Sequence record: OZ195776.1
DNA: 64,000 nucleotides
Reading direction: 5' to 3' (one strand)
A program made the translations under genes and the position numbers. How positions within the stretch are numbered: the stretch's first letter is position 1; each line of letters opens with the position of its first letter. The notes beneath the pieces were generated by a model, which saw nothing but the letters and a program-made list of their open reading frames with translations, was not told the DNA's origin and did no database searches. Of this stretch, positions 1-64,000 are shown one piece after another.

Positions 1-36
1 AACTTTAAGCCTCATGATAAGGCAAATGGTGGTTTT

Positions 37-453
37 ATGCGAACGAAGCGCTTAAAACACGATTTTAGAACGTTCTACGATGCACAGGAGGTTTGGTTCA
101 AACAGATCCTTGCGGAACATCGAGTTGATGTGAAGCAGCGAAATGGAACAATGCGTAAGAAGAACCCAGTATTTTACACATGTGGCATTCGACCAGCTAA
201 GATAAGAAAAACGTTGAATAAAGGATGTGGTTTGGTGATAATGGATACGGACGGAATTACACCTAAAGTATTCGCAATCGCAATCGGCAACGTTAGATAC
301 ACATTCGAAGCAATGGACAGTTTAGGTAACGGTGCTTGTAATGCACAACAAGGTAGAAAAGTTGTTGACGTTAGCGAGTGTATCGATTACAATGACGATG
401 TTGAAGATTGGGATTTTGATTCAGAAATCGAAGATTTATTATTAGACGAGTGA
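37..453 (+). CDS. hypothetical protein with acidic C-terminus
   Basis: 138-aa ORF preceded by GGTGG; directly upstream of the radical SAM gene. Confidence 0.7.
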   Translation: MRTKRLKHDFRTFYDAQEVWFKQILAEHRVDVKQRNGTMRKKNPVFYTCGIRPAKIRKTLNKGCGLVIMDTDGITPKVFAIAIGNVRYTFEAMDSLGNGACNAQQGRKVVDVSECIDYNDDVEDWDFDSEIEDLLLDE

Positions 454-463
454 GTATTACATA

Positions 464-1309
464 ATGGAAACTATTAACCGTAAAAACTTTACAAATGGCT
501 TTGTTGCTGCATTGGCATTAGAAGATGGGATGAAAATCGAAACCACAGCTACTTGCCTACCAGTCGCTACCGAAATGCGTGGTACTGGTCGAACAGACAA
601 TCGAGTCGATTACAACAATCACGACGATGTCAATTGGAAGCAAAAGTACATGATTGGTGTATCCACTCAAAGTGGTTGTCCAGTTAAGTGTAAGTTCTGT
701 GCGGTTAATAAGCTGACTGAGAAACAAGGTTGGCGTAATCTAACTACAGAAGAAATCATCGAACAAGTTCAGTGGGCTATTGACGAGAGTGGTCACAATC
801 CCAACGATGCTGAAATCTTCCGTGTGTTGTTTACTCGAATGGGTGAACCGGCAATGAACGTGAAGAACGTAATCGAAGCTGCTCGAATTCTGAAAGTGCA
901 ATTCCCACACGTACGCATTCAAATCAGTACAATTGGTTTTGGTGTACACAGCCGTCGTCTTGTTATTGAGTTGGCAAAACTAACAGAAGAGTTCGATGAT
1001 GAGTTCATTGAACTTCAATTCAGCATTCATAGCACAGACAACGAGTTCCGCAAATGGTTGCAACACAACGGTGTGCTCGAGAACGAGACGATTAGTAACT
1101 TGATCGCCGCCCATTGGCAACCTGAAAAACGCAATTGGAAGGTTACGCTGAATTTTGCACTCGCGGAAGATACTCCATTTGATGTAGCGAAGCTACGTGA
1201 GCAATTCAACCCAGAGCAAGTTTTCATCAAAGTTTCTCCTATCAACGAGAATAGCGAATCTGATGACAACGGCATTAAAAGTCTATTCAAAAATGAAAAC
1301 ACAATTTAA
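464..1309 (+). CDS. RlmN/Cfr-like radical SAM protein, C-terminally truncated
   Basis: CxxxCxxC (STQSGCPVKCKFC), RNLTTEEIIEQV, MGEP, ISTIG and SIHS match RlmN motifs; lacks the C-terminal AACGQ segment and has Gly at the C118-equivalent position. Confidence 0.85.
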   Translation: METINRKNFTNGFVAALALEDGMKIETTATCLPVATEMRGTGRTDNRVDYNNHDDVNWKQKYMIGVSTQSGCPVKCKFCAVNKLTEKQGWRNLTTEEIIEQVQWAIDESGHNPNDAEIFRVLFTRMGEPAMNVKNVIEAARILKVQFPHVRIQISTIGFGVHSRRLVIELAKLTEEFDDEFIELQFSIHSTDNEFRKWLQHNGVLENETISNLIAAHWQPEKRNWKVTLNFALAEDTPFDVAKLREQFNPEQVFIKVSPINENSESDDNGIKSLFKNENTI

Positions 1310-1319
1310 AGGTATTATT

Positions 1320-1544
1320 ATGAACGGTAATGACGTAATGAAAGAAGTAAAAGAAGCTGGCTTTGACGCGGGTTTAGCGATCGCAACCGATGCTGAAGTA
1401 AACGCGGGTGCAGCGTGCGGTCAAATGGCAATTCTTGATGAAGTAAAAGAAGCGGGGTTCGATGCAGGTCTTGCAATCGCAACTGACGCGGAAGTGGATG
1501 CTGGTGCAGCATGTGGTCAAATGGCAATTTTGGAAGATGCATAA
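1320..1544 (+). CDS. 74-aa peptide with two 32-aa repeats, each carrying the RlmN-type GAACGQ motif
   Basis: SD AAAGGT 6 nt before ATG 1320; repeats differ at 15 synonymous and 2 non-synonymous codons. Confidence 0.85.
   Translation: MNGNDVMKEVKEAGFDAGLAIATDAEVNAGAACGQMAILDEVKEAGFDAGLAIATDAEVDAGAACGQMAILEDA
1344..1535 (+). repeat. two tandem 96-nt units (1344-1439, 1440-1535)
   Basis: EVKEAGFDAGLAIATDAEV(N/D)AGAACGQMAIL(D/E) twice. Confidence 0.95.
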
Positions 1545-1798
1545 TGAGTAAGAAGCAGTTCAACCCAGCAGTTATTGAATTAGCAAAAGACATCGCAGCG
1601 TTTGCATCCATCACGGCCAAGGTCGGATTCGAAGATTGTCTGACCAACCAAAAGTTATTTGTTGAAATGTGTAACGAAGCAGGATTTACCACAGTATCTG
1701 GTAAGCCACTAACTCAAATGAATTTCCGTCATATGATGGGTCGATTGCCCGACGAAGTGAAACTAGAAATACGTGATTCGTTTGACTTCAACGCATAA
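1544..1798 (+). CDS. asiA: anti-sigma70 factor AsiA homolog
   Basis: Similar to T4 AsiA (FASITAK..EDCLTNQKLFVEMCNEAG...KPLTQMNFR); TAATG coupling; convergent with the holin position as in T4. Confidence 0.75.
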   Translation: MSKKQFNPAVIELAKDIAAFASITAKVGFEDCLTNQKLFVEMCNEAGFTTVSGKPLTQMNFRHMMGRLPDEVKLEIRDSFDFNA

Positions 1799-1801
1799 AG
1801 G

Positions 1802-1825
1802 AAAAGCCGCATATGCGGCTTTTTT
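1802..1825. terminator. bidirectional intrinsic terminator
   Basis: AAAAGCCGC-ATAT-GCGGCTTTT between convergent genes. Confidence 0.85.
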
Positions 1826-2207
1826 ATTTTGTTATCTTAGACTCAAGTTTACCAACAGTCACTACAAGCTGGTTAGTGGTCTTGGTTAAGTTGTTCGTAG
1901 CAATTGTTAAGTTTTCAAGCGCTGTTGTCATTTTAGCGTTCGCCACTTCAAGATTGTTAATACGATCAAGCGTAATATTCTGAGCCTTTGTTAGGCTACT
2001 GAATTGCTGTTCTTTTGTCAAAATCTGACGTTCAAGTACAGCGATGCGCGTGTCTTTGTTAGCATCTTCTTGAATAAGATATCGTCTCTCGTCCATAGCC
2101 TTTGATAAGTCTTTGATATCGTCGTTCATGACGTACAAAGCACCAATGGCGGGGATTGCGATGGCGAGTATGGTTAGTAAGTTCTTTCTGATCCAGTTGG
2201 TATCCAT
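1824..2207 (-). CDS. probable holin/lysis membrane protein
   Basis: Single N-terminal TM helix plus coiled coil; sits between the distal tail fibre and asiA, the position of T4 gene t. Confidence 0.5.
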   Translation of the reverse strand: MDTNWIRKNLLTILAIAIPAIGALYVMNDDIKDLSKAMDERRYLIQEDANKDTRIAVLERQILTKEQQFSSLTKAQNITLDRINNLEVANAKMTTALENLTIATNNLTKTTNQLVVTVGKLESKITK

Positions 2208-2269
2208 AGGATTTCCCTTAGATTAGTGGAGACAATCCTGTCCCCACTTAGCTTATAGTTCAATGATAT

Positions 2270-5200
2270 TTAACGTTTGAAAAAGTCCAACAGCTTGCGC
2301 CACGTTGGTTTCTTCAATTGCTCGATTTGCTCTTGCTGCTCTTTTATAGCCTCAACTAACAAACCTACCATATTACCATACGCCACTGAATACTTGGCAT
2401 CTGCGTCGTCCTCAGTAGGACCGCCCAATACAGCTTCTGGTAACACCTCAAGCACTTCCTGTGCAATAACACCCGTTTGACGCGAACAATCATCATCGAT
2501 TCTGTCGTAGGTGTAGCCACCTAATTTCATCACTTTCTCTAACGGATTCTCAATCTTTTTGATGTTCGTCTTAACACGAAGATCTGAATATGCAGTAACG
2601 TTACCAGTACAAGTCAAGTCACCTGTGGATGATAGGGACATTTTCTCGACATACGTTACCGTTTCGCTACCAGCTGCGATACTACTATCAGTAGACCACT
2701 TCATTGCTGAGTTAACAGCATCGTTTGCTACTTCGATTTCCCACGCACTACCATCTTCTCTTGATTGATCATGAGCAAGACCGCCACCAAATCTCAAACC
2801 AACGTTGCCGCCACCATCGTTCGTGAATACTTTCATAGCACCGATAATAGCATCACCACCATTGGCATCACCTATCACCAACGAAGAATCGCCAATGTCG
2901 TTGATCTTCACACCAGCAGCAAAAGTAATCTTACCAGCAGCGGTATCACCTGCATCACTTCTCAGGAATTGACTTGCTTGTAATCCGTCAACCTTATCCG
3001 AGTCTGTGGCCTTTCCGTCACTTCTTAGGAACTGGGTTGAATTCAATCCATCCAATAGATCCGAATCAGCAGCTTTCGCGGTAATACCAAGATATCGAGC
3101 ATCTCCCTCGGATTTACTGTATACGCCAACGTGTGTTCTAACGGCACCCATGTCACTACAGAATCGAACGTAATTGTCACTACTGCTATTGACACGATAT
3201 GCAATCGCACCAGCGATCGTAGTTTGATTATTGTAAGTTGGACGAAGCAATCGACAATAAATGTCACCAGAACTGTTTCGTGCAGCGATTGTATTAGCGG
3301 TTCCACCCGTAGCTGATTGCAAACCATCCAACAGATCAGCATCTAATCCACTACCAGCGCCATCGTTATTTGCGTTCCAAATCTCATGATCGGTACCGCC
3401 GCTATCTCTCCACACAGGAGGATTTTGACTGGCTAGTCTAACATCAGCACGTCCAGTACTACCCAGATACGCCGACGTCGCATTTACTTGAAGCAATGGC
3501 TTGTTGTCAGAACCGTAAATCGTATTCATTGAATTGATTCGTTGGTTAAACGTTGCGATTGCTGAGTACGTATTAACAGCAGTCCATGTTTGGGCTTTTG
3601 TTAATTCACCAAATGCAGTACGCTGAGCGCCATCTAACAAATCCGCATCAAGTCCACTACCAGTACCATCGTTACCAGCATGCCAAACTTCGTTGTCAAG
3701 AATCTTCAATCCGGTTTGAGACAACTGCATTACGTTGGTGCTTGCGGTATTCGAGTTGTAATGGTAGTCCCAATTGAACGTTGCTTGCGCAGATGTTCCG
3801 TATCTATGCGCGTTTAACAACCAACCATAGCCTGCGGCAGATGTCGATGATGCGAATGCAATCGAAGTACGGCCAGTTGTATTGGTTGTAGTGCTCGGTT
3901 GCAATACAATAGATGCTGCATCAAAGATCGTGCCATTTGTTTGTGCTTTTGTAATATGAACTTTGTTTTTTGATACGATTCTGTTGTTGAAGTCGTTGTT
4001 ACCAGTCCATGTATTAGCACCAGCTAATTTACCAAATGATGCGTGGTCGTAACCATCCAACGAGTTTGCTTCTTGAGCATACGTGTATGCGTTTGAAATC
4101 GTCGTGCTTAGGTCTGGAATTGCGGTTGCATCGATACTGATGTCCCAACCGTCGTTCCAACGATTTGTATCTGAGTCACCGTACCCATGTTGGAAATCTC
4201 GAATCGATACTTGGGTGTATGACCAACTCGTTGTTGATTCACCGATCCAAACGCAGCAATTTGTACCATCGTGACCAAAGCGTACGTTGTAATTGTTGCC
4301 CTTTGGACCCACAATCGCAGCGCTTGCGTTCACCCACGTAGACGAGCTACCGTAGTTGTAACCACCAATCAACACCGAAAATGTATGCCCAGTTGTATAC
4401 TCATACACATCCACCCAGAATTTCATCATGGTGCTTGTCCACGATACAGGCAATGTAACTTTGATATATCCAGTTGAGGTTGAGGTTGTTGTTTCAAAAT
4501 GACCACCACCGACTGAGTGATGAATACGACCGGTACGGATACCGTTTGCCGCGCCGACGCTAAGGTTATTCGACATACCAACATCTTGGTCGCTTCGTAG
4601 GAATTGACTTCCTTGCAATCCGTCAACAGTGTCGGCATTCAGACCGCTACCAGGACCGTCGTTCCCAGCGTGCCATACTTTATTACCGTTGTATTGAATT
4701 GCATCGGTTTGACTACCAGCCCCACCATTGATTTTCAGAATGTTCTGACCGGACTTGATGTGAACGGTACGACTAGTTTCATTGTCATTCGAATCCGCAT
4801 TCAGCCAAATATCACCAACTGAAGTTAGCGTAATATCCGTTGAGTTGAACTGCAACTCATAACTCGACGCTGCTCCTCGAATGTTGTTTGTGCCCATTGT
4901 TAACAGGCCAGTCATCGTATCGCCTGAAGCGTTTATGTAACGCGCGTCTAGCGTAGTGTAACTATTGGCTGTAAAGATTTCCTTACCTAGCCAATTGAAC
5001 GTAGATCCGCTAGCTACAAAACCGTTAGTTGCGGTGGATCCAACTTGAAATCCCCCATCTGTTCTTACAAAGCTGTTACCGAAATACACGCCTGATGTTG
5101 AATCGCCAGTGTCGTTAATTCGCAACCAACTGTCAGTGGTTCGTACGACAGTTTTGCCAGCTACTTTGAAGTTGGTAACTTTGAAGTCTGCATTACCGTT

Positions 5201-5608
5201 GTCTAATATGAATCGCTGAGTACCTGTGGTATCTTCTCTGATACCAAACTTAGATCCATCTACAATAACGTACCACTTTTTGCTACCCTCAGTCAGAGTC
5301 AGACGTGGTGACGTACCTTGGATTTCGATATCATTGCTGGTAACTGTCAACTTACCAGACATCGTATCGCCGTTTTTGCTTACATAGCCTGCACCGTTGA
5401 TAGGAGCAAACCTTGCATCAGATTCGGTTTTCGTATACGCACTTGTAGTTCCTCCATTTCCTAATTCACCAGGAAGCGGAGTATCGTGCTCGGTATATAT
5501 TTTGTAGCCTGAGTAGCGGACCGTCTCACCTTGCGTTTGAAAGCGCAGATTTCCGCTGTGCCAGACCAGATTTCCGCCAATTGACGTTGACGATCTTAAC
5601 TCTGCCAT
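2270..5608 (-). CDS. long tail fibre distal subunit (gp37-like) with C-terminal S74 intramolecular chaperone
   Basis: WHAGNDGxGSGLxAD repeats; AYSDLRVKTNI...GVIAQEV chaperone motif; start moved to MAELRSS at 5608. Confidence 0.85.
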   Translation of the reverse strand: MAELRSSTSIGGNLVWHSGNLRFQTQGETVRYSGYKIYTEHDTPLPGELGNGGTTSAYTKTESDARFAPINGAGYVSKNGDTMSGKLTVTSNDIEIQGTSPRLTLTEGSKKWYVIVDGSKFGIREDTTGTQRFILDNGNADFKVTNFKVAGKTVVRTTDSWLRINDTGDSTSGVYFGNSFVRTDGGFQVGSTATNGFVASGSTFNWLGKEIFTANSYTTLDARYINASGDTMTGLLTMGTNNIRGAASSYELQFNSTDITLTSVGDIWLNADSNDNETSRTVHIKSGQNILKINGGAGSQTDAIQYNGNKVWHAGNDGPGSGLNADTVDGLQGSQFLRSDQDVGMSNNLSVGAANGIRTGRIHHSVGGGHFETTTSTSTGYIKVTLPVSWTSTMMKFWVDVYEYTTGHTFSVLIGGYNYGSSSTWVNASAAIVGPKGNNYNVRFGHDGTNCCVWIGESTTSWSYTQVSIRDFQHGYGDSDTNRWNDGWDISIDATAIPDLSTTISNAYTYAQEANSLDGYDHASFGKLAGANTWTGNNDFNNRIVSKNKVHITKAQTNGTIFDAASIVLQPSTTTNTTGRTSIAFASSTSAAGYGWLLNAHRYGTSAQATFNWDYHYNSNTASTNVMQLSQTGLKILDNEVWHAGNDGTGSGLDADLLDGAQRTAFGELTKAQTWTAVNTYSAIATFNQRINSMNTIYGSDNKPLLQVNATSAYLGSTGRADVRLASQNPPVWRDSGGTDHEIWNANNDGAGSGLDADLLDGLQSATGGTANTIAARNSSGDIYCRLLRPTYNNQTTIAGAIAYRVNSSSDNYVRFCSDMGAVRTHVGVYSKSEGDARYLGITAKAADSDLLDGLNSTQFLRSDGKATDSDKVDGLQASQFLRSDAGDTAAGKITFAAGVKINDIGDSSLVIGDANGGDAIIGAMKVFTNDGGGNVGLRFGGGLAHDQSREDGSAWEIEVANDAVNSAMKWSTDSSIAAGSETVTYVEKMSLSSTGDLTCTGNVTAYSDLRVKTNIKKIENPLEKVMKLGGYTYDRIDDDCSRQTGVIAQEVLEVLPEAVLGGPTEDDADAKYSVAYGNMVGLLVEAIKEQQEQIEQLKKPTWRKLLDFFKR

Positions 5609-5650
5609 TTTATGTTCCTTTAGGTATATGTTTCTATTTAGCAGATAAAG

Positions 5651-5675
5651 AAAAAGCACCCGAAGGTGCTCTTTA
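5651..5675 (-). terminator. intrinsic terminator with UUCG loop
   Basis: GAGCACC-TTCG-GGTGCTTTTT on - strand. Confidence 0.85.
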
Positions 5676-6842
5676 TTAATGAAGCTGAGCTTTTAGGTCT
5701 TCGACCGTTTGCATCAACATCTCTACTTTATTATTCAGTCCCTCAATCGCAGCAGCTTGAACTGCTACAAGACGACCGTAATCAAGCGTTTTGTAATTTT
5801 CACCAGATAGTGATTCATTACCATCTGGATTGTTGTCGAACGGAGCAAGTGGAGTAACTTCTGGATAATCTTTAGAGACCTTATCAGCAAGCAATCCAAT
5901 CTCAATCTTATCCATGTTGAATCCAGCCAAACGATTGGCTGTCTCGTTCCAAGTGTATTTCACCTTATCCCAACTCAGTACCTGTTTGAGAGCCGTGTCT
6001 GGATCAAGATGTTCGACAATGTCTTTTAAACGTCCATCAGAAGCGTACGCTATTACGTTACCTGTAGCAGATACATCAACCGTCGTCGTTAGTGTTCCAG
6101 TGATTGCAACACCGCCAGTCGCTGTTTGTAGTTTAGTGCTACCAGCGAACAATAAGTCAGCAGAACCCGTCGCCTGACAACGCAAATACCACTGCGAGTC
6201 GGTATCGTTGTATATGCCACTAGAGCTACCATCTGCCATGTAAGACCACAATTGCGAATCAGAAGCATTTGATATTTGAATACCTCCCCAACCGGTTGTT
6301 GTTGATTTGATTTGCAATAGTCCGGCACGGTCTGTTGATTCTTTTAACGTATTGGTACCAACAACAAATGATGTTGCTGATGCAGGACCTTCAACATCCA
6401 GTCCAGCTCCAGCAACCTGCAACGTATTATCTCCAACGAGAATCAATCGCGCATCATAATCTTCTGTGCCGTTACTGAAGTCGATGTGTGGGCTTGCTTC
6501 ACCTGCACCTTGAAGTTGGATCTGTGGATCGTTCGCAGAAGAAACACCAATGTAAACACCACGTTGGGTTTGAGACGTACCTAGACTACCATTGAATTTA
6601 CCATATCCAGTGTTGACTAATAAGTTGCCACCAACATCAACATCACCAACGACAGATAGGTCATCACCAAACGTTGCCAACCTTGCATTGACTATTAAGT
6701 TGCCGTCAATGGTCGTATCGCCCTTCACGGTCAAATCAACACCAATGGTAGCCGTTCCATCCACCATTAGATTTTTGTTTATTCTACCATCAGCGGTGAC
6801 CAGAAGGTCACCGTAAACAGTACTACTCGATAATTGAGCCAT
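5676..6842 (-). CDS. tail fibre protein with C-terminal S74 chaperone domain
   Basis: AYASDGRLKD...IGLLA...LDYGRLVAV motif; VxGD repeats. Confidence 0.8.
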   Translation of the reverse strand: MAQLSSSTVYGDLLVTADGRINKNLMVDGTATIGVDLTVKGDTTIDGNLIVNARLATFGDDLSVVGDVDVGGNLLVNTGYGKFNGSLGTSQTQRGVYIGVSSANDPQIQLQGAGEASPHIDFSNGTEDYDARLILVGDNTLQVAGAGLDVEGPASATSFVVGTNTLKESTDRAGLLQIKSTTTGWGGIQISNASDSQLWSYMADGSSSGIYNDTDSQWYLRCQATGSADLLFAGSTKLQTATGGVAITGTLTTTVDVSATGNVIAYASDGRLKDIVEHLDPDTALKQVLSWDKVKYTWNETANRLAGFNMDKIEIGLLADKVSKDYPEVTPLAPFDNNPDGNESLSGENYKTLDYGRLVAVQAAAIEGLNNKVEMLMQTVEDLKAQLH

Positions 6843-9800
6843 TATACTTCCTTAATTTCGTGTACCGACACAGACCCATCTTCGTATATGGACATCGGAG
6901 ATTCATTTGCAATGTAACTATTTAGTCTCAATGCTTCTTCCTCAGTCAATGCACGATCGTACGCTCGAATTGAACGAATTACCGAGCCTGGAATCTGGTC
7001 GCAGAACGTACCCACATACGACCTACCCAAATCAAAAGACGGATCGTGAGTTGTTGGAACTTTATCCCAAATCGTCTGAGCGCCTGATTTACTTCCGTTT
7101 ATGTAATGATGTGACGTTGCAGTTCCATCACCATCCAACGCGTATGTGAATATCCACACCGCTCGCTCATCTGCAGCAAATGCACCTGCAGTGTGGATGC
7201 TATATCCGCCACTACCTTGATTGGAGTCCTTGTACACTTGAACGTTTCCACTTTGGTCGAAGTTCACCGCGAACTCGTGCGTATAGTGCGTTTCTAATAG
7301 GCCAGTTCGACCACCATCAATTGTGCCATGAGGTCCTGGAACGAAATCGACTACCAACGTAATCTCTCCGGTTAGATCGGCCTTCCCAGCAATGTCACCG
7401 CAACTGTAATAGCCACCAATCAATCCACGACCATCGTGCACAGCACCTTGAGATGTTCCATCAATGCCGTTTCCAGATAAGTCGGTAGCATCGCCACGAG
7501 TAAAGTCCCAATACCCAACCAATCCTTCGGTAACGCCCACTTCACTAACCTCACCAAATTTAGCAACGCCAGTTTCGGTAACGCCCAAATGCGTAGAAAA
7601 GTCCTGCGAGTAGGCATCGGATGTTGTTGTTGTGGCGTTGTTTTTCCACCACTCCGTATATTTCCGACCACCCTTCTCTGCAATCATAGCGTAATGATCA
7701 CGAGAATGAGTTACTTTGGAAATTTCAGTGGCTCCAAACGCATCGCTCATACAGGTGTTGATCTCAGCGGATGTATACATTGAATCGTATGAGTGGAATC
7801 CGCACAAATAACCATCCGGAATACCATTTACAAACTCAATGAATTTCTCATCCGCAGTATCAACAACAACCACAGTAGTTGGAGTCGTTGGATCATCAAT
7901 GTAATCAATGATGTAATCATCATCGGTGTACAAATCGAAGTTTGCATACGCCCAAGGTTTTAGCGCTCGGTCAAATACAACAACGTTAATCCCACGCGTA
8001 CGATACCCCACACGAGTACCATCAACAAAGAATCCAGAATCACCACGGTTTGGCGAATTGCCACCGGTACCAATTACTTTGAGATTGACTGATTCGCCTA
8101 ACGGAGCGTCCAATCGCTCATTGAATTCACTGGCAACTAACATTCCAGTATCTGACAACGATGCTTTTGTTTCGTACATAGCTTTCACGTCATCTGCAGA
8201 AAGAGCAGTTGCGTACACTCGAACATCATCCAATGTCAACTCTTTTGAGTAGTAACTTGCTGGTGGATTGTAGAACTGACCCATGCGCAATTCCGTACCA
8301 ACCGTCAGGGTACCGGCATGAGTTGCACTACCAACTTGAACACCGTCAATGTATCCACGCATCGTAGTTCCATCAAATGTGGATGTTAGTAGATGCCAAT
8401 TCCCATCTAGTAAACCAGATCCCCAGTTATACACTTTACGAGAACCGCTGATATTAAATCCACATCGAATGCTACCGCCAGATGATATCGACATTTCATA
8501 ACGAGCATCGTTGATATTAAACGGAATGTGATATGCATCACCACCAGTAACGGAAGTCTTTATCCAACACGACATCGTTACTCGATTTGAACCGCCTACG
8601 TTACATGGCGCATACGCAGCAGAATCATCAAAGTAAAATGCGCCCCCACCACTAGCAGAGTCCTTGGTCCAAACCGGAGCTCCTACCGAATATACCATAC
8701 CAGCATCATACTCGTGACCAGATGAATCTCGAATCGTTGCTGTTGGATTTTCACCAATAGTAAATTTAGTTGCTTTTGGTCTGCGCTCAATCTGAACATT
8801 ATCAATCCACTGCGTACTACCATCTGCGCTATAATGTCCGTAAAAATACACGGTCATGTTTTTTGTAATGTCAATTGTGCTTGGAATCGTTGTTGCGTAC
8901 TCTTGACGTTCCCACTGACCAACATTCGTCTGGGTGTGGGTTTTCTTGCCTGGTAACCACGTCCGACTACCACTTGTATTGTATACATAAAACCCAACGT
9001 TTTGACCTGCTCCAGAAACGTTAACTTTTTGATCCCATGAAACGACGATATCGTCATCAGTTGTGAATCCGAGATCGTCTAGGTTACCACCAGTTGCAGT
9101 AATTCCCATCCAACGCTTAGCATGACCAAATTGACCATTGTCGTTGATGTGTTTTTGACAAGGTGAACCATCTTTGCCTTCACGCACCCATTGACCATGA
9201 TAACCAATGGTCGGATCAGGAACACCACTATTGTACCCACTTGAAAATCCAGATACGGTTAACGCGTTCGGATGTAAAGCAGCGTTCCAACCAGGATCGT
9301 AGTTTTCATTCGTAACCGAGTCTCCAGTCGGGTCTGATTTTAGATTGTCAGTCACATCCACTTGATGATTGAAATCGTAATGAATTGCCAAACCCTTGGA
9401 TAGGTCCTTGATTTCTTTTACTGATAACGTTTCTGAGTAGAATCGAATGTCTTGCATGTACGCATCGGAGTTAGCACCTCCTCCACCAATTCGCATATCT
9501 GGTGGCTCTGGCATGGGCGGAGCGTGCATATTGCCACTTGATAATAAATTGCCGTTCAGATAACAGTACCACTTTGTACCATCCAACTGCCAAACGTAGT
9601 GATTCCATTCTGCCTTGGCGGTTCCGGCAATATTGCTGTTTGTGTACAATGCTCCATTCACCGCATCATTGCGACCTATCGAACAATACATGTCCTGGCC
9701 GCCACCGGTAGTAACATTACCACGTTCCCAACGACGATCGTATACGCCATCGTGCCAATGAATCAGATTTGCCCAAGACCCTACGCTATCATATTCATAC

Positions 9801-10015
9801 AAAAAGAACGACATCGCGAAGATGCCGCTATTCATGTACGCGTCTTTAAGTCGCTGAGGCCAGAGGATGTTCAATTCCCCAGAACTCAAATCAGCACATT
9901 TACCAAACATGCCACCGTCAACTAAACCTAACGTATCGATTTCTTTTGTTGTAACGTTTCTGCTCCAATCGTCAGTATCAACGTGGAGCGGAAACCATGC
10001 TTCTAATTGTGCCAT
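6842..10015 (-). CDS. multi-domain lectin-like adhesin (several LamG/concanavalin-like domains)
   Basis: Repeated LamG-type motifs (WNHYVW..YLNG..DIRFYSETLS; WHLLTSTFDG..DDVRVYATALS; IRAYDRALT) and a RGINVVVFD module. Confidence 0.7.
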   Translation of the reverse strand: MAQLEAWFPLHVDTDDWSRNVTTKEIDTLGLVDGGMFGKCADLSSGELNILWPQRLKDAYMNSGIFAMSFFLYEYDSVGSWANLIHWHDGVYDRRWERGNVTTGGGQDMYCSIGRNDAVNGALYTNSNIAGTAKAEWNHYVWQLDGTKWYCYLNGNLLSSGNMHAPPMPEPPDMRIGGGGANSDAYMQDIRFYSETLSVKEIKDLSKGLAIHYDFNHQVDVTDNLKSDPTGDSVTNENYDPGWNAALHPNALTVSGFSSGYNSGVPDPTIGYHGQWVREGKDGSPCQKHINDNGQFGHAKRWMGITATGGNLDDLGFTTDDDIVVSWDQKVNVSGAGQNVGFYVYNTSGSRTWLPGKKTHTQTNVGQWERQEYATTIPSTIDITKNMTVYFYGHYSADGSTQWIDNVQIERRPKATKFTIGENPTATIRDSSGHEYDAGMVYSVGAPVWTKDSASGGGAFYFDDSAAYAPCNVGGSNRVTMSCWIKTSVTGGDAYHIPFNINDARYEMSISSGGSIRCGFNISGSRKVYNWGSGLLDGNWHLLTSTFDGTTMRGYIDGVQVGSATHAGTLTVGTELRMGQFYNPPASYYSKELTLDDVRVYATALSADDVKAMYETKASLSDTGMLVASEFNERLDAPLGESVNLKVIGTGGNSPNRGDSGFFVDGTRVGYRTRGINVVVFDRALKPWAYANFDLYTDDDYIIDYIDDPTTPTTVVVVDTADEKFIEFVNGIPDGYLCGFHSYDSMYTSAEINTCMSDAFGATEISKVTHSRDHYAMIAEKGGRKYTEWWKNNATTTTSDAYSQDFSTHLGVTETGVAKFGEVSEVGVTEGLVGYWDFTRGDATDLSGNGIDGTSQGAVHDGRGLIGGYYSCGDIAGKADLTGEITLVVDFVPGPHGTIDGGRTGLLETHYTHEFAVNFDQSGNVQVYKDSNQGSGGYSIHTAGAFAADERAVWIFTYALDGDGTATSHHYINGSKSGAQTIWDKVPTTHDPSFDLGRSYVGTFCDQIPGSVIRSIRAYDRALTEEEALRLNSYIANESPMSIYEDGSVSVHEIKEV

Positions 10016-10022
10016 TTTTCAC

Positions 10023-12242
10023 CTATACAAATTTAAAGTCAATTGACTTAGTAGAACTGTTGTAACTTACGGACGCTTTGGTAACCATAGCTTCTGCAAA
10101 TTGCACTTCACCATTGGTTGTGATGTTACCACTATCCAAATCAACCGCTGCTCTTGCTGTTCCAGATCCACGATATTCGAATGAATTACTCGAGGTGTTC
10201 CAATACAATCCCCAGTTTGTAGCAGTCTTTAGCCAATACTTACTCGAATCGTTGTACGTAATGCCACCATTGTTGCTATTGATGGTTAGATCGCCACCAT
10301 TGATGGTTAGATCGCCACCAACTGTTGTATTGCCGGTCGTTGATAAAGTACCAGCAAATTCAGCAGAACCACGGACCAGTTTCAACCAACGGGTAAACGT
10401 GCTTGATGTTGCGCTCGTATCGTAATCACCAAACTCCATGTACTCAGTGCCGTTATCGTCCCAAGTAGAGAAACGCATGTATCCAGAATTCGAACCGCCC
10501 TTCATTTCGATGAATCCACCATCGCTTGATCCAGGTAATTGGAATTGGATTTGCGACACACTGGTCAAGCTCGTGTGATTATGCGAATCGTCAGCAACAG
10601 TAGCAGTCAACGAAACATTCGCCGTACCATCCATTGAAACAGAGCCACTCACATCACCAGCTAACGTCAGTGTTCTTGCGGTAGTCCACTTGTCAGCGTT
10701 TGGATGATATCCATCGTTGAATACCCATTGATCCACCCCACCATGCCACACAGATAGCTTTCTACCAGCAGATGAACCAGATCCGTGTACTCGAGTGTGC
10801 GTTTCTGCGCCGGTTGAATTACCAATGCGTAGAATATTATCAGCAGCAGTGTCAATCAGACGCTGGCCAGTGCGTGTCTGGAAGTTCTGAGCTCGAATGT
10901 TTGTACCAGTTAGTATGCCGGTCATCGTGTCGCCAGTAACGTTCAAGTAACGATTATCAAGCGTTGAGTAATCTCCAGCGTGGAATATGGCATTTCCTTT
11001 GTAACTAACGCCGTTATGATCCACGTAAAACGTCGATACCCAAGCACCACCAGTTTTATACTGAACATTGAATTTGGACGAGTCGGAGTCGTTGTCATTA
11101 TCCACTCGAACCATCAGTCCGCCGTCATCCACAACCAAATTCACAACGTCATCACCAGTGTTTGATGACGCATTACGTTTTAAACGGAATCCGGTACTGG
11201 TATCGAACTCAGTTGCACCGTTGAACTCCGACGTTGCGGTTGTTAGGAAATTACCAGTCACGCCTGCAAATGACCAAGTATCTCCAGATAGCTTATTGCC
11301 ACGAACGAGGATGTTGTCGCCAGACGTGTTGCCCAGATACGTGTTGGTTGCATACAGATACGTGTTCTGAACGTCTGATTGAATGTAGAAGTCACCGCCC
11401 TTATACGAAACTCGAGTACTGGAGTCGTTGAAGAAGTATCCAGAAGAACGATCTACAGATGCGTACAAACGACTACCTTGGACATATCGACTCGCGATTA
11501 AATCAGACGTTGCTCTTGCTGTGCCGTAAAACGCCGATACGTAGTCGCTACTTCCAGCTCGTGTAAACGATAGGATGTTATCACCACCACCGTTGTTAAT
11601 GAACATGACTGACGAATCTTCCATCGTACCCATCATGCTGATTAGCGTATCACTTGAGGTGCCTGAGTGGTCAACTTGAATCATGCCATCAGTGACATGA
11701 AGCGTTGGTACGTTTAGCGTACCGGTCATTGTATCGCCAGCAGTGTTTACGTAACGACCATCCAATGTATTGTTGATATTGCCTGTGTGCAACATCGTGT
11801 ATGTATTTGCACCATTAAAGTAATTAAAGTTACCGCTATGGTCCATTTGCCAGTATTTCGGACTCGCTCCGTATGTACTACCAAAACGGAGTTCGTTGCT
11901 ACCAATACCACCACCAGTGCCCATGTAACGAATTTGCCACGCGTAGTGAGTATCAGCTTTACCATTACCCATACTAATCCACGAATCAGTGCTGCTGAAT
12001 GCTGTATTGGTCAAATCCAGCTGTTCGCCCGCGTTTGTAATGCGTAGCGCACCAGTCATAGTATCACCGGAACGTTTAACAACCGACGTCGTTAAATCCG
12101 TGTGTGGGTCTGGCTTATCGTGTTCTGTGTAAATTTTATAGCCGGAGTAACGAATCGTCTCACCTTGAGTATCAAAACGAAGATTTCCGCTATGCCATAC
12201 TAAGTTTCCGCCGATTGAGGTCGACGATCTTAACTCTGCCAT
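10023..12242 (-). CDS. tail fibre protein, N-terminus shared with 2270-5608
   Basis: First ~40 aa nearly identical to the gp37-like fibre; GDTMTG and ADKWTTARTLTL fibre motifs. Confidence 0.8.
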   Translation of the reverse strand: MAELRSSTSIGGNLVWHSGNLRFDTQGETIRYSGYKIYTEHDKPDPHTDLTTSVVKRSGDTMTGALRITNAGEQLDLTNTAFSSTDSWISMGNGKADTHYAWQIRYMGTGGGIGSNELRFGSTYGASPKYWQMDHSGNFNYFNGANTYTMLHTGNINNTLDGRYVNTAGDTMTGTLNVPTLHVTDGMIQVDHSGTSSDTLISMMGTMEDSSVMFINNGGGDNILSFTRAGSSDYVSAFYGTARATSDLIASRYVQGSRLYASVDRSSGYFFNDSSTRVSYKGGDFYIQSDVQNTYLYATNTYLGNTSGDNILVRGNKLSGDTWSFAGVTGNFLTTATSEFNGATEFDTSTGFRLKRNASSNTGDDVVNLVVDDGGLMVRVDNDNDSDSSKFNVQYKTGGAWVSTFYVDHNGVSYKGNAIFHAGDYSTLDNRYLNVTGDTMTGILTGTNIRAQNFQTRTGQRLIDTAADNILRIGNSTGAETHTRVHGSGSSAGRKLSVWHGGVDQWVFNDGYHPNADKWTTARTLTLAGDVSGSVSMDGTANVSLTATVADDSHNHTSLTSVSQIQFQLPGSSDGGFIEMKGGSNSGYMRFSTWDDNGTEYMEFGDYDTSATSSTFTRWLKLVRGSAEFAGTLSTTGNTTVGGDLTINGGDLTINSNNGGITYNDSSKYWLKTATNWGLYWNTSSNSFEYRGSGTARAAVDLDSGNITTNGEVQFAEAMVTKASVSYNSSTKSIDFKFV

Positions 12243-12284
12243 TTTATGTTCCTTCTCGTATATTTTTCTATTTATGGCAGATAC

Positions 12285-12310
12285 AAAAAAAGCGCCAAAA
12301 GGCGCTTTCT
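12285..12310 (-). terminator. intrinsic terminator
   Basis: AGCGCC-TTTT-GGCGCT followed by T tract on - strand. Confidence 0.8.
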
Positions 12311-12324
12311 TAATTTAATCATTT

Positions 12325-13011
12325 TTACTGCTGGAGCTCACGTTCCAATTCGTAAGATTTACACTTCGCAACTTCGAGCATTACGTCACTGTAATCTTCG
12401 TCAGTTAGGAACTGCTTATTGTCTGTCAGACCAATCAACTTCACTTTAGCTCGGTTACAAGTCTTAGAAGCAGCGATTAGACGATCGTACAACGCCGGTT
12501 CAAGAACGTTTTCAACTTCACCGCTCATCGTTTTGTCTTCATCAATCACAACAACCTGTGTTGGAACAACAGTAACTGACTGAGCTGTTTCAACACCACA
12601 CAAACGTTCCATTGTATTGCCGTATGTGTTCTTGAACTGATTCGTGATAAACTTAGGACGTTGTTCTTCCAAACGATCTGGATATTGAATCGTGTATGCT
12701 AGCTCATCTTTCTTGATTTCATCGTAGTAATCACAGAACGGATACTTGCTCATGTCTGGTTTCGTTGACGTGAAGCCGTTACCAGCTTTTGCCGAACGAA
12801 CATTTGAGATGCGATCTTCGTTCATCTTCTGAATCGTGATTTCGTACGACATTGCACGGTCACTGTTGATAAAGAAGTCACCGTCGTATGCTTTGAACAT
12901 TGCCTTTTCGATAGGCGACACGTGATACTTTGCAACTTCGTAGTCTGAACGACCACAAGCTGTTAGTAGAAGACCAAGACCGATAATTGCAATAGATTTT
13001 ACGAGTTTCAT
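12325..13011 (-). CDS. putative lipoprotein
   Basis: Signal peptide with lipobox LLTA-C. Confidence 0.7.
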   Translation of the reverse strand: MKLVKSIAIIGLGLLLTACGRSDYEVAKYHVSPIEKAMFKAYDGDFFINSDRAMSYEITIQKMNEDRISNVRSAKAGNGFTSTKPDMSKYPFCDYYDEIKKDELAYTIQYPDRLEEQRPKFITNQFKNTYGNTMERLCGVETAQSVTVVPTQVVVIDEDKTMSGEVENVLEPALYDRLIAASKTCNRAKVKLIGLTDNKQFLTDEDYSDVMLEVAKCKSYELERELQQ

Positions 13012-13892
13012 AGTAGCTCCAATTTTAAGTAAACACCGCCAGACACTTTATTTGCACCGTAGTAAGAAGTGCACTTGTAACGCCCTGGCTTAACTTTGAC
13101 GATATCATAGCTGCCTTTCTCAGGAACGTCAACGTTATTTTTACGACATTGCTCTTCTAAAATCTGAACGTCTACCATGCTCGTCCACCAAAGGTCAGTA
13201 CAAACATAACCAACTTCAACTGCGTCAGGACCGCCGAGTGGTTTAGCTTCATCAGTTTCTTCATCGTAAGCAGAACCGATTAGAATCGTTCCGTCGTGAT
13301 CCCAGATACGTGGACAGCTATTGCCGACAAATGAGTAGAAGAAACCGTAATCAGCATACGCTTCTGTGGTTTTACGAAGACCGATAAAACGATTGACGTC
13401 GTAGTCGTGGCCATCGTTATCACAAATCGTACGCATTTCGCCAATGTAGTCGTTTACGTACAGCTCACCGGATGGACAATCGATGATTACTTCAAACGCT
13501 TCCAGACGTTGCTGACAAGGTTCGGATACACAGGTAACAGTTTGACCTTTCAGCTCAAACGTAATGGTCTCACCACAAGTATCACAACCATGATAAGAAG
13601 GAGTCTTGATTACCACAACATCTTCACCTTTCAACGCTGCAACCAGTTTATCGGATTGTAGACGATGGAAGTATGGTTCGAAGTTGTACACAGAATGACC
13701 GTTTTGGTCTTTGCGATTGGCGTGTTTGAAAATCTTCTTCACGAGAGAATCCAGGAACAGAGCAGCATGATCACCAAACTCTACTTGAATCGCATCTACG
13801 TACTGGATTTGTTCTTCCAACGAAGGAAGTTTAGCTTTGTTATCAAAGATGTATTTGTTGCTAAATTCACTAACCGAAAATGTATCAGACAT
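13008..13892 (-). CDS. hypothetical protein
   Basis: Long ORF with CxxC motifs; overlaps the next gene by 4 nt. Confidence 0.75.
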   Translation of the reverse strand: MSDTFSVSEFSNKYIFDNKAKLPSLEEQIQYVDAIQVEFGDHAALFLDSLVKKIFKHANRKDQNGHSVYNFEPYFHRLQSDKLVAALKGEDVVVIKTPSYHGCDTCGETITFELKGQTVTCVSEPCQQRLEAFEVIIDCPSGELYVNDYIGEMRTICDNDGHDYDVNRFIGLRKTTEAYADYGFFYSFVGNSCPRIWDHDGTILIGSAYDEETDEAKPLGGPDAVEVGYVCTDLWWTSMVDVQILEEQCRKNNVDVPEKGSYDIVKVKPGRYKCTSYYGANKVSGGVYLKLELL

Positions 13893-13917
13893 GTTATTCT
13901 CACTATATTTTAGAGAC

Positions 13918-13943
13918 AAAAAAGGCGGGATTTCCCGCCTTTC
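13918..13943 (-). terminator. intrinsic terminator after the DUF2828 gene
   Basis: AAAGGCGGGA-AA-TCCCGCCTTT plus T tract. Confidence 0.8.
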
Positions 13944-13949
13944 AAAGGT

Positions 13950-15392
13950 TTAACCGCGGAAGAATTCCAGATCGTAGCGCTCGTTGCCAACCGCTTGCAT
14001 CATGATCTTCACAGGTTCAAGCTCACCACCCAACAAGTTGGTTAGGATGCTTGGCGAACAGCCGCTTACTAGAGCAGTGCCCACTTCACCAGACTTAACT
14101 GGTACGTTGCCGATACGACCACGTAGGTTCCAGAAAACCAGTTGTGGCATTTCGTAACCAGCTCGAGCGTACTCTTGCTTGATTACTTCCAAGTTGGTCT
14201 TCTGACCACCGCCCCAGTAACCTGCACCAGCTTGGTCGAATTCCATGTCTGACAGAATCAGCATCTTGGTTGGTAGGTCTTCTTGCGATAGACCCGCTTG
14301 AACTGCACGTTGCAATAGGACTCGGAAGACCTTGTTCACGTCAGTCGACATGTTTTCGCCTGAGCGATCCATGTTCATTAGGCGTTCGTGCAACGTTGCA
14401 CCTTTCAGTGCGTGGAAGTGTGGGTCGCTTGAGAACGAAATGAATTGGTTCTGGAAGATACCTTCATTGCGCTCTGCGATGTAAATGCCCAAAGACATTG
14501 CAACATCTTTACAAGTTACCGAACCAGTACCTGCGTTGATTGGAGTCTGCATAGAGCCAGACACGTCAACGATTGGCATGATGCGTTCGTCGCTACCTTC
14601 CATGTAGTTAGGTAGAGCCTTCCACTGTGCATCCGCTACGCGAGCATCACCTCGGTTGACTGACTTAACAATGTCGTATGGGTAAACCGCACCAGCGTTG
14701 ATCTTCTCAGTGCCTTTTTCAAGACCTTGAATGTACTGAGTGTACGTTTCCTGAGCGTTGCGACCAAACGCTTTTTGGTATCGAGCAGAAGCTACCGATG
14801 GTAGTTTGCCGAATTCAATTGCGTCCCACTCACGAGCACACATCTTCTGTTCAACGGTATCAGACAACATTGACAGAATCTTACGAAGCTGTTTGTTCTT
14901 GATATCAGCAGCTTTTGCAAGCGCTTTGAAGACATGACCGTTTGCAGACTTCTCACGAGGAGTCCACTTCGCAGCAAGGCCGTTGCGCTCGTTTACCAAC
15001 GCGTTCAGCCAAAGAGCTTCTGCATCAGCTTGAACTTGCGTACCAAAGGCAACCACAAGATCATCCCAACGACCAAGAGCTGGAACTTTGAACATTACTG
15101 CTCGCGCCAAATCTGGTTTCTCGTTACACAGTTTTGCGAATACCGTACGGAATACGTTACGCTCACCTGCACCACCACGAACGTCACGAGCCCACATCAA
15201 GATGCGAGTTGCAACTTCTTGGTTTTCACCGAACGCTCGGCTAAACAGAGTTACTGCTTCATCAGGAGTACGGCGAAGCGCACCAGCTGTGAAGAACCAG
15301 TCCAGACAAGCTGTACCGGATGTTGAATGTGTTACCGCACCGTTTTCAGTACGTGCGTCGTTTGTTTGCATTGCGTTCATAAAGTTGCTCAT
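13950..15392 (-). CDS. DUF2828-family TROVE-like/vWA protein (Ro60-related)
   Basis: TENGA, RDVRGGAGER, GRWDD, AAKWTPRE, EQKMCAREW, GAVYPYDIV, MIDAS DVSGSM, LSDMEFD, FWNL motifs. Confidence 0.85.
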   Translation of the reverse strand: MSNFMNAMQTNDARTENGAVTHSTSGTACLDWFFTAGALRRTPDEAVTLFSRAFGENQEVATRILMWARDVRGGAGERNVFRTVFAKLCNEKPDLARAVMFKVPALGRWDDLVVAFGTQVQADAEALWLNALVNERNGLAAKWTPREKSANGHVFKALAKAADIKNKQLRKILSMLSDTVEQKMCAREWDAIEFGKLPSVASARYQKAFGRNAQETYTQYIQGLEKGTEKINAGAVYPYDIVKSVNRGDARVADAQWKALPNYMEGSDERIMPIVDVSGSMQTPINAGTGSVTCKDVAMSLGIYIAERNEGIFQNQFISFSSDPHFHALKGATLHERLMNMDRSGENMSTDVNKVFRVLLQRAVQAGLSQEDLPTKMLILSDMEFDQAGAGYWGGGQKTNLEVIKQEYARAGYEMPQLVFWNLRGRIGNVPVKSGEVGTALVSGCSPSILTNLLGGELEPVKIMMQAVGNERYDLEFFRG

Positions 15393-15396
15393 TTTC

Positions 15397-15433
15397 AGAA
15401 ATCCTATTTTCAAATGTGTGCTGTATAATTTCT
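15397..15433 (-). promoter_or_regulatory. RNA-module hairpin overlapping the RBS of the DUF2828 gene
   Basis: AGAAAT-TATACAGCACAC-...-AGG-ATTTCT; same module as in eight ncRNAs at 24.8-30.2 kb. Confidence 0.6.
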
Positions 15434-15738
15434 TAACAGCGTGGCATTACCACGCCATTTTTATGGATAGTAATTTTCAGACCGTTTCCAGTCTTATTGA
15501 TGCGAACGTTCTTGTAGCCGTTTTGACGAAGAAGCTCGCTAATAATCTGACTACCCATATTCTGAGTGTCTTCGAGATGGTGTTGTATGTCCATTTCTAA
15601 GGGGAACTCTACACCATCTTTTAAAGAAGTAAACCCTTTATCCATTTCTTTTGAATAAAAATCAGTTAGAGTTTGGCGAACGTCGTGGTTTCGCTGTGTA
15701 ATCTGCTTGTTCAGATCATCGTAATGAGGAATTGTCAT
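15433..15738 (-). CDS. hypothetical protein, paralog-like to 15716-16048
   Basis: Shared ELLxxxG(Y/F)xN motif; start reassigned to MTIPH. Confidence 0.6.
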   Translation of the reverse strand: MTIPHYDDLNKQITQRNHDVRQTLTDFYSKEMDKGFTSLKDGVEFPLEMDIQHHLEDTQNMGSQIISELLRQNGYKNVRINKTGNGLKITIHKNGVVMPRC

Positions 15739-16048
15739 TGTTTGCCTTAATAATAATTCGGAACATTCGATTCGAATCGCTGAATCGGCTGTCTGGTTCG
15801 TATCCAGGGACTTTAACTTCTGCGTTTCTAAAGCCATGTAATGCCAGAAGTTCGCGCACTTGGTCAGCATGAGCTTCTGTCGTTTTGTTAACACATCCAA
15901 TTTTGATGTGGAAATCAAATGGGAATTTCCCATTTAACATACCAGAAAAGAACTTTTCAATTTCTTCACTAGCTTGTTTCTTCACCGTTTCCAGCTCACG
16001 AGCGTAACTCGCATCTGAAAGTGATTTAACTGCGTCGTACGTGATCAT
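15716..16048 (-). CDS. hypothetical protein
   Basis: ORF with GGTGG upstream; coupled to neighbours. Confidence 0.65.
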   Translation of the reverse strand: MITYDAVKSLSDASYARELETVKKQASEEIEKFFSGMLNGKFPFDFHIKIGCVNKTTEAHADQVRELLALHGFRNAEVKVPGYEPDSRFSDSNRMFRIIIKANNDNSSLR

Positions 16049-16554
16049 TACCACCACCCTTTATTAGCTTGATCAATCCAGAATTGACGCACGTTTGGTT
16101 GTGCATCTTCCCAACAAGAAGTTGTTGGAATCGCTTCGCGGTACTCATTGTAGAGCTTTTGAGCACGATCTAACATGCGACGAGCGTGCACGTCTGCAGG
16201 TTTCGCGAACACGTTTGCACGAACATCAACGGTAACAAAGTTGGTAGAGTCACCTGTGCAGTGCATCGCGCGAGCTTTGATAATTTCAACCCAAACATTG
16301 TCGTTGTGAACTGCACGAACGATACCAAGTTTCTTGGTATCGTCACAATCGTTATACATCGGACGAGCAAGACCATCAATCGGAGGAATACCGAAACCAT
16401 CCCAGCCGTCATCTTTAGCAGAATCAGGTACTAACTCCCACTCATTAGGAGAAAAGTAGTTGCGTTTGGCTTCCTTACCCCACTGCGATGTAATGTTCTT
16501 CGCTCGGATTAGACGAATCTGAGTTGAAGGTTTGTAATGATTTGCGTTTAGCAT
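16048..16554 (-). CDS. hypothetical protein
   Basis: 168-aa ORF in a coupled operon. Confidence 0.65.
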   Translation of the reverse strand: MLNANHYKPSTQIRLIRAKNITSQWGKEAKRNYFSPNEWELVPDSAKDDGWDGFGIPPIDGLARPMYNDCDDTKKLGIVRAVHNDNVWVEIIKARAMHCTGDSTNFVTVDVRANVFAKPADVHARRMLDRAQKLYNEYREAIPTTSCWEDAQPNVRQFWIDQANKGWW

Positions 16555-16880
16555 TCTTTAACCTTTTTCTTTGGAATTGGATCATTGGTAAACAAACGAT
16601 CACCTTTAGAAGCAATAATGATATCGATTTGAGTGATATACATTGGAGCACGAGCAAAACTTTGCATCATACAACTTGCACCGGACGTACCCTCTTCGAA
16701 TTTGTCGTAGAGACCTAACAGACCAGCAGCATTGCCCAATAGAGTTGGGATGCGCTCAACGCTTACATCAAGCGTTTCTGCGATTTGAGGATACGTCAGA
16801 CCACCAAGAAACAGTTTGCCAGCGTAAAGTGAACGACCTTGCTTGTTAAGACGTTGTTTGATTTTGCCTACTTGATACAT
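16548..16880 (-). CDS. helix-turn-helix protein (sigma region 4-like)
   Basis: GLTYPQIAETLDVSVERI; SD GGAG; promoter-like TTGACT-16-TAAGAT upstream. Confidence 0.6.
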   Translation of the reverse strand: MYQVGKIKQRLNKQGRSLYAGKLFLGGLTYPQIAETLDVSVERIPTLLGNAAGLLGLYDKFEEGTSGASCMMQSFARAPMYITQIDIIIASKGDRLFTNDPIPKKKVKEC

Positions 16881-16945
16881 AATTTACTCTCCAAATGCTT
16901 TGTCAATGCCCTGCATCTTACAGGGCTCAATTTTTAAGTCAACTA

Positions 16946-17275
16946 TTATTTTCGAACAAATAGCGAACCAATTTGACGATATTGTTGTGTGTATTCCAAT
17001 AGCTTGCTCATTTTCATACGAGCAACAGGATTTGATGTTACCAACATTACACGATGCGGCAAGTTGTTAGCATCAATCGCACACGATAAGATATCGTATC
17101 CTTCGTGACCAGGAGTTTCATCATCCAAGTCGTTATCCATCAACAATGTAATGTCTTGCAAGTTTGTGTGTTTAACAAAGGACATTCCCTCATCAAACGT
17201 ACGAATCACCAGCTTTTTGTCACTAGGACGTACGAACTGATTGATGTCTCGGAGATCGTCGATTAGTACGAACAT
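16946..17275 (-). CDS. cyclic-phosphate processing receiver-like domain protein
   Basis: LIDDLR, LLMDNDL...EGYD and VTSNPVAR motifs. Confidence 0.65.
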   Translation of the reverse strand: MFVLIDDLRDINQFVRPSDKKLVIRTFDEGMSFVKHTNLQDITLLMDNDLDDETPGHEGYDILSCAIDANNLPHRVMLVTSNPVARMKMSKLLEYTQQYRQIGSLFVRK

Positions 17276-17516
17276 GTATTACCTTCTCTTTAAATTGAAC
17301 CAACATGCGATGGCTGAAATCGTCAGGATGCTCGTTCAACAATTCTGCGTTTCGCCAAAGCCCACACTCGTTACGGACTGCTCGTCCAAGACCCATGTGG
17401 TAACGACTCGGGTCCGATTCCAAGAAAGCATCTTGAACTTCAGATTCCGTGTGATTCCACGCTTCGGATAGAAACTTTTGACAGCGACGTTCCAAAATAG
17501 TAATGATGATAGCCAT
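17223..17516 (-). CDS. DUF6794-like protein
   Basis: HMGLGRAVRNECGLW...HPDDFS motif. Confidence 0.55.
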   Translation of the reverse strand: MAIIITILERRCQKFLSEAWNHTESEVQDAFLESDPSRYHMGLGRAVRNECGLWRNAELLNEHPDDFSHRMLVQFKEKVIHVRTNRRSPRHQSVRTS

Positions 17517-17567
17517 AACAACCTCTTTTCATAAGTAATTACAATCATTATCCATTTTGATACGAGG

Positions 17568-17855
17568 ATGTCAACGGTGAAAACTAAAATAAACATAGGA
17601 AAACGTTTGAAAGCGGTAAAGAACGCATTTGATGCGCGCCGTTTCAGAAAGATGAGTGGCTTGGAGACAAAGCTAATGAAAGCGGAACGTGACTTGAATT
17701 ACAAGGATGCTAAGAAATATGCGTTTGAATTGCGCGACTACGCAACGAAGAGTATGAGAAAGGCGACTTCTGATGAGGAACGCAACCACGTTCAAGGTTA
17801 CATTGACAAGGCGAAGCAGTCGTTGTACGAATTGACAATCAATCACGCCATATAA
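17568..17855 (+). CDS. hypothetical basic protein on the strand opposite its neighbours
   Basis: GAGG SD, 95 aa, followed by a bidirectional terminator. Confidence 0.6.
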   Translation: MSTVKTKINIGKRLKAVKNAFDARRFRKMSGLETKLMKAERDLNYKDAKKYAFELRDYATKSMRKATSDEERNHVQGYIDKAKQSLYELTINHAI

Positions 17856-17859
17856 AGAA

Positions 17860-17885
17860 AAAGCCGCTATATAGCGGCTTTTTAT
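17860..17885. terminator. bidirectional terminator
   Basis: AAAAGCCGC-TATATA-GCGGCTTTT. Confidence 0.85.
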
Positions 17886-18097
17886 TAGGATTTACGTCGT
17901 AGTTTCTGAGAGATCGTTTGATCTACAACCGTGGAGTAAGTTAGATGTCTTTTGTAGAACTTTTTGTCGTGATTGGTGCATTCGAATCGATTGATCTCTT
18001 TGCGAATTTTCGCAAGTACTTTGTTCAACGATTTACGAAGGCTGCACACTTCTGAAAGGTTCATACGGTTTAGGTCATCTGCTGTTAGGAATTCCAT
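17885..18097 (-). CDS. hypothetical protein
   Basis: GAGG SD; 70 aa. Confidence 0.6.
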   Translation of the reverse strand: MEFLTADDLNRMNLSEVCSLRKSLNKVLAKIRKEINRFECTNHDKKFYKRHLTYSTVVDQTISQKLRRKS

Positions 18098-18184
18098 GAT
18101 TGTTACCTCTATTGATTGACAAAAAAAGAGGGAGCAAGGAATCGAACCTCGATGTACCAGTCTCCCTCATAGGAGAACGACTAG

Positions 18185-18391
18185 TTAATACGCCAACATC
18201 ATTGCACGACGCATACGTTCTTTTTCGGTTAGCTCTTCTTCGACAACATCGACTTTCGGAGCTTCTTCCGGTTCTTTCTTAGCGCCACCTTTAGCTTCAA
18301 TGCTATCCCACAAAGGACTGTTGCGCCACTTTTCATTGTGCCCGTTTCCAGCGCCACGACCTTCACGAGCATGAGATTTGAAATTACTCAT
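18185..18391 (-). CDS. hypothetical protein
   Basis: Start reassigned to MSNFKSH, overlapping the upstream stop. Confidence 0.55.
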   Translation of the reverse strand: MSNFKSHAREGRGAGNGHNEKWRNSPLWDSIEAKGGAKKEPEEAPKVDVVEEELTEKERMRRAMMLAY

Positions 18392-18584
18392 TTGACTTCC
18401 TGGTTGCAGCACGCACAGTAGCGGCAGCCGCAACTGCACCAGCGACTTTAGCACCAGTCTTTGCACGACTACCAGCCTTGCGCGCGCCAGATTTCACTTT
18501 GCGTTTAACACGATCGCGTCTACGCTCTTTTGGCTTCTCTTCTTCCATAAATTGGTCGAAGGTTTTAAGTTTGGACATATCCAT
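18384..18584 (-). CDS. basic internal head protein-like
   Basis: N-terminal LKTFDQFMEE resembles the T4 capsid-targeting sequence; Lys/Arg/Ala rich; TAAATA upstream. Confidence 0.55.
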   Translation of the reverse strand: MDMSKLKTFDQFMEEEKPKERRRDRVKRKVKSGARKAGSRAKTGAKVAGAVAAAATVRAATRKSNE

Positions 18585-18619
18585 AACATCTCTCCTTTGA
18601 GTATTATGGACTATTTAAG

Positions 18620-19012
18620 CTAATCAGCAAATGGGTCCGACAAGTCATGTGCCAAACGAACGCGGTGCTTCTTGGAGACTCGGAATCCAGCTCGGTCAAT
18701 GACTTCATCCAAGTTAATCCAATTCTTCATATTAAGCTCGAGATACTTTCCACTGCCGTGCCACGTACGATCACATACGATACGCGTACCAATGGACTGG
18801 TATTTTCCAGCAATAGTAGCGTACATCGTTTCTTCTTTCGTCTCGTACATAAAATCCCCATGTATAACGCGTATTCTAACGCGTGAGAACGATTCTACAC
18901 CGAGGAACTCGTTGGAGATGAATCCGTTTACAGATAATTTCATAAACGTCTGAGAATCCGGCATATCGCGGATTCTCTTCATCTTTTCAATTGATACTCG
19001 TTTGTTTATCAT
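18620..19012 (-). CDS. hypothetical protein
   Basis: 130 aa, coupled to Sir2. Confidence 0.65.
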   Translation of the reverse strand: MINKRVSIEKMKRIRDMPDSQTFMKLSVNGFISNEFLGVESFSRVRIRVIHGDFMYETKEETMYATIAGKYQSIGTRIVCDRTWHGSGKYLELNMKNWINLDEVIDRAGFRVSKKHRVRLAHDLSDPFAD

Positions 19013-19806
19013 AAGTCCATTCGCTTTTCAATATCTTCACGAACCAATTCGAACCCACGAGATGCTCCAAACGGAATCTTGCGGTCGATGATTGGCATGG
19101 CCATTGTCATTTCAGAGTAACCGTTCGACGGCATGTACTCAGAATCTTCTGGATCGTACTCAGGGATCGCAGGATCAATCATGATTTTGTACGGGTATGG
19201 GTTTGTTGAGAAGAACCAACCAACGTAGTCGACGACGCTTAGCTGCGTACCAACAACCACTACAGTGTCTTGAGGTCGAACTGCACCAGCACCACGTAGC
19301 AAAGAATTCATTTTCTCGTAGGCAGGCGCCATCTCACCAAAGAAGATTACATCTGGCTTGGCGTTTAATTCAAACGTACGTGAATCGATACGGTCTTTCT
19401 CGTAATCGTACGCTGCGTAACCGATGTCTTTCGAATCGCAATCAGGCGTCGTGTAGTCAGTAACGACTTTGGTCAGCTCACCATGAATATGCAGTACGTC
19501 TTCAACGCCAGCGCGTTCAAGCAAGTCTGATACATTTGCAGTAATGTTGATAACACGATCTTTACCGTATTTCTTTTGCATTTCAGCAATGAAATGGTGC
19601 GCTGCGTTTGGCTCAACATTTCCAAGTTGCATACGACGTTCGTTATAGAACGAATGCACTTTTTCGTAGTTCTGAGCCCACGTACGGATGTTACAGACTT
19701 CGTTCAAATCAAACTTATCCCAGGTACCACCAGTATCACGAAAGGTATTGATGCCAGACTCTTTGTCCAGACCAGCACCACTTAAAATAAAAAGTCTTGG
19801 TAACAT
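19009..19806 (-). CDS. Sir2/CobB-family NAD-dependent deacylase
   Basis: SGAGLDKESGINTFRD, PNAAH, TANVSDLLERAG, HIHG, KPDVIFFGE. Confidence 0.9.
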   Translation of the reverse strand: MLPRLFILSGAGLDKESGINTFRDTGGTWDKFDLNEVCNIRTWAQNYEKVHSFYNERRMQLGNVEPNAAHHFIAEMQKKYGKDRVINITANVSDLLERAGVEDVLHIHGELTKVVTDYTTPDCDSKDIGYAAYDYEKDRIDSRTFELNAKPDVIFFGEMAPAYEKMNSLLRGAGAVRPQDTVVVVGTQLSVVDYVGWFFSTNPYPYKIMIDPAIPEYDPEDSEYMPSNGYSEMTMAMPIIDRKIPFGASRGFELVREDIEKRMDL

Positions 19807-19815
19807 CAGTTACTC

Positions 19816-20499
19816 CTATGTGTATTGTTGCATTAACTCATCACGAAACGCTTGTTTACGTTTCTCTTCACGCTTTTGTTGTTTGGCAGCTTGCGCTTGT
19901 CGTTGTCTACATACCACAAACCACAACGCATTCGCAATCACTCGATTCTCAGTCTCGGTAAAACAAGAAGGAATGGTCATTTCAAAACGACCAATGTGAT
20001 TATTGTAAACAGCCACGAATTTAACTTGCGTGTCTTTATCTACAATAACACATGAACTGCCGTGTCTAAAGCCCTCAGTTTGGGTCGCAATGTGAAAACG
20101 TGTTGGTGTATTGATCATTTTATCGATTATAGCAATAGCAGGTTCTTCAACATCGTATTTGAAATCATCAGCAGTCATCATACGGTATTTTGCATAATCT
20201 GCACGCATTTCGATCATTTTCTTGGCATTAATTGCCCAAGGGTTCTCGTAACAATTACCAATGCGACGATGGTTACGGTAGCCAGGACTAAAGCCAGAAT
20301 TGTCAGGTTGCGTAACGACGTACATCTTGTAAATCGAAGCAGGACTGTTCAAGAAGGTTTGGAAGTATTTGTGTTTGGGATTTTGGCTTATAAAGCCGCC
20401 AATGGTTCCATCACCGTAAGCGTGGACATTGATTTGAGGTTTGCAAAGAGGGGTGTGAAGAATACTATGGATGTATTCTTGTGCTGTGGTAGTTGACAT
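19816..20499 (-). CDS. hypothetical protein
   Basis: 227 aa; AGGAG SD; promoter-like TTGACC-17-TAATAT upstream. Confidence 0.7.
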   Translation of the reverse strand: MSTTTAQEYIHSILHTPLCKPQINVHAYGDGTIGGFISQNPKHKYFQTFLNSPASIYKMYVVTQPDNSGFSPGYRNHRRIGNCYENPWAINAKKMIEMRADYAKYRMMTADDFKYDVEEPAIAIIDKMINTPTRFHIATQTEGFRHGSSCVIVDKDTQVKFVAVYNNHIGRFEMTIPSCFTETENRVIANALWFVVCRQRQAQAAKQQKREEKRKQAFRDELMQQYT

Positions 20500-20557
20500 A
20501 ACGTTCTCCTTTGATTGATACGGAGATATTAAGCCAACTACGTTTTCAGGTCAACGA

Positions 20558-20761
20558 TTAATCCATTCGGGTTAATTCGTGATCGCGAACTTTCTGACCA
20601 TTACGAGTGTTTTCGTATAATCGATCTGCGCGGATGTAAGACCAGTCGTAAGGCGAACCATCACGGTGAGCAGCAAGTCGGTAACATACCGATGCAATGT
20701 TGCGTCCACGATGATCCTTATCCAACTGGAATAGATTTTTGACAACCTTTAGTAAATTCAT
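20558..20761 (-). CDS. hypothetical protein
   Basis: GGAG SD; 67 aa. Confidence 0.55.
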   Translation of the reverse strand: MNLLKVVKNLFQLDKDHRGRNIASVCYRLAAHRDGSPYDWSYIRADRLYENTRNGQKVRDHELTRMD

Positions 20762-20821
20762 GCTAGTTCTCCAATTAATAAACTCCGGATAAAGAAAAAC
20801 CCGCTCGAGGCGGGTTATTTA

Positions 20822-20928
20822 TTGAAGCGATGGCGTGACAAGCACCATTGAATTTGTGTATAGATTCGCTTGCGGCAATCCTACTGCATACCAGTCTTAC
20901 CTGGTCCTATATGAGTCACACTTCAAAA
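20822..20928 (-). ncRNA. putative structured small RNA
   Basis: TTGAAG...CTTCAA closing stem; shares ACCAGGTAA and TATGCAGTAG with 22999-23080. Confidence 0.4.
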
Positions 20929-20934
20929 ATCTTA

Positions 20935-21282
20935 TTAATCGTAGTACCACCAGAAACCGATGTACTTTTTAGCTTTATCGTAGAAGTCCCAGTTATTTTC
21001 AGGATCTTTCCAGAATCGAGCTTGTTGCTGTTGCCAATGTGAACGTCTCGCTTTACGAGTGTACCACTTGACTGCAGCGGATTCTTTGTAGTTGTGGTCT
21101 GTTTCTTCAACCAAGCACCAAGAGTCATACTCATCTTCTGTGTTAATCCAATTAGCGTAACGCTCTGGATCCTCATCGTAACGATTGCGAAGCCCGTAAT
21201 CCATACGGTTGATGTATTCGTCTAATGCTCCGTGACGACGCCACGGACGGTTACCTTTTTGCTTACGATATGTTTTTGACAC
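20935..21282 (-). CDS. hypothetical protein
   Basis: GAGG SD; 115 aa, Trp/Tyr rich. Confidence 0.65.
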   Translation of the reverse strand: MSKTYRKQKGNRPWRRHGALDEYINRMDYGLRNRYDEDPERYANWINTEDEYDSWCLVEETDHNYKESAAVKWYTRKARRSHWQQQQARFWKDPENNWDFYDKAKKYIGFWWYYD

Positions 21283-21341
21283 TTTTGATTTCCTCTATTG
21301 ATGACATTCAATAGAAAAAATCGTTCTCAAAATAATTCATT

Positions 21342-21605
21342 TTAGCTACCTGTAAACAAGAATGATATCAAACTACCCAAGTCTCCAAAAGACGTGGCAC
21401 CAAAAGAAAATCCTGATATCCACATTGAAACTGTGAATAAAAGTGAAACAAAATGAACACCGAGTGCTCCAAGTTCCATCATTCTTACCGTGTTGCTACT
21501 GTTGTATGCTAACGTCAATGCGTTGATTATCAAGATTCCGTACCAAGGTACATGAACGCCTATCATCCAACCAATGACAACAAAAAAGATGCTTACGACC
21601 ACCAT
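21342..21605 (-). CDS. small membrane protein
   Basis: Three hydrophobic segments. Confidence 0.5.
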   Translation of the reverse strand: MVVVSIFFVVIGWMIGVHVPWYGILIINALTLAYNSSNTVRMMELGALGVHFVSLLFTVSMWISGFSFGATSFGDLGSLISFLFTGS

Positions 21606-21897
21606 TATATAAATTCCTCACAATGAATTTGTGGATGCCACTACCATCCTGCACATATTGAATCTTACATTCTGACGTGTGCACGTGCCGCGTGGTTCTC
21701 TTTCGATAATTTATACACCACTGAGACTCATAAGAGGTGTTTGACTGCATACCCAATTCCATCAGTCGCTACTGGCACCAAAACTTCCTTCAAACCAGCT
21801 CCCCTGCAGGTTGATCAACTCTATCTCACGACAGTATTTGACCTATACTTCTTTAACGTCAGTGCAGACCCGACGATTACACAGTTAAGTGATAATG

Positions 21898-21973
21898 TGG
21901 TGGAAGTGGTGGGACTCGAACCCACGACCGACGGCTTATCGGGCCGGCGCTCTACCAACTGAGCTACACTTCC
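21898..21973 (-). tRNA. tRNA-Ile(GAT)
   Basis: Cloverleaf with CCA; unusual C33. Confidence 0.9.
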
Positions 21974-21980
21974 ATTAATA

Positions 21981-22056
21981 TGGTGCACCCTACTGGAATC
22001 GAACCAGTGACGCGAAGATCTTCAATCTACCGCTCTACCATCTGAGCTAAGGGTGC
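21981..22056 (-). tRNA. tRNA-Phe(GAA)
   Basis: Cloverleaf with CCA. Confidence 0.95.
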
Positions 22057-22265
22057 ATATTGTATTCGTTTATATCAAAATCGGTTAACGACTCAACGAG
22101 AATAGTTGCTTTGTAACCTACGTACAATTCATCTCCGTACCACAAGTCGGTGCATTCCTCTACAATATAAGAAGAACCAAGAACGATGTGCTTGATGTTA
22201 AAGAATTGCAAATTGCGTTCAAGAACTGTTTTAGCTCTATCTGTCAATGGTTTGATTTTGATCAT
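22047..22265 (-). CDS. hypothetical protein within the tRNA array
   Basis: AGGAG SD; 72 aa. Confidence 0.5.
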   Translation of the reverse strand: MIKIKPLTDRAKTVLERNLQFFNIKHIVLGSSYIVEECTDLWYGDELYVGYKATILVESLTDFDINEYNMHP

Positions 22266-22296
22266 AACATTCTCCTATTTGGAGAATATTTATAAT

Positions 22297-22372
22297 TGGA
22301 GCGAATGATGAGGTTCGAACTCACGACCTGTTGCTTGGCAAGCAACCGCTCTACCAACTGAGCTACATTCGC
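22297..22372 (-). tRNA. tRNA-Gly(GCC)
   Basis: Cloverleaf with CCA. Confidence 0.95.
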
Positions 22373-22833
22373 ATTTGAACTTTTCGGTTCCCGTGTATAT
22401 TTTGTATGTGGCACGGACCACAACCCCTACGCCTTGGTGCGTCAATGGAGCTAGTATTCGTTATCAAGTGCTGCTTCCATGTGCTACTCCTTATAGGTTT
22501 TCCAAACCCTGATTTCGCACTCTCGGCAGTTTCTACGTCAACTTTTCTTCCGATATCCTTTTGAAACACTCACTATCCAGTTGGATTCGCATTGCTAAGT
22601 GAGGTCCGCATCCTTAATCGATTTGTCGTACACCTGAAAATTTTAATTGCTTTGATCGAACAAATTCTTTATTGCTTTCAAATTAGTCAAATCAACTTGA
22701 AGTTGCCGTAGCATTACTTCGTTCTTTGTTGATTTAATCTGCCTCTCCAAATCCTTTATCAGAAATCCAATAGATGACTTGGTGATATTGAAATAGTTTA
22801 TATTGAAACTCGCATCTGTTAAACCTTTTTGTT

Positions 22834-22910
22834 TGGTGGATAGTGCTGGATTTGAACCAGCGACCAACGGATTATGATTCCGACGAACTACCAGACTGTT
22901 CTAACTATCC
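22834..22910 (-). tRNA. tRNA-Met(CAT), probably elongator
   Basis: Cloverleaf; anticodon loop AT-CAT-AA. Confidence 0.85.
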
Positions 22911-22912
22911 AA

Positions 22913-22988
22913 TGGTGGAGAATATCGGAATCGAACCGATGACCTCCTCCTTGCAAGGGAGGCGCTCTACCAACTGAGCTAAGACCCC
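22913..22988 (-). tRNA. tRNA-Ala(TGC)
   Basis: Cloverleaf with G3:U70 and CCA. Confidence 0.9.
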
Positions 22989-22998
22989 ATTTATTAAA

Positions 22999-23080
22999 TT
23001 CAAGATTGTCTATTGCAGGTGTCCGGACTTACTACTGCATAAAGCTGCTGCCTTCGTTACCTGGTTCAACAATCTTGGAA
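22999..23080 (-). ncRNA. putative structured small RNA
   Basis: CAAGATTGT...ACAATCTTG closing stem and internal CAGGT/ACCTG pairing. Confidence 0.45.
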
Positions 23081-23082
23081 AC

Positions 23083-23160
23083 TGGCAGGAGATGTGGGAC
23101 TCGAACCCAACAACCTTCGGATTTGGAATCCGCTGCTCTACCAATTAGAGCTAATCTCCT
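23083..23160 (-). tRNA. tRNA-Trp(CCA)
   Basis: Cloverleaf with CCA. Confidence 0.9.
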
Positions 23161-23214
23161 ATTGATGATTTTATGTTTTTAACGTGGAGATAATCAACAA
23201 CTCTCACAATCAAT

Positions 23215-23290
23215 TGGGGTGACCTGCGGGGTTCGAACCCGCGACCGCCGGAATCACAATCCAGAGCTCTACCAACTGAGCTAAGGCCAC
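23215..23290 (-). tRNA. tRNA-His(GTG)
   Basis: Cloverleaf with C73; the genomic -1 base is T, not G. Confidence 0.9.
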
Positions 23291-23534
23291 ATCTAAAAAC
23301 ACTCAACGAATGCGCTTAGATGTGATTGCCTCACATCGAATAGTTTCTCGGACTATTCCAAGACTCTGTTACAAGTCACCGCCCTATTCTATCTGTTGTT
23401 ATACTCGTGAAGGGTACCGAGTGGTCTTTTGCAAAACTATCAAGAGTTTAGCTTCGTGCAAGGCTCTTGGACCTTCTACCGATTAGCGATCGGTATTTCC
23501 AGCAATAGAACTAATCGCTCTACTCGTAAAGTTT

Positions 23535-23645
23535 TGAAGAATGATGGGAATTGAACCCACTTCGGATAACAGCATTGTAAAGAGGCTATCGATTATTTCC
23601 TACCGGCTTGTTTCAGACCTGCATTTCCTCTTTGCGAGCATTCTT
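23535..23645 (-). ncRNA. tRNA-like RNA (acceptor stem plus T arm, no anticodon arm)
   Basis: AAGAATG/CATTCTT stem; GTGGG-TTCAATT-CCCAT T arm. Confidence 0.5.
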
Positions 23646-23651
23646 TCAAAT

Positions 23652-23742
23652 TGGCGGAGAGACAGAGACTCGAACTCTGACGACGCTATTAACATCGAAC
23701 GGCTTTCAAGGCCGCGGCAGTACCAATTATGCTTACCTCTCC
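23652..23742 (-). tRNA. tRNA-Ser(TGA)
   Basis: Type II cloverleaf. Confidence 0.95.
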
Positions 23743-23748
23743 AGAATA

Positions 23749-23833
23749 TGGTGCGCAGGGTGGGACTCGAACCCACACGCCCTAAGGCCACGGAATCTAA
23801 ATCCGCGTTGTCTACCAATTCCAGCACCTGCGC
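23749..23833 (-). tRNA. tRNA-Leu(TAG)
   Basis: Type II cloverleaf. Confidence 0.95.
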
Positions 23834-24253
23834 ATGTTATTTCTACACCAGACAATAGGACTTACTTCGACTTATTCCAACGTCTAACGTATTAGCTTCA
23901 CAAGGTCGTCACCTATCATATTCGGATTCACCGTGGTTGCCACCTATTCGATATAACGTCATCGAAAACGACCTGGTATTCACAAGGGCATAATGCCTAT
24001 TTCCAAGTAAACCAACTTCGTCGTAATCATGCTAAAGAGCAAGAATCGAGGTAGTTACCTAATCAACACTCCGTAGAGCTGTTTCCAAGTATTGAAAACG
24101 CATCAAAGAGGCGTGGCCTATCATTCTTAGTTAGGTTTTATTGTTTGCTGGACACTGTCTTCTGTGCAGAACTTTTAATGTGGTTGTTTTTACGATTTCA
24201 AGAGAGCCACACTTCCTTGAGTAACCGTCCTAATCAAGTTAGGAAGGATAATA

Positions 24254-24330
24254 TGGCGGATCCTCAGGGATTTGAACCCCGAACCTTGCGCTTAACAGGC
24301 GCCCGCTCTAACCATTGGAGCTAAGGATCC
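24254..24330 (-). tRNA. tRNA-Asn(GTT)
   Basis: Cloverleaf with CCA. Confidence 0.95.
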
Positions 24331-24336
24331 GTAATA

Positions 24337-24413
24337 TGGCGCACCGAGTAGGACTCGAACCTACCTCAATCCTCGTTCGTAGCGAGGTGCCAATCCAGAT
24401 TGACTACCGGTGC
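24337..24413 (-). tRNA. tRNA-Arg(ACG)
   Basis: Cloverleaf with CCA. Confidence 0.9.
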
Positions 24414-24420
24414 AAAAATT

Positions 24421-24497
24421 TGGCGGGTGTGACGGGATTTGAACCCGCTACCTACGACGTGACAGGCCGTTATGCAAACCAACTACACCTCACACCC
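24421..24497 (-). tRNA. tRNA-Asp(GTC)
   Basis: Cloverleaf with CCA. Confidence 0.95.
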
Positions 24498-24498
24498 T

Positions 24499-24714
24499 TT
24501 AAGAAACTACATGTACAATACCTAGGATTGGAAGAACTATAAACCAACAAAGCAAAATTAAGAAGAACAATCCTGTACCAATGATACCAGGTAATTGCTT
24601 TAGACGATATCCCCAAAGTCCATACTTCTTGATCTGTTTCTGACGTTCTAACTCTGCTCGACGAGCGATATTCTCGGAGCTAAAGTAGTTCAGTATATCT
24701 CTTGTATCAAACAT
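24499..24714 (-). CDS. small membrane protein
   Basis: C-terminal TM helix; weak SD. Confidence 0.45.
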   Translation of the reverse strand: MFDTRDILNYFSSENIARRAELERQKQIKKYGLWGYRLKQLPGIIGTGLFFLILLCWFIVLPILGIVHVVS

Positions 24715-24729
24715 ATAATTCTCATAAAC

Positions 24730-24807
24730 TGGTCGGAACTGTAGGATTCGAACCTACGACCCCTTGCTCCCAAAGCAAGCGCTGCTACCAAACTGAGCTA
24801 AGTTCCG
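24730..24807 (-). tRNA. tRNA-Pro(TGG)
   Basis: Cloverleaf with CCA. Confidence 0.95.
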
Positions 24808-24816
24808 AAAATAACT

Positions 24817-24876
24817 GGATACGTTTGTCTTTTTTTTCAAATAAAAAATTAGATTTAATGTTTGCTGAATGTATCC
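24817..24876 (-). ncRNA. minimal motif RNA
   Basis: GGATAC-ATTCAGCAAAC...GTATCC end-to-end stem. Confidence 0.55.
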
Positions 24877-24882
24877 ATAAAC

Positions 24883-24958
24883 TGGCTGGCGTAGGAGGAC
24901 TCGAACCTCCGACCATCGGTATCAAAAACCGATGCGCTACCAACTGCGCTATACGCCA
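24883..24958 (-). tRNA. tRNA-Gln(TTG)
   Basis: Cloverleaf with CCA. Confidence 0.95.
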
Positions 24959-24965
24959 ATAAAAC

Positions 24966-25042
24966 TGGTGGGTGTAGAAGGACTCGAACCTTCGACCACT
25001 CGATTAAAAGTCGAGTGCTCTAACCAACTGAGCTACACACCC
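24966..25042 (-). tRNA. tRNA-Lys(TTT)
   Basis: Cloverleaf with CCA. Confidence 0.95.
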
Positions 25043-25114
25043 AAATCTTGTAACTGAGATAAGCATCTCATGTTTCCATTTGAAAGTAAACCAGTTATTT
25101 GATTTACTTTGAAA

Positions 25115-25191
25115 TGGAAGCGGGAGGTGGATTTGAACCACCGACCTTTGGGTTATGAGCCCAATAAGCTACCAGACTGCTCCATCCCGCT
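25115..25191 (-). tRNA. initiator tRNA-fMet(CAT)
   Basis: Three G:C pairs closing the anticodon stem; A1:U72. Confidence 0.9.
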
Positions 25192-25197
25192 ACAATT

Positions 25198-25282
25198 TGG
25201 TGGGAACACATACCTCCGTGGGCTTATCAACAATACTTCACTGACTCGTAAAGTTGATTACCTTCTCCGAAGAGAACTCCCA
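25198..25282 (-). ncRNA. CCA-ended non-tRNA small RNA
   Basis: TGGGA...TTCCCA-CCA ends, no cloverleaf. Confidence 0.45.
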
Positions 25283-25287
25283 TAATT

Positions 25288-25365
25288 TGGTTCTCGAGAC
25301 GGGAATCGAACCCGCTAATCCCACCTTGAAAGGGTGGTGACTCAACCAGATGGTCTGCCCGAGAA
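25288..25365 (-). tRNA. tRNA-Glu(TTC)
   Basis: Cloverleaf with CCA. Confidence 0.95.
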
Positions 25366-25370
25366 TTGTT

Positions 25371-25456
25371 TGGTGGGCCATCCTGGACTCGAACCAGGAA
25401 CTCCGTGAGGAGGACGGATTTACAATCCGCTGCAATCGCCATTCTGCCAACGACCC
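25371..25456 (-). tRNA. tRNA-Tyr(GTA)
   Basis: Type II cloverleaf. Confidence 0.95.
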
Positions 25457-25481
25457 AATGTATTTTTAACTAATGTTATCC

Positions 25482-25556
25482 TGGTGCTCTGTGACGGATT
25501 CGAACCGCCGTCACCTCATTACAAGTGAGGTGCTAAACCAACTCAGCTAACAGAGC
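25482..25556 (-). tRNA. tRNA-Thr(TGT)
   Basis: Cloverleaf with CCA. Confidence 0.95.
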
Positions 25557-25571
25557 AACGTATTTGTAGTT

Positions 25572-25600
25572 ATTATCCAGCATTCCAGCTGGTTGTAAAC
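25572..25600 (-). promoter_or_regulatory. T4-type early promoter
   Basis: GTTTAC-17 nt (ending TG)-GATAAT just upstream of tRNA-Thr. Confidence 0.65.
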
Positions 25601-25608
25601 TTGAAAGC

Positions 25609-25665
25609 AAAAAAAAAGCCGCTTTAATAAGCGGCTTCTATAAATCTTTGGAATATAGAAGACGC
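25609..25665 (-). terminator. terminator with overlapping antiterminator (attenuator)
   Basis: AAGCCGC-8-GCGGCTT-T tract; competing stem GCGTCTTCTATA/TATAGAAGCCGC. Confidence 0.8.
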
Positions 25666-25667
25666 AG

Positions 25668-25724
25668 TTAGCTCGCAGGATTTGTTTCGTAAATGTAAAA
25701 TTTTTGAAGTGAATGTGCGAACAT
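25668..25724 (-). CDS. leader peptide MFAHSLQKFYIYETNPAS
   Basis: AAGGA SD 7 nt before ATG; stop 2 nt before the antiterminator 5' arm. Confidence 0.6.
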   Translation of the reverse strand: MFAHSLQKFYIYETNPAS

Positions 25725-25846
25725 AATTGATTCCTTTGGGAAAAATAAACTTTTTTTCTTTCTCTTACTTTATATATAACAGCTTACTCAAGGATTCGGC
25801 TGTTTTAAACAAAAAATTTGAATTTTTTTCAAATTAATTTAGAATG

Positions 25847-25938
25847 TGGCGGAAGGAGAGGGACTCGAACCCTCAGACCGGCTATTAACCAGTCGATTCC
25901 TTAGCAGGGAACTCCGATACCAATTATGGGATCCTTCC
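25847..25938 (-). tRNA. tRNA-Ser(GCT)
   Basis: Type II cloverleaf. Confidence 0.95.
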
Positions 25939-25948
25939 GTTGTATATC

Positions 25949-26033
25949 TGGTACGGGTAGCGGGAGTCGAACCCGCACCTCCTAAGAGAGTGGATTTTAA
26001 GTCCACAGCATATGCCAATTTCGCCATACCCGT
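25949..26033 (-). tRNA. tRNA-Leu(TAA)
   Basis: Type II cloverleaf. Confidence 0.95.
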
Positions 26034-26040
26034 ATAAATT

Positions 26041-26127
26041 TGGTGCCAGTGGCCGGACTCGAACCGGCACGGTATTTCTACCACAGGATTTTGAATCCTG
26101 CGCGCCTACCAATTACGCCACACTGGC
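26041..26127 (-). tRNA. tRNA-Leu(CAA)
   Basis: Type II cloverleaf. Confidence 0.95.
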
Positions 26128-26128
26128 T

Positions 26129-26206
26129 TGGAGCTGCGTGAGGGATTCGAACCCCCGAAGCTTGGATTTGCAATCCAGTACATTAGACCAACTCTGCCAA
26201 CACAGC
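26129..26206 (-). tRNA. tRNA-Cys(GCA)
   Basis: Cloverleaf with CCA. Confidence 0.95.
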
Positions 26207-26293
26207 ATTTTTCAAGTTCACACTTTTGATTAGTACGGTAGTGACTCTCCGTAATGTGGTGACCCGCCGTGGACTCGAACCACGCCCTATCGA

Positions 26294-26770
26294 TTATTCT
26301 GAACGCTCTGTGCGTCTGCGTCTATACGTTGATGTTTGTGAATGACAATTTGGACACAACCAGGATAGGTTTTCCTTCCGATTATCGTTGCTAATTCCAT
26401 TAACATGTTCCAGCTCCAATGTAAGAGGTTTCCCATTCCAAGTATCCGGAATTCCACACTCATCACAGTGGTTTCGATAGAACCCTAATCGAATTGATAT
26501 TTGTCGGGCGCTGCTACGAGGTGCAGTGCAATTCTCTACAAAGAACGATTCTTCGGTGTGTGAAAATTTATTACGCTTAAACGTCTTTTTAACATCAAAG
26601 TGTTCAGTAGACACGTCGTACTTATCACACAGCACTTTCAATCGATTTATATTGTATGTACAGACCGTTATACCAACACCACGGCACACATCACTCCAAC
26701 AAAACGAATCACTTGCTACGGTGATTAGCTGTTCTAACGTATAGTGCTTAAAATCTTTATTGCTTTTCAT
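26294..26770 (-). mobile_element. HNH homing endonuclease inside the tRNA anticodon loop
   Basis: CDECG...LELEHVNGISNDNRKENLSWLCPNCHSQT. Confidence 0.9.
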
Positions 26771-26775
26771 TTTCT

Positions 26776-26814
26776 ACTCCTACTGCTGATGTGTTATTTA
26801 TACAGCAGTAGGAG
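26776..26814 (-). promoter_or_regulatory. late promoter in an RBS-sequestering hairpin
   Basis: CTCCTACTGCTG-TATAAATA-ACACAT-CAGCAGTAGGAG. Confidence 0.85.
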
Positions 26815-26863
26815 ATAATGAGTCGATTGCTCTCAACCAGGTGAGCTATCGGGCCACATAAAC

Positions 26864-26940
26864 TGGAGCAAGTGACGGGACTCGAACCCGCGACCACCGA
26901 CTTGGAAGGACGGAACTCTACCAACTGAGTTTACACTTGC
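26864..26940 (-). tRNA. tRNA-Gly(TCC)
   Basis: Cloverleaf with CCA. Confidence 0.95.
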
Positions 26941-26946
26941 AAAACT

Positions 26947-27051
26947 GGATGTACAAAATAGCTCACCATTACCTCAACCCAGAGTAACGTTAGTCTTTTA
27001 CGACTTGGCTCCTGATATGTAATTTTAGGTTATTGTTTGCGGTAGACATCC
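26947..27051 (-). ncRNA. stand-alone motif RNA
   Basis: GGATGT-CTACCG-CAAA...TTTG-T-ACATCC end-to-end stem with internal loop. Confidence 0.6.
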
Positions 27052-27079
27052 AAGGTCGAACCTTGACGAATCAAGATCT

Positions 27080-27409
27080 TTAAAACTGTTCACCTTTCGG
27101 CTCTTCGGTATTTAGAAGAGTAACCAAATCGTTTAGCGCATTATACTTGTTTATTTCAAGTTTTGTCGCTGGACGAAGGATTTCAGTGCTTTCCCAAGAA
27201 TGAGATGTGTAGTGTTCAACATCATGAACCCAATCCCAATTGTGTAGATATGCACTATCCGGAAGTTTAATGGAATGTTTGAAGTTGGTTTTCAACTTAC
27301 GTAAAAGAGTATCTGTGCTAACTGAGCCAGAGTAAACCGCTTTTGCCAATTGTTCATCGGTAATTCGCAATTTTCTTGTAACCAGTTCGCTACCTTCAAT
27401 CATGTTCAT
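27080..27409 (-). CDS. hypothetical protein, paralog of 27406-27717
   Basis: Shared (I/V)TDEQL, W..D and LR(P/K)AT..EI motifs. Confidence 0.75.
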   Translation of the reverse strand: MNMIEGSELVTRKLRITDEQLAKAVYSGSVSTDTLLRKLKTNFKHSIKLPDSAYLHNWDWVHDVEHYTSHSWESTEILRPATKLEINKYNALNDLVTLLNTEEPKGEQF

Positions 27410-27717
27410 TTCTTCATCCCGTATTCGTGACGTAGAACATTGATTGCATCATAGATCGCAATCTCACCCATTGTTGCTTTGCGAAGAAACTTCTTCTCGA
27501 TCCAGCGACCGGTACCATCCATATCTTGGTGGTAATGCCAATTGCCGTGTTCTAAGAATGCTTCTTTACGAAGCTCACCTTGCTTGCGCAGGTTCAATCC
27601 AAGTTTGTCAATCAGAACCTCAGATGGTATAGAACCGTCTGAGAACGCTTCTAAGAGCTGTTCGTCTGTAACTTGAATCTCACAAGGAACAAGACGAGTA
27701 CCTTTAATAGTATTCAT
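27406..27717 (-). CDS. hypothetical protein, paralog of 27080-27409
   Basis: GAGG SD; same motifs as neighbour. Confidence 0.75.
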   Translation of the reverse strand: MNTIKGTRLVPCEIQVTDEQLLEAFSDGSIPSEVLIDKLGLNLRKQGELRKEAFLEHGNWHYHQDMDGTGRWIEKKFLRKATMGEIAIYDAINVLRHEYGMKK

Positions 27718-27736
27718 TATATCCTCTTTAAATGAG

Positions 27737-27812
27737 TGGCACGCCTGGAGGGATTCGAACCCACGACCCGAAACTTAGAAGGTTCCTGCTCTTCCAACTG
27801 AGCTACAAGCGC
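27737..27812 (-). tRNA. tRNA-Arg(TCT)
   Basis: Cloverleaf with CCA. Confidence 0.95.
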
Positions 27813-27813
27813 A

Positions 27814-28248
27814 TTATTTCAACGTAAATTTCAAATTGCGATAATTGTACTTAGAGCCGTTATTACGACAAGTGTTAGTCCAGAAGTCACTCCAATCAAT
27901 TTTGACGGGACATTTATCTGATCCAACGCGAGTACAGAACACATCCAAGTGCGGATATTTCAATTGCAGGTTAGCTGCCGTTTGGCGAACTGCCAGTGCA
28001 TGCTCAGTACGTCTTTTAGCAAGTTCTCTACGAGAGTACGTGTTTTGCCAAAAATGACTACGCCAAATATTAACACGCTTCTCATCCCAACCCATGCTAA
28101 ACGAATGTTCAACATAACCAGATAATTTACCAGTTTTAGGGTCACGAGCGAATATTGCGTAACAACGATGTCGAGTGAAATCGGTTCGTTCATATTTGTC
28201 GCAGTTAATAACGTTACCTTTCTTGGTGGTACGAGAGTGTTTAATCAT
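27814..28248 (-). CDS. hypothetical basic protein
   Basis: GAGG SD before MIKHSR. Confidence 0.6.
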   Translation of the reverse strand: MIKHSRTTKKGNVINCDKYERTDFTRHRCYAIFARDPKTGKLSGYVEHSFSMGWDEKRVNIWRSHFWQNTYSRRELAKRRTEHALAVRQTAANLQLKYPHLDVFCTRVGSDKCPVKIDWSDFWTNTCRNNGSKYNYRNLKFTLK

Positions 28249-28426
28249 CGGACACCTCGAAAGATTTAAAGCGTTTATCGAACTCACTTAGACAAGTATC
28301 AGCCCAAGACGTTGCTACGTCTTTTTCTCTGCAATCATTTGCATTTGCTGTTGATGTCCACGCTCGAACCCACACATCACGACGTTGTTCTTCGTGACGA
28401 GCTTCTGCTTTTGTAAATTTTGGCAT
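28241..28426 (-). CDS. hypothetical protein
   Basis: GAGG SD before MPKFTK. Confidence 0.65.
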   Translation of the reverse strand: MPKFTKAEARHEEQRRDVWVRAWTSTANANDCREKDVATSWADTCLSEFDKRFKSFEVSDD

Positions 28427-28439
28427 TTTAATTTCCTCT

Positions 28440-28711
28440 TGATGCCCCACCGTGGATTCGAACCACGCAGTCCATTCATTTTCCTAATACGCAAGGGGCT
28501 TGTTAGATTTAGAACCTTAACGTCAATAGAAACTACAATTCATCGCTTTCCTGGTGTTAATAACTAACACTGCTTTCACACCAGTAATTACTCAACTCTG
28601 TATCTCAATGAAACAAGTTCGTCGGTGAAATTGTCGTTAATTAGACGACGCATTCTCGGAACAAGTTAGTCTGAGCATGACCATGTCAACGGTCTCCAGT
28701 TAGAATGGGGC
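28440..28711 (-). ncRNA. tmRNA-like RNA with non-Ala acceptor stem
   Basis: GCCCCAT/GTGGGGC stem, T arm, P2-like pairings and an internal 17-codon frame (I)NDNFTDELVSLRYRVE. Confidence 0.5.
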
Positions 28712-28733
28712 TTTGTTTAATACATAATGTAAT

Positions 28734-28852
28734 CGGCCGGTGTAGGACTCGAACCTACGACCACGAGCTTAACGGGCTATTGAGTTTAGTGTGCGGTATC
28801 GATTCTTGACAGAATCATTTCATACGTGCTCTACCAACTGAGCTAACCGGCC
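28734..28852 (-). ncRNA. tRNA-shaped RNA with motif insert replacing the anticodon loop
   Basis: Intact acceptor/D/T arms; insert GATTCT-GTCA-AGAATC-GATACCGCACAC; no CCA. Confidence 0.75.
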
Positions 28853-28862
28853 ATAATTTATT

Positions 28863-29270
28863 TTACTCTGATTTAACATCCAAAGTAAACAGTTTTGCAT
28901 TGCTTTCTTTCATCGGTTGAACGCCGACTATTTCTTCTGCAAGTAACGATGGGACAACTTGCTTCGGAATTTTGACGGTAACGCCACTTTCCTTTGCTTG
29001 CTCGCGAAGTTCTTTTGAACGTTCACGTAACATTGCAAGATGTTCTTCACGTTTTGTTACTATGTCATCAAGGTGCTCGTCGATAGTACCGATTTCGTAC
29101 TTCTCACCGTAAGCAAAGGCAGTATGCCAGTGAATCTTTTTAAATTCAGCAATCTGCTTGATGTCTTTGATGACGCGTACTTCGTCGTAAACCCAACCAC
29201 AGTTGATACATTCAATTGCGATTTGATCTCCGTTTTCATCGAAGAATAAAGCGTTACTTGGTAAACTCAT
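28863..29270 (-). CDS. hypothetical protein with a gp23-like C-terminal motif
   Basis: PSLLAEEIVGVQPM resembles the major capsid protein P-x-L-I-A-x-x-I-x-GVQPM motif. Confidence 0.65.
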   Translation of the reverse strand: MSLPSNALFFDENGDQIAIECINCGWVYDEVRVIKDIKQIAEFKKIHWHTAFAYGEKYEIGTIDEHLDDIVTKREEHLAMLRERSKELREQAKESGVTVKIPKQVVPSLLAEEIVGVQPMKESNAKLFTLDVKSE

Positions 29271-29296
29271 AATATAATCTCACGAAATAAAACAAT

Positions 29297-29426
29297 TGGT
29301 AGAGGGTGCAGGATTCGAACCTGCGCCACGGAATTTAAGAGTTTCAATGCAATTTTGGTTGCCGCAACTATTCTTTCCAGAATAATGTTTGTGCTACGTG
29401 TGCTTGCCGTTTTACACCAACCCTCT
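29297..29426 (-). ncRNA. tRNA-shaped RNA with motif insert
   Basis: AGAGGGT/ACCCTCT-A-CCA; insert TATTCT-GGAA-AGAATA-GTTGCGGCAACC. Confidence 0.7.
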
Positions 29427-29525
29427 ACGAATTGTTCTAGTTGATAGATTCTGAGTTCATCTTTCACACTCAAGGTTCTATCGGACCTGCGGCTAAGTGA
29501 CTAAGCTTCGCCGTTAAAATAAACA

Positions 29526-29666
29526 GGATGTACAAATCTTCTGGTGCGTTTTCCAATTCGCTACCTCCCCGTCGATACATTATTGGTGGGGAGGGTTGGG
29601 ATTCGAACCCAACTCATCACAAAAGTGAACCAGTTCTACTCGATTAATATTACGCTGTAGACATCC
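29526..29666 (-). ncRNA. circularly permuted tRNA-like RNA (YrlA-type topology)
   Basis: GGATGT-CTACAGCG...T arm-CCTCCCC-ACCA-linker-GGGGAGG-D arm...ACATCC. Confidence 0.7.
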
Positions 29667-29672
29667 TTAAAT

Positions 29673-29750
29673 TGGCCAGTAGTAAGGGACTCGAACCCAA
29701 GCACGGACTCCACGAGGGCGACTGCTTTACCTAACATAAGCTAAACTACT
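29673..29750 (-). pseudogene. degenerate tRNA with unpaired anticodon stem
   Basis: Acceptor, D and T arms and CCA present; anticodon arm does not pair. Confidence 0.55.
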
Positions 29751-29758
29751 TTCAAATT

Positions 29759-29877
29759 TGGCGCGTGTGACAGGACTCGAACCTGTGACCTCCGGCGGGA
29801 TTAATGTAATTGCTGTAACGATTCATTACTGAATCCATTTATTAGGCCGGCATTCTAACCAACTGAATTACACACGC
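29759..29877 (-). ncRNA. tRNA-shaped RNA with motif insert (Asp-like D arm)
   Basis: GCGTGTG/CACACGC-G-CCA; insert GATTCA-GTAA-TGAATC-GTTACAGCAATT. Confidence 0.75.
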
Positions 29878-29884
29878 GATGTTA

Positions 29885-30028
29885 AAAACAATTTGAGCAG
29901 CGTACAGGATTCGAACCTGTGTTACCTCCTGGAAATGGAATTAGCGTTAGTTGCTGAAAGCATCTTTACCAAGATACATTGCTTTTAGGTGTCCTAGGCC
30001 ACTAGACGAACGCTGCTCAAATTGTTTT
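29885..30028 (-). ncRNA. tRNA-shaped RNA with motif insert (Glu-like D arm) and extended acceptor stem
   Basis: Insert GTATCTT-GGTA-AAGATGC-TTTCAGCAACT; ~18-bp terminal inverted repeat; no CCA. Confidence 0.75.
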
Positions 30029-30034
30029 TATTAA

Positions 30035-30177
30035 GTCTTATTGCCGGCGGGGCTGGATTCGAACCAGCGACCTCGTGCTCCCTATGCAATTAATAATTGG
30101 TTGCGGTACCCAATCTTTTCAGATTGGTTTATTAATACGCGCGCTAACCTGACTGCGCTACCCGCCGGCAATAAGAC
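30035..30177 (-). ncRNA. tRNA-shaped RNA with motif insert and extended acceptor stem
   Basis: Insert CCAATCT-GAAA-AGATTGG-GTACCGCAACC; ~17-bp terminal inverted repeat; no CCA. Confidence 0.75.
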
Positions 30178-30246
30178 CTAATTGTGTTCATATCTTCCCA
30201 AAGAGACAGCAACGATATGACTGGGCTGCTTAATCAACTTGCGGTT

Positions 30247-30276
30247 ACTATATAATCAAATGATTCAGAAGTAAAC
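30247..30276 (-). promoter_or_regulatory. T4-type early promoter heading the ncRNA/tRNA array
   Basis: GTTTAC-16/17 nt-TATATAGT. Confidence 0.55.
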
Positions 30277-30292
30277 CGTTTTTTACATCTTC

Positions 30293-30478
30293 CTAAAAGA
30301 GGCGGTAACGATGTAACAGGACCGCTTTTGCAACCGTAGTTGCTTCAACAGGGCTTACTATCTGATAGTTAATTTCAAAAGTAAACCGCTTTTTTCTACA
30401 TCCGAGATGGATCAAGAATGATGCCAGCTTCGGATACTCCACAACGTTGAGCTTCCTGCATATTTTGCAATTGGGCAA
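30293..30478 (-). CDS. possible small hypothetical protein
   Basis: 61-aa ORF; start uncertain. Confidence 0.35.
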   Translation of the reverse strand: MPNCKICRKLNVVEYPKLASFLIHLGCRKKRFTFEINYQIVSPVEATTVAKAVLLHRYRLF

Positions 30479-30656
30479 CAGCGTGTTGAAGTTCTGTTAG
30501 AAGTTTTTCGTACATACTCTGATTGTCTTTTAGTAGCGCAATCTGATCCGACTGCATGCCAACAATGTAAGTCAACAGAATGACGTTTTCCGGATCGGTA
30601 AGTGATTCCGGATCTTCGTGGTACTTAGCAAGTACCAATTGAGTTTCATTATCCAT
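30396..30656 (-). CDS. hypothetical coiled-coil protein
   Basis: Start reassigned to MDNETQ. Confidence 0.55.
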   Translation of the reverse strand: MDNETQLVLAKYHEDPESLTDPENVILLTYIVGMQSDQIALLKDNQSMYEKLLTELQHAVAQLQNMQEAQRCGVSEAGIILDPSRM

Positions 30657-30732
30657 AGTAAATCTCATTTGACAACAATTAATTTGTGATTTAATTATAC
30701 GCAAAGAAAAAGCGGGATAAACCCGCTTCTTT

Positions 30733-31023
30733 TTAGTGATCTTCCGAACCGTATTCCCAATCGTCATACAATTCATCAGCACCCTTTTCGTTTCTTCCTA
30801 CCCAGATATCTTCCGGTTCCAGAACATTCACATCAGAGCCATTTACAACGCCCCAGAACACGATATACTCGCCGTTACGTTTGATTGCTTTGAATACATA
30901 ACTGTTCTTCGGAACTGCCTTAGAATCGAATCTACGGCGTTCTACGACCGTTTCGATAGCATGAGCAAGATTAACGAATCTCCAGTTCATAGTTGCTTCT
31001 GAATAGAAGTCCATAAAACCCAT
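30733..31023 (-). CDS. hypothetical protein
   Basis: GGAG SD; followed by a terminator at about 30707-30735. Confidence 0.6.
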   Translation of the reverse strand: MGFMDFYSEATMNWRFVNLAHAIETVVERRRFDSKAVPKNSYVFKAIKRNGEYIVFWGVVNGSDVNVLEPEDIWVGRNEKGADELYDDWEYGSEDH

Positions 31024-31025
31024 CG

Positions 31026-31454
31026 TTATCTCCTTGTAAGCAAGAAATTACCGTTGCTGAATGAATACGCATATCCAATATCGCCAGCAAATCGTCTAGT
31101 TAAACGCTCATAGAGTTTCTTACGTGACGGTTCGTTATCTGCCGCCTCGAAGTACAAATACATTGGTTGGTGATCGTGTAGCACCTCACGTACACCAGCT
31201 AACACTGTTCCCAATACAGTCAACTCACTGCCCGTACCAGTAATACTCATATCTTGACCACGATCTCCAATTAACGCGAAGCTAATCGTCATCATGTCTT
31301 TCTGATATTCATACGAGGTTGTTAGTACGTACGTTTCTCCACCCACTTCAAACTCACCGTGTGATTGGTCGTGGGTATAGTTGTTGCTGTGATTCCAACG
31401 AATTGGTACAGATCTCTTGAGCGCCTCAACCATGTATGTTTGAAGCGTCTTCAT
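31026..31454 (-). CDS. putative internal head protein, paralog 1
   Basis: MKTLQTYMVEA capsid-targeting-like N-terminus; SRKKLYERL motif. Confidence 0.75.
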   Translation of the reverse strand: MKTLQTYMVEALKRSVPIRWNHSNNYTHDQSHGEFEVGGETYVLTTSYEYQKDMMTISFALIGDRGQDMSITGTGSELTVLGTVLAGVREVLHDHQPMYLYFEAADNEPSRKKLYERLTRRFAGDIGYAYSFSNGNFLLTRR

Positions 31455-31455
31455 A

Positions 31456-32157
31456 TTACCATTCCTCGAATGTAGCGTAAGCGTCATCGATATCGTCAGT
31501 TACGTACGAATCATCTTGATCAAGAATAATGTGACGTTTGCTTGTACCACGAACCACACCTGAGATAACAACAACATCGAAGCCGTCTTGCGACATGCCA
31601 AGAATTACCATTTCTTTACCAGGTTTCAACCAACGGAACTCACGAACTTCGAATGGGAACATCAAATCGTTTGAGTTATCGATTGCCAATTGCACTTCTT
31701 CTTCTGTCCATTCTGCATCTTTGCGTTGTGCACGAACAAGAGTGTATTTGTTGCGATCGATTGTAAATGTGTAACCAGCGTCTTCTGCAAAGCGCTTAAC
31801 AAGACGGTCGTACAATTTCTTACGGCTATCTCGTTTGTCGTCATGTTCGTAAGCAGTGAAGAAAATCTTCGTCGGGCTCTTGCGATCAATGTACTCTTTC
31901 ACAGCTTTTAAAACTGAGGTGATAACTTTTAGCGTTTCGCTTGGTGAACCAGTTACGTTATTCGCAGAGACATTCATTCTGCCGCGTTCATTAACAGAAC
32001 CGTAAGCTACTTCGGTGTATCCACCAAAACCAGCAAATTCAATCACATACTGCGTTGAACCAACACGGAAGTTCGCGTCGTTGTCGTTTTTCCATTGAAT
32101 TGGTGCGGCTTTCGCTAAGTCAAGCGCTTCCACCATAAATTGTTTAAAGTCGTTCAT
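31456..32157 (-). CDS. putative internal head protein, paralog 2
   Basis: MNDFKQFMVEA; SRKKLYDRL motif. Confidence 0.75.
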   Translation of the reverse strand: MNDFKQFMVEALDLAKAAPIQWKNDNDANFRVGSTQYVIEFAGFGGYTEVAYGSVNERGRMNVSANNVTGSPSETLKVITSVLKAVKEYIDRKSPTKIFFTAYEHDDKRDSRKKLYDRLVKRFAEDAGYTFTIDRNKYTLVRAQRKDAEWTEEEVQLAIDNSNDLMFPFEVREFRWLKPGKEMVILGMSQDGFDVVVISGVVRGTSKRHIILDQDDSYVTDDIDDAYATFEEW

Positions 32158-32161
32158 TTCA

Positions 32162-32941
32162 TTACCTATCGTATTCGATGCGATGCTTATCAAGCACCTT
32201 GTAAGTTTCTGGATTTTTGAAAGATGTGCGCATATGTTTGACGTAACCGTTGGAGTAACCGTTAGCAGCCATCATCTCTCCAATCATTTTATCCAACGTG
32301 TCGACGTAATCGCCAAGAGGACCGATATGAGATAGATCAACCACACCAGTAGTTGGTTCGTCTTCCATTGGATGAATGTTTACCACAACACCACCTGCGC
32401 CATTCGAGAACATACCAACACGTTTTTGGTCATTCTGATAGTTGATATCGTACAACACGCCTTTTGGAGCGTCTTTAACCAAATCATATTGCATTTTGTT
32501 CTTGAACGTGGCTGTTGATAACGAGTAACCGTATTGTTTACCCATTTTCTTAAACAACATCGAATACAGACGTTCGCGCTTCTTACGAAACTCTTCGTTT
32601 GAATCAGGATATGCCCAAGTTTGAATGCGAGTTGGTGAACACCAATCCATTGCTTGTTTTGCTGCTTCAATAACTGTCGCGAAAACTTGCAAAGCGTTAT
32701 CGGTGTCTGTTTGATCGTTTGTCCAATCTCGCTTAGATGCATCGAACGCCATGAAATGAATTTCCATGAGGTCGCTGGTCTTTTCCTCTGTCACGCCGCG
32801 ATGAATAACGATCGCTTTGTACATCACCTTACCAACTTGAAATATCCCCTCAAGTGGTCGATCGGAACGAACAGCATTGCTTTTCCAAGTAATCCGAGCT
32901 GGTTTATCAAACGCTTCAGTTAAGAAGGTTCTGAATTCCAT
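32162..32941 (-). CDS. putative internal head protein, paralog 3
   Basis: MEFRTFLTEA; KRERLYSML motif. Confidence 0.75.
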   Translation of the reverse strand: MEFRTFLTEAFDKPARITWKSNAVRSDRPLEGIFQVGKVMYKAIVIHRGVTEEKTSDLMEIHFMAFDASKRDWTNDQTDTDNALQVFATVIEAAKQAMDWCSPTRIQTWAYPDSNEEFRKKRERLYSMLFKKMGKQYGYSLSTATFKNKMQYDLVKDAPKGVLYDINYQNDQKRVGMFSNGAGGVVVNIHPMEDEPTTGVVDLSHIGPLGDYVDTLDKMIGEMMAANGYSNGYVKHMRTSFKNPETYKVLDKHRIEYDR

Positions 32942-32994
32942 TTGATTTCCTTTTAATATAGCTATATGGGACTACTTATACAAAAAGAGCGCCA

Positions 32995-33450
32995 TTAGGC
33001 GCTCTTCTCAACCCAGTCTAAATCCAGTGGTTCGCTATACTCGTCAATTAAATTGATGGGTTGCGAAATGTCCAGTGGTTTGACTGCATCGTCATATGAC
33101 AATGTTATGTGTGCGTTGTACTCAGGAAAATCGTGAGTACCGCCTGCATCGATTAAATCATCGTGTCGATTTTTCAACCCTTCCGATTTCAATTTAACGA
33201 TGACTACTGACTTGCCTTCTTGATCTTTCCAACTATCAACTCGATAGGCTTCCGCGTCATACGAGTTACCGGTAGATGGAACTTCAATCCCATTACGACT
33301 GTATAACACAGTCGCGTGAAACTTACTTGATTCAAGAGGATTGTTCAGTTTGAGCGTTTTCTGCAGCTCTTGTAACCATTCAGAGCTCGCAGAGTCTACT
33401 TTGACACCAACATAAGTGCCTTGGTTTTCAAGAAACTGCTGAAACTTCAT
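32995..33450 (-). CDS. acb1: anti-CBASS 2H phosphodiesterase Acb1 (gp57B)
   Basis: HATVLYS and HITLSY 2H motifs, GGTHDFPEY, EPLDLDW; T4 57B position. Confidence 0.9.
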   Translation of the reverse strand: MKFQQFLENQGTYVGVKVDSASSEWLQELQKTLKLNNPLESSKFHATVLYSRNGIEVPSTGNSYDAEAYRVDSWKDQEGKSVVIVKLKSEGLKNRHDDLIDAGGTHDFPEYNAHITLSYDDAVKPLDISQPINLIDEYSEPLDLDWVEKSA

Positions 33451-33707
33451 TACTCGCCTTCTGCTTCGGTCTCAACCGGTTCGTAAGCTGCAAGTTTTTC
33501 TTTTAGCTCAACAACACGATCGATGTAATTTTGTAGAGATTGTGCATCTTCGCCTTCGATAGAAAGCAATTCTGCTAGAATATTCACAAATTGAGAAATG
33601 TGCTGACGCTCACCGTTAAGAGCTTCTTGAAGATCGAATGTACGAACTTTCAGTTCTTTTAGTTGGCCGTTCAGCGCTTCAAATTGTTTTTCAGGGGTTT
33701 GTTGCAT
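33450..33707 (-). CDS. 57A: tail fibre chaperone gp57A
   Basis: LKVRTFDLQE coiled coil; directly upstream of 57B. Confidence 0.75.
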   Translation of the reverse strand: MQQTPEKQFEALNGQLKELKVRTFDLQEALNGERQHISQFVNILAELLSIEGEDAQSLQNYIDRVVELKEKLAAYEPVETEAEGE

Positions 33708-33782
33708 TTTAATCACCATTGTTTAAACAGGATGAGCTTTCGCTCGGATACATGTACTTAGATTTAAAATTGTATAGTAAAT

Positions 33783-34088
33783 CTACTCAGGATAAACTTC
33801 GTCGTTCATATAATCTGCAAAGTCATCTTCTTCTGCGGCAATACCGTCAAGTACGTTTAGCATATCCGAAATGCTTAACATATTGTGTTCCGCTAGTACA
33901 AAGTAGTAGACTTCGTCGTAACTTACCGAGTAGCCAAGCGATTTACTTGTTGTTAAAATAATTTCTGTTGCTTCCGAGTACGGGAATATTCTTTCTTTCG
34001 TATCGAAATCGTCTCCACCAGCTACGTCTGTCGGCTCATAACCGTAAGGCGCAAGTGAGTGGGCCAGTGCTTTAATGTGGTCATTCAT
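33783..34088 (-). CDS. hypothetical protein
   Basis: GGAGG SD; promoter-like GTTTAT...TG-TACTAT upstream. Confidence 0.65.
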   Translation of the reverse strand: MNDHIKALAHSLAPYGYEPTDVAGGDDFDTKERIFPYSEATEIILTTSKSLGYSVSYDEVYYFVLAEHNMLSISDMLNVLDGIAAEEDDFADYMNDEVYPE

Positions 34089-34304
34089 AACGACCTCCGT
34101 TTGTTAATTGTGCATTCATAGTACAGCATCAACCAGCACGGATAAACCACAGCCCACTTGACCAGAACCACCATCCCTTATATAAATTATAAAATTATTA
34201 AAAGCCTTTTTTTAAACCCCTAATATAATAACTACTATAAGAAGCTGGCGGATTTTAGCGCCAGTTCGTATTGGATTGGTGGTTTATAATCGCTAGTAAA
34301 TCGA

Positions 34305-34823
34305 TTATGCTACTGGTCCAACTAAAGTTTTGCCGTCCATTAACATATCGAAATATGAATACTCGAATGTTACATCACAAGTAATTGCATCGACATCACC
34401 TTGTTCCGTATAAGTCCATTCAATATCCCCAATGGATTTTGGAAAAGGATTGATAAACTTAAATGATGCCATTATCTTGTCCTTGTTATTATCAAGGATA
34501 TGCAAAAGCATAGTAGCTGGAATCTTGCCTTCAAATTCACTACCACCTGTTGGATTGTTCATTGTAAGCATCCAAGAAAGTAATTCCTTGTATGTTAAAA
34601 GTTCCTCGTCAACGATAAATGTGATAGTTAAGTCATCGTAGCTAGTTGCAGAACCAGCTACATGATTGTTTGCAATCTTGGCATACTTCGGACCATTTAC
34701 TATAGGAGCAATCTCTAGCGATACTCCTGGAATAGTCAAATTCTGAATCTGCCAAACGAAGTTATCAAATGCCGAATCTGGAATATCCAATCGGAAGTTG
34801 TTCTTCATTGCTAGATTTTTCAT
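34305..34823 (-). CDS. 3: tail tube terminator gp3
   Basis: NFRLDIP..TIPG..YDDLTITFIVDEEL...SWM. Confidence 0.85.
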   Translation of the reverse strand: MKNLAMKNNFRLDIPDSAFDNFVWQIQNLTIPGVSLEIAPIVNGPKYAKIANNHVAGSATSYDDLTITFIVDEELLTYKELLSWMLTMNNPTGGSEFEGKIPATMLLHILDNNKDKIMASFKFINPFPKSIGDIEWTYTEQGDVDAITCDVTFEYSYFDMLMDGKTLVGPVA

Positions 34824-36760
34824 AAAGCACCGCCTGGTCTTGATGTTTTAGCAGAACCACTAGTTGTTAGTGGTGCACTCATTGAAACTTTGGAACTACT
34901 ATCTGATACGCTATTGTTAGTAACTTGGTTTTGAACAACGACTTGTTGTCTTTGCATTTCAGCACCATTTAATTTACGATTTGCGTTTTCTAATTCCAAC
35001 GATCGTCTACGTGCATCCATGACTTGGAGACGTGCCCACAAACGTTCTTCTTCTGGAGTTGATAAATCATCTTGTTTGCGATTCAACAATGCTTTCATCT
35101 CTTCATCCGTCATTGTTTGAAGAGCTAGGTTATCGTTCAAGTTTTCAATTGAAGTGCCAACTGCATCTAGTGGATGACCAATCGTATCGCGAATATCCTT
35201 GCCAACCTGCTTAACAGAATCAACGGTCGCCTTCGCAGCATCTTGAACATACTCTTGTTTCATACGTTCAGCCATTCGCTCGCTTAATTCCATCTGAGCT
35301 TTATCGATTTCCGATTGACGTTTTTCTGAATCAGCAATCATCTCTTCGCCGGTATCGCCGAACCCTGGAATGTAGCTAATCATTTTACCGATGCCTAACT
35401 TAACATCATTCATCATGTCTTCGATAGAAAGGATCATGTACTGGAAAGCGTCAGGAATCGATGCAAACGCACCTATGACCTTATTAACACCATTGATGAC
35501 CATCATGAAGTTGTTCTTCACTGTTTCAATATACCATTCAACTCCGCTTATAACAGAATCTAGCATACCTTCTGGCATCATCTCTGCGATGTCGGATCCA
35601 GTATCGGTAAACCAACCCGTAATAGAACCTATAACACTACTAAACCAGCCAGTTATGTTTTGCCATAGAGCAGCTCTCTTTTTGGGGTCTCCAAAAATAC
35701 TAGCTAATCCAGCAAATATACGATCGAACTCTTCTTCAAATATCTTGTATATTGAGTATCCGGCGACCAATCCAATTAGGACCACAGGGTTCATCATCAT
35801 ACCAATGACGCGCGTTAATCCCATAAATGTTTGACGGACCAGTGTAACAAACCATTTCGAAATGGTGCCACGGAAGTCAATCATCAACTCACCGGTACCT
35901 TTTGAAAGTAGACCAAGTCCCTTTAAGGACCCCGAAACCACTCTCGCCATGCCACCAAGCAATTTATTCGATGTAGCTAATGCTCCAACCTTACTTGATA
36001 AGAACATCAATCCACTTGATGCCATCACAAAGCCCGTACCAACAAACGTCAGTATTTTCTGCCACATAGAGACATTCGGACCGATTAAATGGGTTAGGAT
36101 GCGACGTACGTTATCGCCTAAAGTACGTTGAAATTTATTTGATTCTTTCCAACGAGCTGTTGCGGTTTTACGAGCACGAGTATCTGTAATTAAGTTGTAT
36201 GTGAATATCTTGTTGTACAAACCAGAAACCCAACCAACTGTTAGTGGTGCGTTCTGTCCTGTAGATGCGTTCAGATAATCCTGCATCCCTTGTTGAGCCA
36301 GCTTCTGCATCGCTGCATCGCGTCTCATTTCCTTCGTGCTATTCGTAACTGTGTCAATCAGTCGTTGTTCGAGAGTAACCATTCGAATAAAGCCATTTTT
36401 CGTAGCTGTTTTAATCGAATCCCAAGTGTTCTGCATTTTCAAGAAATGCGAGTTGAAGTCCAAAGCTGCAACGATGGTATCGCGTACGTTTTGCAACGCA
36501 GCAGACATTCTGCTTTGTTGACTCTGCCATGCCTCTTGCCACTTCACAAATAAACTTTTCTGTGCTTCCGCTTGCTTGTCGTTAGCACCAAACGCTTCTA
36601 CCAGTTTATCGAAAATTTTGCTTGTGGTTAAATCAACGTTGCTTGTGTACATCGCAACGCGTTGCATGGAGGCTGCTTCTGGACTATCGTCAGATTGCAT
36701 AACGATGAGATCGAGACGTGCGATAATCTCATCAATCTGCTTTTTATTGTCCGATGCCAT
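34820..36760 (-). CDS. tape measure / baseplate hub gp29-like
   Basis: Helical, central hydrophobic segments, C-terminal QNQVTNNS; follows the 26/51-like gene. Confidence 0.65.
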   Translation of the reverse strand: MASDNKKQIDEIIARLDLIVMQSDDSPEAASMQRVAMYTSNVDLTTSKIFDKLVEAFGANDKQAEAQKSLFVKWQEAWQSQQSRMSAALQNVRDTIVAALDFNSHFLKMQNTWDSIKTATKNGFIRMVTLEQRLIDTVTNSTKEMRRDAAMQKLAQQGMQDYLNASTGQNAPLTVGWVSGLYNKIFTYNLITDTRARKTATARWKESNKFQRTLGDNVRRILTHLIGPNVSMWQKILTFVGTGFVMASSGLMFLSSKVGALATSNKLLGGMARVVSGSLKGLGLLSKGTGELMIDFRGTISKWFVTLVRQTFMGLTRVIGMMMNPVVLIGLVAGYSIYKIFEEEFDRIFAGLASIFGDPKKRAALWQNITGWFSSVIGSITGWFTDTGSDIAEMMPEGMLDSVISGVEWYIETVKNNFMMVINGVNKVIGAFASIPDAFQYMILSIEDMMNDVKLGIGKMISYIPGFGDTGEEMIADSEKRQSEIDKAQMELSERMAERMKQEYVQDAAKATVDSVKQVGKDIRDTIGHPLDAVGTSIENLNDNLALQTMTDEEMKALLNRKQDDLSTPEEERLWARLQVMDARRRSLELENANRKLNGAEMQRQQVVVQNQVTNNSVSDSSSKVSMSAPLTTSGSAKTSRPGGAL

Positions 36761-36938
36761 TTTTCATTTGTTCCTCTTTTTGTTTGATGTGTTGTGTTAA
36801 CAACATCGCGTATATTTCCCGCTCGAACGGAAGCATATCCTCCACATCTCTCAAGGAAAAGCTCCCGTGTTCAACGAGAGCAAAGTTTTCCTGGTAGTAT
36901 TCTTGTAGAGAATGACGCCCGAGCGTTACACGAAAAAA
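36744..36938 (-). CDS. gp51-type C-terminal domain in the -1 frame, no own start codon
   Basis: SLQEYYQENFALVEHGSFSLRDVEDMLPFEREIYAMLL; frame opens exactly at T TTT TTC after two TGA stops. Confidence 0.8.
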   Translation of the reverse strand, partial: FFRVTLGRHSLQEYYQENFALVEHGSFSLRDVEDMLPFEREIYAMLLTQHIKQKEEQMKNGIGQ

Positions 36939-37807
36939 TCATCAATGCCGCTAAGTGCAATCTTTTCAAAATTACCACACTTAGGACATTTCACATCAAT
37001 AAACACGGTCAAACGTGGAGTTTGGTCGATAAAGTCACGAATTTGTGTAAACGCAGCAATACTCAACTGATCCATGATCTGAACCAACATACCTTGCTGT
37101 TGCAATTCCTGTTTCGTGTACATAGTATCACCTACATGCACTTCGCTAATCGCTTCTGTTGCTAAGTTAAACAACCCGATTGACGTGGTTGGATCATTTT
37201 CTTCGAATCCGCGAATGTTTGGGTGTTTCAATTTGATTGCCACCTGGTCATTCACTTTAACCATGTCCGAACCAGCAAACGGTGTTACGAACGTCTTGTT
37301 CAAGTCAATCTCACAGCGAATACGTTCGCCACAAACCTTCTCATCCGGACGTAGTAGTTCGTCAACCAGTTCATCTGCCGTCATTTCGCGTTCTGGCTCA
37401 GGACGTACAATTAAATCAGCAAATTCGTCACCTTCCGCGATTGCATCGCTACGCACTTGTTTGCGTTCGTCGATAATCGCTTGTAGTTCTTCATCGGATT
37501 TAGGCGCAGCACAGTGGTATTCTGCTGTTAACACAGGAGAACCGTTGCTATTTGCGTACATCTGAACAAACAGATATTCTGCATCTGCCACATGCAAATC
37601 TTCAATCTTGACATCAGATAGAATGCTTTTCTCGAGACATTGCTCAATTGCATCGATTTTCTGTTCAGACTCGTTAGCCAAGTTAAGCAACTTGTGCTCA
37701 CCTGCCGTCAATGAACGCATTTTAATCACTTCGCCAGATTGCGGTAGAGTTACCGTGGTATGTGGCGTTTTCATTACATTCAAATCGAATTTTTTCATTT
37801 CAGTCAT
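36926..37807 (-). CDS. 26: baseplate hub assembly chaperone gp26-like
   Basis: TLPQSGEVIKMRSLT, IKLKHP, C-terminal KCPKCG...GIDDFFV. Confidence 0.8.
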   Translation of the reverse strand: MTEMKKFDLNVMKTPHTTVTLPQSGEVIKMRSLTAGEHKLLNLANESEQKIDAIEQCLEKSILSDVKIEDLHVADAEYLFVQMYANSNGSPVLTAEYHCAAPKSDEELQAIIDERKQVRSDAIAEGDEFADLIVRPEPEREMTADELVDELLRPDEKVCGERIRCEIDLNKTFVTPFAGSDMVKVNDQVAIKLKHPNIRGFEENDPTTSIGLFNLATEAISEVHVGDTMYTKQELQQQGMLVQIMDQLSIAAFTQIRDFIDQTPRLTVFIDVKCPKCGNFEKIALSGIDDFFV

Positions 37808-37819
37808 TTCATTATTCCT

Positions 37820-38653
37820 TTATAAACCAATGCCGTTTAAAGCACCTAACGATGCGTTATATTTCGAACCAAAATCAGTGTTTGCGTCTGCAATTTGGTC
37901 GAATGTGTTGCCTTTGATGATACTAGCCATCTCTTCACTGATCGCATTAACGTAGTTGAATGTGCTGAATGTAAATTCAACTTCAAACGTTGATACTTCG
38001 TTGTTATTCTCGTAAGATAACTCAACGTCGCCAATTCTCATTGGAAACGCTTTGGATAGCGATGTTACTGTAGCTGGATCACCATTGCGCTTTAATGTAA
38101 TTATCTCGATGCTTTTTTCGTACTCAGCCGCAAATGCAACTTGACACGTAGTTGAGCTAAAGATCGATTTCTGCCAGGCCAACATAATCTGGCGTTCTTC
38201 GTGACCAGGTGATAGATAGAATTGCATCGTTACAGTTCCAGAATCCTTACCTTTAACCACTTTTTGAGTTTTGCGACGTTGATAGTCTGACTCAACTTCA
38301 AGTGTACGTCCTGGTAGATTTGCACCTTTGGCCATCATTGCTAATTTAGCTTCTCTTGTCGGATCAGCGCCAAAATAATCAGCTACCATTGAAGAAGCAT
38401 CACCGTTCAACACACCCTTAATGCCGGTACGTTTCAAAGCACCAAATTGAGAGCGAACTTCTGATGCAGTTTTTAGCGCACTATCTGCTGCTTTGAACCA
38501 CCCATCGACTTGATCTAGTGTACCTTGTGGACTACCCACCACACCATTGTTGTTGATGTAGTTTTCGAGAGATGGAAACGCCACCAAGTACAAATTACTT
38601 CGTGCTACGTCGTCCTGATCCATCTTTGCAACAAATTGCCTTACGCTAAACAT
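37820..38653 (-). CDS. 54: baseplate tail tube initiator gp54
   Basis: ARSNLY..., NLPG, FPMRIGDVELSYENNNEVSTFEVEF. Confidence 0.8.
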   Translation of the reverse strand: MFSVRQFVAKMDQDDVARSNLYLVAFPSLENYINNNGVVGSPQGTLDQVDGWFKAADSALKTASEVRSQFGALKRTGIKGVLNGDASSMVADYFGADPTREAKLAMMAKGANLPGRTLEVESDYQRRKTQKVVKGKDSGTVTMQFYLSPGHEERQIMLAWQKSIFSSTTCQVAFAAEYEKSIEIITLKRNGDPATVTSLSKAFPMRIGDVELSYENNNEVSTFEVEFTFSTFNYVNAISEEMASIIKGNTFDQIADANTDFGSKYNASLGALNGIGL

Positions 38654-38654
38654 G

Positions 38655-39107
38655 TTACACCTTCAATCCTATTAATTTTCGTAAAGACACTTCAGTTAAA
38701 ACCTTAAATGTCCAACCCTTCTGTCTGGCAAATTTCGACGCCGCTTCCCATTTATCCGAATTCACTTTAAACGTGTATGCTTCGTGCAACAATCGCTTCT
38801 TGGCTTTCTCGGTCATGCGTTGAGGCTTCTCAGGTGGCTTGGTTTCCTTGAGAGGTTTGATTTCGAAGATAAACTCACGTCCATCTTCCAACTTCATGTA
38901 AATGTCCATAAAGTAGCGACGTTTCTTGCCGTCTGCTGTACTGAAATATGGAATTACTATGGTTTCTGACCCCCATCTGACCACGGCCGGATTATTGTCT
39001 AACCATCTAAACATCGACAATTCCCACGAACTGCGATACTCAATGTTACTCAAGTTGCCTTTGTATTTGCTCAGATTACGAGGCTTGTATTTTCCACTAT
39101 ATGCCAT
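38655..39107 (-). CDS. 4: head completion protein gp4
   Basis: MAYSGKYKPRNLSKYKG...YRSSWE...RRYFMD...EIKP. Confidence 0.95.
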   Translation of the reverse strand: MAYSGKYKPRNLSKYKGNLSNIEYRSSWELSMFRWLDNNPAVVRWGSETIVIPYFSTADGKKRRYFMDIYMKLEDGREFIFEIKPLKETKPPEKPQRMTEKAKKRLLHEAYTFKVNSDKWEAASKFARQKGWTFKVLTEVSLRKLIGLKV

Positions 39108-39131
39108 AATACCTCCAAACTCTGTGTCTAC

Positions 39132-39155
39132 TATTTATAGCAACGACAATAAATA
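39132..39155. promoter_or_regulatory. divergent late promoters
   Basis: TATAAATA on - strand (39132-39139) and ATAAATA on + strand. Confidence 0.7.
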
Positions 39156-39158
39156 GGT

Positions 39159-39205
39159 GAGGAAAACAAATGGCGAAGAAAACAAATGGCGAGGAAAACA
39201 AATGG
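39159..39205 (+). repeat. three tandem 16-nt SD+ATG units
   Basis: GA(G/A)GAAAACAAATGG(C) three times. Confidence 0.9.
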
Positions 39206-40287
39206 ATAATTTTATTGGTGGTGATTTGTGGGATAGTATCGTTGGTACGAATACGAACCCAGTTCAGCCAAAAGGTGGTACCCAATCAACCACACAACCA
39301 GCGGAATTCAAACAAGCGGAGTTGAATTTGGATGAACAGCAGAATTTTGTGTATCCATCCAACTTGCTACAAGATAGCGAACACAACAGCTTCTTCGTTT
39401 ACCGTGCTTACGATTTGAGCAGCTCTACGCGTCAATATTACGGAAATATGCGTAGCTCGTTCACATCCACAACGAAGAAAACAACAACCGATCAGAATGA
39501 TAGTAAGACGCAAGAACTACTAGCGGTAATCACACTAAACTCTCCTTTGTTGCAAGAAGAATTAGCTCACGATTTTGGCGAACATGCAACTAGTGTAGCT
39601 GCAGATTTCGTTCAAAACATGATGAACGTGAAGGGTGGGGATACGATTGGCGAGACAGTGTCAAACGTAGCAGGTACTGCCAAATCCGCTGGATTACAAG
39701 GTGCGGGTGGTTTAGTTGCAAACATGCAACGTGGATTGATTGAATCAGGACAAGGTGGTTCTGCAGCTCAATTGAGGAAAAGCAGCACCGTGTTAGCGGA
39801 TTACGCATCGACTACGGCGTTCAAAGGTACATCTCTACGTACACAAACCGTTGAATATACGTTCAATCCAACTAGCGTCGAGGAATTGAAAATCGTTGGT
39901 GGTATTTTACGAACCTTTATGCGTCTATCGTTAGCTACTCGCTCTCAATTATCTCTTCCAGTTGAAGTGGAGAATCGTGAGTTCCAAAAAGGATATGGCA
40001 AATACGCGACGCTATTGAAAACACCTCCGGTATGGATGATTGAAGAAGTTTCAGATGATCCGGCAGCATCGTTCCGATACACGCCACGATTTGTATTTGG
40101 ACCGGCTGGTATCACAAGTGTTCGTATCAATCGCACGCCAGATCAATACTGGAAAACGTTTGTAGGTTCTGCTGGCGATTCAGCTTCGATCGTTATGGAG
40201 GTTACATTTACTGAATTGATTCCGATGGATCGTGATGTATACGATGCTGACCTGAAGAGCTCGATTCGTGGTTACACAGGAGAATAA
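39202..40287 (+). CDS. 48: baseplate tail tube cap gp48
   Basis: FRAYDLSS, RTQTVEYTFNP, PPVWMI, FGPAGITSVRINRTP. Confidence 0.8.
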   Translation: MDNFIGGDLWDSIVGTNTNPVQPKGGTQSTTQPAEFKQAELNLDEQQNFVYPSNLLQDSEHNSFFVYRAYDLSSSTRQYYGNMRSSFTSTTKKTTTDQNDSKTQELLAVITLNSPLLQEELAHDFGEHATSVAADFVQNMMNVKGGDTIGETVSNVAGTAKSAGLQGAGGLVANMQRGLIESGQGGSAAQLRKSSTVLADYASTTAFKGTSLRTQTVEYTFNPTSVEELKIVGGILRTFMRLSLATRSQLSLPVEVENREFQKGYGKYATLLKTPPVWMIEEVSDDPAASFRYTPRFVFGPAGITSVRINRTPDQYWKTFVGSAGDSASIVMEVTFTELIPMDRDVYDADLKSSIRGYTGE

Positions 40288-40289
40288 TA

Positions 40290-40868
40290 ATGATATTTTC
40301 ATTATTGGACACAGTTACGTATGGCGGTAAACAAACCGCTGACATTTTTCGGAATTTAAACTATTACCACAAACAAGTGATTGGTAATTTTGATACAGTA
40401 ACGTACCAAGTTGTTGGCGATTCTCGTCCCGAGCAAACAGCTTATGAGATATACGGCGATCCGTCGTTGTATTGGATTTTATTGTTGATTAATGGTGATG
40501 TGGATCCTTATTACGATTGGTTGTTGCCAAACGAAACGACGATTGCTACTTCGGAATATCGATACGAGGATGTTGGTGGCGCTGACGTGGTTCACCACTG
40601 GGTTGATGAAAAAGGACGCTGGTGGTACGACGTTATCGAAGATCCAGACAAACCATTACAGTGGTACAACAGATACGATTTTCTAAACAACGCTCCAGAA
40701 GACGGCCAATTGGACAAACGTCAATTATTATATGTTGGTGTTATGACTCCAGTATCTCGTCGTGAGCATGATTTTAACGTGAATGAGCGTAATCGTACGA
40801 TTGAAATTCTTCACCCAAGTGACGTTTCGTCGTATATCAGCTCATTCTTAGCAATTGCAGGAGTGTAA
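40290..40868 (+). CDS. 53: baseplate wedge gp53
   Basis: RPEQTAYEIYGDPSLYWILLLIN...DPYYDW. Confidence 0.9.
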   Translation: MIFSLLDTVTYGGKQTADIFRNLNYYHKQVIGNFDTVTYQVVGDSRPEQTAYEIYGDPSLYWILLLINGDVDPYYDWLLPNETTIATSEYRYEDVGGADVVHHWVDEKGRWWYDVIEDPDKPLQWYNRYDFLNNAPEDGQLDKRQLLYVGVMTPVSRREHDFNVNERNRTIEILHPSDVSSYISSFLAIAGV

Positions 40869-40871
40869 CAA

Positions 40872-42149
40872 ATGTTAGCCAAGCAATCCTTATCTCCGGC
40901 GGAGAATTATCTAGTATCTCGGGTGCACATTCGTGGTGTTGATAAAATCGCTGATATGACAGACACGCTAGTCAAACTTGATATCTATGAGACGTTGGAT
41001 GGTTTGGTTAGTGGAATGGTAGCTCTAAACGATACAATTGGCGTAGTGGATGATCTACTGATGATGGGCTACGAAGCAATTGATATTGAATTTGCATCCG
41101 GTGTTGGTAATACATACGAAAGAGTATTCAAGAAATCATTTCGATTGACCAACATATCGCGATCTCAAAACGGACCATCTTCTCAGGAATTTATCCTGAT
41201 TACGTTCGCGAATAATATGATCGTGACTAACGACCTCATTAAACGTCCGTACGTATTCAAAGCGACGAGTATTTCGGCAATGATTAAGGCGATTTTGGAT
41301 GGAATGGGCGATGAGACACCGACTTATGAAATTGAAGATACTCTATATCAACGAGATTACGTCCGTCATATCGCCAAACCACTCGATACGATATTCGATT
41401 TGAAAGATCATGCATCTAGTCGTGATAGCGATAGCTGTCATTTCTTGTTCTACGAAGATCGTGATAGTGTCAAGTTTAAGTCATTAGGTACGTTGCGCGC
41501 GCAGGATTACGACTTCATTATTCGTAAAGGTGCATCGACAGGCGATGAGAAGTTTGATGGTGGTGATACCAATATCCTAACAGCGATTCGTATTTCAATA
41601 CCAGAACAAACAAATGTTGAGCAAATGTCATCTGGCATGTACGGAACTCGTACAATATCACATAGCCTTATTCGCAAGAAGCTGGTCACTAGTGATATTA
41701 AACGCACGCAATACGCGGATACTATGGGTGTGATGAATGCAGTTCCTCACATGTTTACATCTCCAGAAGCGCTTGCGCCTGAGATGATCGAAACGGAACA
41801 ACCTCTGAACGTCATTCAGACAATGCCGGCTGATGGGTTCTATCTGAAATCGGATACTCATACTCTTGGAAACGTGCAGGGTGTTGGTTATATGGAAGAT
41901 ACGTACATTAATGCTAAGAAAATTACCGTAGAGATTGCAGGGAACACGAATTTAACAGTGGGTAATGTGGTGTGGATGGATTACGCGAGTATTCAATCTG
42001 AAGGCACTGCATCTATCATGGCTTCGGGCAAATGGCTGATACACGATATCCGTCATTCGGTCGATCAAATGGCAAAAGTATTCAAAACCACGATTGATCT
42101 GGTTAATGATTCTACGCCAATGAACGCAGTAGCGGGAGCACAACAATAA
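40872..42149 (+). CDS. baseplate hub protein, gp27-like
   Basis: IYETLDG, FLFYEDR, FKSL, SGKWLI..IRH; directly upstream of gp5. Confidence 0.65.
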   Translation: MLAKQSLSPAENYLVSRVHIRGVDKIADMTDTLVKLDIYETLDGLVSGMVALNDTIGVVDDLLMMGYEAIDIEFASGVGNTYERVFKKSFRLTNISRSQNGPSSQEFILITFANNMIVTNDLIKRPYVFKATSISAMIKAILDGMGDETPTYEIEDTLYQRDYVRHIAKPLDTIFDLKDHASSRDSDSCHFLFYEDRDSVKFKSLGTLRAQDYDFIIRKGASTGDEKFDGGDTNILTAIRISIPEQTNVEQMSSGMYGTRTISHSLIRKKLVTSDIKRTQYADTMGVMNAVPHMFTSPEALAPEMIETEQPLNVIQTMPADGFYLKSDTHTLGNVQGVGYMEDTYINAKKITVEIAGNTNLTVGNVVWMDYASIQSEGTASIMASGKWLIHDIRHSVDQMAKVFKTTIDLVNDSTPMNAVAGAQQ

Positions 42150-43321
42150 TGTTTATGGGAATGGACGGATTCAAATGGTTTCAAGGTGTAGTTGAAGATC
42201 GTATGGATCCATTAAAATTGGGTAGATTGAGAGTTCGAATGGTCGGACTTCATCCCGAAAAGAAATCATCGATTCAAGGTATTCGTACCGAAGAATTGTT
42301 GTGGTGTCATCCAATGCAGCCGATTACTGACGCTGCTATGAACGGTATTGGTCAAACACCGTTGGGAGTTGTTGAAGGCACGTGGGTGTTTGGATTCTTC
42401 CGAGATTGTCAGTTGATGCAAGATCCTGTAATCATTGGCACCGTTGGTGGGATTCCAGAAGATGCGCCAGTTGGATCTCGTGGATTTAACGATCCTAACG
42501 AAAAATATCCAAAATCGGATTTCTTGACAGAGCCTGATACAAATCGACTTGCTCGAAATGAGAAAATTGATCAAACGATTGTTCAAGCTAAACGTGATAC
42601 CGAAGAAGCTGATATTCCAACTGCTGGATATAATGCAGATGGAACGTCTTACAACGAGCCTACAACGCCGTATAACGCATCATATCCGTTTAATCATGTT
42701 CACGAGAGCGAAAGTGGCCACGTAAGCGAAATCGATGATACGGCCGGCTCAGAGCGTTTACATACGTACCACAGAACTGGCACATTTGAAGAGATTCATC
42801 CTGATGGAAGTAAAGTAACTAAAGTTGTTGGTGATGATTATGAAATCGTGGTGAAAGACAAGAAGTGTTATGTGAAAGGTAATTTAAACGTGACCGTGAT
42901 TGGCGATGCGAATGTGTACGTTCAAGGGAATGTTACTCAACAAGTCGATGGAAATTACGAACAGCATATCAAAGGCGATGTGGATCAACATGTTGAGGGT
43001 AACGTTACTCAAACAGTTGATTTGAACGTAACTGAGACGGTTCATGGAAATGTTACTCAACAAGTCGACGGAAACGTAACGTCCACTATTGATGGGGATG
43101 TTAATCAAACCATTAGCGGTGGTACTGGATTAACTCAGAACGTTTCTAGTGACGTGAGTATCACATGTACAAACTTTACAGTCAACGCTTCGGCAAGTCA
43201 CTCAACCACAGCTTCTTCTATCTCGAGGTCGGGTAGCACGATATCGGATGATGGTGGCGGCGCAACAGTAAATCTTGCTGGTGCTGCGTCAATTGACGGC
43301 TCAGCAATTAACTTAGGATAA
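42149..43321 (+). CDS. 5: central spike gp5 without lysozyme domain
   Basis: WFQGVVEDRMDPLKLGRLRVR OB fold, YPFNHV..SESGH, VxGN beta-helix. Confidence 0.95.
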   Translation: MFMGMDGFKWFQGVVEDRMDPLKLGRLRVRMVGLHPEKKSSIQGIRTEELLWCHPMQPITDAAMNGIGQTPLGVVEGTWVFGFFRDCQLMQDPVIIGTVGGIPEDAPVGSRGFNDPNEKYPKSDFLTEPDTNRLARNEKIDQTIVQAKRDTEEADIPTAGYNADGTSYNEPTTPYNASYPFNHVHESESGHVSEIDDTAGSERLHTYHRTGTFEEIHPDGSKVTKVVGDDYEIVVKDKKCYVKGNLNVTVIGDANVYVQGNVTQQVDGNYEQHIKGDVDQHVEGNVTQTVDLNVTETVHGNVTQQVDGNVTSTIDGDVNQTISGGTGLTQNVSSDVSITCTNFTVNASASHSTTASSISRSGSTISDDGGGATVNLAGAASIDGSAINLG

Positions 43322-43326
43322 ACGAC

Positions 43327-43827
43327 ATGGCAGACATTCTTCCGCTATTAACTACGTTGGACGAAGTCGTCGAAGGAAATGCAGTGAACGTCTCATTCAC
43401 TGCAGATTTGGATTCTGCGTTAGGAGAGTCGTTGGTTGGATTATCAATCACGAACTTCCGTCAAAACGATGGCATCACAGTAGGTACTGCTGATTTCAGT
43501 GGCGCTTATCGAGACAGCTTCGATTTGGGTGCTAATGGTATTCAATATCGAGATTTGACGGACGATACTCACAAATCGGTTTCGAAGTTTTCCGACTTAC
43601 CAGCAGATCCAACAACCGCGCATGTGTATATGTTCAGAGCACCAGCTGTATTACAGACGAACTACACGTACGAGGTTACTTTGGATTATGAAATTACACC
43701 AGTTCCGCCAGCACCTCCTACTCCACCAACTCAACATCAGTTGGTCAAGACGTACACACAATCAGTACGAGGAACCTGGGATATGTGGGGAACTCAACTC
43801 AAAGATTACATTGCGAGGGGCAACTGA
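43327..43827 (+). CDS. 5.1: gp5.1-like protein
   Basis: YMFRAP..TYEVTLDY..LVKTYTQSVRGTW. Confidence 0.75.
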   Translation: MADILPLLTTLDEVVEGNAVNVSFTADLDSALGESLVGLSITNFRQNDGITVGTADFSGAYRDSFDLGANGIQYRDLTDDTHKSVSKFSDLPADPTTAHVYMFRAPAVLQTNYTYEVTLDYEITPVPPAPPTPPTQHQLVKTYTQSVRGTWDMWGTQLKDYIARGN

Positions 43828-44123
43828 TGCCAGCATTAGCAAAAGCAGGTGATCCGACCACGGGTCATGGAACATACCCACCGACCACAGTATCTGGTGG
43901 AAGCAGCAAAGTGTCTGCAGATGGAATTGCGGTATTGTCAGTGGACAACGTAATCCATGATGGGCACACGAATACAGTAAAGCCGTACGATTTTCATCAA
44001 GGTACTGGCGTATCTGGATCGAGTAAGGTGTTTATCGAAGGAAGTCCAGCACTTCGGATCGGTGATACGTTATCTTGTGGTGATACAATCGCTGGCGGTA
44101 GTGGTAAAACAAACGGAGCATAA
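43827..44123 (+). CDS. 5.4: PAAR spike tip protein
   Basis: GDPTTGHG..GSSKVFIEGSPALRIGD..CG. Confidence 0.9.
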   Translation: MPALAKAGDPTTGHGTYPPTTVSGGSSKVSADGIAVLSVDNVIHDGHTNTVKPYDFHQGTGVSGSSKVFIEGSPALRIGDTLSCGDTIAGGSGKTNGA

Positions 44124-44127
44124 TCAA

Positions 44128-44550
44128 ATGGCAGTTACAGAATTAGACACTCTATTGTTGGGTCGTTATCACTACAGCGATATTCCGGCAAATTTTGGTA
44201 AATCAGTTGCGTCAAATGATTTGGCAGCATCTTACGATTTACGTGCAATCAACGAATCCTTGTTGGGTCTTGTACAGACAACTAAAGGCGAACGCCTGTT
44301 TCAACCAACAGTTGGGTGTAATATTAACAAACAATTGTTCGAAAATATCAACCCCGCTGCTGCGTTCACTATTAAGTATAACATTGAAACTACAATTCAG
44401 CAGTATGAACCTCGTGTGCAGATTCAGCAAGTTGACGTTTCGCCGATATACGATCAGAACACTTATCTTGTGACAGTTCGATATCGATTGCGTACTGACG
44501 TCAATAAAGAATACGAGTTCTCATCTCAACTTAGACAAGGATTGGTATAA
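44128..44550 (+). CDS. 25: baseplate wedge gp25
   Basis: YSDI, TTKGERLFQP..G, YEPRV. Confidence 0.9.
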   Translation: MAVTELDTLLLGRYHYSDIPANFGKSVASNDLAASYDLRAINESLLGLVQTTKGERLFQPTVGCNINKQLFENINPAAAFTIKYNIETTIQQYEPRVQIQQVDVSPIYDQNTYLVTVRYRLRTDVNKEYEFSSQLRQGLV

Positions 44551-46514
44551 TGTCAGACAATTACAACTTGCCGGTAGCATCCGGCTCGTTTGAAACAATC
44601 AAGCAAGATTTAATTCAGTACATGAATTCGCAAACTGAATTTAAAGACTACGATTTTACCGGTAGTCGTCTGAACGTCTTGGTTGATTTGCTTGCGTACA
44701 ATACGATGTACATGCAGCATTACTCAAACGCTGCTTTGATGGAAGGGTTTATTCGAACCGCTCAGAGACACAGCAGCGTAGTACAACACGCTCAGGATAT
44801 GGGATACAACCCATCTTCTATAAGCGCATCAACAAATACAATCGGCATTACAGCGTATCATGCTGCAAATCCAACAGAAATCACTCTACCAACAGGTACT
44901 CGATTTTCTGCGGATGTAGATCAGCTAACATACTACCCGTTTGTAACTTGGGATCCGCATATCCTAATTGGTGTCCGTGAAGATCCACTTGATCCACTAT
45001 CTCCTATGGTGTATCGCGGTAACATATCGTTAGTCCAGGGTACACTAGGACGTTACGAGACGGCATTTGATTCAACACAATCGATTCAGATAAAAGATCC
45101 TGATTTGGACCGTCAGTTCGTTCGCGTATTCGTTGATGCTCAAGAATGGACAAACTGGACGGACAAAAGTATCGTAAACACCAATGGTGGTAGTAACGTA
45201 TTCTACTTGAGAGAGACTGTTGATGGCCACACCGAAGTTTACTTTGGCGAAGGCGCTACCACTGACTTTGTTGAGTCAGGAAACGCGTATGATCCTCAAT
45301 ACATTGGTGGCGCAAAACCAGTGAATGGACAGAACGTAGTTGTTCAGTACGTTAAAACATCTGGTCCACTAGCGAACGGCTCACGACGCTTTACATTTGC
45401 GGATGATATCGAAAACTTCGTGTTGGATGATGCAAATATCTCTGATAACCCTAATAACGATGCAAACTTCACAGGTTCACTTGGCGGTGGTTATCCAGAA
45501 GGCACTGAGCGTATTCGAGAGCTTGCTCAAATCTACCGCGAATCTCAACGTCGTTGTGTTACAAAACTAGATTACGAAACGTTCGTTTCTCAGCGTTACG
45601 GTAATATCGTTCAAGCGATTCAAGCGTACGGTGATAGCGAAAGACCTGGCTACGTATTCATTAGTATCAAACCAAAAAGTGGATTGACGCTTCCTCAAGT
45701 CGTGCGTGAAGATATCGAAGCGTATTTGCAGGAATTCAACATTGTGACGGTAACTCCGAAAGTGGTAGATCCTGAATATTTGTACATTCGACACAATTTA
45801 CGCGTCAACTATCGTATTGGTTCGTTATCAGAAGGTGCGGATTACTTGAAGTCTGCGATTACTGCGGCGATATCCGAGTATTATTCTCGAGAAGTTGAGA
45901 TATTCGAAGCATCGTATCACACGTCACGTATGTTGTCATTTGTTGATGCTTCTCATGCGTCAATTCTTGGTAGCCGATGTGATATTTCACTTATCCGTGA
46001 AATTGAAACGTTCTCGCAAACTCCAATGGCTGGTACGAGCTTCTTGAATCCGATTCAAGAGCGTAGCTTAACCACAGGAAATATGCTGTATCTGACCAAG
46101 GATTATAATGTTCAATTGAAGTCTACAGCAAGACGTGGTGGCGAAACAACCGCGGATGTGGGTTGGTTAGTACTTGGTCCGTTTGCACCAGGTGACGTAA
46201 CGAACGCAACTGATCCAGAAACTGGAGAACCAACAGGTCCATACACAGGCGACGATTTTGATCGAGTTCCGGATGGTAACCGTACGGAATATTACCGAGT
46301 TGGTACAATCAATTACGTTACTGGTATGATGGATTACAACTTTGGTGTGTTGGGTATCAACACTGAAGAATGGGATTCTGTTGGATCTGGATACGTGACA
46401 TTTGAAGTATCGCCAGTGCGTACAAACGTATACACAAGTGGCGGAAGTCTAATTGTGTATGAAAATGATTTGCGTCCAGACTACACAACCATAGTGCTAG
46501 AAGGAATTTCTTAA
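44550..46514 (+). CDS. 6: baseplate wedge gp6
   Basis: FKDYDFTGSRLNVLVDLLAYNT, RCVTKLDYE, PGYVFISIKP. Confidence 0.95.
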   Translation: MSDNYNLPVASGSFETIKQDLIQYMNSQTEFKDYDFTGSRLNVLVDLLAYNTMYMQHYSNAALMEGFIRTAQRHSSVVQHAQDMGYNPSSISASTNTIGITAYHAANPTEITLPTGTRFSADVDQLTYYPFVTWDPHILIGVREDPLDPLSPMVYRGNISLVQGTLGRYETAFDSTQSIQIKDPDLDRQFVRVFVDAQEWTNWTDKSIVNTNGGSNVFYLRETVDGHTEVYFGEGATTDFVESGNAYDPQYIGGAKPVNGQNVVVQYVKTSGPLANGSRRFTFADDIENFVLDDANISDNPNNDANFTGSLGGGYPEGTERIRELAQIYRESQRRCVTKLDYETFVSQRYGNIVQAIQAYGDSERPGYVFISIKPKSGLTLPQVVREDIEAYLQEFNIVTVTPKVVDPEYLYIRHNLRVNYRIGSLSEGADYLKSAITAAISEYYSREVEIFEASYHTSRMLSFVDASHASILGSRCDISLIREIETFSQTPMAGTSFLNPIQERSLTTGNMLYLTKDYNVQLKSTARRGGETTADVGWLVLGPFAPGDVTNATDPETGEPTGPYTGDDFDRVPDGNRTEYYRVGTINYVTGMMDYNFGVLGINTEEWDSVGSGYVTFEVSPVRTNVYTSGGSLIVYENDLRPDYTTIVLEGIS

Positions 46515-49500
46515 TGGCAACAGCAACTATTCCGGCGCCTCCTGTAAGGGAGGTGGCCATCACCACCTTAACAAGTCACTTCGCGCGTATCAACTGGGAA
46601 ACGGTTGGTGAGGGTTTCCGTTACGAAATTCAATACCGTTCTGGTGCGTCGTCAGAAGATGTACAAAAAGAGAATTATCGTTCAGTTTATCCAAATCCAT
46701 GGACCGGCGAAACCACGTATTTCACGACTATTTCACCAGAGGTAAAATTCTGGCAGTTTCGTGTGCGTGCAGTATACAAAGGCTTTTTGGATGGGGAATG
46801 GTCGGAATCGTTGATTGGCCAATCGGCTATCGAAAATACATACGATTTATTCTCACAAACTGAGTTTACTCCTGCTACGTCGTTTATTCAAAACCGATTG
46901 GAGCAGAACAATGAAGCATACTTGAATCCACTAAACACGCTTCAAGCAACGCTATGTCGTCCTGGATACTTGTTTGATCCAGCAATGACTGATTATCGCG
47001 CAGCACAAAACTTCTTCGTAACGAATCCGAAATTCAGTGCGAATTACGGAACGATTCCTCAGGTGTGTAATCCAATTACACAAAACCGTCAGGTGCCTGC
47101 AGTGATTGATGATGTAATCTACGTTTTCGAGAAGTGGCAAGAAGTGTGTAAGATTTCAAACGATGGTGGAGCAACTTGGCAAACGTACGATGCGTTGAAC
47201 GATCGAATTGGATTTCCAGTTTACAACTGCGTTGTTCAGCAAAACGATACTTTCAGCTACGTACTTGGTTACAATAACCTAATTCAAGGCGTTAGTTCAT
47301 CCGACGTTGATTTCTCTCATGATAACGGTACTCAGTATTCTTACGCGTCGGTCGATTTGACATTTGATAAATTGGATTACGACTTGGGATTCGGGTTCGA
47401 GGTTGAACGATTCACAAACTTGGCACCATTACCACCACAAGTTACTCAGAAAGCTGATGCATTTGCTGTTGATAACATAATGACGGTTGTCAACTATAAT
47501 AACACTTGGGTTTGGCACAATAACCGTGTTCCTGACATTGACGATAACGTGTCTTCTCCACACTATGGTGAGCGTTTATTCAGATACACTGGTCACGATG
47601 GTAGCAACAATCCAATATACGAACAGGGTGTAATTGTACCAAATGATTCGTCTCGTCCTGAATTTGACGAGAATACGAGTCCAGTTGCTGTTAAAAAGAT
47701 GCAATACTTCATCGACCCTACTGGCAATGCTGAGCCAGGTAATGACATTGGTGCGATATACGCATTGGTAATGGGCGAGTGGATCTTAGATGCTGACGGT
47801 AACCGTGCTGGTGTTGTAGATCCAAACGAAATCCGTGGTATTTGGAGATTGAATCGCACACCGGTACAAGATTCAGATGGTGTGGTTGTAGATTTCACGA
47901 ACTTTTCTTGGACTCGTGTATACGGCGAAAGTATCGTTGAGCGTCAATCCGTAAATGAATTCTCGACAATATCTCGCGATGAAACTCATCTAATCGTTGG
48001 TCACGACCTCATTCCTTTTGTAGGTGAGCCAGGAACACCATTGTACGATAGTCGTCAACAATCAAGTGGAGCTTCTGTGAAACTTGTGAATGGCGATTTT
48101 GATAACACGGTTGGTGGTTGGACTGCGATCAATGCAGGATATACGCTAACGTGGGATGATACAAATGGTCGAGCTCGTGTTGATTCAGTATCAGCGTCTG
48201 ACGATAAACCTGAGATTATCAGCTCTGGTAATCCAATGACGATTACTTCAGGTTCGTTGTACCAAATTGGCGCTAATTTTGATATGGAAGGTACCAACGT
48301 CGTGCCTAAAATTGTTATTCGTGAAGCGGGCAACCTATCGAATATCATTCATACGATTTCCGGAGCCGCGACTAACGGAACGAGCAACAATCAACAACTA
48401 GTTAATGAATATTGGTCAAGTACGTTTAGTGGTGATGTTGTGGTTGGTCTTCAATCGGATGCATCAGCAGCTACTGAGTCACCAGAAACAATATCAACGT
48501 GGTTTGATAACGCTCGATTTGGTGGATATCACTCTCAGCCAAAAGATTTCTACGGCACGATCGACGATCCCGAATTGGTGTTGACTGACCCAGACGTGTC
48601 TGAGGCTGTTCAGTTCTTCTCTCGTCCATTGTATACGACAGAGAAACAACCTGGTCGTCAAATCATCGCTACCACAACGGGCGATGTTGGAGATTGGTCA
48701 CCAAAACCACAAGACTATTACGGCGCATCGGATTTCAACTGGATGCAGCGTGGCGGTACTCGTGATGTTAAGAGTTGGGCACTGGAAATCATTTACTTGA
48801 AACCAGCAACAACATTTACTGAGGATTTTGACAATGCTGATGCTGTTCGTTGGAAAGAGACGCAAATCGATGAAACGTACTTGTTCCAAGCACCTGATTT
48901 GACCGTTCGCGGATTTAACGGGTATGCTGATGGAGCAATTATCCACACATCGAATGATGCAAAAGTACTTGGGTACTACAAGTTCCCATATCGCGTGGAT
49001 GTAACAGCTCCGATTCGTTGGAACCCAACAACCCACGTTGTAAGTGGATCGTTGATTGCATATGACCCAATTGTGATTACGCCACCATCTGAAAATGTAT
49101 TCAAAATCAATGATCCTGAGTTAAGTCAGTTGATTTACAAGTTTGCGCCAGAAGCGTACTTGGACAATGATGGATACTTCAAAAAGTTCATTGAATACTA
49201 CATGCAGTACGTATCGAAGGGTACCAACTCATCGTATAATAACCTGTACAACTTGATGAACAGCAAAAATCCATCAACGGAGCAGTATACTGAATACTTG
49301 CATAAGATGATTTACCAACGTAACCGTTATCTTGATGATGACAAGCGTACGGCTGTTACCAAGTTCTTCTTGGAGCGTCGTGGTGATTTCTACAGCACGA
49401 AAGGCATTATCGATTCTTATCAATTCTTGTTTAAGTTGCTTTACAACGAAGCAGTTGAAGTTGAAGTTGAATCGCTAAATCGTTTTGAATACTTCTTGGA

Positions 49501-50491
49501 GGTATCTTCGAATGATGTAACCGCCGATGTTGTTGGTCGTCGTATGTACTCCGACAACGGTTCTGCTGATATCACGTACTACGAACGTCATTACGAAGAC
49601 GGCAAACGTTATTGGAAATTCAGCTTAAACAACCTGATTGGTTCGTTTGTTGAAGGCGATGAAATACAAATCGATGGTCTTGAGTTCACAGCAACCTCAA
49701 GAGGTAGCGTATCAGGCGATATAATCGATTATCAAGCGAAAGACTTTGCTGATCGAAACAAGTCATATTACGTTATGAAACTACGTAGTGAGATGCAATT
49801 GAGCCAGTATTACGACGATGTAATTCGCTTCGTACATCCAGTTGGATTCAATTTCGTTGGTATTACAGTACTAACCGCATTGATTAACCAAGGTGTATCA
49901 ATTGCTCGTGTCGAAAACATTGTAGATTTCTTCTTCACCAACCGTGCGGATAGTGGAATCGGCAAGACGTTCCCAGCAATCACGTCTTACTTGGACGTGG
50001 ACGGCAATCGTCAATATGATGATAAAGGTAACTTACTGACCCGTGTTCACCACCTAGCTGGCCAACTTTGTTTGGATCATAGCATTATCGATTATGTAGC
50101 TGGTACAACTGGCATTACAGAAACGCAGTATAATGACTATTGGGGCAATGATTATTCGATTGCACTCGACGAAACCAAAGCGATTAACGAAACTCGTATA
50201 GTCGAAACTGCAACGGGTGATCCGACAGATGAGTGGGGAGGTTTTACTAGAACAGTGAATCCTGACTTCAACCCAACAGCAACGGTTCGTATGGCAGACG
50301 TAAATAACTCAATACAATGGGACTTGACGCCCTATGATAGAACCGGTGAAAACGTTCCTGGTTGTGCGTCAGCTTGGGCATCTGTATCGGATATGCGTAA
50401 CGATCCATCACGTCGATTGAAAGACAATGTTGGTAATCCATACGATCCAGAGGTGCCGACTCAGAAACATGTAGGAGATTTGAGTGGCTAA
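46514..50491 (+). CDS. 7: baseplate wedge gp7 with inserted carbohydrate-binding-like domain
   Basis: N-terminal FN3-like domain, FYSTKGIIDSYQFLFKLLYNE, HPVGF. Confidence 0.9.
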   Translation: MATATIPAPPVREVAITTLTSHFARINWETVGEGFRYEIQYRSGASSEDVQKENYRSVYPNPWTGETTYFTTISPEVKFWQFRVRAVYKGFLDGEWSESLIGQSAIENTYDLFSQTEFTPATSFIQNRLEQNNEAYLNPLNTLQATLCRPGYLFDPAMTDYRAAQNFFVTNPKFSANYGTIPQVCNPITQNRQVPAVIDDVIYVFEKWQEVCKISNDGGATWQTYDALNDRIGFPVYNCVVQQNDTFSYVLGYNNLIQGVSSSDVDFSHDNGTQYSYASVDLTFDKLDYDLGFGFEVERFTNLAPLPPQVTQKADAFAVDNIMTVVNYNNTWVWHNNRVPDIDDNVSSPHYGERLFRYTGHDGSNNPIYEQGVIVPNDSSRPEFDENTSPVAVKKMQYFIDPTGNAEPGNDIGAIYALVMGEWILDADGNRAGVVDPNEIRGIWRLNRTPVQDSDGVVVDFTNFSWTRVYGESIVERQSVNEFSTISRDETHLIVGHDLIPFVGEPGTPLYDSRQQSSGASVKLVNGDFDNTVGGWTAINAGYTLTWDDTNGRARVDSVSASDDKPEIISSGNPMTITSGSLYQIGANFDMEGTNVVPKIVIREAGNLSNIIHTISGAATNGTSNNQQLVNEYWSSTFSGDVVVGLQSDASAATESPETISTWFDNARFGGYHSQPKDFYGTIDDPELVLTDPDVSEAVQFFSRPLYTTEKQPGRQIIATTTGDVGDWSPKPQDYYGASDFNWMQRGGTRDVKSWALEIIYLKPATTFTEDFDNADAVRWKETQIDETYLFQAPDLTVRGFNGYADGAIIHTSNDAKVLGYYKFPYRVDVTAPIRWNPTTHVVSGSLIAYDPIVITPPSENVFKINDPELSQLIYKFAPEAYLDNDGYFKKFIEYYMQYVSKGTNSSYNNLYNLMNSKNPSTEQYTEYLHKMIYQRNRYLDDDKRTAVTKFFLERRGDFYSTKGIIDSYQFLFKLLYNEAVEVEVESLNRFEYFLEVSSNDVTADVVGRRMYSDNGSADITYYERHYEDGKRYWKFSLNNLIGSFVEGDEIQIDGLEFTATSRGSVSGDIIDYQAKDFADRNKSYYVMKLRSEMQLSQYYDDVIRFVHPVGFNFVGITVLTALINQGVSIARVENIVDFFFTNRADSGIGKTFPAITSYLDVDGNRQYDDKGNLLTRVHHLAGQLCLDHSIIDYVAGTTGITETQYNDYWGNDYSIALDETKAINETRIVETATGDPTDEWGGFTRTVNPDFNPTATVRMADVNNSIQWDLTPYDRTGENVPGCASAWASVSDMRNDPSRRLKDNVGNPYDPEVPTQKHVGDLSG

Positions 50492-51506
50492 GATTTACAG
50501 AAGTACGATTACTACGGAATATCGTACTAAAAACCTGATGAACTTTTTTGACCAGATCGGCGATACAGCCGATCTGAACACAATTTATTTGATGTTCGGT
50601 CGTACGGAAAGTTGGTCAGATCGCGAAGATGAAATTAACTTCGCTCCTCCGTATCCTGATGATTCAGCGGACGGTCAAGCAGATGCTTGGGCTCGTGCGT
50701 TGGGTTTTGTTAAAATTCCAAGAACTCAATTACGTCCGGTTATTCCACGACGAGATTGGGGTGATCCAGACGTTACGGATCCGCTACGATTTACGTTTGG
50801 TGATATTGTGGTTGTGAATACAATCGCTGAAAACAGTCACCCGAGCGCATATCCTGGATACATGGTATATCGTTGTGTTGATATTCCAGAGACGGATCCA
50901 AACAACCCAGCCATTCGTGGCACGTGTAGTAAACCAGAAATTACCAATAAGTCGGATTGTGTGGCAGTTGGTGGTACTTGGTCTGCTCCGCGTTCACCTG
51001 GATTGGAAGAGAATATTCCACACGGTACTGGCAATGCGGTTAATACCGGCGATGGTTACATTTGGGAATATTTGTACACCATTCCACCAAGCGACGTAAT
51101 CACTGACGTGACCAACGAATACATCGTATGTCCAACTCCGAGTGATGTTATTGGAAATCGGAAAGCATGGGGATTGCATGAAGTAATCACGTTTGATCCG
51201 TCTTTGGACAACACAATCTTTAGTGTTGGTGCTACGCAATTGCGCTTCCGTTCTAAATTAATTGGTGGTGACTTTGCACACTTGTTCGGTCCAGGAAACA
51301 ACGGATATCGTCAAGTGAATGTGGTACTGAATCCTTTATTGAAACGTTTGTCGGCAACTGAACCAGCCGTGAAAGCAACTGCGACGACGTACAATCCTGG
51401 CGATATTGAAGAAATGACCGGTGAGGTGATTTACATGGAGAATCGCCAGCCAATTAAGAAATCAATTGACCAGGTTGAAGAGTTCAACTTGATCTTCCAA
51501 TTCTAA
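50484..51506 (+). CDS. 8: baseplate wedge gp8
   Basis: IYRSTITTEYRT, FAPPYP, GDGYIWEYLYTIP, IYMENR. Confidence 0.95.
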   Translation: MAKIYRSTITTEYRTKNLMNFFDQIGDTADLNTIYLMFGRTESWSDREDEINFAPPYPDDSADGQADAWARALGFVKIPRTQLRPVIPRRDWGDPDVTDPLRFTFGDIVVVNTIAENSHPSAYPGYMVYRCVDIPETDPNNPAIRGTCSKPEITNKSDCVAVGGTWSAPRSPGLEENIPHGTGNAVNTGDGYIWEYLYTIPPSDVITDVTNEYIVCPTPSDVIGNRKAWGLHEVITFDPSLDNTIFSVGATQLRFRSKLIGGDFAHLFGPGNNGYRQVNVVLNPLLKRLSATEPAVKATATTYNPGDIEEMTGEVIYMENRQPIKKSIDQVEEFNLIFQF

Positions 51507-51515
51507 GGAAACACG

Positions 51516-52469
51516 ATGGGACGTAAAAGACTTGAAACTGGTACCGCTGGCTCGGTTGGTACCGGTGACACCATCCATAATGGTGGTAACAAACTACGTG
51601 ATAATTCAGATGAGTTTTATCACATTTCTGCTGACTTTGAATTAACAGATGCTGGTGAATCGTATATCCCTGTTCAAGGAGATACCGCACCTCGTCCATT
51701 TGCAGATGGTTATTATAACCGCATACCACCGTCAAGCACAGCCGGTGGTATTGGTGGTCCAAACAACACCAACTTACAAAACAGCATAGTAACGGGTGGC
51801 AAATACGACCTAGATTCATCTACTGTCGGTGGTGGTGGTAATATGATTATTACACTACCTCGAATCGGAGTAGCAGCTGGTCAAGCCAAGCGCGGTGAGC
51901 ATGTTGTATTCCAGAATACAACTGGATCGTTTTCGGACAACCCTCTGGAGCTTCGTCCAGAAGCTGGTCAAGCAATACTGGGTGCAAATACAACAACCGG
52001 TTCTTATGTAATTCGAGATAACCACGTGCAGATCGATTGTATCGTTACTGATGATGGTACCGGTGCTGCTGCTGAACCACAATGGACGATCAAGATTTCG
52101 CCAATTGGTGGGGAGTTTGGTGCTCCTGTTAACCACACAGAATATACAATTCCTAGTGGTGACTCTCGAGTGGTTGACTTGTTTGATGTTAACTCCTATC
52201 CAGCAATCAAAATTATGATGTTCGGAGAGAATCGAGATACTGGTACTTCATTACCAACGCGTTGGACAGCATCGGAAATTCTGCTATTAAATACAGGCAG
52301 TGACGTTTACGTTGATGAATACAGTGTTATCAATTCAGATTCGGCTTTCGGATCGATGTACTCAATTGCTTGTGATATTTCAACAGGCAGGGTTCGAATG
52401 ACTGTGACCTCAAACGATGATAACGTATCTGTATCGATTAAGTCAATCGAAACAATCCGCTTAGTATAA
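51516..52469 (+). CDS. 9: baseplate tail fibre connector gp9
   Basis: TGDTIHNGGNKL; position between 8 and 10. Confidence 0.85.
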   Translation: MGRKRLETGTAGSVGTGDTIHNGGNKLRDNSDEFYHISADFELTDAGESYIPVQGDTAPRPFADGYYNRIPPSSTAGGIGGPNNTNLQNSIVTGGKYDLDSSTVGGGGNMIITLPRIGVAAGQAKRGEHVVFQNTTGSFSDNPLELRPEAGQAILGANTTTGSYVIRDNHVQIDCIVTDDGTGAAAEPQWTIKISPIGGEFGAPVNHTEYTIPSGDSRVVDLFDVNSYPAIKIMMFGENRDTGTSLPTRWTASEILLLNTGSDVYVDEYSVINSDSAFGSMYSIACDISTGRVRMTVTSNDDNVSVSIKSIETIRLV

Positions 52470-52478
52470 GGAAAACCA

Positions 52479-54725
52479 ATGAAGCAGACGATTAACGTCG
52501 GTTCTGTGGTTGATGACGGCACTGGCGACTATCTTCGCGCCAGTTCCATCAAAACCAGAGACAACTTTGACGAAATTTATAGAAACCTGGGCGATGGTGC
52601 AAACATCTTCGCGGCAGGTGCATGGAGAACGTGGCGTTATTCAGCGACGTTCTTAAATGGCGATACAACTTGGGACGACGCTAATCGAGAAGCATACTTC
52701 GATGAAGATGGCAATGGTCGTGGTCCATACCTAAACTTACGCTTTGGTGAATCGTGGGTTATTGATACTTCGATTGCCTCCGTAGAATTGCAACTACCAC
52801 CAGGTGTTGAGGAAGTAGATTACGGTAAATCGATTCGAATTCGTGACGCTCGTGGTACTTGGGATCGCTTTAAAGTAACAATTAAACCAGATCCGCGCGA
52901 TTCAATCAAACGAGTTGCTGGTAGTTCTTCTGTGGAACTGGGCAAATCTGTTGAATTTACAGATGCGTATCAAGATCTAGAGCTAGTGTTTACGCCACCT
53001 CGTCATTGGGAATACGTGGCACAGAAATATGTAAATGGATTGACGTTCGGCGACGTTCCATCAGTTCTACGTCGTGCTATCTTGGCTCGTGAAGGACAGC
53101 GTGATTTTAACATCGAAGCTGAACTAGGTGGTGAGTACAACAGCAGTGCTGTGGAAGTGTATCGTCGTGGTAACTTGATGTACTACGGAAGCGCAGGTCT
53201 CCAAGACGCTTCAGATTACGGCTCTATTCCATTACACACAGTTCCAGCGTGGATTCCAAACAACCCGAATGCGTACATGGTAGGTGATTTGGTTGTTGGT
53301 CAAGCTGGTACAGCTTACGACGATCGTATTTGGCAATGTAATACAGAACATAACTCGACTGGCGCGTGGGAACCTACGTATTGGACTGAGTTTGCAGATA
53401 AGCCTGATTACGCAGAATTTGCTGGATCGACCGCGTATACAGCAGGTACAATTGTTTACCAAACAATAGACACGTACGATGAACTATTTGAATGTCTAGT
53501 GGCTCATACGTCCGCAGCAGGTACTACTGATCTCACCACAGACAACAGATGGCGTCAGATCACAAATGGTGATTTAGCTCCTCTTGATGGTCGTACAATT
53601 CGTCTTCGTTTGGGTGCCGTTGAAGGTGATCCGATTGCTTGTGTGACTTATTTGGCAGATGTGTCGAGTTTCCGAAGCAGTTATGTGATGCGTTCAATAC
53701 AAGTCGTTGACGAAGGGCACTTGGCAGTTGAAGCAGTTCCAGGACAGATAGTATCTCGTGTGCTTGAAGATGGAATGCAATTAACTCTTGCTGACTTCGC
53801 ATTTCCCGCGTATACGCAGTACAATACAGAAACTCTAGAAGTTCTTGTGAATGGTACGTTGTTAATCCCAGCAAATACGGCAGGTTTGGGTGATGCTAAT
53901 AGTGGTACTGACTACGATTACGATACTATTCAAGATGCTGATGGTCGTTGGAATGGACTTCAATTTAACGAACCGTTAGTTGATTCAGACATCGTAACAA
54001 TTCGTTGGTTTGATAACGTCATTGGTACGCTATTAACGTGGGATGAAGGTCAAGATAACATTCAGAGCCGCTCGCGTGACATATTCGTATCGCGTGACGA
54101 TTGGAGTGAAATCCGCCGTACAAACACGATGACTTACTCGGATCCAGCAAATCCTAATGCGGGCAACGCGACAATCGATCCGGACGCTGAAGTTAACGCA
54201 CCTGGTAGCAACCTAACTGATTTGATGAAGACAATTTATCCAATTGGCTCGGTTTACATAAACGCGAATAACCCAAACAATCCGTTCGATTACATGGGCT
54301 TTGGTACGTGGGTGCGTTATGGTGAAGGTCAAGCAATCGTTGGTTGGAACAGCCAGGATGATGGTACATTCCACCGTAACAACAATAACGGTAACATTGT
54401 ACAAGCTGGTGGTACTGGCGGCAATATCGGTGTGACTCTAGTCGCGGCGAACATTCCAGAACTAATTAGTACAACCAACCCAAATTACGCAAATCCAGGT
54501 GATCGAGATATTGGCGACGTTACAGAGCAATATTCTTTGGTAGCTCGTAGTACCGCGTCTGGTGGTAGCATTAACTTGAATGGTTGTTTGGGCGATCCAA
54601 CTGACTACACACCGTTGTCATACTACGCAGAAGAACCTATCAAGGTAAATCATGGCAATGTAGCAGTGGCGGTAGATGTAGTTCAGCCGTTTATTACAGC
54701 CTACACGTGGATAAGGACTGAATAA
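52479..54725 (+). CDS. 10: baseplate wedge gp10 with two CBM5/12-like inserts
   Basis: MKQTINVGSVVDDGTGDYLR, IYPIGSVY..NPNNP..MGFGTW, VQPFIT..WIR. Confidence 0.95.
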   Translation: MKQTINVGSVVDDGTGDYLRASSIKTRDNFDEIYRNLGDGANIFAAGAWRTWRYSATFLNGDTTWDDANREAYFDEDGNGRGPYLNLRFGESWVIDTSIASVELQLPPGVEEVDYGKSIRIRDARGTWDRFKVTIKPDPRDSIKRVAGSSSVELGKSVEFTDAYQDLELVFTPPRHWEYVAQKYVNGLTFGDVPSVLRRAILAREGQRDFNIEAELGGEYNSSAVEVYRRGNLMYYGSAGLQDASDYGSIPLHTVPAWIPNNPNAYMVGDLVVGQAGTAYDDRIWQCNTEHNSTGAWEPTYWTEFADKPDYAEFAGSTAYTAGTIVYQTIDTYDELFECLVAHTSAAGTTDLTTDNRWRQITNGDLAPLDGRTIRLRLGAVEGDPIACVTYLADVSSFRSSYVMRSIQVVDEGHLAVEAVPGQIVSRVLEDGMQLTLADFAFPAYTQYNTETLEVLVNGTLLIPANTAGLGDANSGTDYDYDTIQDADGRWNGLQFNEPLVDSDIVTIRWFDNVIGTLLTWDEGQDNIQSRSRDIFVSRDDWSEIRRTNTMTYSDPANPNAGNATIDPDAEVNAPGSNLTDLMKTIYPIGSVYINANNPNNPFDYMGFGTWVRYGEGQAIVGWNSQDDGTFHRNNNNGNIVQAGGTGGNIGVTLVAANIPELISTTNPNYANPGDRDIGDVTEQYSLVARSTASGGSINLNGCLGDPTDYTPLSYYAEEPIKVNHGNVAVAVDVVQPFITAYTWIRTE

Positions 54726-55411
54726 TGTCAAGTAAAGCAGTACAAAGCACTCGTGTCATTTCAAACGAAGCGAGTGCGAAACAATTTAACCAAGATACGG
54801 TGTCGGATGCGACGCTATATCCTGGTAACCGATACAACTTTAGAGGAGCCGTTTTAGGCGACTCTACGGTTGATGAGATTCGTAACGGTGGTTGGTCACC
54901 AAACGCTCAATCAGCTCTAATGCAATTAGCAATGGCGTCTGTATTACCAGTTGGTAGTTTGTTGATGTCAACTGACGCAACCAACCCGTTTAACACTGAG
55001 CAATTTCAAGAAACGATTACGTTCGGCGGCAGCTCTACTGTAACATACATTGAATTGTACAATGTGTCAATTGAAGTTGCTGTTGGCGATGCAGGTAATG
55101 ATGTGGCAGCAAAGGCGTTCGATGCGCTCATCGCTACTGATTTGTTTGACATCGATCCAGGTGATTACACACCTGGTACCGCTACGTTTATTTTGAAACA
55201 CAAATCGTCACGTCCGCATGCTACGCAATACACTAGCGTACCAACGGTCATCGTTAATCCGGATGGTACCAACACTGGCATTACGGCAGAGACGACTATT
55301 ACTGGTGCATCGGACGGAGAGTTCTCGGTAGGATATGGAGTTTGGAGCTTGTTTCATACCGACACTTCGACGTTCCCTGCGCCTGTATACTACTATCAAA
55401 GGACTTCGTAA
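54725..55411 (+). CDS. 11: baseplate wedge gp11
   Basis: GAVLGDSTVDEIRNG..PNAQSAL; position after 10. Confidence 0.8.
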   Translation: MSSKAVQSTRVISNEASAKQFNQDTVSDATLYPGNRYNFRGAVLGDSTVDEIRNGGWSPNAQSALMQLAMASVLPVGSLLMSTDATNPFNTEQFQETITFGGSSTVTYIELYNVSIEVAVGDAGNDVAAKAFDALIATDLFDIDPGDYTPGTATFILKHKSSRPHATQYTSVPTVIVNPDGTNTGITAETTITGASDGEFSVGYGVWSLFHTDTSTFPAPVYYYQRTS

Positions 55412-57001
55412 ATGGCTGGAGAAGGCACCAACACAATTGGGCACGTAAGAGACGGTGCCCAGTATATCACACTTACGCCGTTCACGTCAGCAGGCAAGGC
55501 ATTCGAAGCTGGTGGTGATGTGCAAAGCATAATGGAGCGATTCGTTCCATCATCGTTGGAGCCGTATCCTGTACCAGGTGATTCGAACTTCCGCGAAGCT
55601 GGTTTTGTACGCATCGCAACTGTAGCTGAGGCAGTCGCTCGCGAATCGGTTACGAGTGTGATGTCACCAAAGAAGTTAAACGATTTGAAGCTGGCGATAT
55701 CACCCCCGCCAGCTAACTCATACGGATTTCCTAGATTAGTATCTGCCGGTGATTTGGATCGTGATTACGCAACATCTGATGGCGAAAAGACAATCCCTTG
55801 GAGTCGTTTGTGGGACCTTCGAGGAACTCGACCTGCGATTACAGATGATTCTGGTAATGATTCTGGCATCGGTGGTACGCCATCTCTAGCTGGATTTACT
55901 CGACTAGCAAATACATCAGAATCGCTGACGTACGCGACCAACCTATCAATTAGCCCTCGTAATACTTGGGCATTGGTAAATCAAGAAATTCTAACTCGTT
56001 GGAATGACGCTCTTGAGACGGACACTGGTATTATTCGAGGTATTGCTCCAGGCGATGCAAGAAAAGCGGACGTTAGCATTGGATTGACAAACCGAGGTTT
56101 GGATTACATGCGCGCTACGCCATCAATCAAATCTCCATTTTATCTTCCAGACAATAACGTTGATCGAGAAGACCCACTAGCAGATCAAACCGCGATTACT
56201 CCTGGAACAATCAGCACAATTCAAGCAACAGATACGATGTACGGGTTTGCTTCGCTAGCACCAACGCTTGATACAAGAACAGACACCACCGTTACGGCGG
56301 CTCAAGGTGTTGAGTTGGATAAATTGCTGGGTGTGAATGGTGGACGCATTACAGGCGTTCTGAGAGCGGATGAACTGCGTGCGACTTATGTAGTTGCAGA
56401 GCGTGAATATCTACCTGGTGGTGGATATCATTACGTAAATCGCAAATACGACAAATTGGTATTTCCGAACGCGCAACTGGATTCAGATATCGGACTAGAA
56501 GGTCGTCCTGTTGGTAGTTTGTATATGACTACGAATAGTCATAATCCTTCATCGGTGTTTGGCGGAAGTTGGGTGAAAATTCAAGGTCGAACGCCACTAG
56601 GTGCTGGTACTGGTGCTGTAAGTTACGGTAGTAGCCGACCAACAGACCGTCGTTCTTTCCAATCCGGTCATACTGGAGGAGATGTTCGCGTTCGCGTTAC
56701 TGAATCCCAAATCCCAAGTCACAAGCACGCTGGTTGGGGAGAAACGTATTCATCGAGAAACACAAACGAGTGTATTCGTTGGAATTACAAGCCAGGACCT
56801 TATGGTGGATATCGCCAATGTCTTCAATATAAGACAGAGGGTGTGTGGCGATGGGGTCAACAAGGTGGTCGTAATCATATCGGCATGGGTCGTACTGATC
56901 ACGATAATTACCTGTATTACAATGAACCAGTAGGTGGCGGTCAATCGCATGAAAATATGCAGCCGTACTACGTAGTAAACATTTGGAGACGCACACGATG
57001 A
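55412..57001 (+). CDS. 12: short tail fibre gp12, copy 1
   Basis: GFVRIATVAEA repeats, collar motif PVGSLYM, HKHAGWGE tip, HENMQPY. Confidence 0.85.
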   Translation: MAGEGTNTIGHVRDGAQYITLTPFTSAGKAFEAGGDVQSIMERFVPSSLEPYPVPGDSNFREAGFVRIATVAEAVARESVTSVMSPKKLNDLKLAISPPPANSYGFPRLVSAGDLDRDYATSDGEKTIPWSRLWDLRGTRPAITDDSGNDSGIGGTPSLAGFTRLANTSESLTYATNLSISPRNTWALVNQEILTRWNDALETDTGIIRGIAPGDARKADVSIGLTNRGLDYMRATPSIKSPFYLPDNNVDREDPLADQTAITPGTISTIQATDTMYGFASLAPTLDTRTDTTVTAAQGVELDKLLGVNGGRITGVLRADELRATYVVAEREYLPGGGYHYVNRKYDKLVFPNAQLDSDIGLEGRPVGSLYMTTNSHNPSSVFGGSWVKIQGRTPLGAGTGAVSYGSSRPTDRRSFQSGHTGGDVRVRVTESQIPSHKHAGWGETYSSRNTNECIRWNYKPGPYGGYRQCLQYKTEGVWRWGQQGGRNHIGMGRTDHDNYLYYNEPVGGGQSHENMQPYYVVNIWRRTR

Positions 57002-58419
57002 AAGGTACTACCATATTCAGTCACGTCATTGACGACGCGAGTACGGTAACAGTTGACCTTGAACAAACAGCATTTAACGGACTGACTGCAGATAATACAC
57101 TGCAGTCGTGTTTGGAACTTATCGATGTTCACGCAACAACTGGTATTCCACCTTGGCCAATTGCAGATGAAAGCACAGCGGGTGTTTCTCGTCACGCAAC
57201 AAACGCCGAAGCGTTGGATACAACAAACGATTCGCAATCAATTACACCAATGACGTTAGACTATTGGTTTTCGCAACTTGGCATTGCATCTGAAGTGGCT
57301 CACGGTACTGTGCAGCTTATCACAGAGGATAGCATAGACAATGGAAATCCAACAGACTCAACGGAGGAAGCGACTAATCACGCGTTCACGTTAAAAACAT
57401 TAAACTACGCATTAAACACGAAGTTTTATTCAAATGAGACAACTGCTGGTGTTGTTCGATACGCAACTCAAGCTCAAGCTGAGACAGTGGGTACGTTATC
57501 GAAAACCGTGGCTATGACCCCAGAACGCACCAAACAGATGATTGATGTTTGGGGTAACAGTTCCGCGTCGAGTGCATCGGAAACAGCCAAAGGGTTGATT
57601 CAATTAGCTAACGCAACTACAGTAAATGACACATCGTCATCTTCACAATTGTTGGCGATTTCGCCGTATCGATTTAATTCTCGTACAGCAACTACGTCTC
57701 GTAAAGCAGGGTTCTACTTGCCAACCGCGTCAGTTGCGAATGCTAGAACATCTAATGAGCATGCAGTAACGGTAGGTACATTGGATTTGTTCGCGGCGAC
57801 CACATCTCGCGTCGGAGCGATTAAGCTGATTGACAATTTAACAACCAATGATGCTACTGCTGGATTGACAGCAAATATGGGCAAATGGTTGAACGAGAAC
57901 AAGATTGGCGAAGCTGGTGGTACAGTAAACGGTAGACTTTACATCAACGATGTAAACTCGATTGGTAACGTACCGGTAATGCGAAGTGGTCGAGTACAAT
58001 CAACCGCAATGTTGAACATGTATCCAGTTGGTGCAGTTTACATGTCTTTGTCAAGCACAAGTCCATCTACGTTGTTTGGTGGATCTTGGACTCGAATGGC
58101 TCAAGGTCGAGTACTTGTAGGACAAGGAACGCTTCAAGGACGTACGTTTAATGTACGCCAAACTGGCGGTGAGTATGAGGTTGTTTTAACCGAGGCTACT
58201 ATGCCATCTCATAAACATGCTGGTTGGGGTGAGCACCATTGGTATAATGGTAAAGGTCTTGGATTCGGCGTTGCTACTCAATATGGTCGTGGTAATATCG
58301 GATCGAGGAAAACCGACTCGGATAACTATCTGTATTACAGTGAACCGAAAGGTGGAAGCGGCGCTCACAATAATATTCAACCATATTTGGTTGTGTATAT
58401 GTGGGAAAGAACTGCTTAA
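56998..58419 (+). CDS. 12: short tail fibre gp12, copy 2
   Basis: HVIDDA, GVVRYATQAQA repeats, YPVGAVY, HKHAGWGE, HNNIQPY. Confidence 0.85.
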   Translation: MKGTTIFSHVIDDASTVTVDLEQTAFNGLTADNTLQSCLELIDVHATTGIPPWPIADESTAGVSRHATNAEALDTTNDSQSITPMTLDYWFSQLGIASEVAHGTVQLITEDSIDNGNPTDSTEEATNHAFTLKTLNYALNTKFYSNETTAGVVRYATQAQAETVGTLSKTVAMTPERTKQMIDVWGNSSASSASETAKGLIQLANATTVNDTSSSSQLLAISPYRFNSRTATTSRKAGFYLPTASVANARTSNEHAVTVGTLDLFAATTSRVGAIKLIDNLTTNDATAGLTANMGKWLNENKIGEAGGTVNGRLYINDVNSIGNVPVMRSGRVQSTAMLNMYPVGAVYMSLSSTSPSTLFGGSWTRMAQGRVLVGQGTLQGRTFNVRQTGGEYEVVLTEATMPSHKHAGWGEHHWYNGKGLGFGVATQYGRGNIGSRKTDSDNYLYYSEPKGGSGAHNNIQPYLVVYMWERTA

Positions 58420-58422
58420 TAA

Positions 58423-58448
58423 GAAGCTCGCAATTGCGGGCTTTTCCT
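58423..58448 (+). terminator. intrinsic terminator
   Basis: AAGCTCGC-AATT-GCGGGCTTTT. Confidence 0.75.
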
Positions 58449-58489
58449 TTATGCGTTCTAAATAGGACATCATAACTAAGGAAACAGAC

Positions 58490-59806
58490 ATGGAAATTTA
58501 TGCAATCGTAAAGCCAGTCATTCAAGAATTACGTTATGTGAACGGAACACCAGATCCAAACCAGCGTCCTGACCAAGTTCGAATCAACTGGATTAAAAAT
58601 GGTGACCCAATCACAGGCGCAACTGGCGACACCGTTTCGGACGGGGCACTAAACCGACCATCGACGGAACTACAAGAAAACATCCTAACTACTCACAACA
58701 ACACAAAAGCTCAACAAACAATCATCAGCGAACTGGTTGATACTGTGAATGAGCTGACTGGTGGCAATGAGGTTGACTTCGGTACGCGTATCACTGCAAA
58801 CGAAGACGATATTTTAGCGCTACAAGAAAACGTTGTTGATATCGACCTTCGATTAGGTAAACCGGAAGATACTACTGCTCCTGATACTCCAGTTCCAGCA
58901 TCTGGTTTATTCTTGCGCATGGCTAATGTTGAAACGAATGTTGGTATTCGTAATTCTGGCGATTTGCGCAACCCAACATCTCACTCTGAAAGCAAGTGGG
59001 ACGACGCGTGGTTCATCAAAGAGCAGCTAATCGGTCAACGTCGTGGTATGGATCCTAACGGAAACATCGCACCAGGTACAAATCCGACTGGTATTCACGC
59101 AAACATCGATTCAATGTCTCAGCTAGTTACGGGCATACGTACTGATGTTGGTACCGCTGATGGATCGGGTTCGTTATTCCTTCGTGTAAAGGCGTTAGAA
59201 GATAGCTCGGCGGTTGGTGATGTAACTCAGATTCGTACCGAAATTGGCCAAACAGGCGATGCTACGGCCGATACAATCTACACCCGATTGACAAACCTAG
59301 AAACAGATACAAGCGATCTGGATACTGATTTAACTGCGCTGACTGCTACCGTAACAACACCAACAACTGGATTGGTCGACGTGGTTGCAAGTCACACTAC
59401 TGAGATTGGTACATTACAAACGTCAGCAAATGACAATACGAACACGATTACCACAGTCCAGCAAGATATCGGTAACTACGATTCGGGCGATGCTTACGCT
59501 GGTACCATCAAAGCACGCTTGTCTGCTTTTGACACGGGTCATACTGATTTGTGGAACGTTGTAGGGCGTACAGCAGGTGATACTGGTACGTTGAACCAAA
59601 AAGTAAGCTCGATTGAAACTCAATTGGGTGCACAAGCTGGTACAGATCCAAATACATTGTGGTGGTACGGCATCAATCACGATAGTGCAATTGGTACTCT
59701 AACAAACCGCACAGACACTTCCGGATTGACCGGATTGACTGATAACTCATCGTTGCTGACTTCATTGCAAGAAATCATCGATCGTATCATTGCCTTAGAA
59801 CCGTAA
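58490..59806 (+). CDS. wac: fibritin (neck whiskers)
   Basis: LRYVNGTP..QVRINWIKNGD..GALNRPS; segmented coiled coil. Confidence 0.9.
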   Translation: MEIYAIVKPVIQELRYVNGTPDPNQRPDQVRINWIKNGDPITGATGDTVSDGALNRPSTELQENILTTHNNTKAQQTIISELVDTVNELTGGNEVDFGTRITANEDDILALQENVVDIDLRLGKPEDTTAPDTPVPASGLFLRMANVETNVGIRNSGDLRNPTSHSESKWDDAWFIKEQLIGQRRGMDPNGNIAPGTNPTGIHANIDSMSQLVTGIRTDVGTADGSGSLFLRVKALEDSSAVGDVTQIRTEIGQTGDATADTIYTRLTNLETDTSDLDTDLTALTATVTTPTTGLVDVVASHTTEIGTLQTSANDNTNTITTVQQDIGNYDSGDAYAGTIKARLSAFDTGHTDLWNVVGRTAGDTGTLNQKVSSIETQLGAQAGTDPNTLWWYGINHDSAIGTLTNRTDTSGLTGLTDNSSLLTSLQEIIDRIIALEP

Positions 59807-59818
59807 TAGGAGAGTAAT

Positions 59819-60736
59819 ATGCAAATGTACAGCGCTTCATCTCCAAAAGAGTTGAAAGATTTAATCTTGCGTCGTTTGGGCGCTCCTGTTATCAACATCG
59901 AAGTGACCGAAGATCAAGTTTACGATTGCGTTTCGCGCGCAATTGAGCTGTTCATTGATTACCATCCTGACGGATTGCGCAAAACGTTTTCCGTCATTCG
60001 GCTTACCGAAGAACAAGCTGCGTCAGGCATCATCCAATTGGATCTGCCTGCGCACTCAGTAACAAGTTTACTTCGTTCTGGTAGTACGTTTTGGACAATG
60101 GACGGCAACGCGACATACACATGGTTTAACGACTTTCTTCAAGGGTTGACTGGCAACTCATCGGGATGTAATAGCTATTATCCTGGTATGCTGGGTCAAG
60201 GTGACCTGAGTTCATATTGGCAATTAATGTCATACAAGAATACGATGATGGATATGCTTCAGCCTGTTCATGATTATTTCTTTGACGCGACCAATAACAT
60301 GGTTCGCATTAACGGTAATCTGATTACAGATGAGTACATCATCCTAGAATGTTATGTTCCAACAGCAATGCTTGTGCAAGAATCGGGTACTGGTATTGTA
60401 GGCAATCGCGCAGCTACTGTGGGTTCGTTAGAAAGTGTAACAGATGCAAATGCTTGGGATGACCCTTATTCGGCGTTGAAAATGGGTAACTTTGTTGGTA
60501 ATCCAGAATTGTACGCTCCGCAAGGTGTCTACAACATTCGTTGGGTGAAGGACATGGCAACCGCATTCGTTAAGCAAGTAAACGGCACGATTCTGAAAAA
60601 GCACCAAGGTATGCAATTGCCAGGTGGCACGACTGTAGATGGCCAAACCATTTACCAAGAAGCAACCGAAGAGATTGCGATGCTTCGTGAAGAATTGATG
60701 AATTTGATTACACCACTTCCAATCCTTTACGGATAA
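59819..60736 (+). CDS. 13: neck protein gp13
   Basis: SPKELKDLILRRLGAPVINIEVTEDQ, WVKDMATA..LPGG..DG. Confidence 0.95.
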   Translation: MQMYSASSPKELKDLILRRLGAPVINIEVTEDQVYDCVSRAIELFIDYHPDGLRKTFSVIRLTEEQAASGIIQLDLPAHSVTSLLRSGSTFWTMDGNATYTWFNDFLQGLTGNSSGCNSYYPGMLGQGDLSSYWQLMSYKNTMMDMLQPVHDYFFDATNNMVRINGNLITDEYIILECYVPTAMLVQESGTGIVGNRAATVGSLESVTDANAWDDPYSALKMGNFVGNPELYAPQGVYNIRWVKDMATAFVKQVNGTILKKHQGMQLPGGTTVDGQTIYQEATEEIAMLREELMNLITPLPILYG

Positions 60737-60745
60737 GGGGCTAAC

Positions 60746-61576
60746 ATGTCAGATTCTTATCAGACCGCTAGTGGCGGTCTGTTTGCGCAACTCGAAGGAC
60801 AAACTGGGTATGGTTCGACGTACAATAACGATACGACGAATCCGTATTTCTCATGGATGACCAATACAAGTGTGCAACAACTACAAGACGTGATGGTAGC
60901 AGAGGCTGTCCAGGCTCGTGGTATCGAAGTTCTTTACATTCGAAGAGAAATGGCGAAGCCTGATTTGGTATTTGGTGAAGATCCATTGAGTGCGTTTAAG
61001 AAAAGTTATCGTATTTCCGTCTACATCGACTCGTTTGATGGCTGGGATGGAGATGGGGATTGGTACAGTAAATTTGGATTCCAAGTTGATGATGAATTGA
61101 ACGTCACTACCAACGATAATCTATTCAAAACGCAAGCCGATGGCAAAGGCGTTACCATGGGCGATTTGGTATACTTCCCGTTATCACAAGCGCTATTCGA
61201 AATCAACTGGGTGGAGACTGATGATCCGCTATTCTCGATGGGTGCATTGCCAATGAGAAAGATCAAGCTAACTCGCTTTGTATACTCTGGTGAAGAGATC
61301 GCAGTCGAACAACCTGCATCATACATCGATACAATTGATGATATTATGGGTGGTGCTGTTGAAGACGAAGATATTCAGATTATAAACAACCTTGATAAAC
61401 AATGGGACATCCTTACTCAACCAGGTGCGGAAGTTGACCAAATTCAAGACGAAGTTGATGCATTTTACGAAGGCGAACAGGTGGTTCCTAATGGCTCTGA
61501 TGTTATTCCGCCACCTCCTGCAAGTAAAATGCCAGGTCTTCGTAAGCAAAATGCAACGATGACCACCAACTTGTAA
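60746..61576 (+). CDS. 14: neck protein gp14
   Basis: EAVQARGIEVLYIRRE, SKFGFQVDDE, GDLVYFP..LFEINWVE. Confidence 0.95.
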   Translation: MSDSYQTASGGLFAQLEGQTGYGSTYNNDTTNPYFSWMTNTSVQQLQDVMVAEAVQARGIEVLYIRREMAKPDLVFGEDPLSAFKKSYRISVYIDSFDGWDGDGDWYSKFGFQVDDELNVTTNDNLFKTQADGKGVTMGDLVYFPLSQALFEINWVETDDPLFSMGALPMRKIKLTRFVYSGEEIAVEQPASYIDTIDDIMGGAVEDEDIQIINNLDKQWDILTQPGAEVDQIQDEVDAFYEGEQVVPNGSDVIPPPPASKMPGLRKQNATMTTNL

Positions 61577-61586
61577 GGAGATTAAC

Positions 61587-62831
61587 ATGCTGGGTGGATA
61601 TTTCTACCACAAGTCGTTAAGAAAGTACACTCTCCTGTTGGGAAATTTGTTTTCAAATATCTACGTATCTCGTGGTGAAAACTATCAGCGAGTGCCGATT
61701 ACTGTTACATCAAAGGAACGATTTGTAGCAGCTCTCAACAGCCGAGAATACTCCGACGATAAGGTGGCTCGTGTAGCCACCATTTTGCCGCGTATTGGCA
61801 TACAAATGACGTCAATGACATACGACGCAACACGAAAGACTAACGTTTCAAATAGACGCAACGTGTCTGATTTATCAGCAGGTCGTCCACAATTGAATAC
61901 GTTGTTCAATCCTGTTCCGTACGATATTGAATTTGATGTTACGGTTTACACGCGTCATCAGGATGATGCGTATCAAATCATCGAGCAGATAGTGCCGTAT
62001 TTCCAACCGGCATTTAACACGATGATCAAAGAGCTTGATGAGAATGAAGTGGTCATAGACCAACGAGACATTCCAATCTTGCTTGAATCGGTAACACCAG
62101 ATGAAGATTTGGAAGGCGCTGCTAACGAGTCTCGTCACATTGAGTGGAACTTGTCGTTAAGGCTTAAAGGATGGTTATATCCACCAACGAATGCTCAGTT
62201 TGGCGAAATCCGAACCATTTACCTAAACTTTGAAGATGAAGAACAGGTAATCATAGCAGCAGATCGCGAAGCGGTAACATCATCGATCACGATGCAATGG
62301 AACACGCAGCGTAAAATGTTCGCACCATCAACTCTTGAGTTCGATTGGCGATACAGTACAGATGCTTCTACTATGGAAGTTGATTGGACAACTAGGAACT
62401 TTACTGACAACTCATTCAGACTTGACTACATGGTTCGACAAGATTCTATTCAATCTGATTACGAAACGTCTTACAGCGTAAGAACGACATCAGTATCAGA
62501 CATTGAGTTACAATGGAAAGTGTTCAACATATCCACAATTGGAACTATGGAACTGGAATGGCAAGTTAGAACAGATTCGTTGATTGGAACTATGGAACTG
62601 GATTGGAATACGAGATCGTACGCGACGAGCACGTTCGGAGCAGATTGGACCGTATTTAACCGCATTAATAGCTCAAATCTTGAATTTGATTGGAAAGTAA
62701 CGCAATTTGCATCAACTGATGTGGAACTGGAATGGCAAACTCGTTCGGGTGCTGAAACTGACCTAGAAGTCGATTGGAGCGTTCGTGATTCTATTGCGGT
62801 ACCGTACGGAAACAACTGGGTAGTTGAATAA
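61587..62831 (+). CDS. 15: tail sheath stabilizer gp15 with repetitive C-terminal extension
   Basis: YFYHKSLRKY..GNLFS, PVPYD, IEQIVPYFQP; about 13 xxxMELxWxxR-type repeats. Confidence 0.9.
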   Translation: MLGGYFYHKSLRKYTLLLGNLFSNIYVSRGENYQRVPITVTSKERFVAALNSREYSDDKVARVATILPRIGIQMTSMTYDATRKTNVSNRRNVSDLSAGRPQLNTLFNPVPYDIEFDVTVYTRHQDDAYQIIEQIVPYFQPAFNTMIKELDENEVVIDQRDIPILLESVTPDEDLEGAANESRHIEWNLSLRLKGWLYPPTNAQFGEIRTIYLNFEDEEQVIIAADREAVTSSITMQWNTQRKMFAPSTLEFDWRYSTDASTMEVDWTTRNFTDNSFRLDYMVRQDSIQSDYETSYSVRTTSVSDIELQWKVFNISTIGTMELEWQVRTDSLIGTMELDWNTRSYATSTFGADWTVFNRINSSNLEFDWKVTQFASTDVELEWQTRSGAETDLEVDWSVRDSIAVPYGNNWVVE

Positions 62832-62865
62832 ATACCCACACTACTTTTAATTTGAGGGAATACAA

Positions 62866-63402
62866 ATGGCTGTAACACCTACAGACTTAAACTACTACAA
62901 GAGCAGCGTAACGAGTACCGTTGGTAACACTAACGGTCGTACGATCGAGTCTCTTGGTGGAGATATCACAAACGATCGTCTGATCACTGGTACTTTCCAC
63001 AACTTATTCGATTCAGTAACGGCGGCGGAGGCCGCCGCTGGTCGAACGGAATATCGATGCATCTACGTTAAAAACGACAATGGCCTTCAAACGCTATACG
63101 ATGCGGTTTTCTGGATCAGCTTGGCTGCTACCGGCGTAGATACGCTAATCGAAATCGCACCAGATCCAGCGGCTGATGATACAACGTCAGCAATTGCGTT
63201 GGTTGATGAAATTGACTCAACTAACCAATTAGCTGGTATTACGAACTGGACACAAGCACCAGATGAAGCGAATGCAATCCAAATTGGCGACTTGCCTGCA
63301 GGTCGTGCAAAAGCTATTTGGGTTCGTCGTGCAATCACTGCTGGCCAACCTGCGCTAACTGATAGCTGTATCTTGTCTATCCGTGGCGATACTGACGCGT
63401 AA
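62866..63402 (+). CDS. hypothetical late (virion) protein
   Basis: ATAAATA upstream; SLGG..NLFD..EA..G.TEYRCIYVKN..WVRR motifs. Confidence 0.75.
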   Translation: MAVTPTDLNYYKSSVTSTVGNTNGRTIESLGGDITNDRLITGTFHNLFDSVTAAEAAAGRTEYRCIYVKNDNGLQTLYDAVFWISLAATGVDTLIEIAPDPAADDTTSAIALVDEIDSTNQLAGITNWTQAPDEANAIQIGDLPAGRAKAIWVRRAITAGQPALTDSCILSIRGDTDA

Positions 63403-63408
63403 TGAATT

Positions 63409-63440
63409 AGCGTCTCAGAGCGATTCTGAGACGCTTTCTT
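63409..63440 (+). terminator. hairpin terminator
   Basis: AGCGTCTCAGA-GCGAT-TCTGAGACGCT followed by T-rich run. Confidence 0.7.
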
Positions 63441-63507
63441 CGTTTCTTACGCATTTGGTTATTGACGATGCTTAAAACGTCGTAGAACCGTATTTTGGAG
63501 TGTATAT

Positions 63508-64000
63508 ATGGATAATTTACAAGAAATGTTATCGGGGCTTACGAATATTGATGAACTGGATATTCCAGGAGCACTCGAAGGTGACCATGAAATAGCGGAA
63601 TACGAACCGCCTAAAATCGTACCGGTCGATAGTAACCCAAGCGACCGCAAGCCAGATTTGCAGCATGATTATAAGACTGCGCGTGAGATGGTGCATTTTC
63701 AGCAAGAGATTTTGAGATTGGCTATGTTGAAGCAGTTTGAGAACGCAACGCAGTGCGATTTGCCGCGTCAAATGGAAGTTCTCGCTACGCTATCAACGCA
63801 GATTACGAACAGTACAAAGCAGCTTTTGGATATTCAGAAGCAAATGAAAGACGTTACGCAGGAACAAGTAACAACTGGACAAGGGAATAACGCAGGAACG
63901 CAGATACAAGCGGATCAGGTGTTTGTTGGGAATCCGAACGATTTCCTAAGTGAAGTGGGTAGCCGACAAGAGCACCTACGTGAGAAAGGTAAAATTATAG
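63508..64000 (+). CDS. 16: terminase small subunit gp16, runs off the window end
   Basis: PSDRKPDLQHDYKTARE..PRQMEVLATL..VFVGNP..L; GGAG SD; not in the ORF track. Confidence 0.9.
   Translation, partial: MDNLQEMLSGLTNIDELDIPGALEGDHEIAEYEPPKIVPVDSNPSDRKPDLQHDYKTAREMVHFQQEILRLAMLKQFENATQCDLPRQMEVLATLSTQITNSTKQLLDIQKQMKDVTQEQVTTGQGNNAGTQIQADQVFVGNPNDFLSEVGSRQEHLREKGKII

What the first reader, a model, noticed from the sequence alone, without database searches (positions are those of the whole stretch)
13950..30177. Candidate phage Ro60/Y-RNA-type system: DUF2828 protein plus nine copies of one RNA module on diverse scaffolds
Seen: a 5-7 bp stem immediately followed by the core T-(A/T/G)-C-(A/C/G)-G-C-(A) recurs nine times on the - strand: AGAAAT-TATACAGCACAC (15397-15433), GGATAC-ATTCAGCAAAC (24817-24876), GGATGT-CTACCGCAAAC (26947-27051), AGAATC-GATACCGCACAC (28734-28852), AGAATA-GTTGCGGCAACC (29297-29426), GGATGT-CTACAGCGTAA (29526-29666), TGAATC-GTTACAGCAATT (29759-29877), AAGATGC-TTTCAGCAACT (29885-30028), AGATTGG-GTACCGCAACC (30035-30177). 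The stems covary while the core is kept. One copy sits over the RBS of the DUF2828 gene. Established: Ro60/Rsr are TROVE+vWA ring proteins that bind a bulged stem of Y RNAs, and bacterial YrlA RNAs join that stem to a tRNA-like domain. Inference: DUF2828 is the module-binding protein, and the RNAs tether it to different tRNA mimics, for example as decoys for anticodon nucleases or adaptors for RNA repair or decay enzymes. The core differs from the GNCGAA-type Y RNA motif, so this would be a distinct family.
Basis: partly seen in the sequence, partly recalled or inferred. Interest (0 to 1): 0.92.

Follow-up and report, generated by a model that had tools for sequence, protein, structure and literature searches.

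The report
Viral Ro60-like protein with partner RNAs
A Vibrio phage encodes a ring-shaped RNA-binding protein of the Ro60 type next to nine RNAs that share one small "handle", and the same protein-plus-handle pairing recurs in phages of many bacteria and in giant viruses, which points to a widespread, undescribed viral ribonucleoprotein built around tRNA look-alikes.

Summary
All nine copies of the module (a 6-8 bp helix followed by U-N-C-N-G-C-A) lie at the stated coordinates on the - strand of Vibrio phage D479. The DUF2828/DUF7788 protein is predicted to fold like full-length Ro60 (Foldseek E about 1e-8, TM about 0.6). A covariance model of the module hits 103 sites in 80 viral DUF2828 loci and 38 sites in 80 bacterial/MAG loci, and every hit is on the gene's strand and mostly within 1 kb. 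It also finds copies beside the gene in Felixounavirus, Listeria, Campylobacter and Mycobacterium phages and in giant-virus contigs. The RNAs come in four forms:
- minimal RNAs of about 57 nt;
- YrlA-like permuted tRNA mimics;
- tRNA-shaped RNAs with the module inserted in the anticodon stem and an intact anticodon loop;
- an mRNA leader copy that covers the ribosome-binding site.
The intron alternative fits poorly. No Rfam family matches except weak, repeated, full-length hits to Dictyostelium Class I RNAs, which share the layout and the UUACAGCAA motif. Binding, expression and function are untested. I rate this a new variant of the Ro60/Y-RNA kind, with high interest.

The parts
13950..15392 (-). 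Gene for a 480-aa DUF2828+DUF7788 protein, a predicted Ro60-like ring (HEAT-type repeats) plus a vWA domain with a complete MIDAS motif (D276, S278, S280, T350, D382 invariant)
   Evidence: Pfam PF25043 E 2.6e-46 and PF11443 E 9e-28. PHROG 850 'RNA-binding protein'. AF2 model pLDDT 86, pTM 0.87. The Foldseek PDB top 10 are all Ro60/TROVE, E about 1e-8, TM about 0.6, over the full length. Invariant columns.
15397..15433 (-). Leader copy of the module: AGAAAU-UA-UACAGCAC...AGG-AUUUCU. The 3' helix strand overlaps the Shine-Dalgarno AGGA, 9 nt before the ATG. It starts on the stop codon of the upstream ORF.
   Evidence: Sequence; script; CM R1 E 0.0024. The same arrangement, with the helix covering the SD or the AUG, occurs in related vibriophages L002, L003 and L086.
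24817..24876 (-). Minimal free RNA (60 nt) between tRNA-Gln and tRNA-Pro: GGAUAC-A-UUCAGCAAAC...GUAUCC
   Evidence: CM R1 51.9 bits, but this copy was in the model's training set.
26947..27051 (-). 105-nt free RNA with the module ends (GGAUGU-C-UACCGCAAAC...ACAUCC) and a non-tRNA body
28734..28852 (-). tRNA-shaped RNA. The module hairpin GAUUCU-GUCA-AGAAUC plus GAUACCGCAC is inserted in the 5' strand of the anticodon stem. A 7-nt loop CCGUUAA is retained.
29297..29426 (-). tRNA-shaped RNA with the hairpin AUUAUUCU-GGAA-AGAAUAGU plus UGCGGCAACC; loop CUCUUAA; encoded CCA end
29526..29666 (-). Circularly permuted, YrlA-like form. The order is 5' GGAUGU, core CUACAGCG, anticodon-stem 3' strand, V hairpin, T arm, acceptor stem closed by a loop that contains ACCA, D arm, anticodon-stem 5' strand, ACAUCC 3'.
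   Evidence: After permutation in silico, ARAGORN calls it a tRNA with an insert, like the embedded copies.
29759..29877 (-). tRNA-shaped RNA with an intact CCGGC/GCCGG anticodon stem. The module (GGAUUCA-GUAA-UGAAUC plus GUUACAGCAAUU) lies inside or next to the anticodon loop. Encoded CCA end.
   Evidence: Rfam tRNA 59.6 bits with a 45-nt insert
29885..30028 (-). tRNA-shaped RNA. The module is inserted between positions 29 and 30 of a perfect 5-bp anticodon stem (CCU|CC / GGAGG). The loop is AUUUCCA (UUC). The acceptor helix is extended to 19 bp by leader-trailer pairing.
   Evidence: (z -5.6)
30035..30177 (-). tRNA-shaped RNA. The module (CCAAUCU-GAAA-AGAUUGG plus GUACCGCAACC) sits on an 8-bp stalk inserted in the anticodon stem. 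The loop is AUAGGGA. The acceptor helix is extended to 17 bp.
   Evidence: Rfam tRNA 44.4 bits with a 60-nt insert; (z -5.8)

Best explanation
The DUF2828/DUF7788 protein is a divergent Ro60-type RNA-binding ring, and the nine elements are its cognate RNAs, the functional counterpart of Y RNAs.

The shared module is the protein-binding handle. It consists of:
- a short terminal helix, capped either by the RNA's own ends (5'-AAG...CUG-3') or by a G-N-N-A loop;
- the single-stranded U-A-C-A-G-C-A-A immediately 3' of that helix.

The rest of each RNA is a variable cargo. It can be nothing (about 57-60 nt RNAs), a permuted tRNA-like domain as in bacterial YrlA, another structured body, or a whole tRNA-shaped molecule that keeps an anticodon loop.

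The protein would thereby be tethered to a set of tRNA mimics. That would bring it, or keep it away from, enzymes that act on tRNAs. The most likely setting is the contest between host tRNA-cleaving defences and viral RNA repair or decay, either as decoys or as repair/decay adaptors.

The copy in the gene's own leader lets the protein repress its own translation by occupying the ribosome-binding site.

Shown: the protein fold prediction, the RNA architecture, helix covariation, and strand-specific gene-RNA linkage across very distant viruses. Inferred: physical binding, autoregulation and the biological role.
For: Protein:
- AF2 model pLDDT 86.
- The ten best PDB matches are all Ro60/TROVE over the full length, E 1e-8 to 4e-7.
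- The MIDAS residues are invariant.

Linkage:
- CM R1 gives 103 hits at E <= 0.1 in 80 viral DUF2828 loci, all on the gene strand.
- It gives 38 of 38 on the gene strand in 80 bacterial/MAG loci, from about 830 nt upstream to about 170 nt downstream of the gene, except one about 4.3 kb upstream in L219.
- It gives hits beside the gene in Felixounavirus VpaE1, Listeria LP-125, Campylobacter CP30A and Mycobacterium Faith1, none of which was in the training set.
- Reverse test: of 124 matches to AAAGGATNNNTACAGCAA in IMG/VR, 62 have the helix. Of those 62, 21 have DUF2828 in the same short locus, always on the same strand. Only 1 of the 62 without a helix does.
- Giant-virus-type contigs L118, L207 and L211 have 2-4 CM hits each just 3' of a 566-595-aa DUF2828/DUF7788 gene.

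Structure:
- Core-only matches carry a helix in 85/198 cases on the gene strand against 10/117 on the other strand.
- The 7 pairs are 97% paired, with 6 showing double changes.
- For the hairpin form, 74/106 against 1/12, with 32 different stems and G-N-N-A loops.

tRNA mimicry:
- About 20 long same-strand forms carry a T arm / closed acceptor stem / D arm, against 0 of 44 on the opposite strand.
- 79 embedded tRNA-shaped copies lie on the gene strand against 1 on the other strand in MAG loci.

Leader copy: the helix covers the SD or AUG in four related vibriophages.

No protein neighbour is conserved, so the pair is self-contained.
Against: - No direct evidence that the protein binds the module or that the RNAs are made. 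Promoter- and terminator-like sites around them are not above shuffled expectation.
- Similarity to Ro60 is at the level of a predicted fold. Sequence-profile similarity to TROVE chains is only E 0.38, and Pfam TROVE is not hit.
- Forty-one helix-bearing pattern matches had no DUF2828 within their short locus, so the RNA may also occur without the gene nearby. In D479 itself the gene is 9-15 kb from eight of the copies.
- Some DUF2828 loci (for example L006, L007, L025-L029, L210) gave no hit.
- Selecting training sequences by their helix inflates the covariation counts.
- The function is argued by analogy only.
Confidence: 0.72

Rival explanations
1. The inserts in the tRNA-shaped genes are introns or intervening sequences that are cut out to give working tRNAs. 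In this view the DUF2828 protein is a splicing cofactor or is unrelated.
For:
- In most embedded copies, removing the insert would restore a 5-bp anticodon stem and a canonical CU-NNN-AA loop. The anticodons are of the kind phages often supply: GUU, UAU, CUU, UCU, UUU.
- RNA ligase genes occur in the same genomes: window 32995-33450, and RtcB plus an RNA ligase near the gene in Listeria LP-125.
Against: - The insertion sites differ (28/29, 29/30, 38/39 by my reading of the sequence; ARAGORN gives 31/32 to 38/39). No site has a bulge-helix-bulge motif, and the inserts are far too short for group I or II introns.
- None of the five supplies the one missing amino acid, Val.
- Two copies have 17-19 bp acceptor helices.
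- The same module occurs as free 57-nt RNAs and as permuted forms whose ends lie inside the module. These cannot be introns and are the commonest forms across viruses.
- A genuinely intron-like insert in the same cluster looks quite different: a tRNA(CAU) split by an HNH ORF.
Confidence: 0.12
2. The module is a cis-acting signal of tRNA-cluster transcripts, such as an RNase processing site, terminator/antiterminator or promoter element. In this view it travels with DUF2828 only because both sit in tRNA regions.
For: Many copies lie between tRNA genes. The conserved AAG...CUG flanks could be cleavage sites.
Against: - The pairing holds in phages whose DUF2828 gene is not in a tRNA cluster: Faith1 and CP30A.
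- It also holds in giant-virus contigs, which have a eukaryote-type expression apparatus.
- No host-specific signal should be conserved from Mycobacterium to Vibrio to eukaryotic viruses.
- The helix sequence covaries while an 8-nt single strand stays fixed, which is typical of a protein-binding site.
Confidence: 0.08
3. The tRNA-shaped copies are working tRNAs that keep the extra arm. The bound protein shields their anticodon arm from host anticodon nucleases until use.
For: Anticodon loops, T and D arms are intact, and some copies have an encoded CCA.
Against: - A 45-60 nt arm plus a 55-kDa ring on the anticodon stem should clash with the ribosome (inference).
- Several copies have C33 or A33, mismatched stems or very long acceptor helices.
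- Permuted forms cannot decode.
Confidence: 0.05

Closest known systems
Ro60 (Rsr) with bacterial and phage Y RNAs, especially YrlA (Chen et al. 2014, PMC4201824; Thermus phage phiLo Ro60-Yrl, PMC12135203)
   Same: - Ring-plus-vWA protein fold.
- RNA genes next to the protein gene on the same strand.
- RNA 5' and 3' ends pair, with a conserved motif on or next to the 5' strand.
- A modular 'handle plus effector' design.
- A tRNA-like domain in the order T arm, closed acceptor stem, D arm.
   Different: - The protein belongs to Pfam DUF2828/DUF7788, not TROVE, and has no significant sequence match to Ro60.
- The RNA motif is UACAGCAA in a single strand after a plain helix, not GNCGAA(N)G or GGUCCGA in a bulged helix.
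- Additional topologies exist: the handle capped by a tetraloop and inserted into the anticodon stem of a complete tRNA shape, a minimal 57-nt form, and a leader copy over the RBS.
- It is also present in giant viruses.
Class I RNAs of dictyostelid amoebae (Rfam RF01414; Kjellin et al. 2021, PMC7919456)
   Same: - Length of about 42-65 nt.
- A 6-7 bp helix joins the ends and covaries.
- A conserved single-stranded motif lies directly after the 5' strand, with the same letters (C)UUACAGCAA.
- An A/U-rich variable part.
- The RNA begins AAG and ends CUG(U).
- A few long members carry inserted domains.
- RF01414 is the only non-tRNA Rfam family hit, repeatedly and full length, by the viral RNAs.
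   Different: - Scores are 19-24 bits against a gathering score of 41.5.
- A phage-only sequence profile scores the Dictyostelium RNAs at 6-13 bits, which is not significant at genome scale.
- Class I RNAs are reported as restricted to Dictyostelia, are transcribed from DUSE promoters, and have a known direct binder, the RRM protein Rnp1A.
- Whether Dictyostelia have a DUF2828 protein could not be checked here.
Intron-containing and circularly permuted tRNA genes (archaeal non-canonical introns; permuted tRNAs of Cyanidioschyzon, from my own knowledge)
   Same: Inserts in the anticodon arm; one gene with the 3' half before the 5' half and the acceptor stem closed by a loop.
   Different: No bulge-helix-bulge motif and variable insertion sites. 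The insert is a conserved protein-handle-like module that also exists alone. There is no evidence of splicing.

Membership tests
Ro60/TROVE - Y RNA ribonucleoproteins | Protein with a TROVE HEAT-repeat ring followed by a vWA domain with MIDAS | tested here: met
   Met at the level of predicted structure only: Foldseek top 10 are all Ro60, TM about 0.6, E 1e-8. MIDAS D-x-S-x-S...T...D is invariant. Pfam TROVE is not hit, and the PDB profile search gives E 0.38.
Ro60/TROVE - Y RNA ribonucleoproteins | Partner RNA encoded within a few kb on the same strand, with its ends paired into a stem that carries the binding site | tested here: met
   all hits at E<=0.1 or E<=0.05 are on the gene strand, and most within 1 kb; one search's only opposite-strand hit is at E 0.44. 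Terminal helix covariation.
Ro60/TROVE - Y RNA ribonucleoproteins | Conserved Ro-binding sequence (GGUCCGA in animals, GNCGAAN0-1G in bacteria) in a bulged helix | tested here: not met
   The motif here is U-A-C-A-G-C-A-A after an unbulged helix. The Rfam scans returned no Y-RNA-type match: the three E-value scans of module-bearing stretches gave only tRNA, RF01414 and scattered chance-level hits, and the whole-window scan at gathering scores gave only tRNA. Motif definition from PMC4201824.
Ro60/TROVE - Y RNA ribonucleoproteins | YrlA-type tRNA-like domain (T arm, acceptor stem-loop, D arm) | tested here: met
   Window 29526-29666 and about 20 RNAs in other loci.
Ro60/TROVE - Y RNA ribonucleoproteins | Physical binding of the RNA by the protein | not testable with these tools
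   Needs EMSA, RIP or a structure.
Dictyostelid Class I RNA (RF01414) | Reaches the Rfam gathering score (41.5 bits) | tested here: not met
   19.1-23.7 bits, E 0.056-3.7 in small searches.
Dictyostelid Class I RNA (RF01414) | Short terminal stem, 11-nt motif CCUUACAGCAA next to the 5' strand, about 60 nt, AAG start and CUGU end | tested here: met
   The viral consensus AAAGGAUnn-UUACAGCAA...nnAUCCUGu against GUUGAC-CUUACAGCAA...GUCAAC-UG. The first C of the motif is not conserved in the viral RNAs.
Dictyostelid Class I RNA (RF01414) | DUSE promoter about 60 nt upstream; occurrence in Dictyostelia | tested here: not met
   These are viral genomes, so the feature does not apply. Common descent is therefore open, and this is not membership of the curated family.
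Intron-containing tRNA genes | Insert at a fixed site with a recognisable splicing signal (37/38 or bulge-helix-bulge, or a group I core), giving a canonical tRNA | tested here: inconclusive
   Sites vary, and there is no BHB or group I signal. However, removal would restore a good anticodon arm in most embedded copies. Splicing itself is not testable here.

The most novel reading that the evidence does not exclude
The viral RNAs and the Class I RNAs of Dictyostelium are one ancient RNA family, and its general partner is the DUF2828/DUF7788 Ro-like protein. That protein family is an orphan found in phages, giant viruses, plants and other eukaryotes.

If so, three things follow:
- a function-less eukaryotic protein family would gain an RNA ligand;
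- a 20-year-old orphan class of abundant amoebal RNAs would gain a candidate protein partner;
- a second, Ro60-parallel RNP lineage would span viruses and cells.
Probability: 0.35. Interest if true: 0.95.

Novelty: new variant of a known kind. Interest (0 to 1): 0.88.

Why it matters
Ro60/Y-RNA particles are the only known RNPs of this design, and the purpose of the tRNA-like half of bacterial Y RNAs is still unclear.

Here a second, sequence-unrelated protein family with the same predicted fold carries its own RNA family. That RNA family has a very simple, easily mutated handle and an unusually explicit cargo: whole tRNA shapes with real anticodon loops, in arrays of different 'anticodons'. 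This makes the question of what the tRNA mimic is for directly testable in easy systems (Felixounavirus on E. coli K-12/B, cluster L phages on M. smegmatis mc2 155, Listeria phage P100/A511 relatives). It also links the question to the current interest in tRNA-targeting phage defences and viral counter-measures.

The DUF2828 protein occurs in 711 deposited phage genomes, where the RNAs are unannotated or called 'tRNA with intron'. The finding would also correct those annotations.

The possible tie to giant viruses and to Dictyostelium Class I RNAs would extend it to eukaryotes.

Tried and rejected
- **Core as anticodon-loop mimic.** I considered that U-UAC-A might mimic the loop of the missing tRNA-Val. 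I rejected this once the embedded copies were seen to keep their own anticodon loop 5-17 nt further on.
- **Introns.** See the first rival explanation.
- **Bodies copied from the phage's own tRNAs.** The best score was 34 of 56, so there is no close match.
- **Conserved neighbouring protein** (ligase, nuclease, kinase) across 165 loci. None was found; the maximum was 19 loci, and that was lineage-specific synteny.
- **Sequence-level homology to Ro60.** Not significant.
- **Phage-only nhmmer profile against 22 Dictyostelium Class I RNAs.** Scores were 6-13 bits, E >= 5 at genome size; the best random score in 20 Mb was 10.9 bits. Sequence alone does not prove the link.
- **Whether Dictyostelia encode DUF2828.** Five attempts all gave no organism names:
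  - a peptide search in the paper's proteome files;
  - a homologue search with the giant-virus protein;
  - a literature search for UCP015417;
  - a representative search plus cluster look-up.
- **Avesson 2011**, which lists the other Class I RNA-binding proteins, is not held.
- **Rfam search of the 166-237 nt scaffold class.** Nothing found.
- **Promoter/terminator scan.** Counts equal the shuffled expectation.

Full report
**Context.** The window is the last 64 kb of Vibrio phage D479 (OZ195776.1, 257,764 bp; window coordinate = record coordinate - 193,764). D479 is a T4-type jumbo vibriophage with no close sequenced relative at the DNA level. On the - strand it carries 25 ordinary tRNA genes at 21.9-27.8 kb, covering every amino acid except Val. 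The gene at 13950-15392 (-) encodes a 480-aa protein. It matches Pfam DUF7788 (E 2.6e-46), DUF2828 (E 9e-28) and PHROG 850 'RNA-binding protein'.

**Observation.**
- Five are hairpins with 6-8 bp stems and 4-nt G-N-N-A loops (GUCA, GGAA, GUAA, GGUA, GAAA), followed after 0-2 nt by U-N-C-N-G-C-A. They lie inside tRNA-shaped genes at 28734-28852, 29297-29426, 29759-29877, 29885-30028 and 30035-30177.
- Four are 'split': the strand next to the core pairs with a strand 23-128 nt downstream. They lie at 15397-15433, 24817-24876, 26947-27051 and 29526-29666.

The two topologies are circular permutations of one another. Free forms start (A)AG and end CUG. In the hairpin forms that G and those As make up the G-N-N-A loop. 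The helices all differ in sequence but keep G-A-W/W-U-C at the distal end.

My loose search rule alone is not above chance in the window (12 and 15 matches per strand). The case therefore rests on clustering, strandedness and comparative data.

**The scaffolds.**
- Folding and Rfam show acceptor, D and T arms in the five embedded copies. Two of them have acceptor helices extended to 17 and 19 bp (z -5.8 and -5.6).
- Copy 29526-29666 has the order: handle 5' strand, core, anticodon-stem 3' strand, V hairpin, T arm, acceptor stem closed by a loop containing ACCA, D arm, anticodon-stem 5' strand, handle 3' strand. This is the T / acceptor stem-loop / D order that Chen et al. described for bacterial YrlA Y RNAs. 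After permutation in silico, ARAGORN treats it like the embedded copies.
- Reading the sequence, four of the five embedded copies have the module inserted in the 5' strand of the anticodon stem, at 28/29 or 29/30. They keep a 7-nt loop in the canonical place relative to the T arm: AUUUCCA, AUAGGGA, CUCUUAA and CCGUUAA.
- Only 29759-29877 has the module in or next to the loop.
- From memory of E. coli tRNA sequences, 29885-30028 resembles tRNA-Glu and 30035-30177 resembles tRNA-Pro. I did not test this.

**The protein.** An AlphaFold2 model built from 39 homologues (pLDDT 86, pTM 0.87) was searched against the PDB.
- The ten best matches are all Ro60/TROVE proteins: Xenopus Ro60 with Y RNA or misfolded RNA, human Ro60, and Thermus phage phiLo Ro60.
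- They align over the whole length, with E 1e-8 to 4e-7 and TM about 0.5-0.6. Matches after that are to isolated vWA domains.
- The MIDAS residues are invariant.
- Sequence profiles do not reach Ro60 (E 0.38).

This is therefore a structurally Ro60-like family that sequence methods keep apart from TROVE.

**Co-occurrence.** tblastn finds the protein in 711 deposited phage genomes: Felixounavirus, cluster L mycobacteriophages (annotated 'Ro-like'), Listeria, Staphylococcus, Enterococcus, Bacillus and Campylobacter phages, and jumbo phages.
- In 80 IMG/VR loci a 50-62 nt RNA, 5'-(A)AGGNNNN(N)-UACAGCAA, about 30 variable nt, NNNNCCU(G)-3', lies beside the gene, often in tandem.
- Core-only matches, chosen without regard to pairing, carry a >=6-bp helix in 85 of 198 cases on the gene strand and 10 of 117 on the other strand.
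- A covariance model (R1) built from 42 such RNAs hits 103 places at E <= 0.1 in these loci, all on the gene strand.
- In cultured phages outside the training set it finds copies next to the gene on the gene strand:
  - three CM hits, plus a long T-arm form found by the script, in Felixounavirus VpaE1;
  - three in Listeria phage LP-125;
  - one in Campylobacter phage CP30A;
  - two CM hits, plus a long T-arm form found by the script, in Mycobacterium phage Faith1.
- In 80 bacterial/MAG loci from an independent collection, all 38 hits are on the gene strand, from about 830 nt upstream to about 170 nt downstream of the gene, except one about 4.3 kb upstream in L219.
- Reverse test: 124 places in IMG/VR match AAAGGATNNNTACAGCAA.
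  - The 62 that also have the helix include 21 with a DUF2828 gene in the same short locus, all on the same strand.
  - The 62 without a helix include 1.
- No other protein is conserved next to the gene over 165 loci.

**Forms in other viruses.**
- Long split forms of 104-139 nt with a T arm, closed acceptor stem and D arm occur in about 20 same-strand cases, against none of 44 chance matches on the opposite strand.
- tRNA-embedded forms are not peculiar to D479. Its relative D525 has three.
- Lachnospiraceae-type MAG loci carry arrays of two to four directly 5' of the gene: 79 on the gene strand against 1 on the other.
- Of 106 core-plus-T-loop sites in those loci, 74 have the hairpin, against 1 of 12 on the other strand. 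There are 32 different stems, and the loops are the same G-N-N-A type.
- Their retained loops read CU-NNN-AA with GUU, UAU, CUU, UCU, CCU, GUC, UUU, UGU, CAA and UAA.
- A third scaffold class of 166-237 nt has no Rfam match.

**Giant viruses.** I call three contigs giant-virus contigs from their IMG/VR label, their size and their gene content, not from a phylogeny.
- GVMAG contig L118 has a RING finger, DUF5760 and DUF2827. It encodes a 595-aa DUF2828/DUF7788 protein followed by four CM hits (about six modules by eye).
- Contigs of 297 kb and 319 kb have three and two hits just 3' of the homologous gene.
- A 467-kb contig had none within 4 kb.

**Leader copy.** In D479 the 3' helix strand overlaps the Shine-Dalgarno sequence. 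In KVP40-type phages and D525 the helix strand contains the AUG. In other lineages the module ends a few nt before the SD. Translational autorepression is the simplest reading, but it is an inference.

**Known families.**
- Rfam at gathering thresholds finds only tRNAs in the window.
- At permissive thresholds the only other family that recurs is RF01414, Dictyostelium Class I RNA. It is hit full length, on the right strand and with the right ends, in the window (19.5 bits), in L077 (22.3, 20.9 and 19.1 bits) and in the giant-virus array (23.7 and 19.3 bits). All are well below the 41.5-bit gathering score.
- The published description and sequences of Class I RNAs match the viral RNAs in size, terminal covarying helix, the motif (C)UUACAGCAA directly after the 5' strand, the AAG start and the CUG(U) end.
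- A sequence-only profile does not make this significant.
- I could not establish whether Dictyostelia have a DUF2828 protein.
- DUF2828 is reported in plants and mimivirus-like sequences.
- I found no paper on DUF2828/DUF7788 function or on these RNAs.

**Mechanism.**
- Best supported (about 0.7): a Ro60-type RNP in which the helix-plus-UACAGCAA handle binds the protein and the variable part, mostly tRNA mimics, is the cargo.
- What it does is open. Three observations bear on it:
  - bacterial Rsr/YrlA operons with RtcB respond to damaged tRNAs (PMC7790460, listed);
  - RNA ligases occur in these phages;
  - the RNAs display arrays of authentic anticodon loops.
- I therefore favour a role at the interface with tRNA-cleaving host defences, as decoys or as repair/decay adaptors (about 0.4 of the total).
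- Splicing of the embedded copies remains a minority alternative (about 0.12), because removal of the insert would restore a good anticodon arm.

**Verdict.** This is a new variant of the Ro60/Y-RNA kind, widespread and unannotated.

Noticed in passing
window 26245-26857 (-): A tRNA(CAU) gene appears to be split. The 5' half lies at about 26857-26818 (acceptor, D arm, AAUCGA-CUCAU). The 3' half lies at about 26293-26245 (AA-UCGAU, T arm, GGGUCACCA). About 520 nt separate them and contain the HNH endonuclease ORF 26294-26770. Neither ARAGORN nor Rfam calls it, and no group I intron model hit.
   Followed up: partly
window 29680-29750 (-): A tRNA-like piece with an acceptor helix, D arm and T arm but no clean anticodon arm and no module. 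Its fold is not better than shuffles. 44 nt of it are 97.7% identical in seven 157-kb Vibrio phages (K364, K444, K452, K469, K474-K476), in unannotated DNA.
   Followed up: partly
window 21898-27812 (-): The 25 standard tRNAs cover all amino acids except Val. None of the module-bearing tRNA shapes supplies a Val anticodon.
   Followed up: yes
L002 2879-3107, L003 4353-4565, L086 14251-14487, L009 11495-11721, L045 6494-6663, L039 11820-11985: A third class of module-ended RNAs, 166-237 nt, with two apparent subtypes. L009, L045 and L039 share a conserved 3' part (GGGAUAUUC..GCCG..GAAAAA..ACGAA). L002, L003 and L086 share a different one (...AAAGACGAAAAAA..CACUUCG.UAUUGUCU). No Rfam match; identity unknown.
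   Followed up: partly
L240-L292 (Lachnospiraceae-type MAG contigs), about 100-800 nt 5' of the DUF2828 gene: Arrays of 2-4 tRNA-shaped RNAs. Each has the module in the anticodon stem and a different CU-NNN-AA loop (GUU, UAU, CUU, UCU, CCU, GUC, UUU and others). These are likely annotated elsewhere as tRNAs with introns or missed altogether.
   Followed up: partly
L118 10940-11080: A long (AAAAC)n microsatellite lies between the giant-virus DUF2828 gene and its RNA array.
   Followed up: no
window 28863-29270 (-): A 135-aa ORF sits between module RNAs. Its last 37 residues match the N-terminus of the T4 Gp23 major capsid family (E 1.6e-5), and the record annotates it 'major head protein'. It is probably a fragment or a decoy rather than the capsid gene.
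   Followed up: no
L084 8855-12567 (Listeria phage LP-125): An RtcB-type ligase and a second RNA ligase lie 1.3-4 kb downstream of the DUF2828 gene. This echoes the bacterial rsr-yrlA-rtcBA arrangement, but the neighbourhood is not conserved in other lineages.
   Followed up: partly

What the first reader, a model, noticed from the sequence alone, without database searches (positions are those of the whole stretch)
15397..15433. The RNA module overlaps the ribosome-binding site of the DUF2828 gene: probable autoregulation
Seen: TAAGAAAT-TATACAGCACAC-ATTTGAAAATAGG-ATTTCT-GAAA-ATG. AGAAAT pairs with ATTTCT, whose first base is part of the SD AGGA, 9 nt before the ATG. The core closely matches the copy at 28734 (GATACCGCACAC). 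Inference: free protein binds its own mRNA and represses translation until titrated by the ncRNAs. This is the main internal link between the protein and the RNA family.
Basis: partly seen in the sequence, partly recalled or inferred. Interest (0 to 1): 0.75.

Follow-up and report, generated by a model that had tools for sequence, protein, structure and literature searches.

The report
Partner-RNA mimic in mRNA leader
The 40 bases in front of a phage gene for a Ro60-like RNA-binding protein are a stripped-down copy of the small RNAs that accompany this gene family in many phages. The copy sits on the ribosome-binding site, so the protein probably limits its own synthesis, and the RNAs look like the 'Class I' RNAs so far reported only from social amoebae.

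Summary
On the minus strand of Vibrio phage D479, AGAAAUU (15433-15427) pairs with GAUUUCU (15403-15397) around ACAGCACAC. The 3' arm covers the last two Shine-Dalgarno bases and ends 4 nt before the AUG.

It is not chance. A covariance model built only from other phages' RNAs ranks this leader second in the 64-kb window (21.4 bits, E about 0.005). Homologous leaders in more than 10 related phages keep the motif at the translation start.

The element belongs to a large RNA family: AAG, a 6-8 bp stem joining the ends, UUACAGCAA, a variable stretch, then CUG(U/A). The family lies next to DUF2828 genes on the gene's strand in 126 of 127 model matches. The D479 protein models as a Ro60 fold.

The family also occurs fused to tRNA-like domains (five copies in the window). 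Its closest Rfam family, below threshold, is Dictyostelium Class I RNA.

Autoregulation is the best reading, but binding and repression are untested. In many phages the adjacent RNA is full-sized, lies downstream of the gene or well upstream, and is probably free-standing.

The parts
15395..15435 (-). Minimal Class-I-like/Y-like RNA module that fills the whole intergenic gap: UAAG, helix, ACAGCACAC, spacer, helix, CUGA
   Evidence: Sequence. R1 match of 21.4 bits, E 0.005, model positions 1-60.
15427..15433 (-). 5' helix arm AGAAAUU. Its first A is the last base of the upstream ORF's UAA stop codon.
   Evidence: The same arm, GAAAUU, occurs in L098.
15416..15424 (-). Single-stranded core motif ACAGCACAC (family consensus UUACAGCAA)
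15397..15403 (-). 3' helix arm GAUUUCU. It covers G and A of the SD and the SD-AUG spacer.
   Evidence: L098 has the same GAUUUC arm after its SD.
15402..15405 (-). Shine-Dalgarno AGGA, 9 nt before the AUG
   Evidence: Read directly from the sequence.
13950..15392 (-). DUF2828 + DUF7788 (vWA, MIDAS DxSxS) protein gene, 480 aa, Ro60-like predicted fold
   Evidence: Pfam. PHROG 850 'RNA-binding protein'. AlphaFold model with pLDDT 87.7. The top 11 PDB matches are all Ro60/TROVE.
15433..15933 (-). Upstream ORF (166 aa, PHROG 15675) whose stop codon overlaps the start of the module. No promoter-like site lies between it and the DUF2828 gene.
24814..24879 (-). Free-standing small RNA of the family, in the tRNA block
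   Evidence: R1 match of 37.9 bits, E 2.5e-7. Its best Rfam match is RF01414 at 20.4 bits.
26944..27054 (-). Long family member with an 84-nt insert between the motif and the 3' arm
   Evidence: (14 bits, E 0.44). This assignment is weak.
28734..28852 (-). tRNA-like RNA whose anticodon arm carries the module closed as a hairpin (GAUUCU-GUCA-AGAAUC, then GAUACCGCACAC)
29297..29426 (-). tRNA-like RNA with a hairpin-closed module (core UGCGGCAAC)
29762..29877 (-). tRNA-like RNA with a hairpin-closed module (core UUACAGCAAUU)
   Evidence: Rfam tRNA match of 59.6 bits with a 45-nt insert. Also.
29895..30017 (-). tRNA-like RNA with a hairpin-closed module (core UUUCAGCAAC)
30044..30167 (-). tRNA-like RNA with a hairpin-closed module (core GUACCGCAACC)
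   Evidence: Rfam tRNA match of 44.4 bits. Also.

Best explanation
The 40-nt gap before the DUF2828 gene is a cis-encoded minimal copy of the RNA element that partners this Ro60-fold protein family. The element is AAG, then a 6-8 bp helix joining the two ends, then single-stranded UACAGCA(A/C) right after the 5' arm, and finally CUG(A/U). The free RNAs carry this element with a long variable or tRNA-like body. The leader copy keeps only the helix and the motif, and its 3' arm lies on the SD and spacer (D479, L098) or on the start codon itself (KVP40 clade).

The most likely mechanism is as follows. The protein recognises the helix plus motif on its own mRNA. Binding locks a helix that is too weak to matter alone (-3.7 kcal/mol) and occludes the 30S binding site, which represses the protein's own translation. 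The abundant, better-matching partner RNAs compete for the protein. Synthesis therefore continues until protein exceeds RNA, which is the feedback logic of ribosomal proteins and rRNA.

- Shown: family membership of the leader, its conservation and placement at the translation start, the Ro60-like fold, and the RNA-gene linkage.
- Inferred: protein-RNA binding, repression and titration.
For: 1. Membership. R1, built without any D479 or leader sequence, finds the leader as the second-best hit in the window. It also finds the held-out leaders of L080, L077, L035, L036/37/40 and the VH7D/nt-1/KVP40 group.

2. Homologous leaders.
   - ACAGCA sits 26-32 nt before the AUG in KVP40, VH7D, nt-1, K575/K566, 1.081.O, F86, L096, L097 and L098.
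   - In these phages GACAUU pairs with AAUGUC, which contains the start codon. 93% of cells pair, against 20-40% when the partner is slid. L097 shows a compensatory GACAUA/UAUGUC change.
   - D479 and L098 instead use GAAAUU/GAUUUC next to the SD.
   - D483/D491s have a replaced leader behind a homing endonuclease gene, yet carry UUACAGCAA overlapping the AUG.

3. All full-length plus-strand R1 matches of 47 nt or less with E < 0.1 are DUF2828 leaders that abut the RBS. Free family members are 52-83 nt or longer and score 30-58 bits.

4. RNA-gene linkage.
   - 126 of the 127 R1 matches from those four searches are on the DUF2828 strand.
   - They lie directly upstream or downstream of the gene in Vibrio, Felix O1-like, Listeria, Campylobacter, Enterococcus and Staphylococcus phages, and weakly in a mycobacteriophage.

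5. Protein. The best PDB matches to the model are all Ro60, with E 1e-8 to 4e-6 and TM 0.5-0.63 over the full length.
Against: - There are no binding or expression data.
- The leader scores are modest: 16-26 bits, with roughly calibrated E-values.
- The D479 core departs from the consensus at two near-invariant positions (A for U before ACAGCA, and a final C for A).
- Covariation inside the leader clade is thin: one compensatory pair plus one helix switch.
- In L076, L077, L080 and CP30A the last module ends 20-33 nt before the AUG and is full-sized. In many loci the RNA lies downstream of the gene, and those leaders have no motif. Adjacency alone could therefore explain an RNA copy just upstream.
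- L095 has a degenerate motif.
- The loci were collected through the protein. The reverse association, RNA without DUF2828, could not be settled.
Confidence: 0.55

Rival explanations
1. The element is simply one more, decayed or miniaturised, small-RNA gene of the family that lies next to the protein gene, as Y RNA genes lie next to rsr. It is cut out of the polycistronic transcript, or is non-functional. Its overlap with the RBS would be incidental, or would matter only because excision at ...CUG|A would sever the SD from the ORF.
For: - Arrays of full-sized family RNAs lie directly upstream of the gene in L035, L077, L078, L080, LP-125 and CP30A, or directly downstream in FO1a, the Staphylococcus phage and many IMG/VR loci.
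- The conserved AAG and CUG(U/A) ends look like defined RNA termini.
- In L077 the last module is followed by a U-run.
Against: - In D479 the module exactly fills the gap between a stop codon and the RBS, with no promoter or terminator of its own.
- The KVP40-clade copies lie downstream of a GTTTAC-N17-TATAAT promoter and include the start codon, so they are part of the mRNA.
- The minimal size class is found only at DUF2828 translation starts.
- The motif reappears at the AUG in the rearranged D483 leader.
Confidence: 0.2
2. The element is a cis element that works without the DUF2828 protein. It could be a processing or stability signal, or a translational-coupling device, read by a host or phage factor (an RNase or chaperone) that also handles the free RNAs. 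The shared motif would then reflect a shared processing machinery rather than a shared binding protein.
For: - The family RNAs sit in tRNA clusters and must be processed from long transcripts.
- In D479 the upstream ORF's stop codon overlaps the 5' arm, so terminating ribosomes would open the helix.
- RNA ligase and RtcB-like genes lie near these loci.
Against: - The only gene constantly next to the RNAs in very different phages is DUF2828, a Ro60-fold protein whose relatives bind exactly this kind of stem-plus-loop RNA.
- A processing signal does not explain why the minimal copy is found at this gene's start and not at other genes in the window.
Confidence: 0.12
3. The resemblance is chance: an AU-rich intergenic spacer with a short inverted repeat and a 10/12 match to one tRNA-like RNA.
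For: Word and pattern counts and the folding energy of the leader alone are not significant.
Against: - The covariance-model rank and score.
- Conservation of motif, spacing (AG-N7-ACAGCA) and flanks in homologous and unrelated DUF2828 leaders.
- The antisense control.
Confidence: 0.03

Closest known systems
Dictyostelid Class I RNAs (Rfam RF01414; Kjellin et al. 2021, PMC7919456)
   Same: - About 60 nt long, starting AAG with a conserved 5' G paired to the C of a 3' CUGU.
- A 6-bp stem joining the ends, in which structure rather than sequence is kept.
- An 11-nt unpaired motif CCUUACAGCAA directly after the 5' arm, followed by an A/U-rich variable remainder.
- The phage consensus is AAAGGAUnnUUACAGCAAuU...AUCCUG(U/A).
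- RF01414 is the best non-tRNA Rfam match, over its full length, for three phage RNAs.
   Different: - Scores are 20-32 bits, below the gathering score of 41.5.
- There is no DUSE promoter.
- The RNAs are phage-encoded, sit in tRNA clusters, and are often fused to tRNA-like domains.
- The published work reports Class I RNAs as unique to Dictyostelia, with Rnp1A as the known binder.
- Homology versus convergence is not settled.
- The D479 leader itself gets no RF01414 hit.
Ro60 - Y RNA / YrlA ribonucleoproteins (Chen et al. 2014, PMC4201824; Thermus phage phiLo Ro60-Yrl1/2, PMC12135203)
   Same: - A ring-plus-vWA protein.
- Small RNAs encoded next to the protein gene on the same strand.
- A terminal stem with the presumed protein site.
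- A tRNA-like domain on many copies. The permuted forms in L035 and L040 have the YrlA topology.
   Different: - The protein is DUF2828/DUF7788, not TROVE, by sequence.
- The RNA has UUACAGCAA in place of the GNCGAAN0-1G / CGAA Ro60 site.
- In D479 the element is inserted in the anticodon arm of otherwise complete tRNA-like RNAs.
- I know of no autoregulatory leader copy described for Ro60 (own knowledge; none appeared in the papers read).
Translational autoregulation by target mimicry (ribosomal protein operators; phage T4 gp32, RegA, gp43) - from established knowledge
   Same: An RNA-binding protein's own mRNA carries, at the ribosome-binding site, a reduced copy of its main RNA target. Free protein would repress, and the main target would compete.
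   Different: Binding and repression are untested here. The protein family and the RNA target are different.
Bas63 gp130 (PhageMaP preprint, PMC11482910)
   Same: A Ro60-like protein of a Felix O1-like phage, placed directly upstream of the tRNA block. The authors guessed that some 'tRNA genes' are Y RNAs, and reported that it counters the Ppl defence. The Felix O1-type phage FO1a has a DUF2828 gene (gp42) in that position, followed by four family RNAs.
   Different: Orthology of gp130 with DUF2828 was not verified here. No RNA partner or leader element was defined in that work.

Membership tests
Dictyostelid Class I RNA (RF01414) | Score at or above the Rfam gathering threshold (41.5 bits) | tested here: not met
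   The leader has no RF01414 hit at E <= 10. The window RNA at 24817-24876 scores 20.4 bits. The best phage member, L051, scores 31.9 bits.
Dictyostelid Class I RNA (RF01414) | Short stem joining the 5' and 3' ends, 5' (AA)G paired to the C of a 3' CUGU | tested here: met
   The leader reads UAAG...CUGA with a 7-bp stem. In the family, 92% of cells pair against about 40% when slid, and 57 cells change on both sides. The caveat is that those sequences had been picked with a helix filter. Fresh loci show new stem sequences.
Dictyostelid Class I RNA (RF01414) | 11-nt motif next to the 5' arm with invariant U3, C6, C9, A10, A11 | tested here: inconclusive
   The phage family consensus UUACAGCAA meets all five positions. 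The D479 leader has A at position 3 and C at position 11, so it meets 3 of 5.
Dictyostelid Class I RNA (RF01414) | Length 42-65 nt with a variable remainder | tested here: met
   Free phage members are 52-73 nt. The leader is 41 nt, at the lower edge.
Dictyostelid Class I RNA (RF01414) | DUSE promoter about 60 nt upstream; dictyostelid genome | tested here: not met
   The context is a phage. The KVP40-clade leaders have a sigma-70-type promoter, and D479 has none nearby.
Y RNA / YrlA | Encoded near, and on the same strand as, a Ro60-family gene | tested here: met
   126 of 127 R1 matches are on the DUF2828 strand. Most lie within a few hundred nt of the gene. In D479 the leader abuts the gene and the others are 9-15 kb upstream.
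Y RNA / YrlA | Ro60-binding motif GNCGAAN0-1G / CGAA in the stem | tested here: not met
   The motif is absent. The conserved element is UUACAGCAA.
Y RNA / YrlA | Match to the Rfam Y RNA/YrlA models | tested here: not met
   Only tRNA matches reach gathering scores in the window. Nothing appears at E <= 1 in 26000-34000.
Y RNA / YrlA | tRNA-like domain | tested here: not met
   The leader has none. Five other window RNAs, and the permuted RNAs in L035 and L040, do have one.
Ro60 / TROVE protein | TROVE domain detectable by sequence (Pfam PF05731) | tested here: not met
   Only DUF2828 and DUF7788 are found, even at E <= 10. phmmer against PDB finds no Ro60.
Ro60 / TROVE protein | Helical-repeat ring plus C-terminal vWA domain with a MIDAS motif | tested here: met
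   The Foldseek top 11 are all Ro60 over the full length. D276, S278 and S280 are invariant in 45 homologues.
Autogenous translational operator (target mimicry) | Operator overlaps the SD or start codon of the regulator's own mRNA | tested here: met
   In D479 and L098 the 3' arm lies on the SD and spacer. In the KVP40 clade, L096 and L097 it lies on the AUG. In L035 and L036/37/40/55 the SD starts at the end of the helix.
Autogenous translational operator (target mimicry) | Operator resembles the regulator's main RNA target | tested here: met
   R1, built from free RNAs, recognises the leaders.
Autogenous translational operator (target mimicry) | The protein binds the operator and represses translation; the target RNA relieves repression | not testable with these tools
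   This needs binding assays, toeprinting and reporters.

The most novel reading that the evidence does not exclude
The phage RNAs and the dictyostelid Class I RNAs are one RNA family. Its stem-plus-UUACAGCAA element would be the docking site of DUF2828 proteins, a sequence-divergent branch of the Ro60 fold found in phages, giant viruses and eukaryotes. Class I RNAs would then be the 'Y RNAs' of DUF2828 proteins. The D479/KVP40 leader copies would be operators that match protein output to partner-RNA supply.
Probability: 0.3. Interest if true: 0.9.

Novelty: new variant of a known kind. Interest (0 to 1): 0.8.

Why it matters
**A protein family gains a partner RNA.** DUF2828 has at least 7,900 clusters at 90% identity and is present in Felix O1-, KVP40-, P100- and CP30A-type phages. 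This work assigns it a defined partner RNA and a concrete, testable regulatory circuit.

**A second Ro60-type RNP.** The results point to a Ro60-type ribonucleoprotein with a different recognition motif. It is often tethered to tRNA-like bodies and lies in loci that also carry RNA ligases. A likely relative of the protein has been linked experimentally to counter-defence (PMC11482910).

**An open question becomes testable.** The RNA has the defining features of the Dictyostelium Class I RNAs, whose mechanism has been open since 2004 and which were reported as unique to social amoebae. The direct experiment is whether a DUF2828 protein binds stem + UUACAGCAA.

**A compact substrate.** The leader mimic is the smallest natural version of the site, at 41 nt, and is therefore the handiest substrate for that test.

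Tried and rejected
- **Word and pattern counts in the window** were too degenerate to be significant.
- **Single-sequence folding of the leader** was not significant.
- **RNAalifold on seven leaders** gave only the start-codon helix, with almost no covariation.
- **Rfam at gathering scores** found tRNAs only.
- **Y RNA/YrlA identity** was rejected. The CGAA-type motif is absent and there are no Rfam hits.
- **TROVE by sequence** was not detected. **PADLOC** gave nothing.
- **Reverse association** was inconclusive.
  - An exact-pattern scan of IMG/VR returned 80 loci.
  - About 20 of them had a helix partner, and only 4 of those held a DUF2828 gene in the stretch fetched.
  - The stretches are short, and D479 itself keeps most of its RNAs 9-15 kb from the gene.
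- **The search for eukaryotic, especially dictyostelid, DUF2828 proteins** failed. The 120 listed hits were all phage or metagenome proteins.
- **A guessed Bas63 accession** turned out to be another phage.
- **A long-range partner inside the ORF** (GUGUCU(A/G)A about 90 nt into the gene in K575, F86 and D483) was considered. It was left open because it codes a conserved Cys-Leu.
- **The helix statistics** are partly circular, because the sequences had been selected with a helix filter.

Full report
**Where we are.** The window is part of Vibrio phage D479 (OZ195776.1, 257.8 kb, KVP40-like). The genes concerned are on the minus strand. The DUF2828 gene is 13950..15392 (480 aa; Pfam DUF2828 + DUF7788; PHROG 850 'RNA-binding protein'). 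An upstream ORF (15433..15933; PHROG 15675) ends with UAA at 15435-15433.

**Checking the observation.**
- The sequence is as described.
- AGAAAUU (15433-15427) pairs with GAUUUCU (15403-15397), giving six Watson-Crick pairs and one U.G pair.
- ACAGCACAC lies 2 nt after the 5' arm.
- The SD AGGA (15405-15402) shares G and A with the 3' arm.
- The helix ends 4 nt before the AUG (15392).
- The compared copy GAUACCGCACAC is in a tRNA-like RNA at 28852..28734.

Simple statistics do not carry the case. The 11-mer, a degenerate pattern and the leader's folding energy (-3.7 kcal/mol, z -1.35) are all compatible with chance. The evidence comes from comparison.

**The RNA family.** I fetched 80 IMG/VR loci that encode relatives of the protein, plus annotated phage records. 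A scan looked for a helix strand followed within 0-3 nt by [A/U/G]C[A/C/G]GCA[A/C], with a partner strand nearby.

With the helix required to open with AG and close with CU, there were 91 hits on the DUF2828 strand and 4 on the other strand. On the antisense strand, 776 motif occurrences gave no short module.

Twenty-six short members from other phages align at both ends. The consensus is AAAG, GAUnn, UUACAGCAA, about 30 A/U-rich nt, nnAUC, CUG(U/A). The stem pairs in 92% of cells, against about 40% when the partner is slid, with 57 double changes. These sequences had been chosen with a helix filter, so that count is partly circular.

Covariance model R1 was built from them, with no D479 sequence and no element within 100 nt of a DUF2828 start. 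Its matches were:
- 38 in 16 loci, all on the gene's strand;
- 69 in 69 further loci, all on the gene's strand;
- 18 of 19 on the gene's strand in six named phages fetched afterwards: Felix O1-type FO1a, Listeria LP-125, Campylobacter CP30A, Enterococcus 113, Staphylococcus S-CoN_Ph2 and mycobacteriophage Faith1 (a single weak match).

The RNAs lie in arrays directly upstream of the gene or directly downstream of it.

**Other forms of the same element.** In D479, K575 and KVP40 the element is closed as a hairpin inside the anticodon arm of otherwise complete tRNA-like RNAs. There are five in the window. The two ends are joined as ...CUG-N1-2-AAG..., and the spacing AG-N7-NC[ACG]GCA is the same as in the free RNAs.

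In L035 and L040 the order is permuted. The RNA starts with AG-helix-ACAGCAA, runs through a T arm, a closed acceptor stem and a D arm, and ends with the partner strand ...CUG. That is the topology of YrlA.

**The leader belongs to the family.** With filters off, R1 gives two clear hits in the 64-kb window.
- A free RNA at 24879..24814 scores 37.9 bits (E 2.5e-7).
- The leader at 15435..15395 scores 21.4 bits (E 0.005) and is aligned end to end, including UAAG and CUGA.

The held-out elements just upstream of other DUF2828 genes are also recovered:

| Locus | Score (bits) |
|---|---|
| L080 | 39.4 |
| L077 | 37.4 |
| L035 | 25.8 |
| L036/37/40 | 22.4 |
| VH7D | 19.5 |
| nt-1 | 17.6 |
| KVP40 | 16.5 |

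Phages whose protein is 59-72% identical to D479's keep ...GACAUU-WW-ACAGCAA... 26-32 nt before the AUG. In the listed isolates (KVP40, VH7D, nt-1, K575/K566, 1.081.O, F86) a GTTTAC-N17-TATAAT promoter lies upstream of it, so the element is in the 5' UTR.
- **Start-codon helix.** GACAUU pairs with AAUGUC, which contains the start codon. L096 has the same helix (23.7 bits). L097 has GACAUA/UAUGUC, a compensatory change.
- **SD-spacer helix.** L098 (61% identity) has the D479 solution instead: GAAAUU ... AAGAGGAUUUCAGAAUG.
- **Replaced leader.** D483 and D491s carry a homing-endonuclease gene upstream and a different leader. Yet UUACAGCAA overlaps the AUG there.
- **Unrelated lineages.** In L035 and L036/37/40/55 the SD (GAAAGGAGG, GAAGGAG) begins at the last base of the 3' ...CUGA.
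- **Size class.** Full-length R1 matches of 47 nt or less with E < 0.1 are all such leaders. Free members are longer and score higher.

This separates a minimal, RBS-abutting class from the ordinary RNAs, and it is the main argument for a cis-regulatory role. The limits should be stated plainly. Covariation within the leader clade amounts to one compensatory pair and one helix switch. One relative (L095) has a degenerate motif. Many DUF2828 genes have no leader element at all.

**The protein.** An AlphaFold model from a 40-sequence alignment is confident (pLDDT 87.7, pTM 0.87). Its 11 best PDB matches are all Ro60 proteins: Thermus phage phiLo, Deinococcus Rsr, Xenopus and human. They have E 1e-8 to 4e-6 and TM 0.5-0.63 over the full length. 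After them come isolated vWA domains.

Sequence methods do not see TROVE. A MIDAS DxSxS motif is invariant. The protein is therefore a sequence-divergent Ro60-fold protein.

**Mechanism.** The most economical reading combines these facts. The protein binds helix + UACAGCA on its partner RNAs. A reduced copy of that site sits on its own translation start. Bound protein would stabilise a helix too weak to block ribosomes alone and would occlude the 30S site. Partner RNAs, being better matches and probably more abundant, would compete.

In D479 there is one further feature. The upstream ORF's stop codon lies in the 5' flank of the module, so terminating ribosomes would open the helix, which could couple the two genes.

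Binding, repression and titration are all inferences. The main rival is that the leader copy is just a shrunken neighbour RNA gene.

**Comparison with known systems.**
- **Y RNA/YrlA.** The architecture and gene linkage are shared. The Ro60-binding motif (GNCGAAN0-1G, PMC4201824; CGAA in phiLo Yrl1/2, PMC12135203) is absent, and no Rfam Y RNA model matches.
- **Dictyostelium Class I RNA.** Unexpectedly, the best Rfam family for three phage members is RF01414 Dicty_Class_I_RNA. The matches are full-length and below threshold: 22.7, 31.9 and 20.4 bits against a gathering score of 41.5.
  - The RF01414 consensus is a 6-bp terminal stem, then CCUUACAGCAAU, then an A/U-rich stretch, then CUG.
  - Kjellin et al. 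describe the same features: start AAG, 5' G paired to the C of a 3' CUGU, a covarying 6-bp stem, an 11-nt motif with invariant U3, C6, C9, A10 and A11, and a length of about 60 nt. They conclude the class is unique to Dictyostelia.
  - The phage family meets all these structural features but not the Rfam threshold or the eukaryotic promoter.
  - DUF2828 proteins exist in plants and mimivirus-like sequences. Whether dictyostelids have one could not be tested here.
- **Bas63 gp130.** A preprint reports this Ro60-like protein upstream of the tRNA block. It counters the Ppl defence, and the authors guess that some tRNA genes are Y RNAs. FO1a, of the same genus, has a DUF2828 gene followed by four family RNAs.
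- **Literature check.** I found no paper in the library that links DUF2828 to an RNA family or to Class I RNAs.

**Verdict.** As a mechanism it is a new variant of a known kind: target-mimic translational feedback within a Ro60-type RNP. The context it exposes, a widespread DUF2828-associated RNA family with the hallmarks of Class I RNAs, is the more surprising result.

Noticed in passing
window 28734-30167 (minus strand): Five tRNA-like RNAs of 116-130 nt are annotated as tRNAs in the GenBank record. Each has an intact acceptor, D and T arm, and a ~45-nt insert replacing the anticodon loop. The insert is the family element closed as a hairpin.
   Followed up: partly
L035 9425-9557 and 9797-9924; L040 9838-9945: Circularly permuted tRNA-like RNAs. 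The 3' half (T arm, acceptor 3' strand) is encoded before the 5' half (acceptor 5' strand, D arm), and the two RNA ends form the AG...CUG helix. This is the YrlA topology, sitting directly upstream of the DUF2828 gene.
   Followed up: partly
L051 4377-4429; L059 11572-11624; window 24817-24876: Rfam RF01414 (Dictyostelium Class I RNA) is the top non-tRNA family for these phage RNAs. The matches are full-length but below the gathering score (31.9, 22.7 and 20.4 bits).
   Followed up: partly
window 15439-15455: A G+C-rich hairpin (GCGUGG...CCACGC) lies inside the 3' end of the upstream ORF. On the plus strand it is followed by a T-run and scores as terminator-like, although no plus-strand gene ends there. 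On the minus strand it sits 3 nt before the module.
   Followed up: no
L083 and L085 (phages D483, D491s), 1-400: A homing-endonuclease gene is inserted, in divergent orientation, just upstream of the DUF2828 gene. The leader and first codons are replaced, yet UUACAGCAA overlaps the new start codon.
   Followed up: partly
window 29440-29760 and 28440-28500 (minus strand): Further fragments end in GGTTCGAATCC-type T arms but have no complete tRNA. ARAGORN also calls a 'tRNA-???' with a 4-base anticodon at 29895-29982. These may be more degenerate or permuted tRNA-like RNAs.
   Followed up: no
L082 (K575) 17070-17090; L087 (F86) about 480-491; L083 about 470-485: The 5' arm AGACAU of the KVP40-type leaders can also pair with GUGUCU(A/G)A about 90 nt into the ORF (codons Cys-Leu). 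This would give an alternative, 130-nt version of the module ending in ...CUGA in F86.
   Followed up: no
L001 651-1106; L082 3395-3850; L092 5355-6500; L095 and L097 downstream genes: RNA ligase or RtcB-like genes, and an RNase H-like gene (PF04308), recur near the DUF2828 gene or the tRNA-like RNAs. This recalls the rsr-yrlA-rtcBA RNA-repair operon.
   Followed up: no
L089 (Salmonella phage FO1a) 3916-5413: The stretch after gp42 (DUF2828) has no annotated gene but holds four family RNAs (4253-4323, 4420-4481, 4874-4945, 4961-5089).
   Followed up: partly

Follow-up and report, generated by a model that had tools for sequence, protein, structure and literature searches.

In the trp, his, leu, thr, ilv, pheA and pheST attenuators, a short ORF is led by a Shine-Dalgarno (SD) sequence, and a few nt separate its stop codon from a segment able to pair with the 5' arm of an intrinsic terminator. 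The same layout is found in front of a tRNA block in Vibrio phage D479. The likeness to the trp/his/pheST type extends to the mutually exclusive 2:3 and 3:4 helices and to a terminator that is more stable than the antiterminator. The D479 element differs from that type in having no tandem regulatory codons and no evident 1:2 pause helix, in the promoter placed between terminator and genes that would be regulated, in these genes being tRNAs, and in belonging to a phage. With no clear 1:2 helix, an untranslated RNA would default to read-through and not to termination.

Leaders of antibiotic-resistance genes such as hflXr, msrD and vmlR, found by Term-seq, respond to general translation inhibition (PMC6310831; 10.1101/2021.11.29.470318). 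They would be the closest functional analogy to the model proposed below, as their leader ORF likewise lacks special runs of codons and a stalled or absent ribosome tips the fold towards read-through. These leaders are cellular, mostly Gram-positive, and precede protein genes, whereas the D479 element is known from sequence, has a short antiterminator and is followed by a second promoter.

Two phage systems are also comparable. Promoter-early stem-loops (PeSLs) of T4-like phages are recombination/insulation modules followed by an SD sequence and a gene (Arbiol 2010; Comeau 2014, PMC4122927), with the early promoter consensus TTTACW..TAYWAT (PMC4122927). As in a PeSL, the D479 terminator (25639-25614) stands directly before a sigma-70-like TTTACA-16-GATAAT. 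A location in a plastic region, beside a rearrangement relative to KVP40, and recurrence of the stem in the genome may be further points in common. In contrast to a PeSL, the D479 promoter leads to tRNA-Thr and not to an SD sequence and a protein gene, and the conserved upstream ORF and competing hairpin are outside the PeSL description. The T4 tRNA cluster, according to a report cited in PMC2330249 (Broida and Abelson 1985), has a middle promoter just upstream of tRNA-Gln. T4 and D479 share a dedicated promoter immediately before the first tRNA of the cluster, but the T4 one, which follows gene trna.2, is just a MotA-box promoter (ATGCTTTAA-12-TATTAT), and no short ORF, hairpin or terminator is present at that promoter.

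Organization of the D479 locus

D479 is a T4-like Vibrio phage of Vibrio crassostreae, distantly related to KVP40, and the window (the whole stretch of DNA analysed) is the last 64 kb of its genome. Table 1 lists the features. A preliminary description of this DNA had placed an SD sequence, an ORF, segments 2 and 3, a terminator, a promoter and a block of 19 tRNAs on the minus strand, and all were found at those places. ARAGORN likewise bore out its statements that tRNA-Cys is in the upstream block and that tRNA-Val is absent.

Table 1. Features of the D479 locus in minus-strand order, given as window positions.
Feature	Position	Strand	Remarks
Late-promoter motif TATAAATA	26795..26802	-	precedes HNH endonuclease gene
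tRNA-Ser(GCT)	25847..25938	-	last gene of upstream sub-block Cys-Leu-Leu-Ser; ARAGORN and Rfam tRNA match
A+T-rich hairpin AATTTGAA-AAAAA-TTCAAATT, then TTTTTG	25815..25835	-	inside nhmmer envelope
Conserved box CCGAATCCTTGA (relatives: CGAAWCSTYGA)	25788..25799	-	nhmmer alignment, high posterior probability
TGTTATATATAAAGTA	25766..25781	-	aligned with relatives' TGTTATAAGTA box
SD AAGGA	25732..25736	-	7 nt upstream of ATG (25724)
18-codon ORF MFAHSLQKFYIYETNPAS + TAA	25668..25724	-	stop at 25670-25668
Segment 2 GCGTCTTCTATA	25654..25665	-	begins 2 nt past stop codon
Segment 3 TATAGAAGCCGC	25631..25642	-	partner of segment 2, or within terminator 5' arm (25639-25629)
Intrinsic terminator, 11-bp stem AGAAGCCGCTT/AAGCGGCTTTT, loop ATTA, nine T	25606..25639	-	-15.3 kcal/mol
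Promoter P2 (G)TTTACA-16-GATAAT	25572..25599	-	T4-early type; predicted, 14 nt past terminator stem
tRNA-Thr	25556-25482	-	first gene of 19-tRNA run
Block of 19 tRNA genes, Thr(TGT) to Ile(GAT)	21898..25556	-	start ~50 nt past T tract; ARAGORN

The Cys-Leu-Leu-Ser tRNA order is common to D479, KVP40, VS1 and the Logan contig L004, and transcripts that run past tRNA-Ser(GCT) enter the module next. A likely source of late transcripts that cross Cys-Leu-Leu-Ser into the module is the TATAAATA motif at 26802; no strong minus-strand terminator was seen between this motif and 25639. A promoter scan found no sigma-70 promoter for the leader ORF. A MotA-type middle promoter was considered for both P2 and the leader and was rejected because the spacing is wrong.

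The terminator stem AGAAGCCGCUU/AAGCGGCUUUU spans 25639-25614 with a 4-nt loop, and this is the sole strong minus-strand terminator within 21000-31000. The preliminary description was right about its presence and understated its strength (Table 1). Segments 2 and 3 pair at 11 of 12 positions. The resulting 2:3 hairpin (-11.3 kcal/mol) and the 3:4 terminator (-15.3 kcal/mol) share G8-C12 of segment 3 and are mutually exclusive, as had been proposed. The terminator is thermodynamically favoured over the alternative fold in D479 and in relatives, and in stepwise folding its GC core displaces the base of the 2:3 helix once the 3' arm becomes available. Folding revealed no partner for segment 2 (a segment 1 or pause hairpin) within the D479 ORF.

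The early-type promoter that had been described after the terminator was confirmed as TTTACA-16-GATAAT. With the pattern used here, such a promoter follows only two terminators genome-wide. Its position between the terminator and the tRNA genes means that the tRNA block does not depend on read-through. Since the promoter after the terminator is conserved, attenuation can modulate only upstream transcripts, which are probably late.

The arrangement exceeds chance expectation. The 2:3 pairing was compared with shuffled sequences and gave P = 0.001-0.026. A competitor hairpin is found at one of the 15 canonical terminators of the window, that of the module, and a competitor together with an SD-led ORF ending at it is found at one of 106 terminator-like hairpins genome-wide, again the module. 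There are only 94 SD+ATG sites on 128 kb of strand, half of which begin genes of at least 60 aa. A chance co-occurrence of mini-ORF, hairpin and terminator in an A+T-rich spacer is disfavoured and we consider it very improbable. The locus was picked post hoc from a scan of many windows, and equally strong competitor hairpins are present at 4 of the 106 terminator-like hairpins, which would allow for coincidence; against it are the rarity of short SD-led ORFs (24 per 128 kb of strand), the combination of all features at the module site only, and the homology to a conserved module, controls included (see below).

Related modules in KVP40-like phages

A module with the same parts is found in KVP40-like phages in the order late-promoter-type box (TATAAGTA, or TATAAATA in nt-1), ORF of 37-38 codons, hairpin, terminator, promoter and first tRNA of the main block. 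Fifty records carry it. In every case 50-108 nt separate it from the leading tRNA gene of a block (Pro, Arg or Thr), even though the tRNA order is rearranged. A homology profile was made from eight KVP40-like phages and the whole D479 genome was searched with nhmmer. The only significant match in the genome was at 25815-25668 on the minus strand (19.8 bits, E = 4e-5), as compared to 6.5 bits in the reversed genome and at most 9.7 bits in 20 locally shuffled genomes. In the reciprocal single-sequence search the VS1 module ranked first, weakly (E = 0.14). By these searches the D479 locus is homologous to the module conserved in KVP40-like phages, and the part that is homologous by sequence comprises the promoter box, the 5' UTR and the ORF start. 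The A+T-rich hairpin of D479 corresponds to a stem-loop found ahead of the module in these phages and was aligned to VS1 GTTGAAATTTTTTTCAAT in the single-sequence search. The hairpin/terminator half taken by itself gave no specific match in D479: with a covariance model of the hairpin and terminator (R1), the site scored 21.1 bits and ranked fourth among the terminators of the genome, three being higher. A hand alignment of this half with the relatives is plausible. On this comparison, the D479 locus can tentatively be read as a version of the KVP40-like module, with stem-loop, late-type box, structured leader RNA with ORF, hairpin, terminator, P2 and first tRNA.

The D479 ORF is probably homologous to the 37-38-codon ORF in shortened form (M.HS..., [VI]Y..NP); the C-terminal QKWD part is absent. 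Across the alignment of eight phages neither the ATG nor the TAG stop varies, and the frame stays open over 37-38 codons. The ORF of D484 carries three indels of 3 nt each, and synonymous changes are found at R, L and V codons of the relatives' ORF. The sequence is partly conserved, with the motif VYLANP. The three codon positions vary almost evenly (32/25/30), which fits a translated ORF under weak constraint as a protein, and amino-acid identity between lineages is about 35%. In 8/8 phages the antisense frame with shared wobble positions is open too. The opposite-strand ORFs that annotations place across the module, with lengths of 54, 84 and 122 aa, were not accepted as conserved genes; they extend through the terminator and lack a counterpart in D479.

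A rival explanation is an ordinary small late gene. The KVP40-like phages would encode a 37-aa micro-protein with its own late promoter and terminator, in a cassette with PeSL-type boundaries; the D479 copy would be a truncated relic, the terminator would insulate P2, and the hairpin overlap would be non-regulatory or would stabilise the 3' end. All eight TATAA[AG]TA sites examined in KVP40 and the window lie 29-56 nt upstream of a same-strand SD-ATG, i.e. such boxes stand at like distances before genes elsewhere. The relatives' box lies 52-62 nt upstream of the ATG and a terminator follows, which is a layout typical of a small late gene, and the VYLANP motif with its synonymous changes would suit a protein. 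Composites of terminator and early promoter are recurrent in T4-like genomes including KVP40 and nt-1 (PMC4122927), and the stem AAGCCGC/GCGGCTT is found at four D479 terminators (window 1804/1824, 17859/17880 and 25615; record position 121525). A relic in D479 would agree with the loss of the QKWD part and with the box TATATAAAGTA, which no longer fits the late consensus (the TGTTATATATAAAGTA stretch is an imperfect match to TATAA[AG]TA). The distance from the TGTTATA start to the ATG is 57 nt in D479 and 59 nt in KVP40. The nearly equal variation of codon positions and the low amino-acid identity, however, indicate weak protein constraint, and the 37-aa peptides matched no family in PHROGs. 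Moreover, D479 retains a good SD sequence, the ATG and a distance of 28 nt from stop codon to terminator arm (29 nt in the relatives) despite an ORF half as long.

A further observation against the small late gene is that a stop-adjacent segment pairs with the terminator arm in both lineages with different sequences. In the relatives the stop codon overlaps GUCC, and GGAC within the terminator arm GAGGACGC can serve as partner of UAG|UCC; the competitor consists of only 4 bp closing over a hairpin. Its predicted energy is -8.8 to -12.7 kcal/mol versus -9.9 to -12.8 kcal/mol for the terminator (shuffle P = 0.004-0.06). The corresponding partners in D479 are GCG.C and the G.CGC of GAAGCCGC (shuffle P = 0.002-0.026). 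From these alignments, the pairing topology is shared between D479 and the relatives and the letters differ. The inner hairpin is UCUAUA/UAUAGA in D479 and AGUAUA/UAUACU in the relatives, i.e. two compensatory pairs in the hand alignment. A promoter-like stretch is conserved in the relatives at the position of P2. The expectation that a leader ORF and an alternative pairing would precede the tRNA blocks of related phages was therefore borne out in outline, but covariation within the KVP40 group was not found, as the key segments are invariant there. RNAalifold predicted a weak GGAU:GUCC helix in the relatives, which is broken in KVP40.

A conserved element with the same topology in relatives makes a translation-sensitive terminator at the head of the tRNA block plausible; judged from sequence features, we favour this reading tentatively. 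Against it count the conserved promoter before the tRNAs, the greater stability of the terminator, the shortness of the competitor in KVP40-like phages, the lack of a clear segment 1, the invariant key segments within the KVP40 group and the open antisense frame. Nearly as likely is an ordinary terminator behind a small late gene.

A structured non-coding RNA of ~150-200 nt, ending at the terminator and with an incidental open frame, was considered as well and is improbable. RNAalifold pairs the 5' part of the ORF (AUUCG, UACAC) with its 3' part (CGAAU, GUGUA), and three pairs are changed on both sides; the covariation term of the prediction is nevertheless unfavourable (+1.14). The ends of the D479 ORF also fold together (GUUCGCA:UGCGAGC; region z = -3.3), the nucleotide conservation has no third-position bias, and the T4 tRNA region contains the stable RNAs rnaC and rnaD, of unknown function. 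An incidental frame is difficult to reconcile with the invariant ATG and stop, the three in-frame indels of D484 and the ideally spaced SD sequence of D479. In Rfam 15 no family reached its threshold: the best matches, BjrC1505 (26.7 bits, gathering 50) and suhB/mmgR (21.5 bits, gathering 41), were driven by the terminator.

Further relatives of the D479 spacer were sought in several collections. No close relative appeared among 50,697 phage records searched with megablast and blastn, and a search for transcriptomes of D479 or KVP40-like phages found none. In IMG/VR and JGI metagenomes, searches with exact or degenerate patterns gave 0 matches for the terminator 27-mer, the tRNA-Thr 27-mer, a 36-mer of tRNA-Leu that L004 also has, and a back-translation of the leader peptide. 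No homologs of the neighbouring 109-aa and 71-aa ORFs were found that could serve as anchors. Through a 157-aa ORF, one real relative was identified, a 2.7-kb Logan contig (SRR25393948, contig 65174) that stops within tRNA-Ser, ~60 nt before the module, and whose version of the ORF has 62% protein identity; in IMG/VR the profile of this ORF detected only non-syntenic jumbo phages. T5-like Vibrio phages (Ceto) have tRNAs in common with D479 but not their order. A scan of IMG/VR for TAGTCC..AGTATA..ATACT returned KVP40 and VH7D only.

Leader composition

The preliminary description regarded the leader as a sampler of many amino acids that senses the loss of any tRNA, for example by anticodon nuclease cleavage, and then switches on the tRNA block. 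Its count was correct, i.e. 14 different amino acids in 18 codons with Cys and Val absent. The special meaning given to this composition did not hold, since the expected number of different amino acids is 11.6 +/- 1.4 (P(>=14) = 0.07) and the absence of both Cys and Val has P = 0.26. The statement that tRNAs of the downstream block serve the whole leader was incorrect: tRNA-Ser(GCT), which reads the final AGC, lies in the upstream block. No regulatory codon runs or repeats are present in the leader. The tRNA-loss sensor shares the geometric evidence with the favoured explanation, and most leader codons can be read by phage tRNAs. It is weakened by the ordinary leader composition, by the different composition and length of the homologous ORFs in the relatives and by the tRNA block having its own promoter; nothing was found that ties the element to nucleases. 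We consider such a sensor quite improbable. What stands of the attenuator proposal is its geometry, in which the segment beginning 2 nt past the stop codon can pair with the GC core of the terminator 5' arm; the amino-acid sampler logic does not.

Proposed mechanism and significance

In the translation-sensitive terminator model, P2 would drive the tRNA block early in infection. Transcripts begun further upstream would have to cross the terminator, and in D479 these would include late ones from TATAAATA at 26802. A ribosome with a stop codon in the A site shields roughly 5-10 nt downstream. If the ORF is translated, a ribosome at its stop codon would cover the GC part of segment 2; with segment 2 masked, the terminator would form and transcription would end. 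If the ribosome is absent, lagging or stalled earlier, segment 2 would pair with the GC core of the terminator 5' arm and read-through into the tRNA genes would be greater. The net effect would be a coupling of tRNA output to translation capacity. As the module is kept in KVP40-like phages, it may couple transcription of the tRNA genes to the activity of ribosomes.

Why large phages have tRNA arrays is a question of current interest, and the reasons considered are codon usage, decay of host tRNAs and evasion of anticodon nucleases. We know of no cis-regulatory device for phage tRNA transcription, and a literature search for such control found none. If the small late gene is the correct explanation, annotations would be corrected, since several genomes call a wrong-strand ORF over the module. 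The fullest form of the model goes further: KVP40-like vibriophages including D479 would possess a conserved translation-sensing attenuator at which late transcripts stop when ribosomes keep pace and run into the tRNA genes when translation lags, and the phage would in this way tune its tRNA supply late, after shut-off of the early sigma-70 promoters. We regard this complete scheme as rather unlikely at present. If true, this would make the ORF and terminator module, found across several genera and always heading the tRNA block, the first candidate for a feedback between translation capacity and phage tRNA output.

The arrangement ahead of the tRNA block in D479

Window 25300-26000 shows 100% identity to positions 219064-219764 of Vibrio phage D479 (OZ195776.1, 257,764 bp; isolation source, seawater and oysters). 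D479 is shown to be a T4-type phage by PHROG matches to a long tail fibre, baseplate wedge, fibritin and gp15-like sheath stabiliser. Its gp15 shares just 48-56% identity with those of KVP40, VS1, nt-1 and oyster-farm Schizotequatroviruses, which places D479 far out within the KVP40-like group, without a close sequenced relative. The SD, 18-codon ORF, stop codon, segments 2 and 3, GCGGCTT arm with its T tract, promoter (P2) and 19-tRNA block were all found where the preliminary description had placed them on the minus strand. The terminator is also present, with a longer stem than had been described.

Features of the D479 module (window positions)
Feature	Position	Strand	Basis or remark
SD AAGGA	25736-25732	-	sequence
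Leader ORF, 18 codons, MFAHSLQKFYIYETNPAS	ATG 25724, TAA 25670-25668	-	sequence
Segment 2, GCGTCTTCTATA	25665-25654	-	sequence
Segment 3, TATAGAAGCCGC	25642-25631	-	followed by GCGGCTT and nine T
Terminator, 11-bp stem, 4-nt loop, nine T	stem 25639-25614	-	ViennaRNA, -15.3 kcal/mol
Promoter P2, TTTACA-16-GATAAT	25599-25572	-	sequence scan
tRNA-Thr, first of 19 tRNAs	25556	-	tRNA prediction

The 2:3 hairpin has a predicted energy of -11.3 kcal/mol (ViennaRNA), weaker than the terminator, and both helices need G8-C12 of segment 3. In stepwise folding 2:3 is the minimum-energy fold as long as the 3' arm of the terminator is unavailable; once this arm can pair, the terminator's GC core displaces the base of 2:3. 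No other strong minus-strand terminator lies within 21000-31000. The stem AAGCCGC/GCGGCTT is repeated at window 1804/1824, 17859/17880 and 25615 and at record position 121525; it forms a bidirectional terminator twice, and at 121525 it is followed by TTGACA-17-TAATAT.

The observed pairing gain was matched in 0.1-2% of dinucleotide shuffles of the upstream 35-70 nt. Among 15 canonical terminators in the window, only that of the module has a competitor hairpin (gain -10.6 kcal/mol; 0 to -3.8 for the other 14). Genome-wide (read in five pieces), 4 of 106 terminator-like hairpins have an equally strong competitor, and one, the module site, has an SD-led ORF ending at it; ORFs of 10-40 codons that start at an ATG behind an SD are rare (24 per 128 kb of strand). 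These figures are post hoc, but they argue against an accidental arrangement, and we regard chance as very improbable.

The preliminary description also proposed a sensor of tRNA loss, a subset of the attenuator idea, from the codon content of the leader. The final AGC codon relies on tRNA-Ser(GCT), which belongs to the upstream block, so the downstream tRNAs do not serve all leader codons. Neither the diversity of amino acids (14 distinct residues in 18 codons, P = 0.07) nor the absence of Cys and Val (P = 0.26) stands out as a signal. The stop codon next to segment 2 would suit such a sensor, which we consider improbable.

Counterparts in KVP40-like phages

When the tRNA regions of KVP40 and VS1 were run through the identical terminator pipeline, a shared conserved terminator (GAGGACGC-loop-GCGTCCTTTTTT) was found about 80-90 nt before the first tRNA of the main block, likewise with an upstream competitor. 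The 380-nt region around it occurs in 50 records, with identity as low as 72%. In an alignment of eight phages (KVP40, VS1, VH7D, D484, F86, 1.081.O, nt-1 and QD01), a stem-loop is followed by the box TGTTATAAGTAC (TATAAATA in nt-1), 52-62 nt upstream of an invariant ATG. This ATG opens an ORF of 37-38 codons with an invariant TAG stop; 3' of it come, in order, a hairpin AGTATA..TATACT, the terminator, a promoter-like stretch that is conserved, and tRNA-Pro or, in D484, tRNA-Arg. All eight TATAA[AG]TA sites in KVP40 and the window are 29-56 nt upstream of a same-strand SD-ATG, and the box therefore appears to act like a T4-type late promoter. A plain small late gene followed by an insulating terminator, with the D479 copy as a relic, would account for the box and the ORF, less readily for the alternative pairing described next; we hold it possible, and only slightly less likely than the mechanism proposed below.

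In 8/8 relatives GUCC (last base of the TAG stop plus three more) can pair with GGAC in the 5' arm of the terminator, closing over the inner hairpin. The predicted energies are -8.8 to -12.7 kcal/mol for this alternative fold, -9.9 to -12.8 for the terminator alone and -11.3 to -17.2 for hairpin and terminator jointly; the alternative fold was equalled in 0.4-6% of shuffles (12 nt from the stop codon). Thus a leader ORF and predicted alternative pairing before the tRNA block, which the preliminary description suggested looking for in related phages, are present in all eight, but covariation is not: the pairing segments are invariant and thus uninformative within the KVP40 group, and the D479 comparison is one single contrast.

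An nhmmer profile of the eight phages gave one significant match in the whole D479 genome (both strands), at 25815-25668 (-), with 19.8 bits and E = 4e-5; the reversed genome reached 6.5 bits, and none of 20 block-shuffled genomes (100-nt blocks) exceeded 9.7 bits. The aligned parts are an A+T hairpin, the box CGAATC.T.GA, TGTTATA, an A-rich 5' UTR, the ATG and CACATTCA; the start of TGTTATA precedes the ATG by 57 nt (D479) or 59 nt (KVP40). With D479 as the query, the VS1 module was the top match (weak, E = 0.14). A covariance model of hairpin and terminator, the 3' half alone, ranked the D479 site fourth among D479 genome terminators, giving this half no confirmation of its own. By eye, the peptide ends align (F-VYLANPCA in the relatives, FYIYETNPAS in D479), the inner hairpins differ by two compensatory pairs (D479 UCUAUA/UAUAGA, relatives AGUAUA/UAUACU), and the D479 loop UAUAUUCCAA is similar to UAUAUUUCCAA of 1.081.O. 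The D479 terminator arm is GAAGCCGC, and the post-stop segment GCG.C complements that arm, not that of the relatives. The stop codon and the terminator arm lie 28 nt apart in D479 and 29 nt apart in the relatives, despite the half-length D479 ORF.

The D479 spacer, flanking tRNA words and leader peptide were absent from phage records, IMG/VR contigs and JGI metagenome contigs. A 157-aa ORF (27814-28287) matched one Logan contig (L004, 62% identity) with the D479 order Arg(tct)-ORF-Gly(tcc)-...-Cys-Leu-Leu-Ser, which stops within tRNA-Ser; covariation among close relatives is therefore out of reach.

The tRNA region and neighbouring genes

Compared with KVP40, D479 has its tRNA sub-blocks (window 21898-27812) in a different order, and the break falls at the module. 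The Arg(tct)...Cys-Leu-Leu-Ser group is at the far cluster end in KVP40 and upstream of the module in D479; despite the differing tRNA order the module stays directly before promoter and tRNA block. tRNA-Val is absent from 21898-27812; tRNA-Val(tac) is present in KVP40 and VS1. tRNA-Glu(ttc) (25288-25364, -) has 94-96% identity to that of T5-like Vibrio phages (Ceto, Achelous, Brizo and others), a far closer match than the rest of the region, which suggests tRNA exchange between unrelated vibriophages. Two unusually long tRNA-like genes on the minus strand, at 29762-29877 (116 nt, 59.6 bits for Rfam tRNA) and 30044-30167 (124 nt, 44.4 bits), resemble annotated 113-124-nt 'pseudo-tRNAs' at the KVP40 cluster start, and ARAGORN reports a 'tRNA-???' with the 4-base anticodon gcaa at 29895-29982 (-). 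In KVP40 (L002 12843-13137, -) and VS1 (L016 20494-20790, +), a stretch of about 290 nt lies between the last tRNA, Ser(gct), and the final terminator AACCTGCC..GGCAGGTTTTTTT; in T4 the corresponding end of the cluster carries the stable RNAs rnaC and rnaD.

An HNH endonuclease gene (26294-26770, -) lies between tRNA-Gly(tcc) and tRNA-Cys, with TATAAATA at 26802-26795; tRNA-Met takes its place in L004. Its SD is within a hairpin, CTCCTACTGCTG..CAGCAGTAGGAG, that also holds the late promoter, a T4-style layout that makes late transcripts alone translatable. Motifs CTAAATAG/ATAAATAG at 12288, 5652, 58443 and 13921, just 3' of terminators and 25-35 nt before the SD-ATG of structural genes, resemble a local variant of the T4 late promoter. 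Two neighbouring ORFs of comparable length (109 and 103 aa, 27080-27717) and a membrane-like 71-aa ORF (24499-24714) are also on the minus strand, within the tRNA region; the 103-aa ORF has no PHROG family match, and the 109-aa and 71-aa ORFs have no homologs among 5.8 billion proteins. Tandem ORFs of 153, 245 and 259 aa (31026-32941, -) all match PHROG 6387 / 16075 (function not assigned) and make up a local array of paralogs flanked by the tRNA region and a 57B-like gene.

Translation of the short ORF

Translation is supported by the invariant ATG and stop in the eight relatives, three D484 indels of 3 nt each, conserved R, L and V codons that differ synonymously, and the ideal SD spacing in D479. 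Caution is called for by the even variation across codon positions (32/25/30) and by an antisense frame, sharing wobble positions, that is open in 8/8 phages; its annotated versions have unequal lengths, continue through the terminator and are missing from D479. CDSs annotated on the opposite strand over or beside the module (VPHD479_0378, window 25727-25837, +; KVP40.0315, L002 18767-18931, +; VPHD484_0383, L018 261-515, -; QD01_340, L022 126-494, -) vary in length and pass through the terminator, and are probably mis-calls. The sense 37-codon ORF is annotated in F86 only. In RNAalifold the 5' part of the ORF folds onto its own 3' part, as a small structured RNA might, with a few double changes but an unfavourable covariation term; we consider such an RNA unlikely. 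A kept frame with weakly constrained sequence and superimposed structure would be the pattern expected of a regulatory leader, and would also be compatible with a micro-protein or small RNA.

Proposed mechanism and known systems

We tentatively favour a translation-sensitive terminator, judging from sequence and predicted folds. A ribosome at the stop codon would shield segment 2 and lead to termination; if the ribosome is absent or lagging, 2:3 would pair and allow partial read-through into the tRNA block, on top of P2. Read-through would carry most weight if P2 shuts down once the early period is over, as the AsiA biology of T4 suggests by analogy, and the D479 late promoter at 26802 could feed late transcripts via Cys-Leu-Leu-Ser into the module. 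Against a translation-sensitive terminator, P2 makes the control partial, the predicted competitor of the relatives is short, the terminator is the more stable predicted fold in every case, and no clear pause helix is evident.

In T4, just a MotA-type middle promoter lies between trna.2 and tRNA-Gln, in line with the work of Broida and Abelson that PMC2330249 cites. PeSLs, composites of a terminator and an early promoter, have been described in T4-like phages, nt-1 and KVP40 among them (PMC4122927), and the D479 3:4 hairpin with TTTACA-16-GATAAT matches that architecture. Literature searches turned up neither a leader nor an attenuator described upstream of tRNA genes in phages, nor any transcriptome of the phages treated here; bacterial leaders that sense general ribosome stalling are known (PMC6310831; 10.1101/2021.11.29.470318). 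The module, if real, would therefore be a known kind of leader in a new setting.
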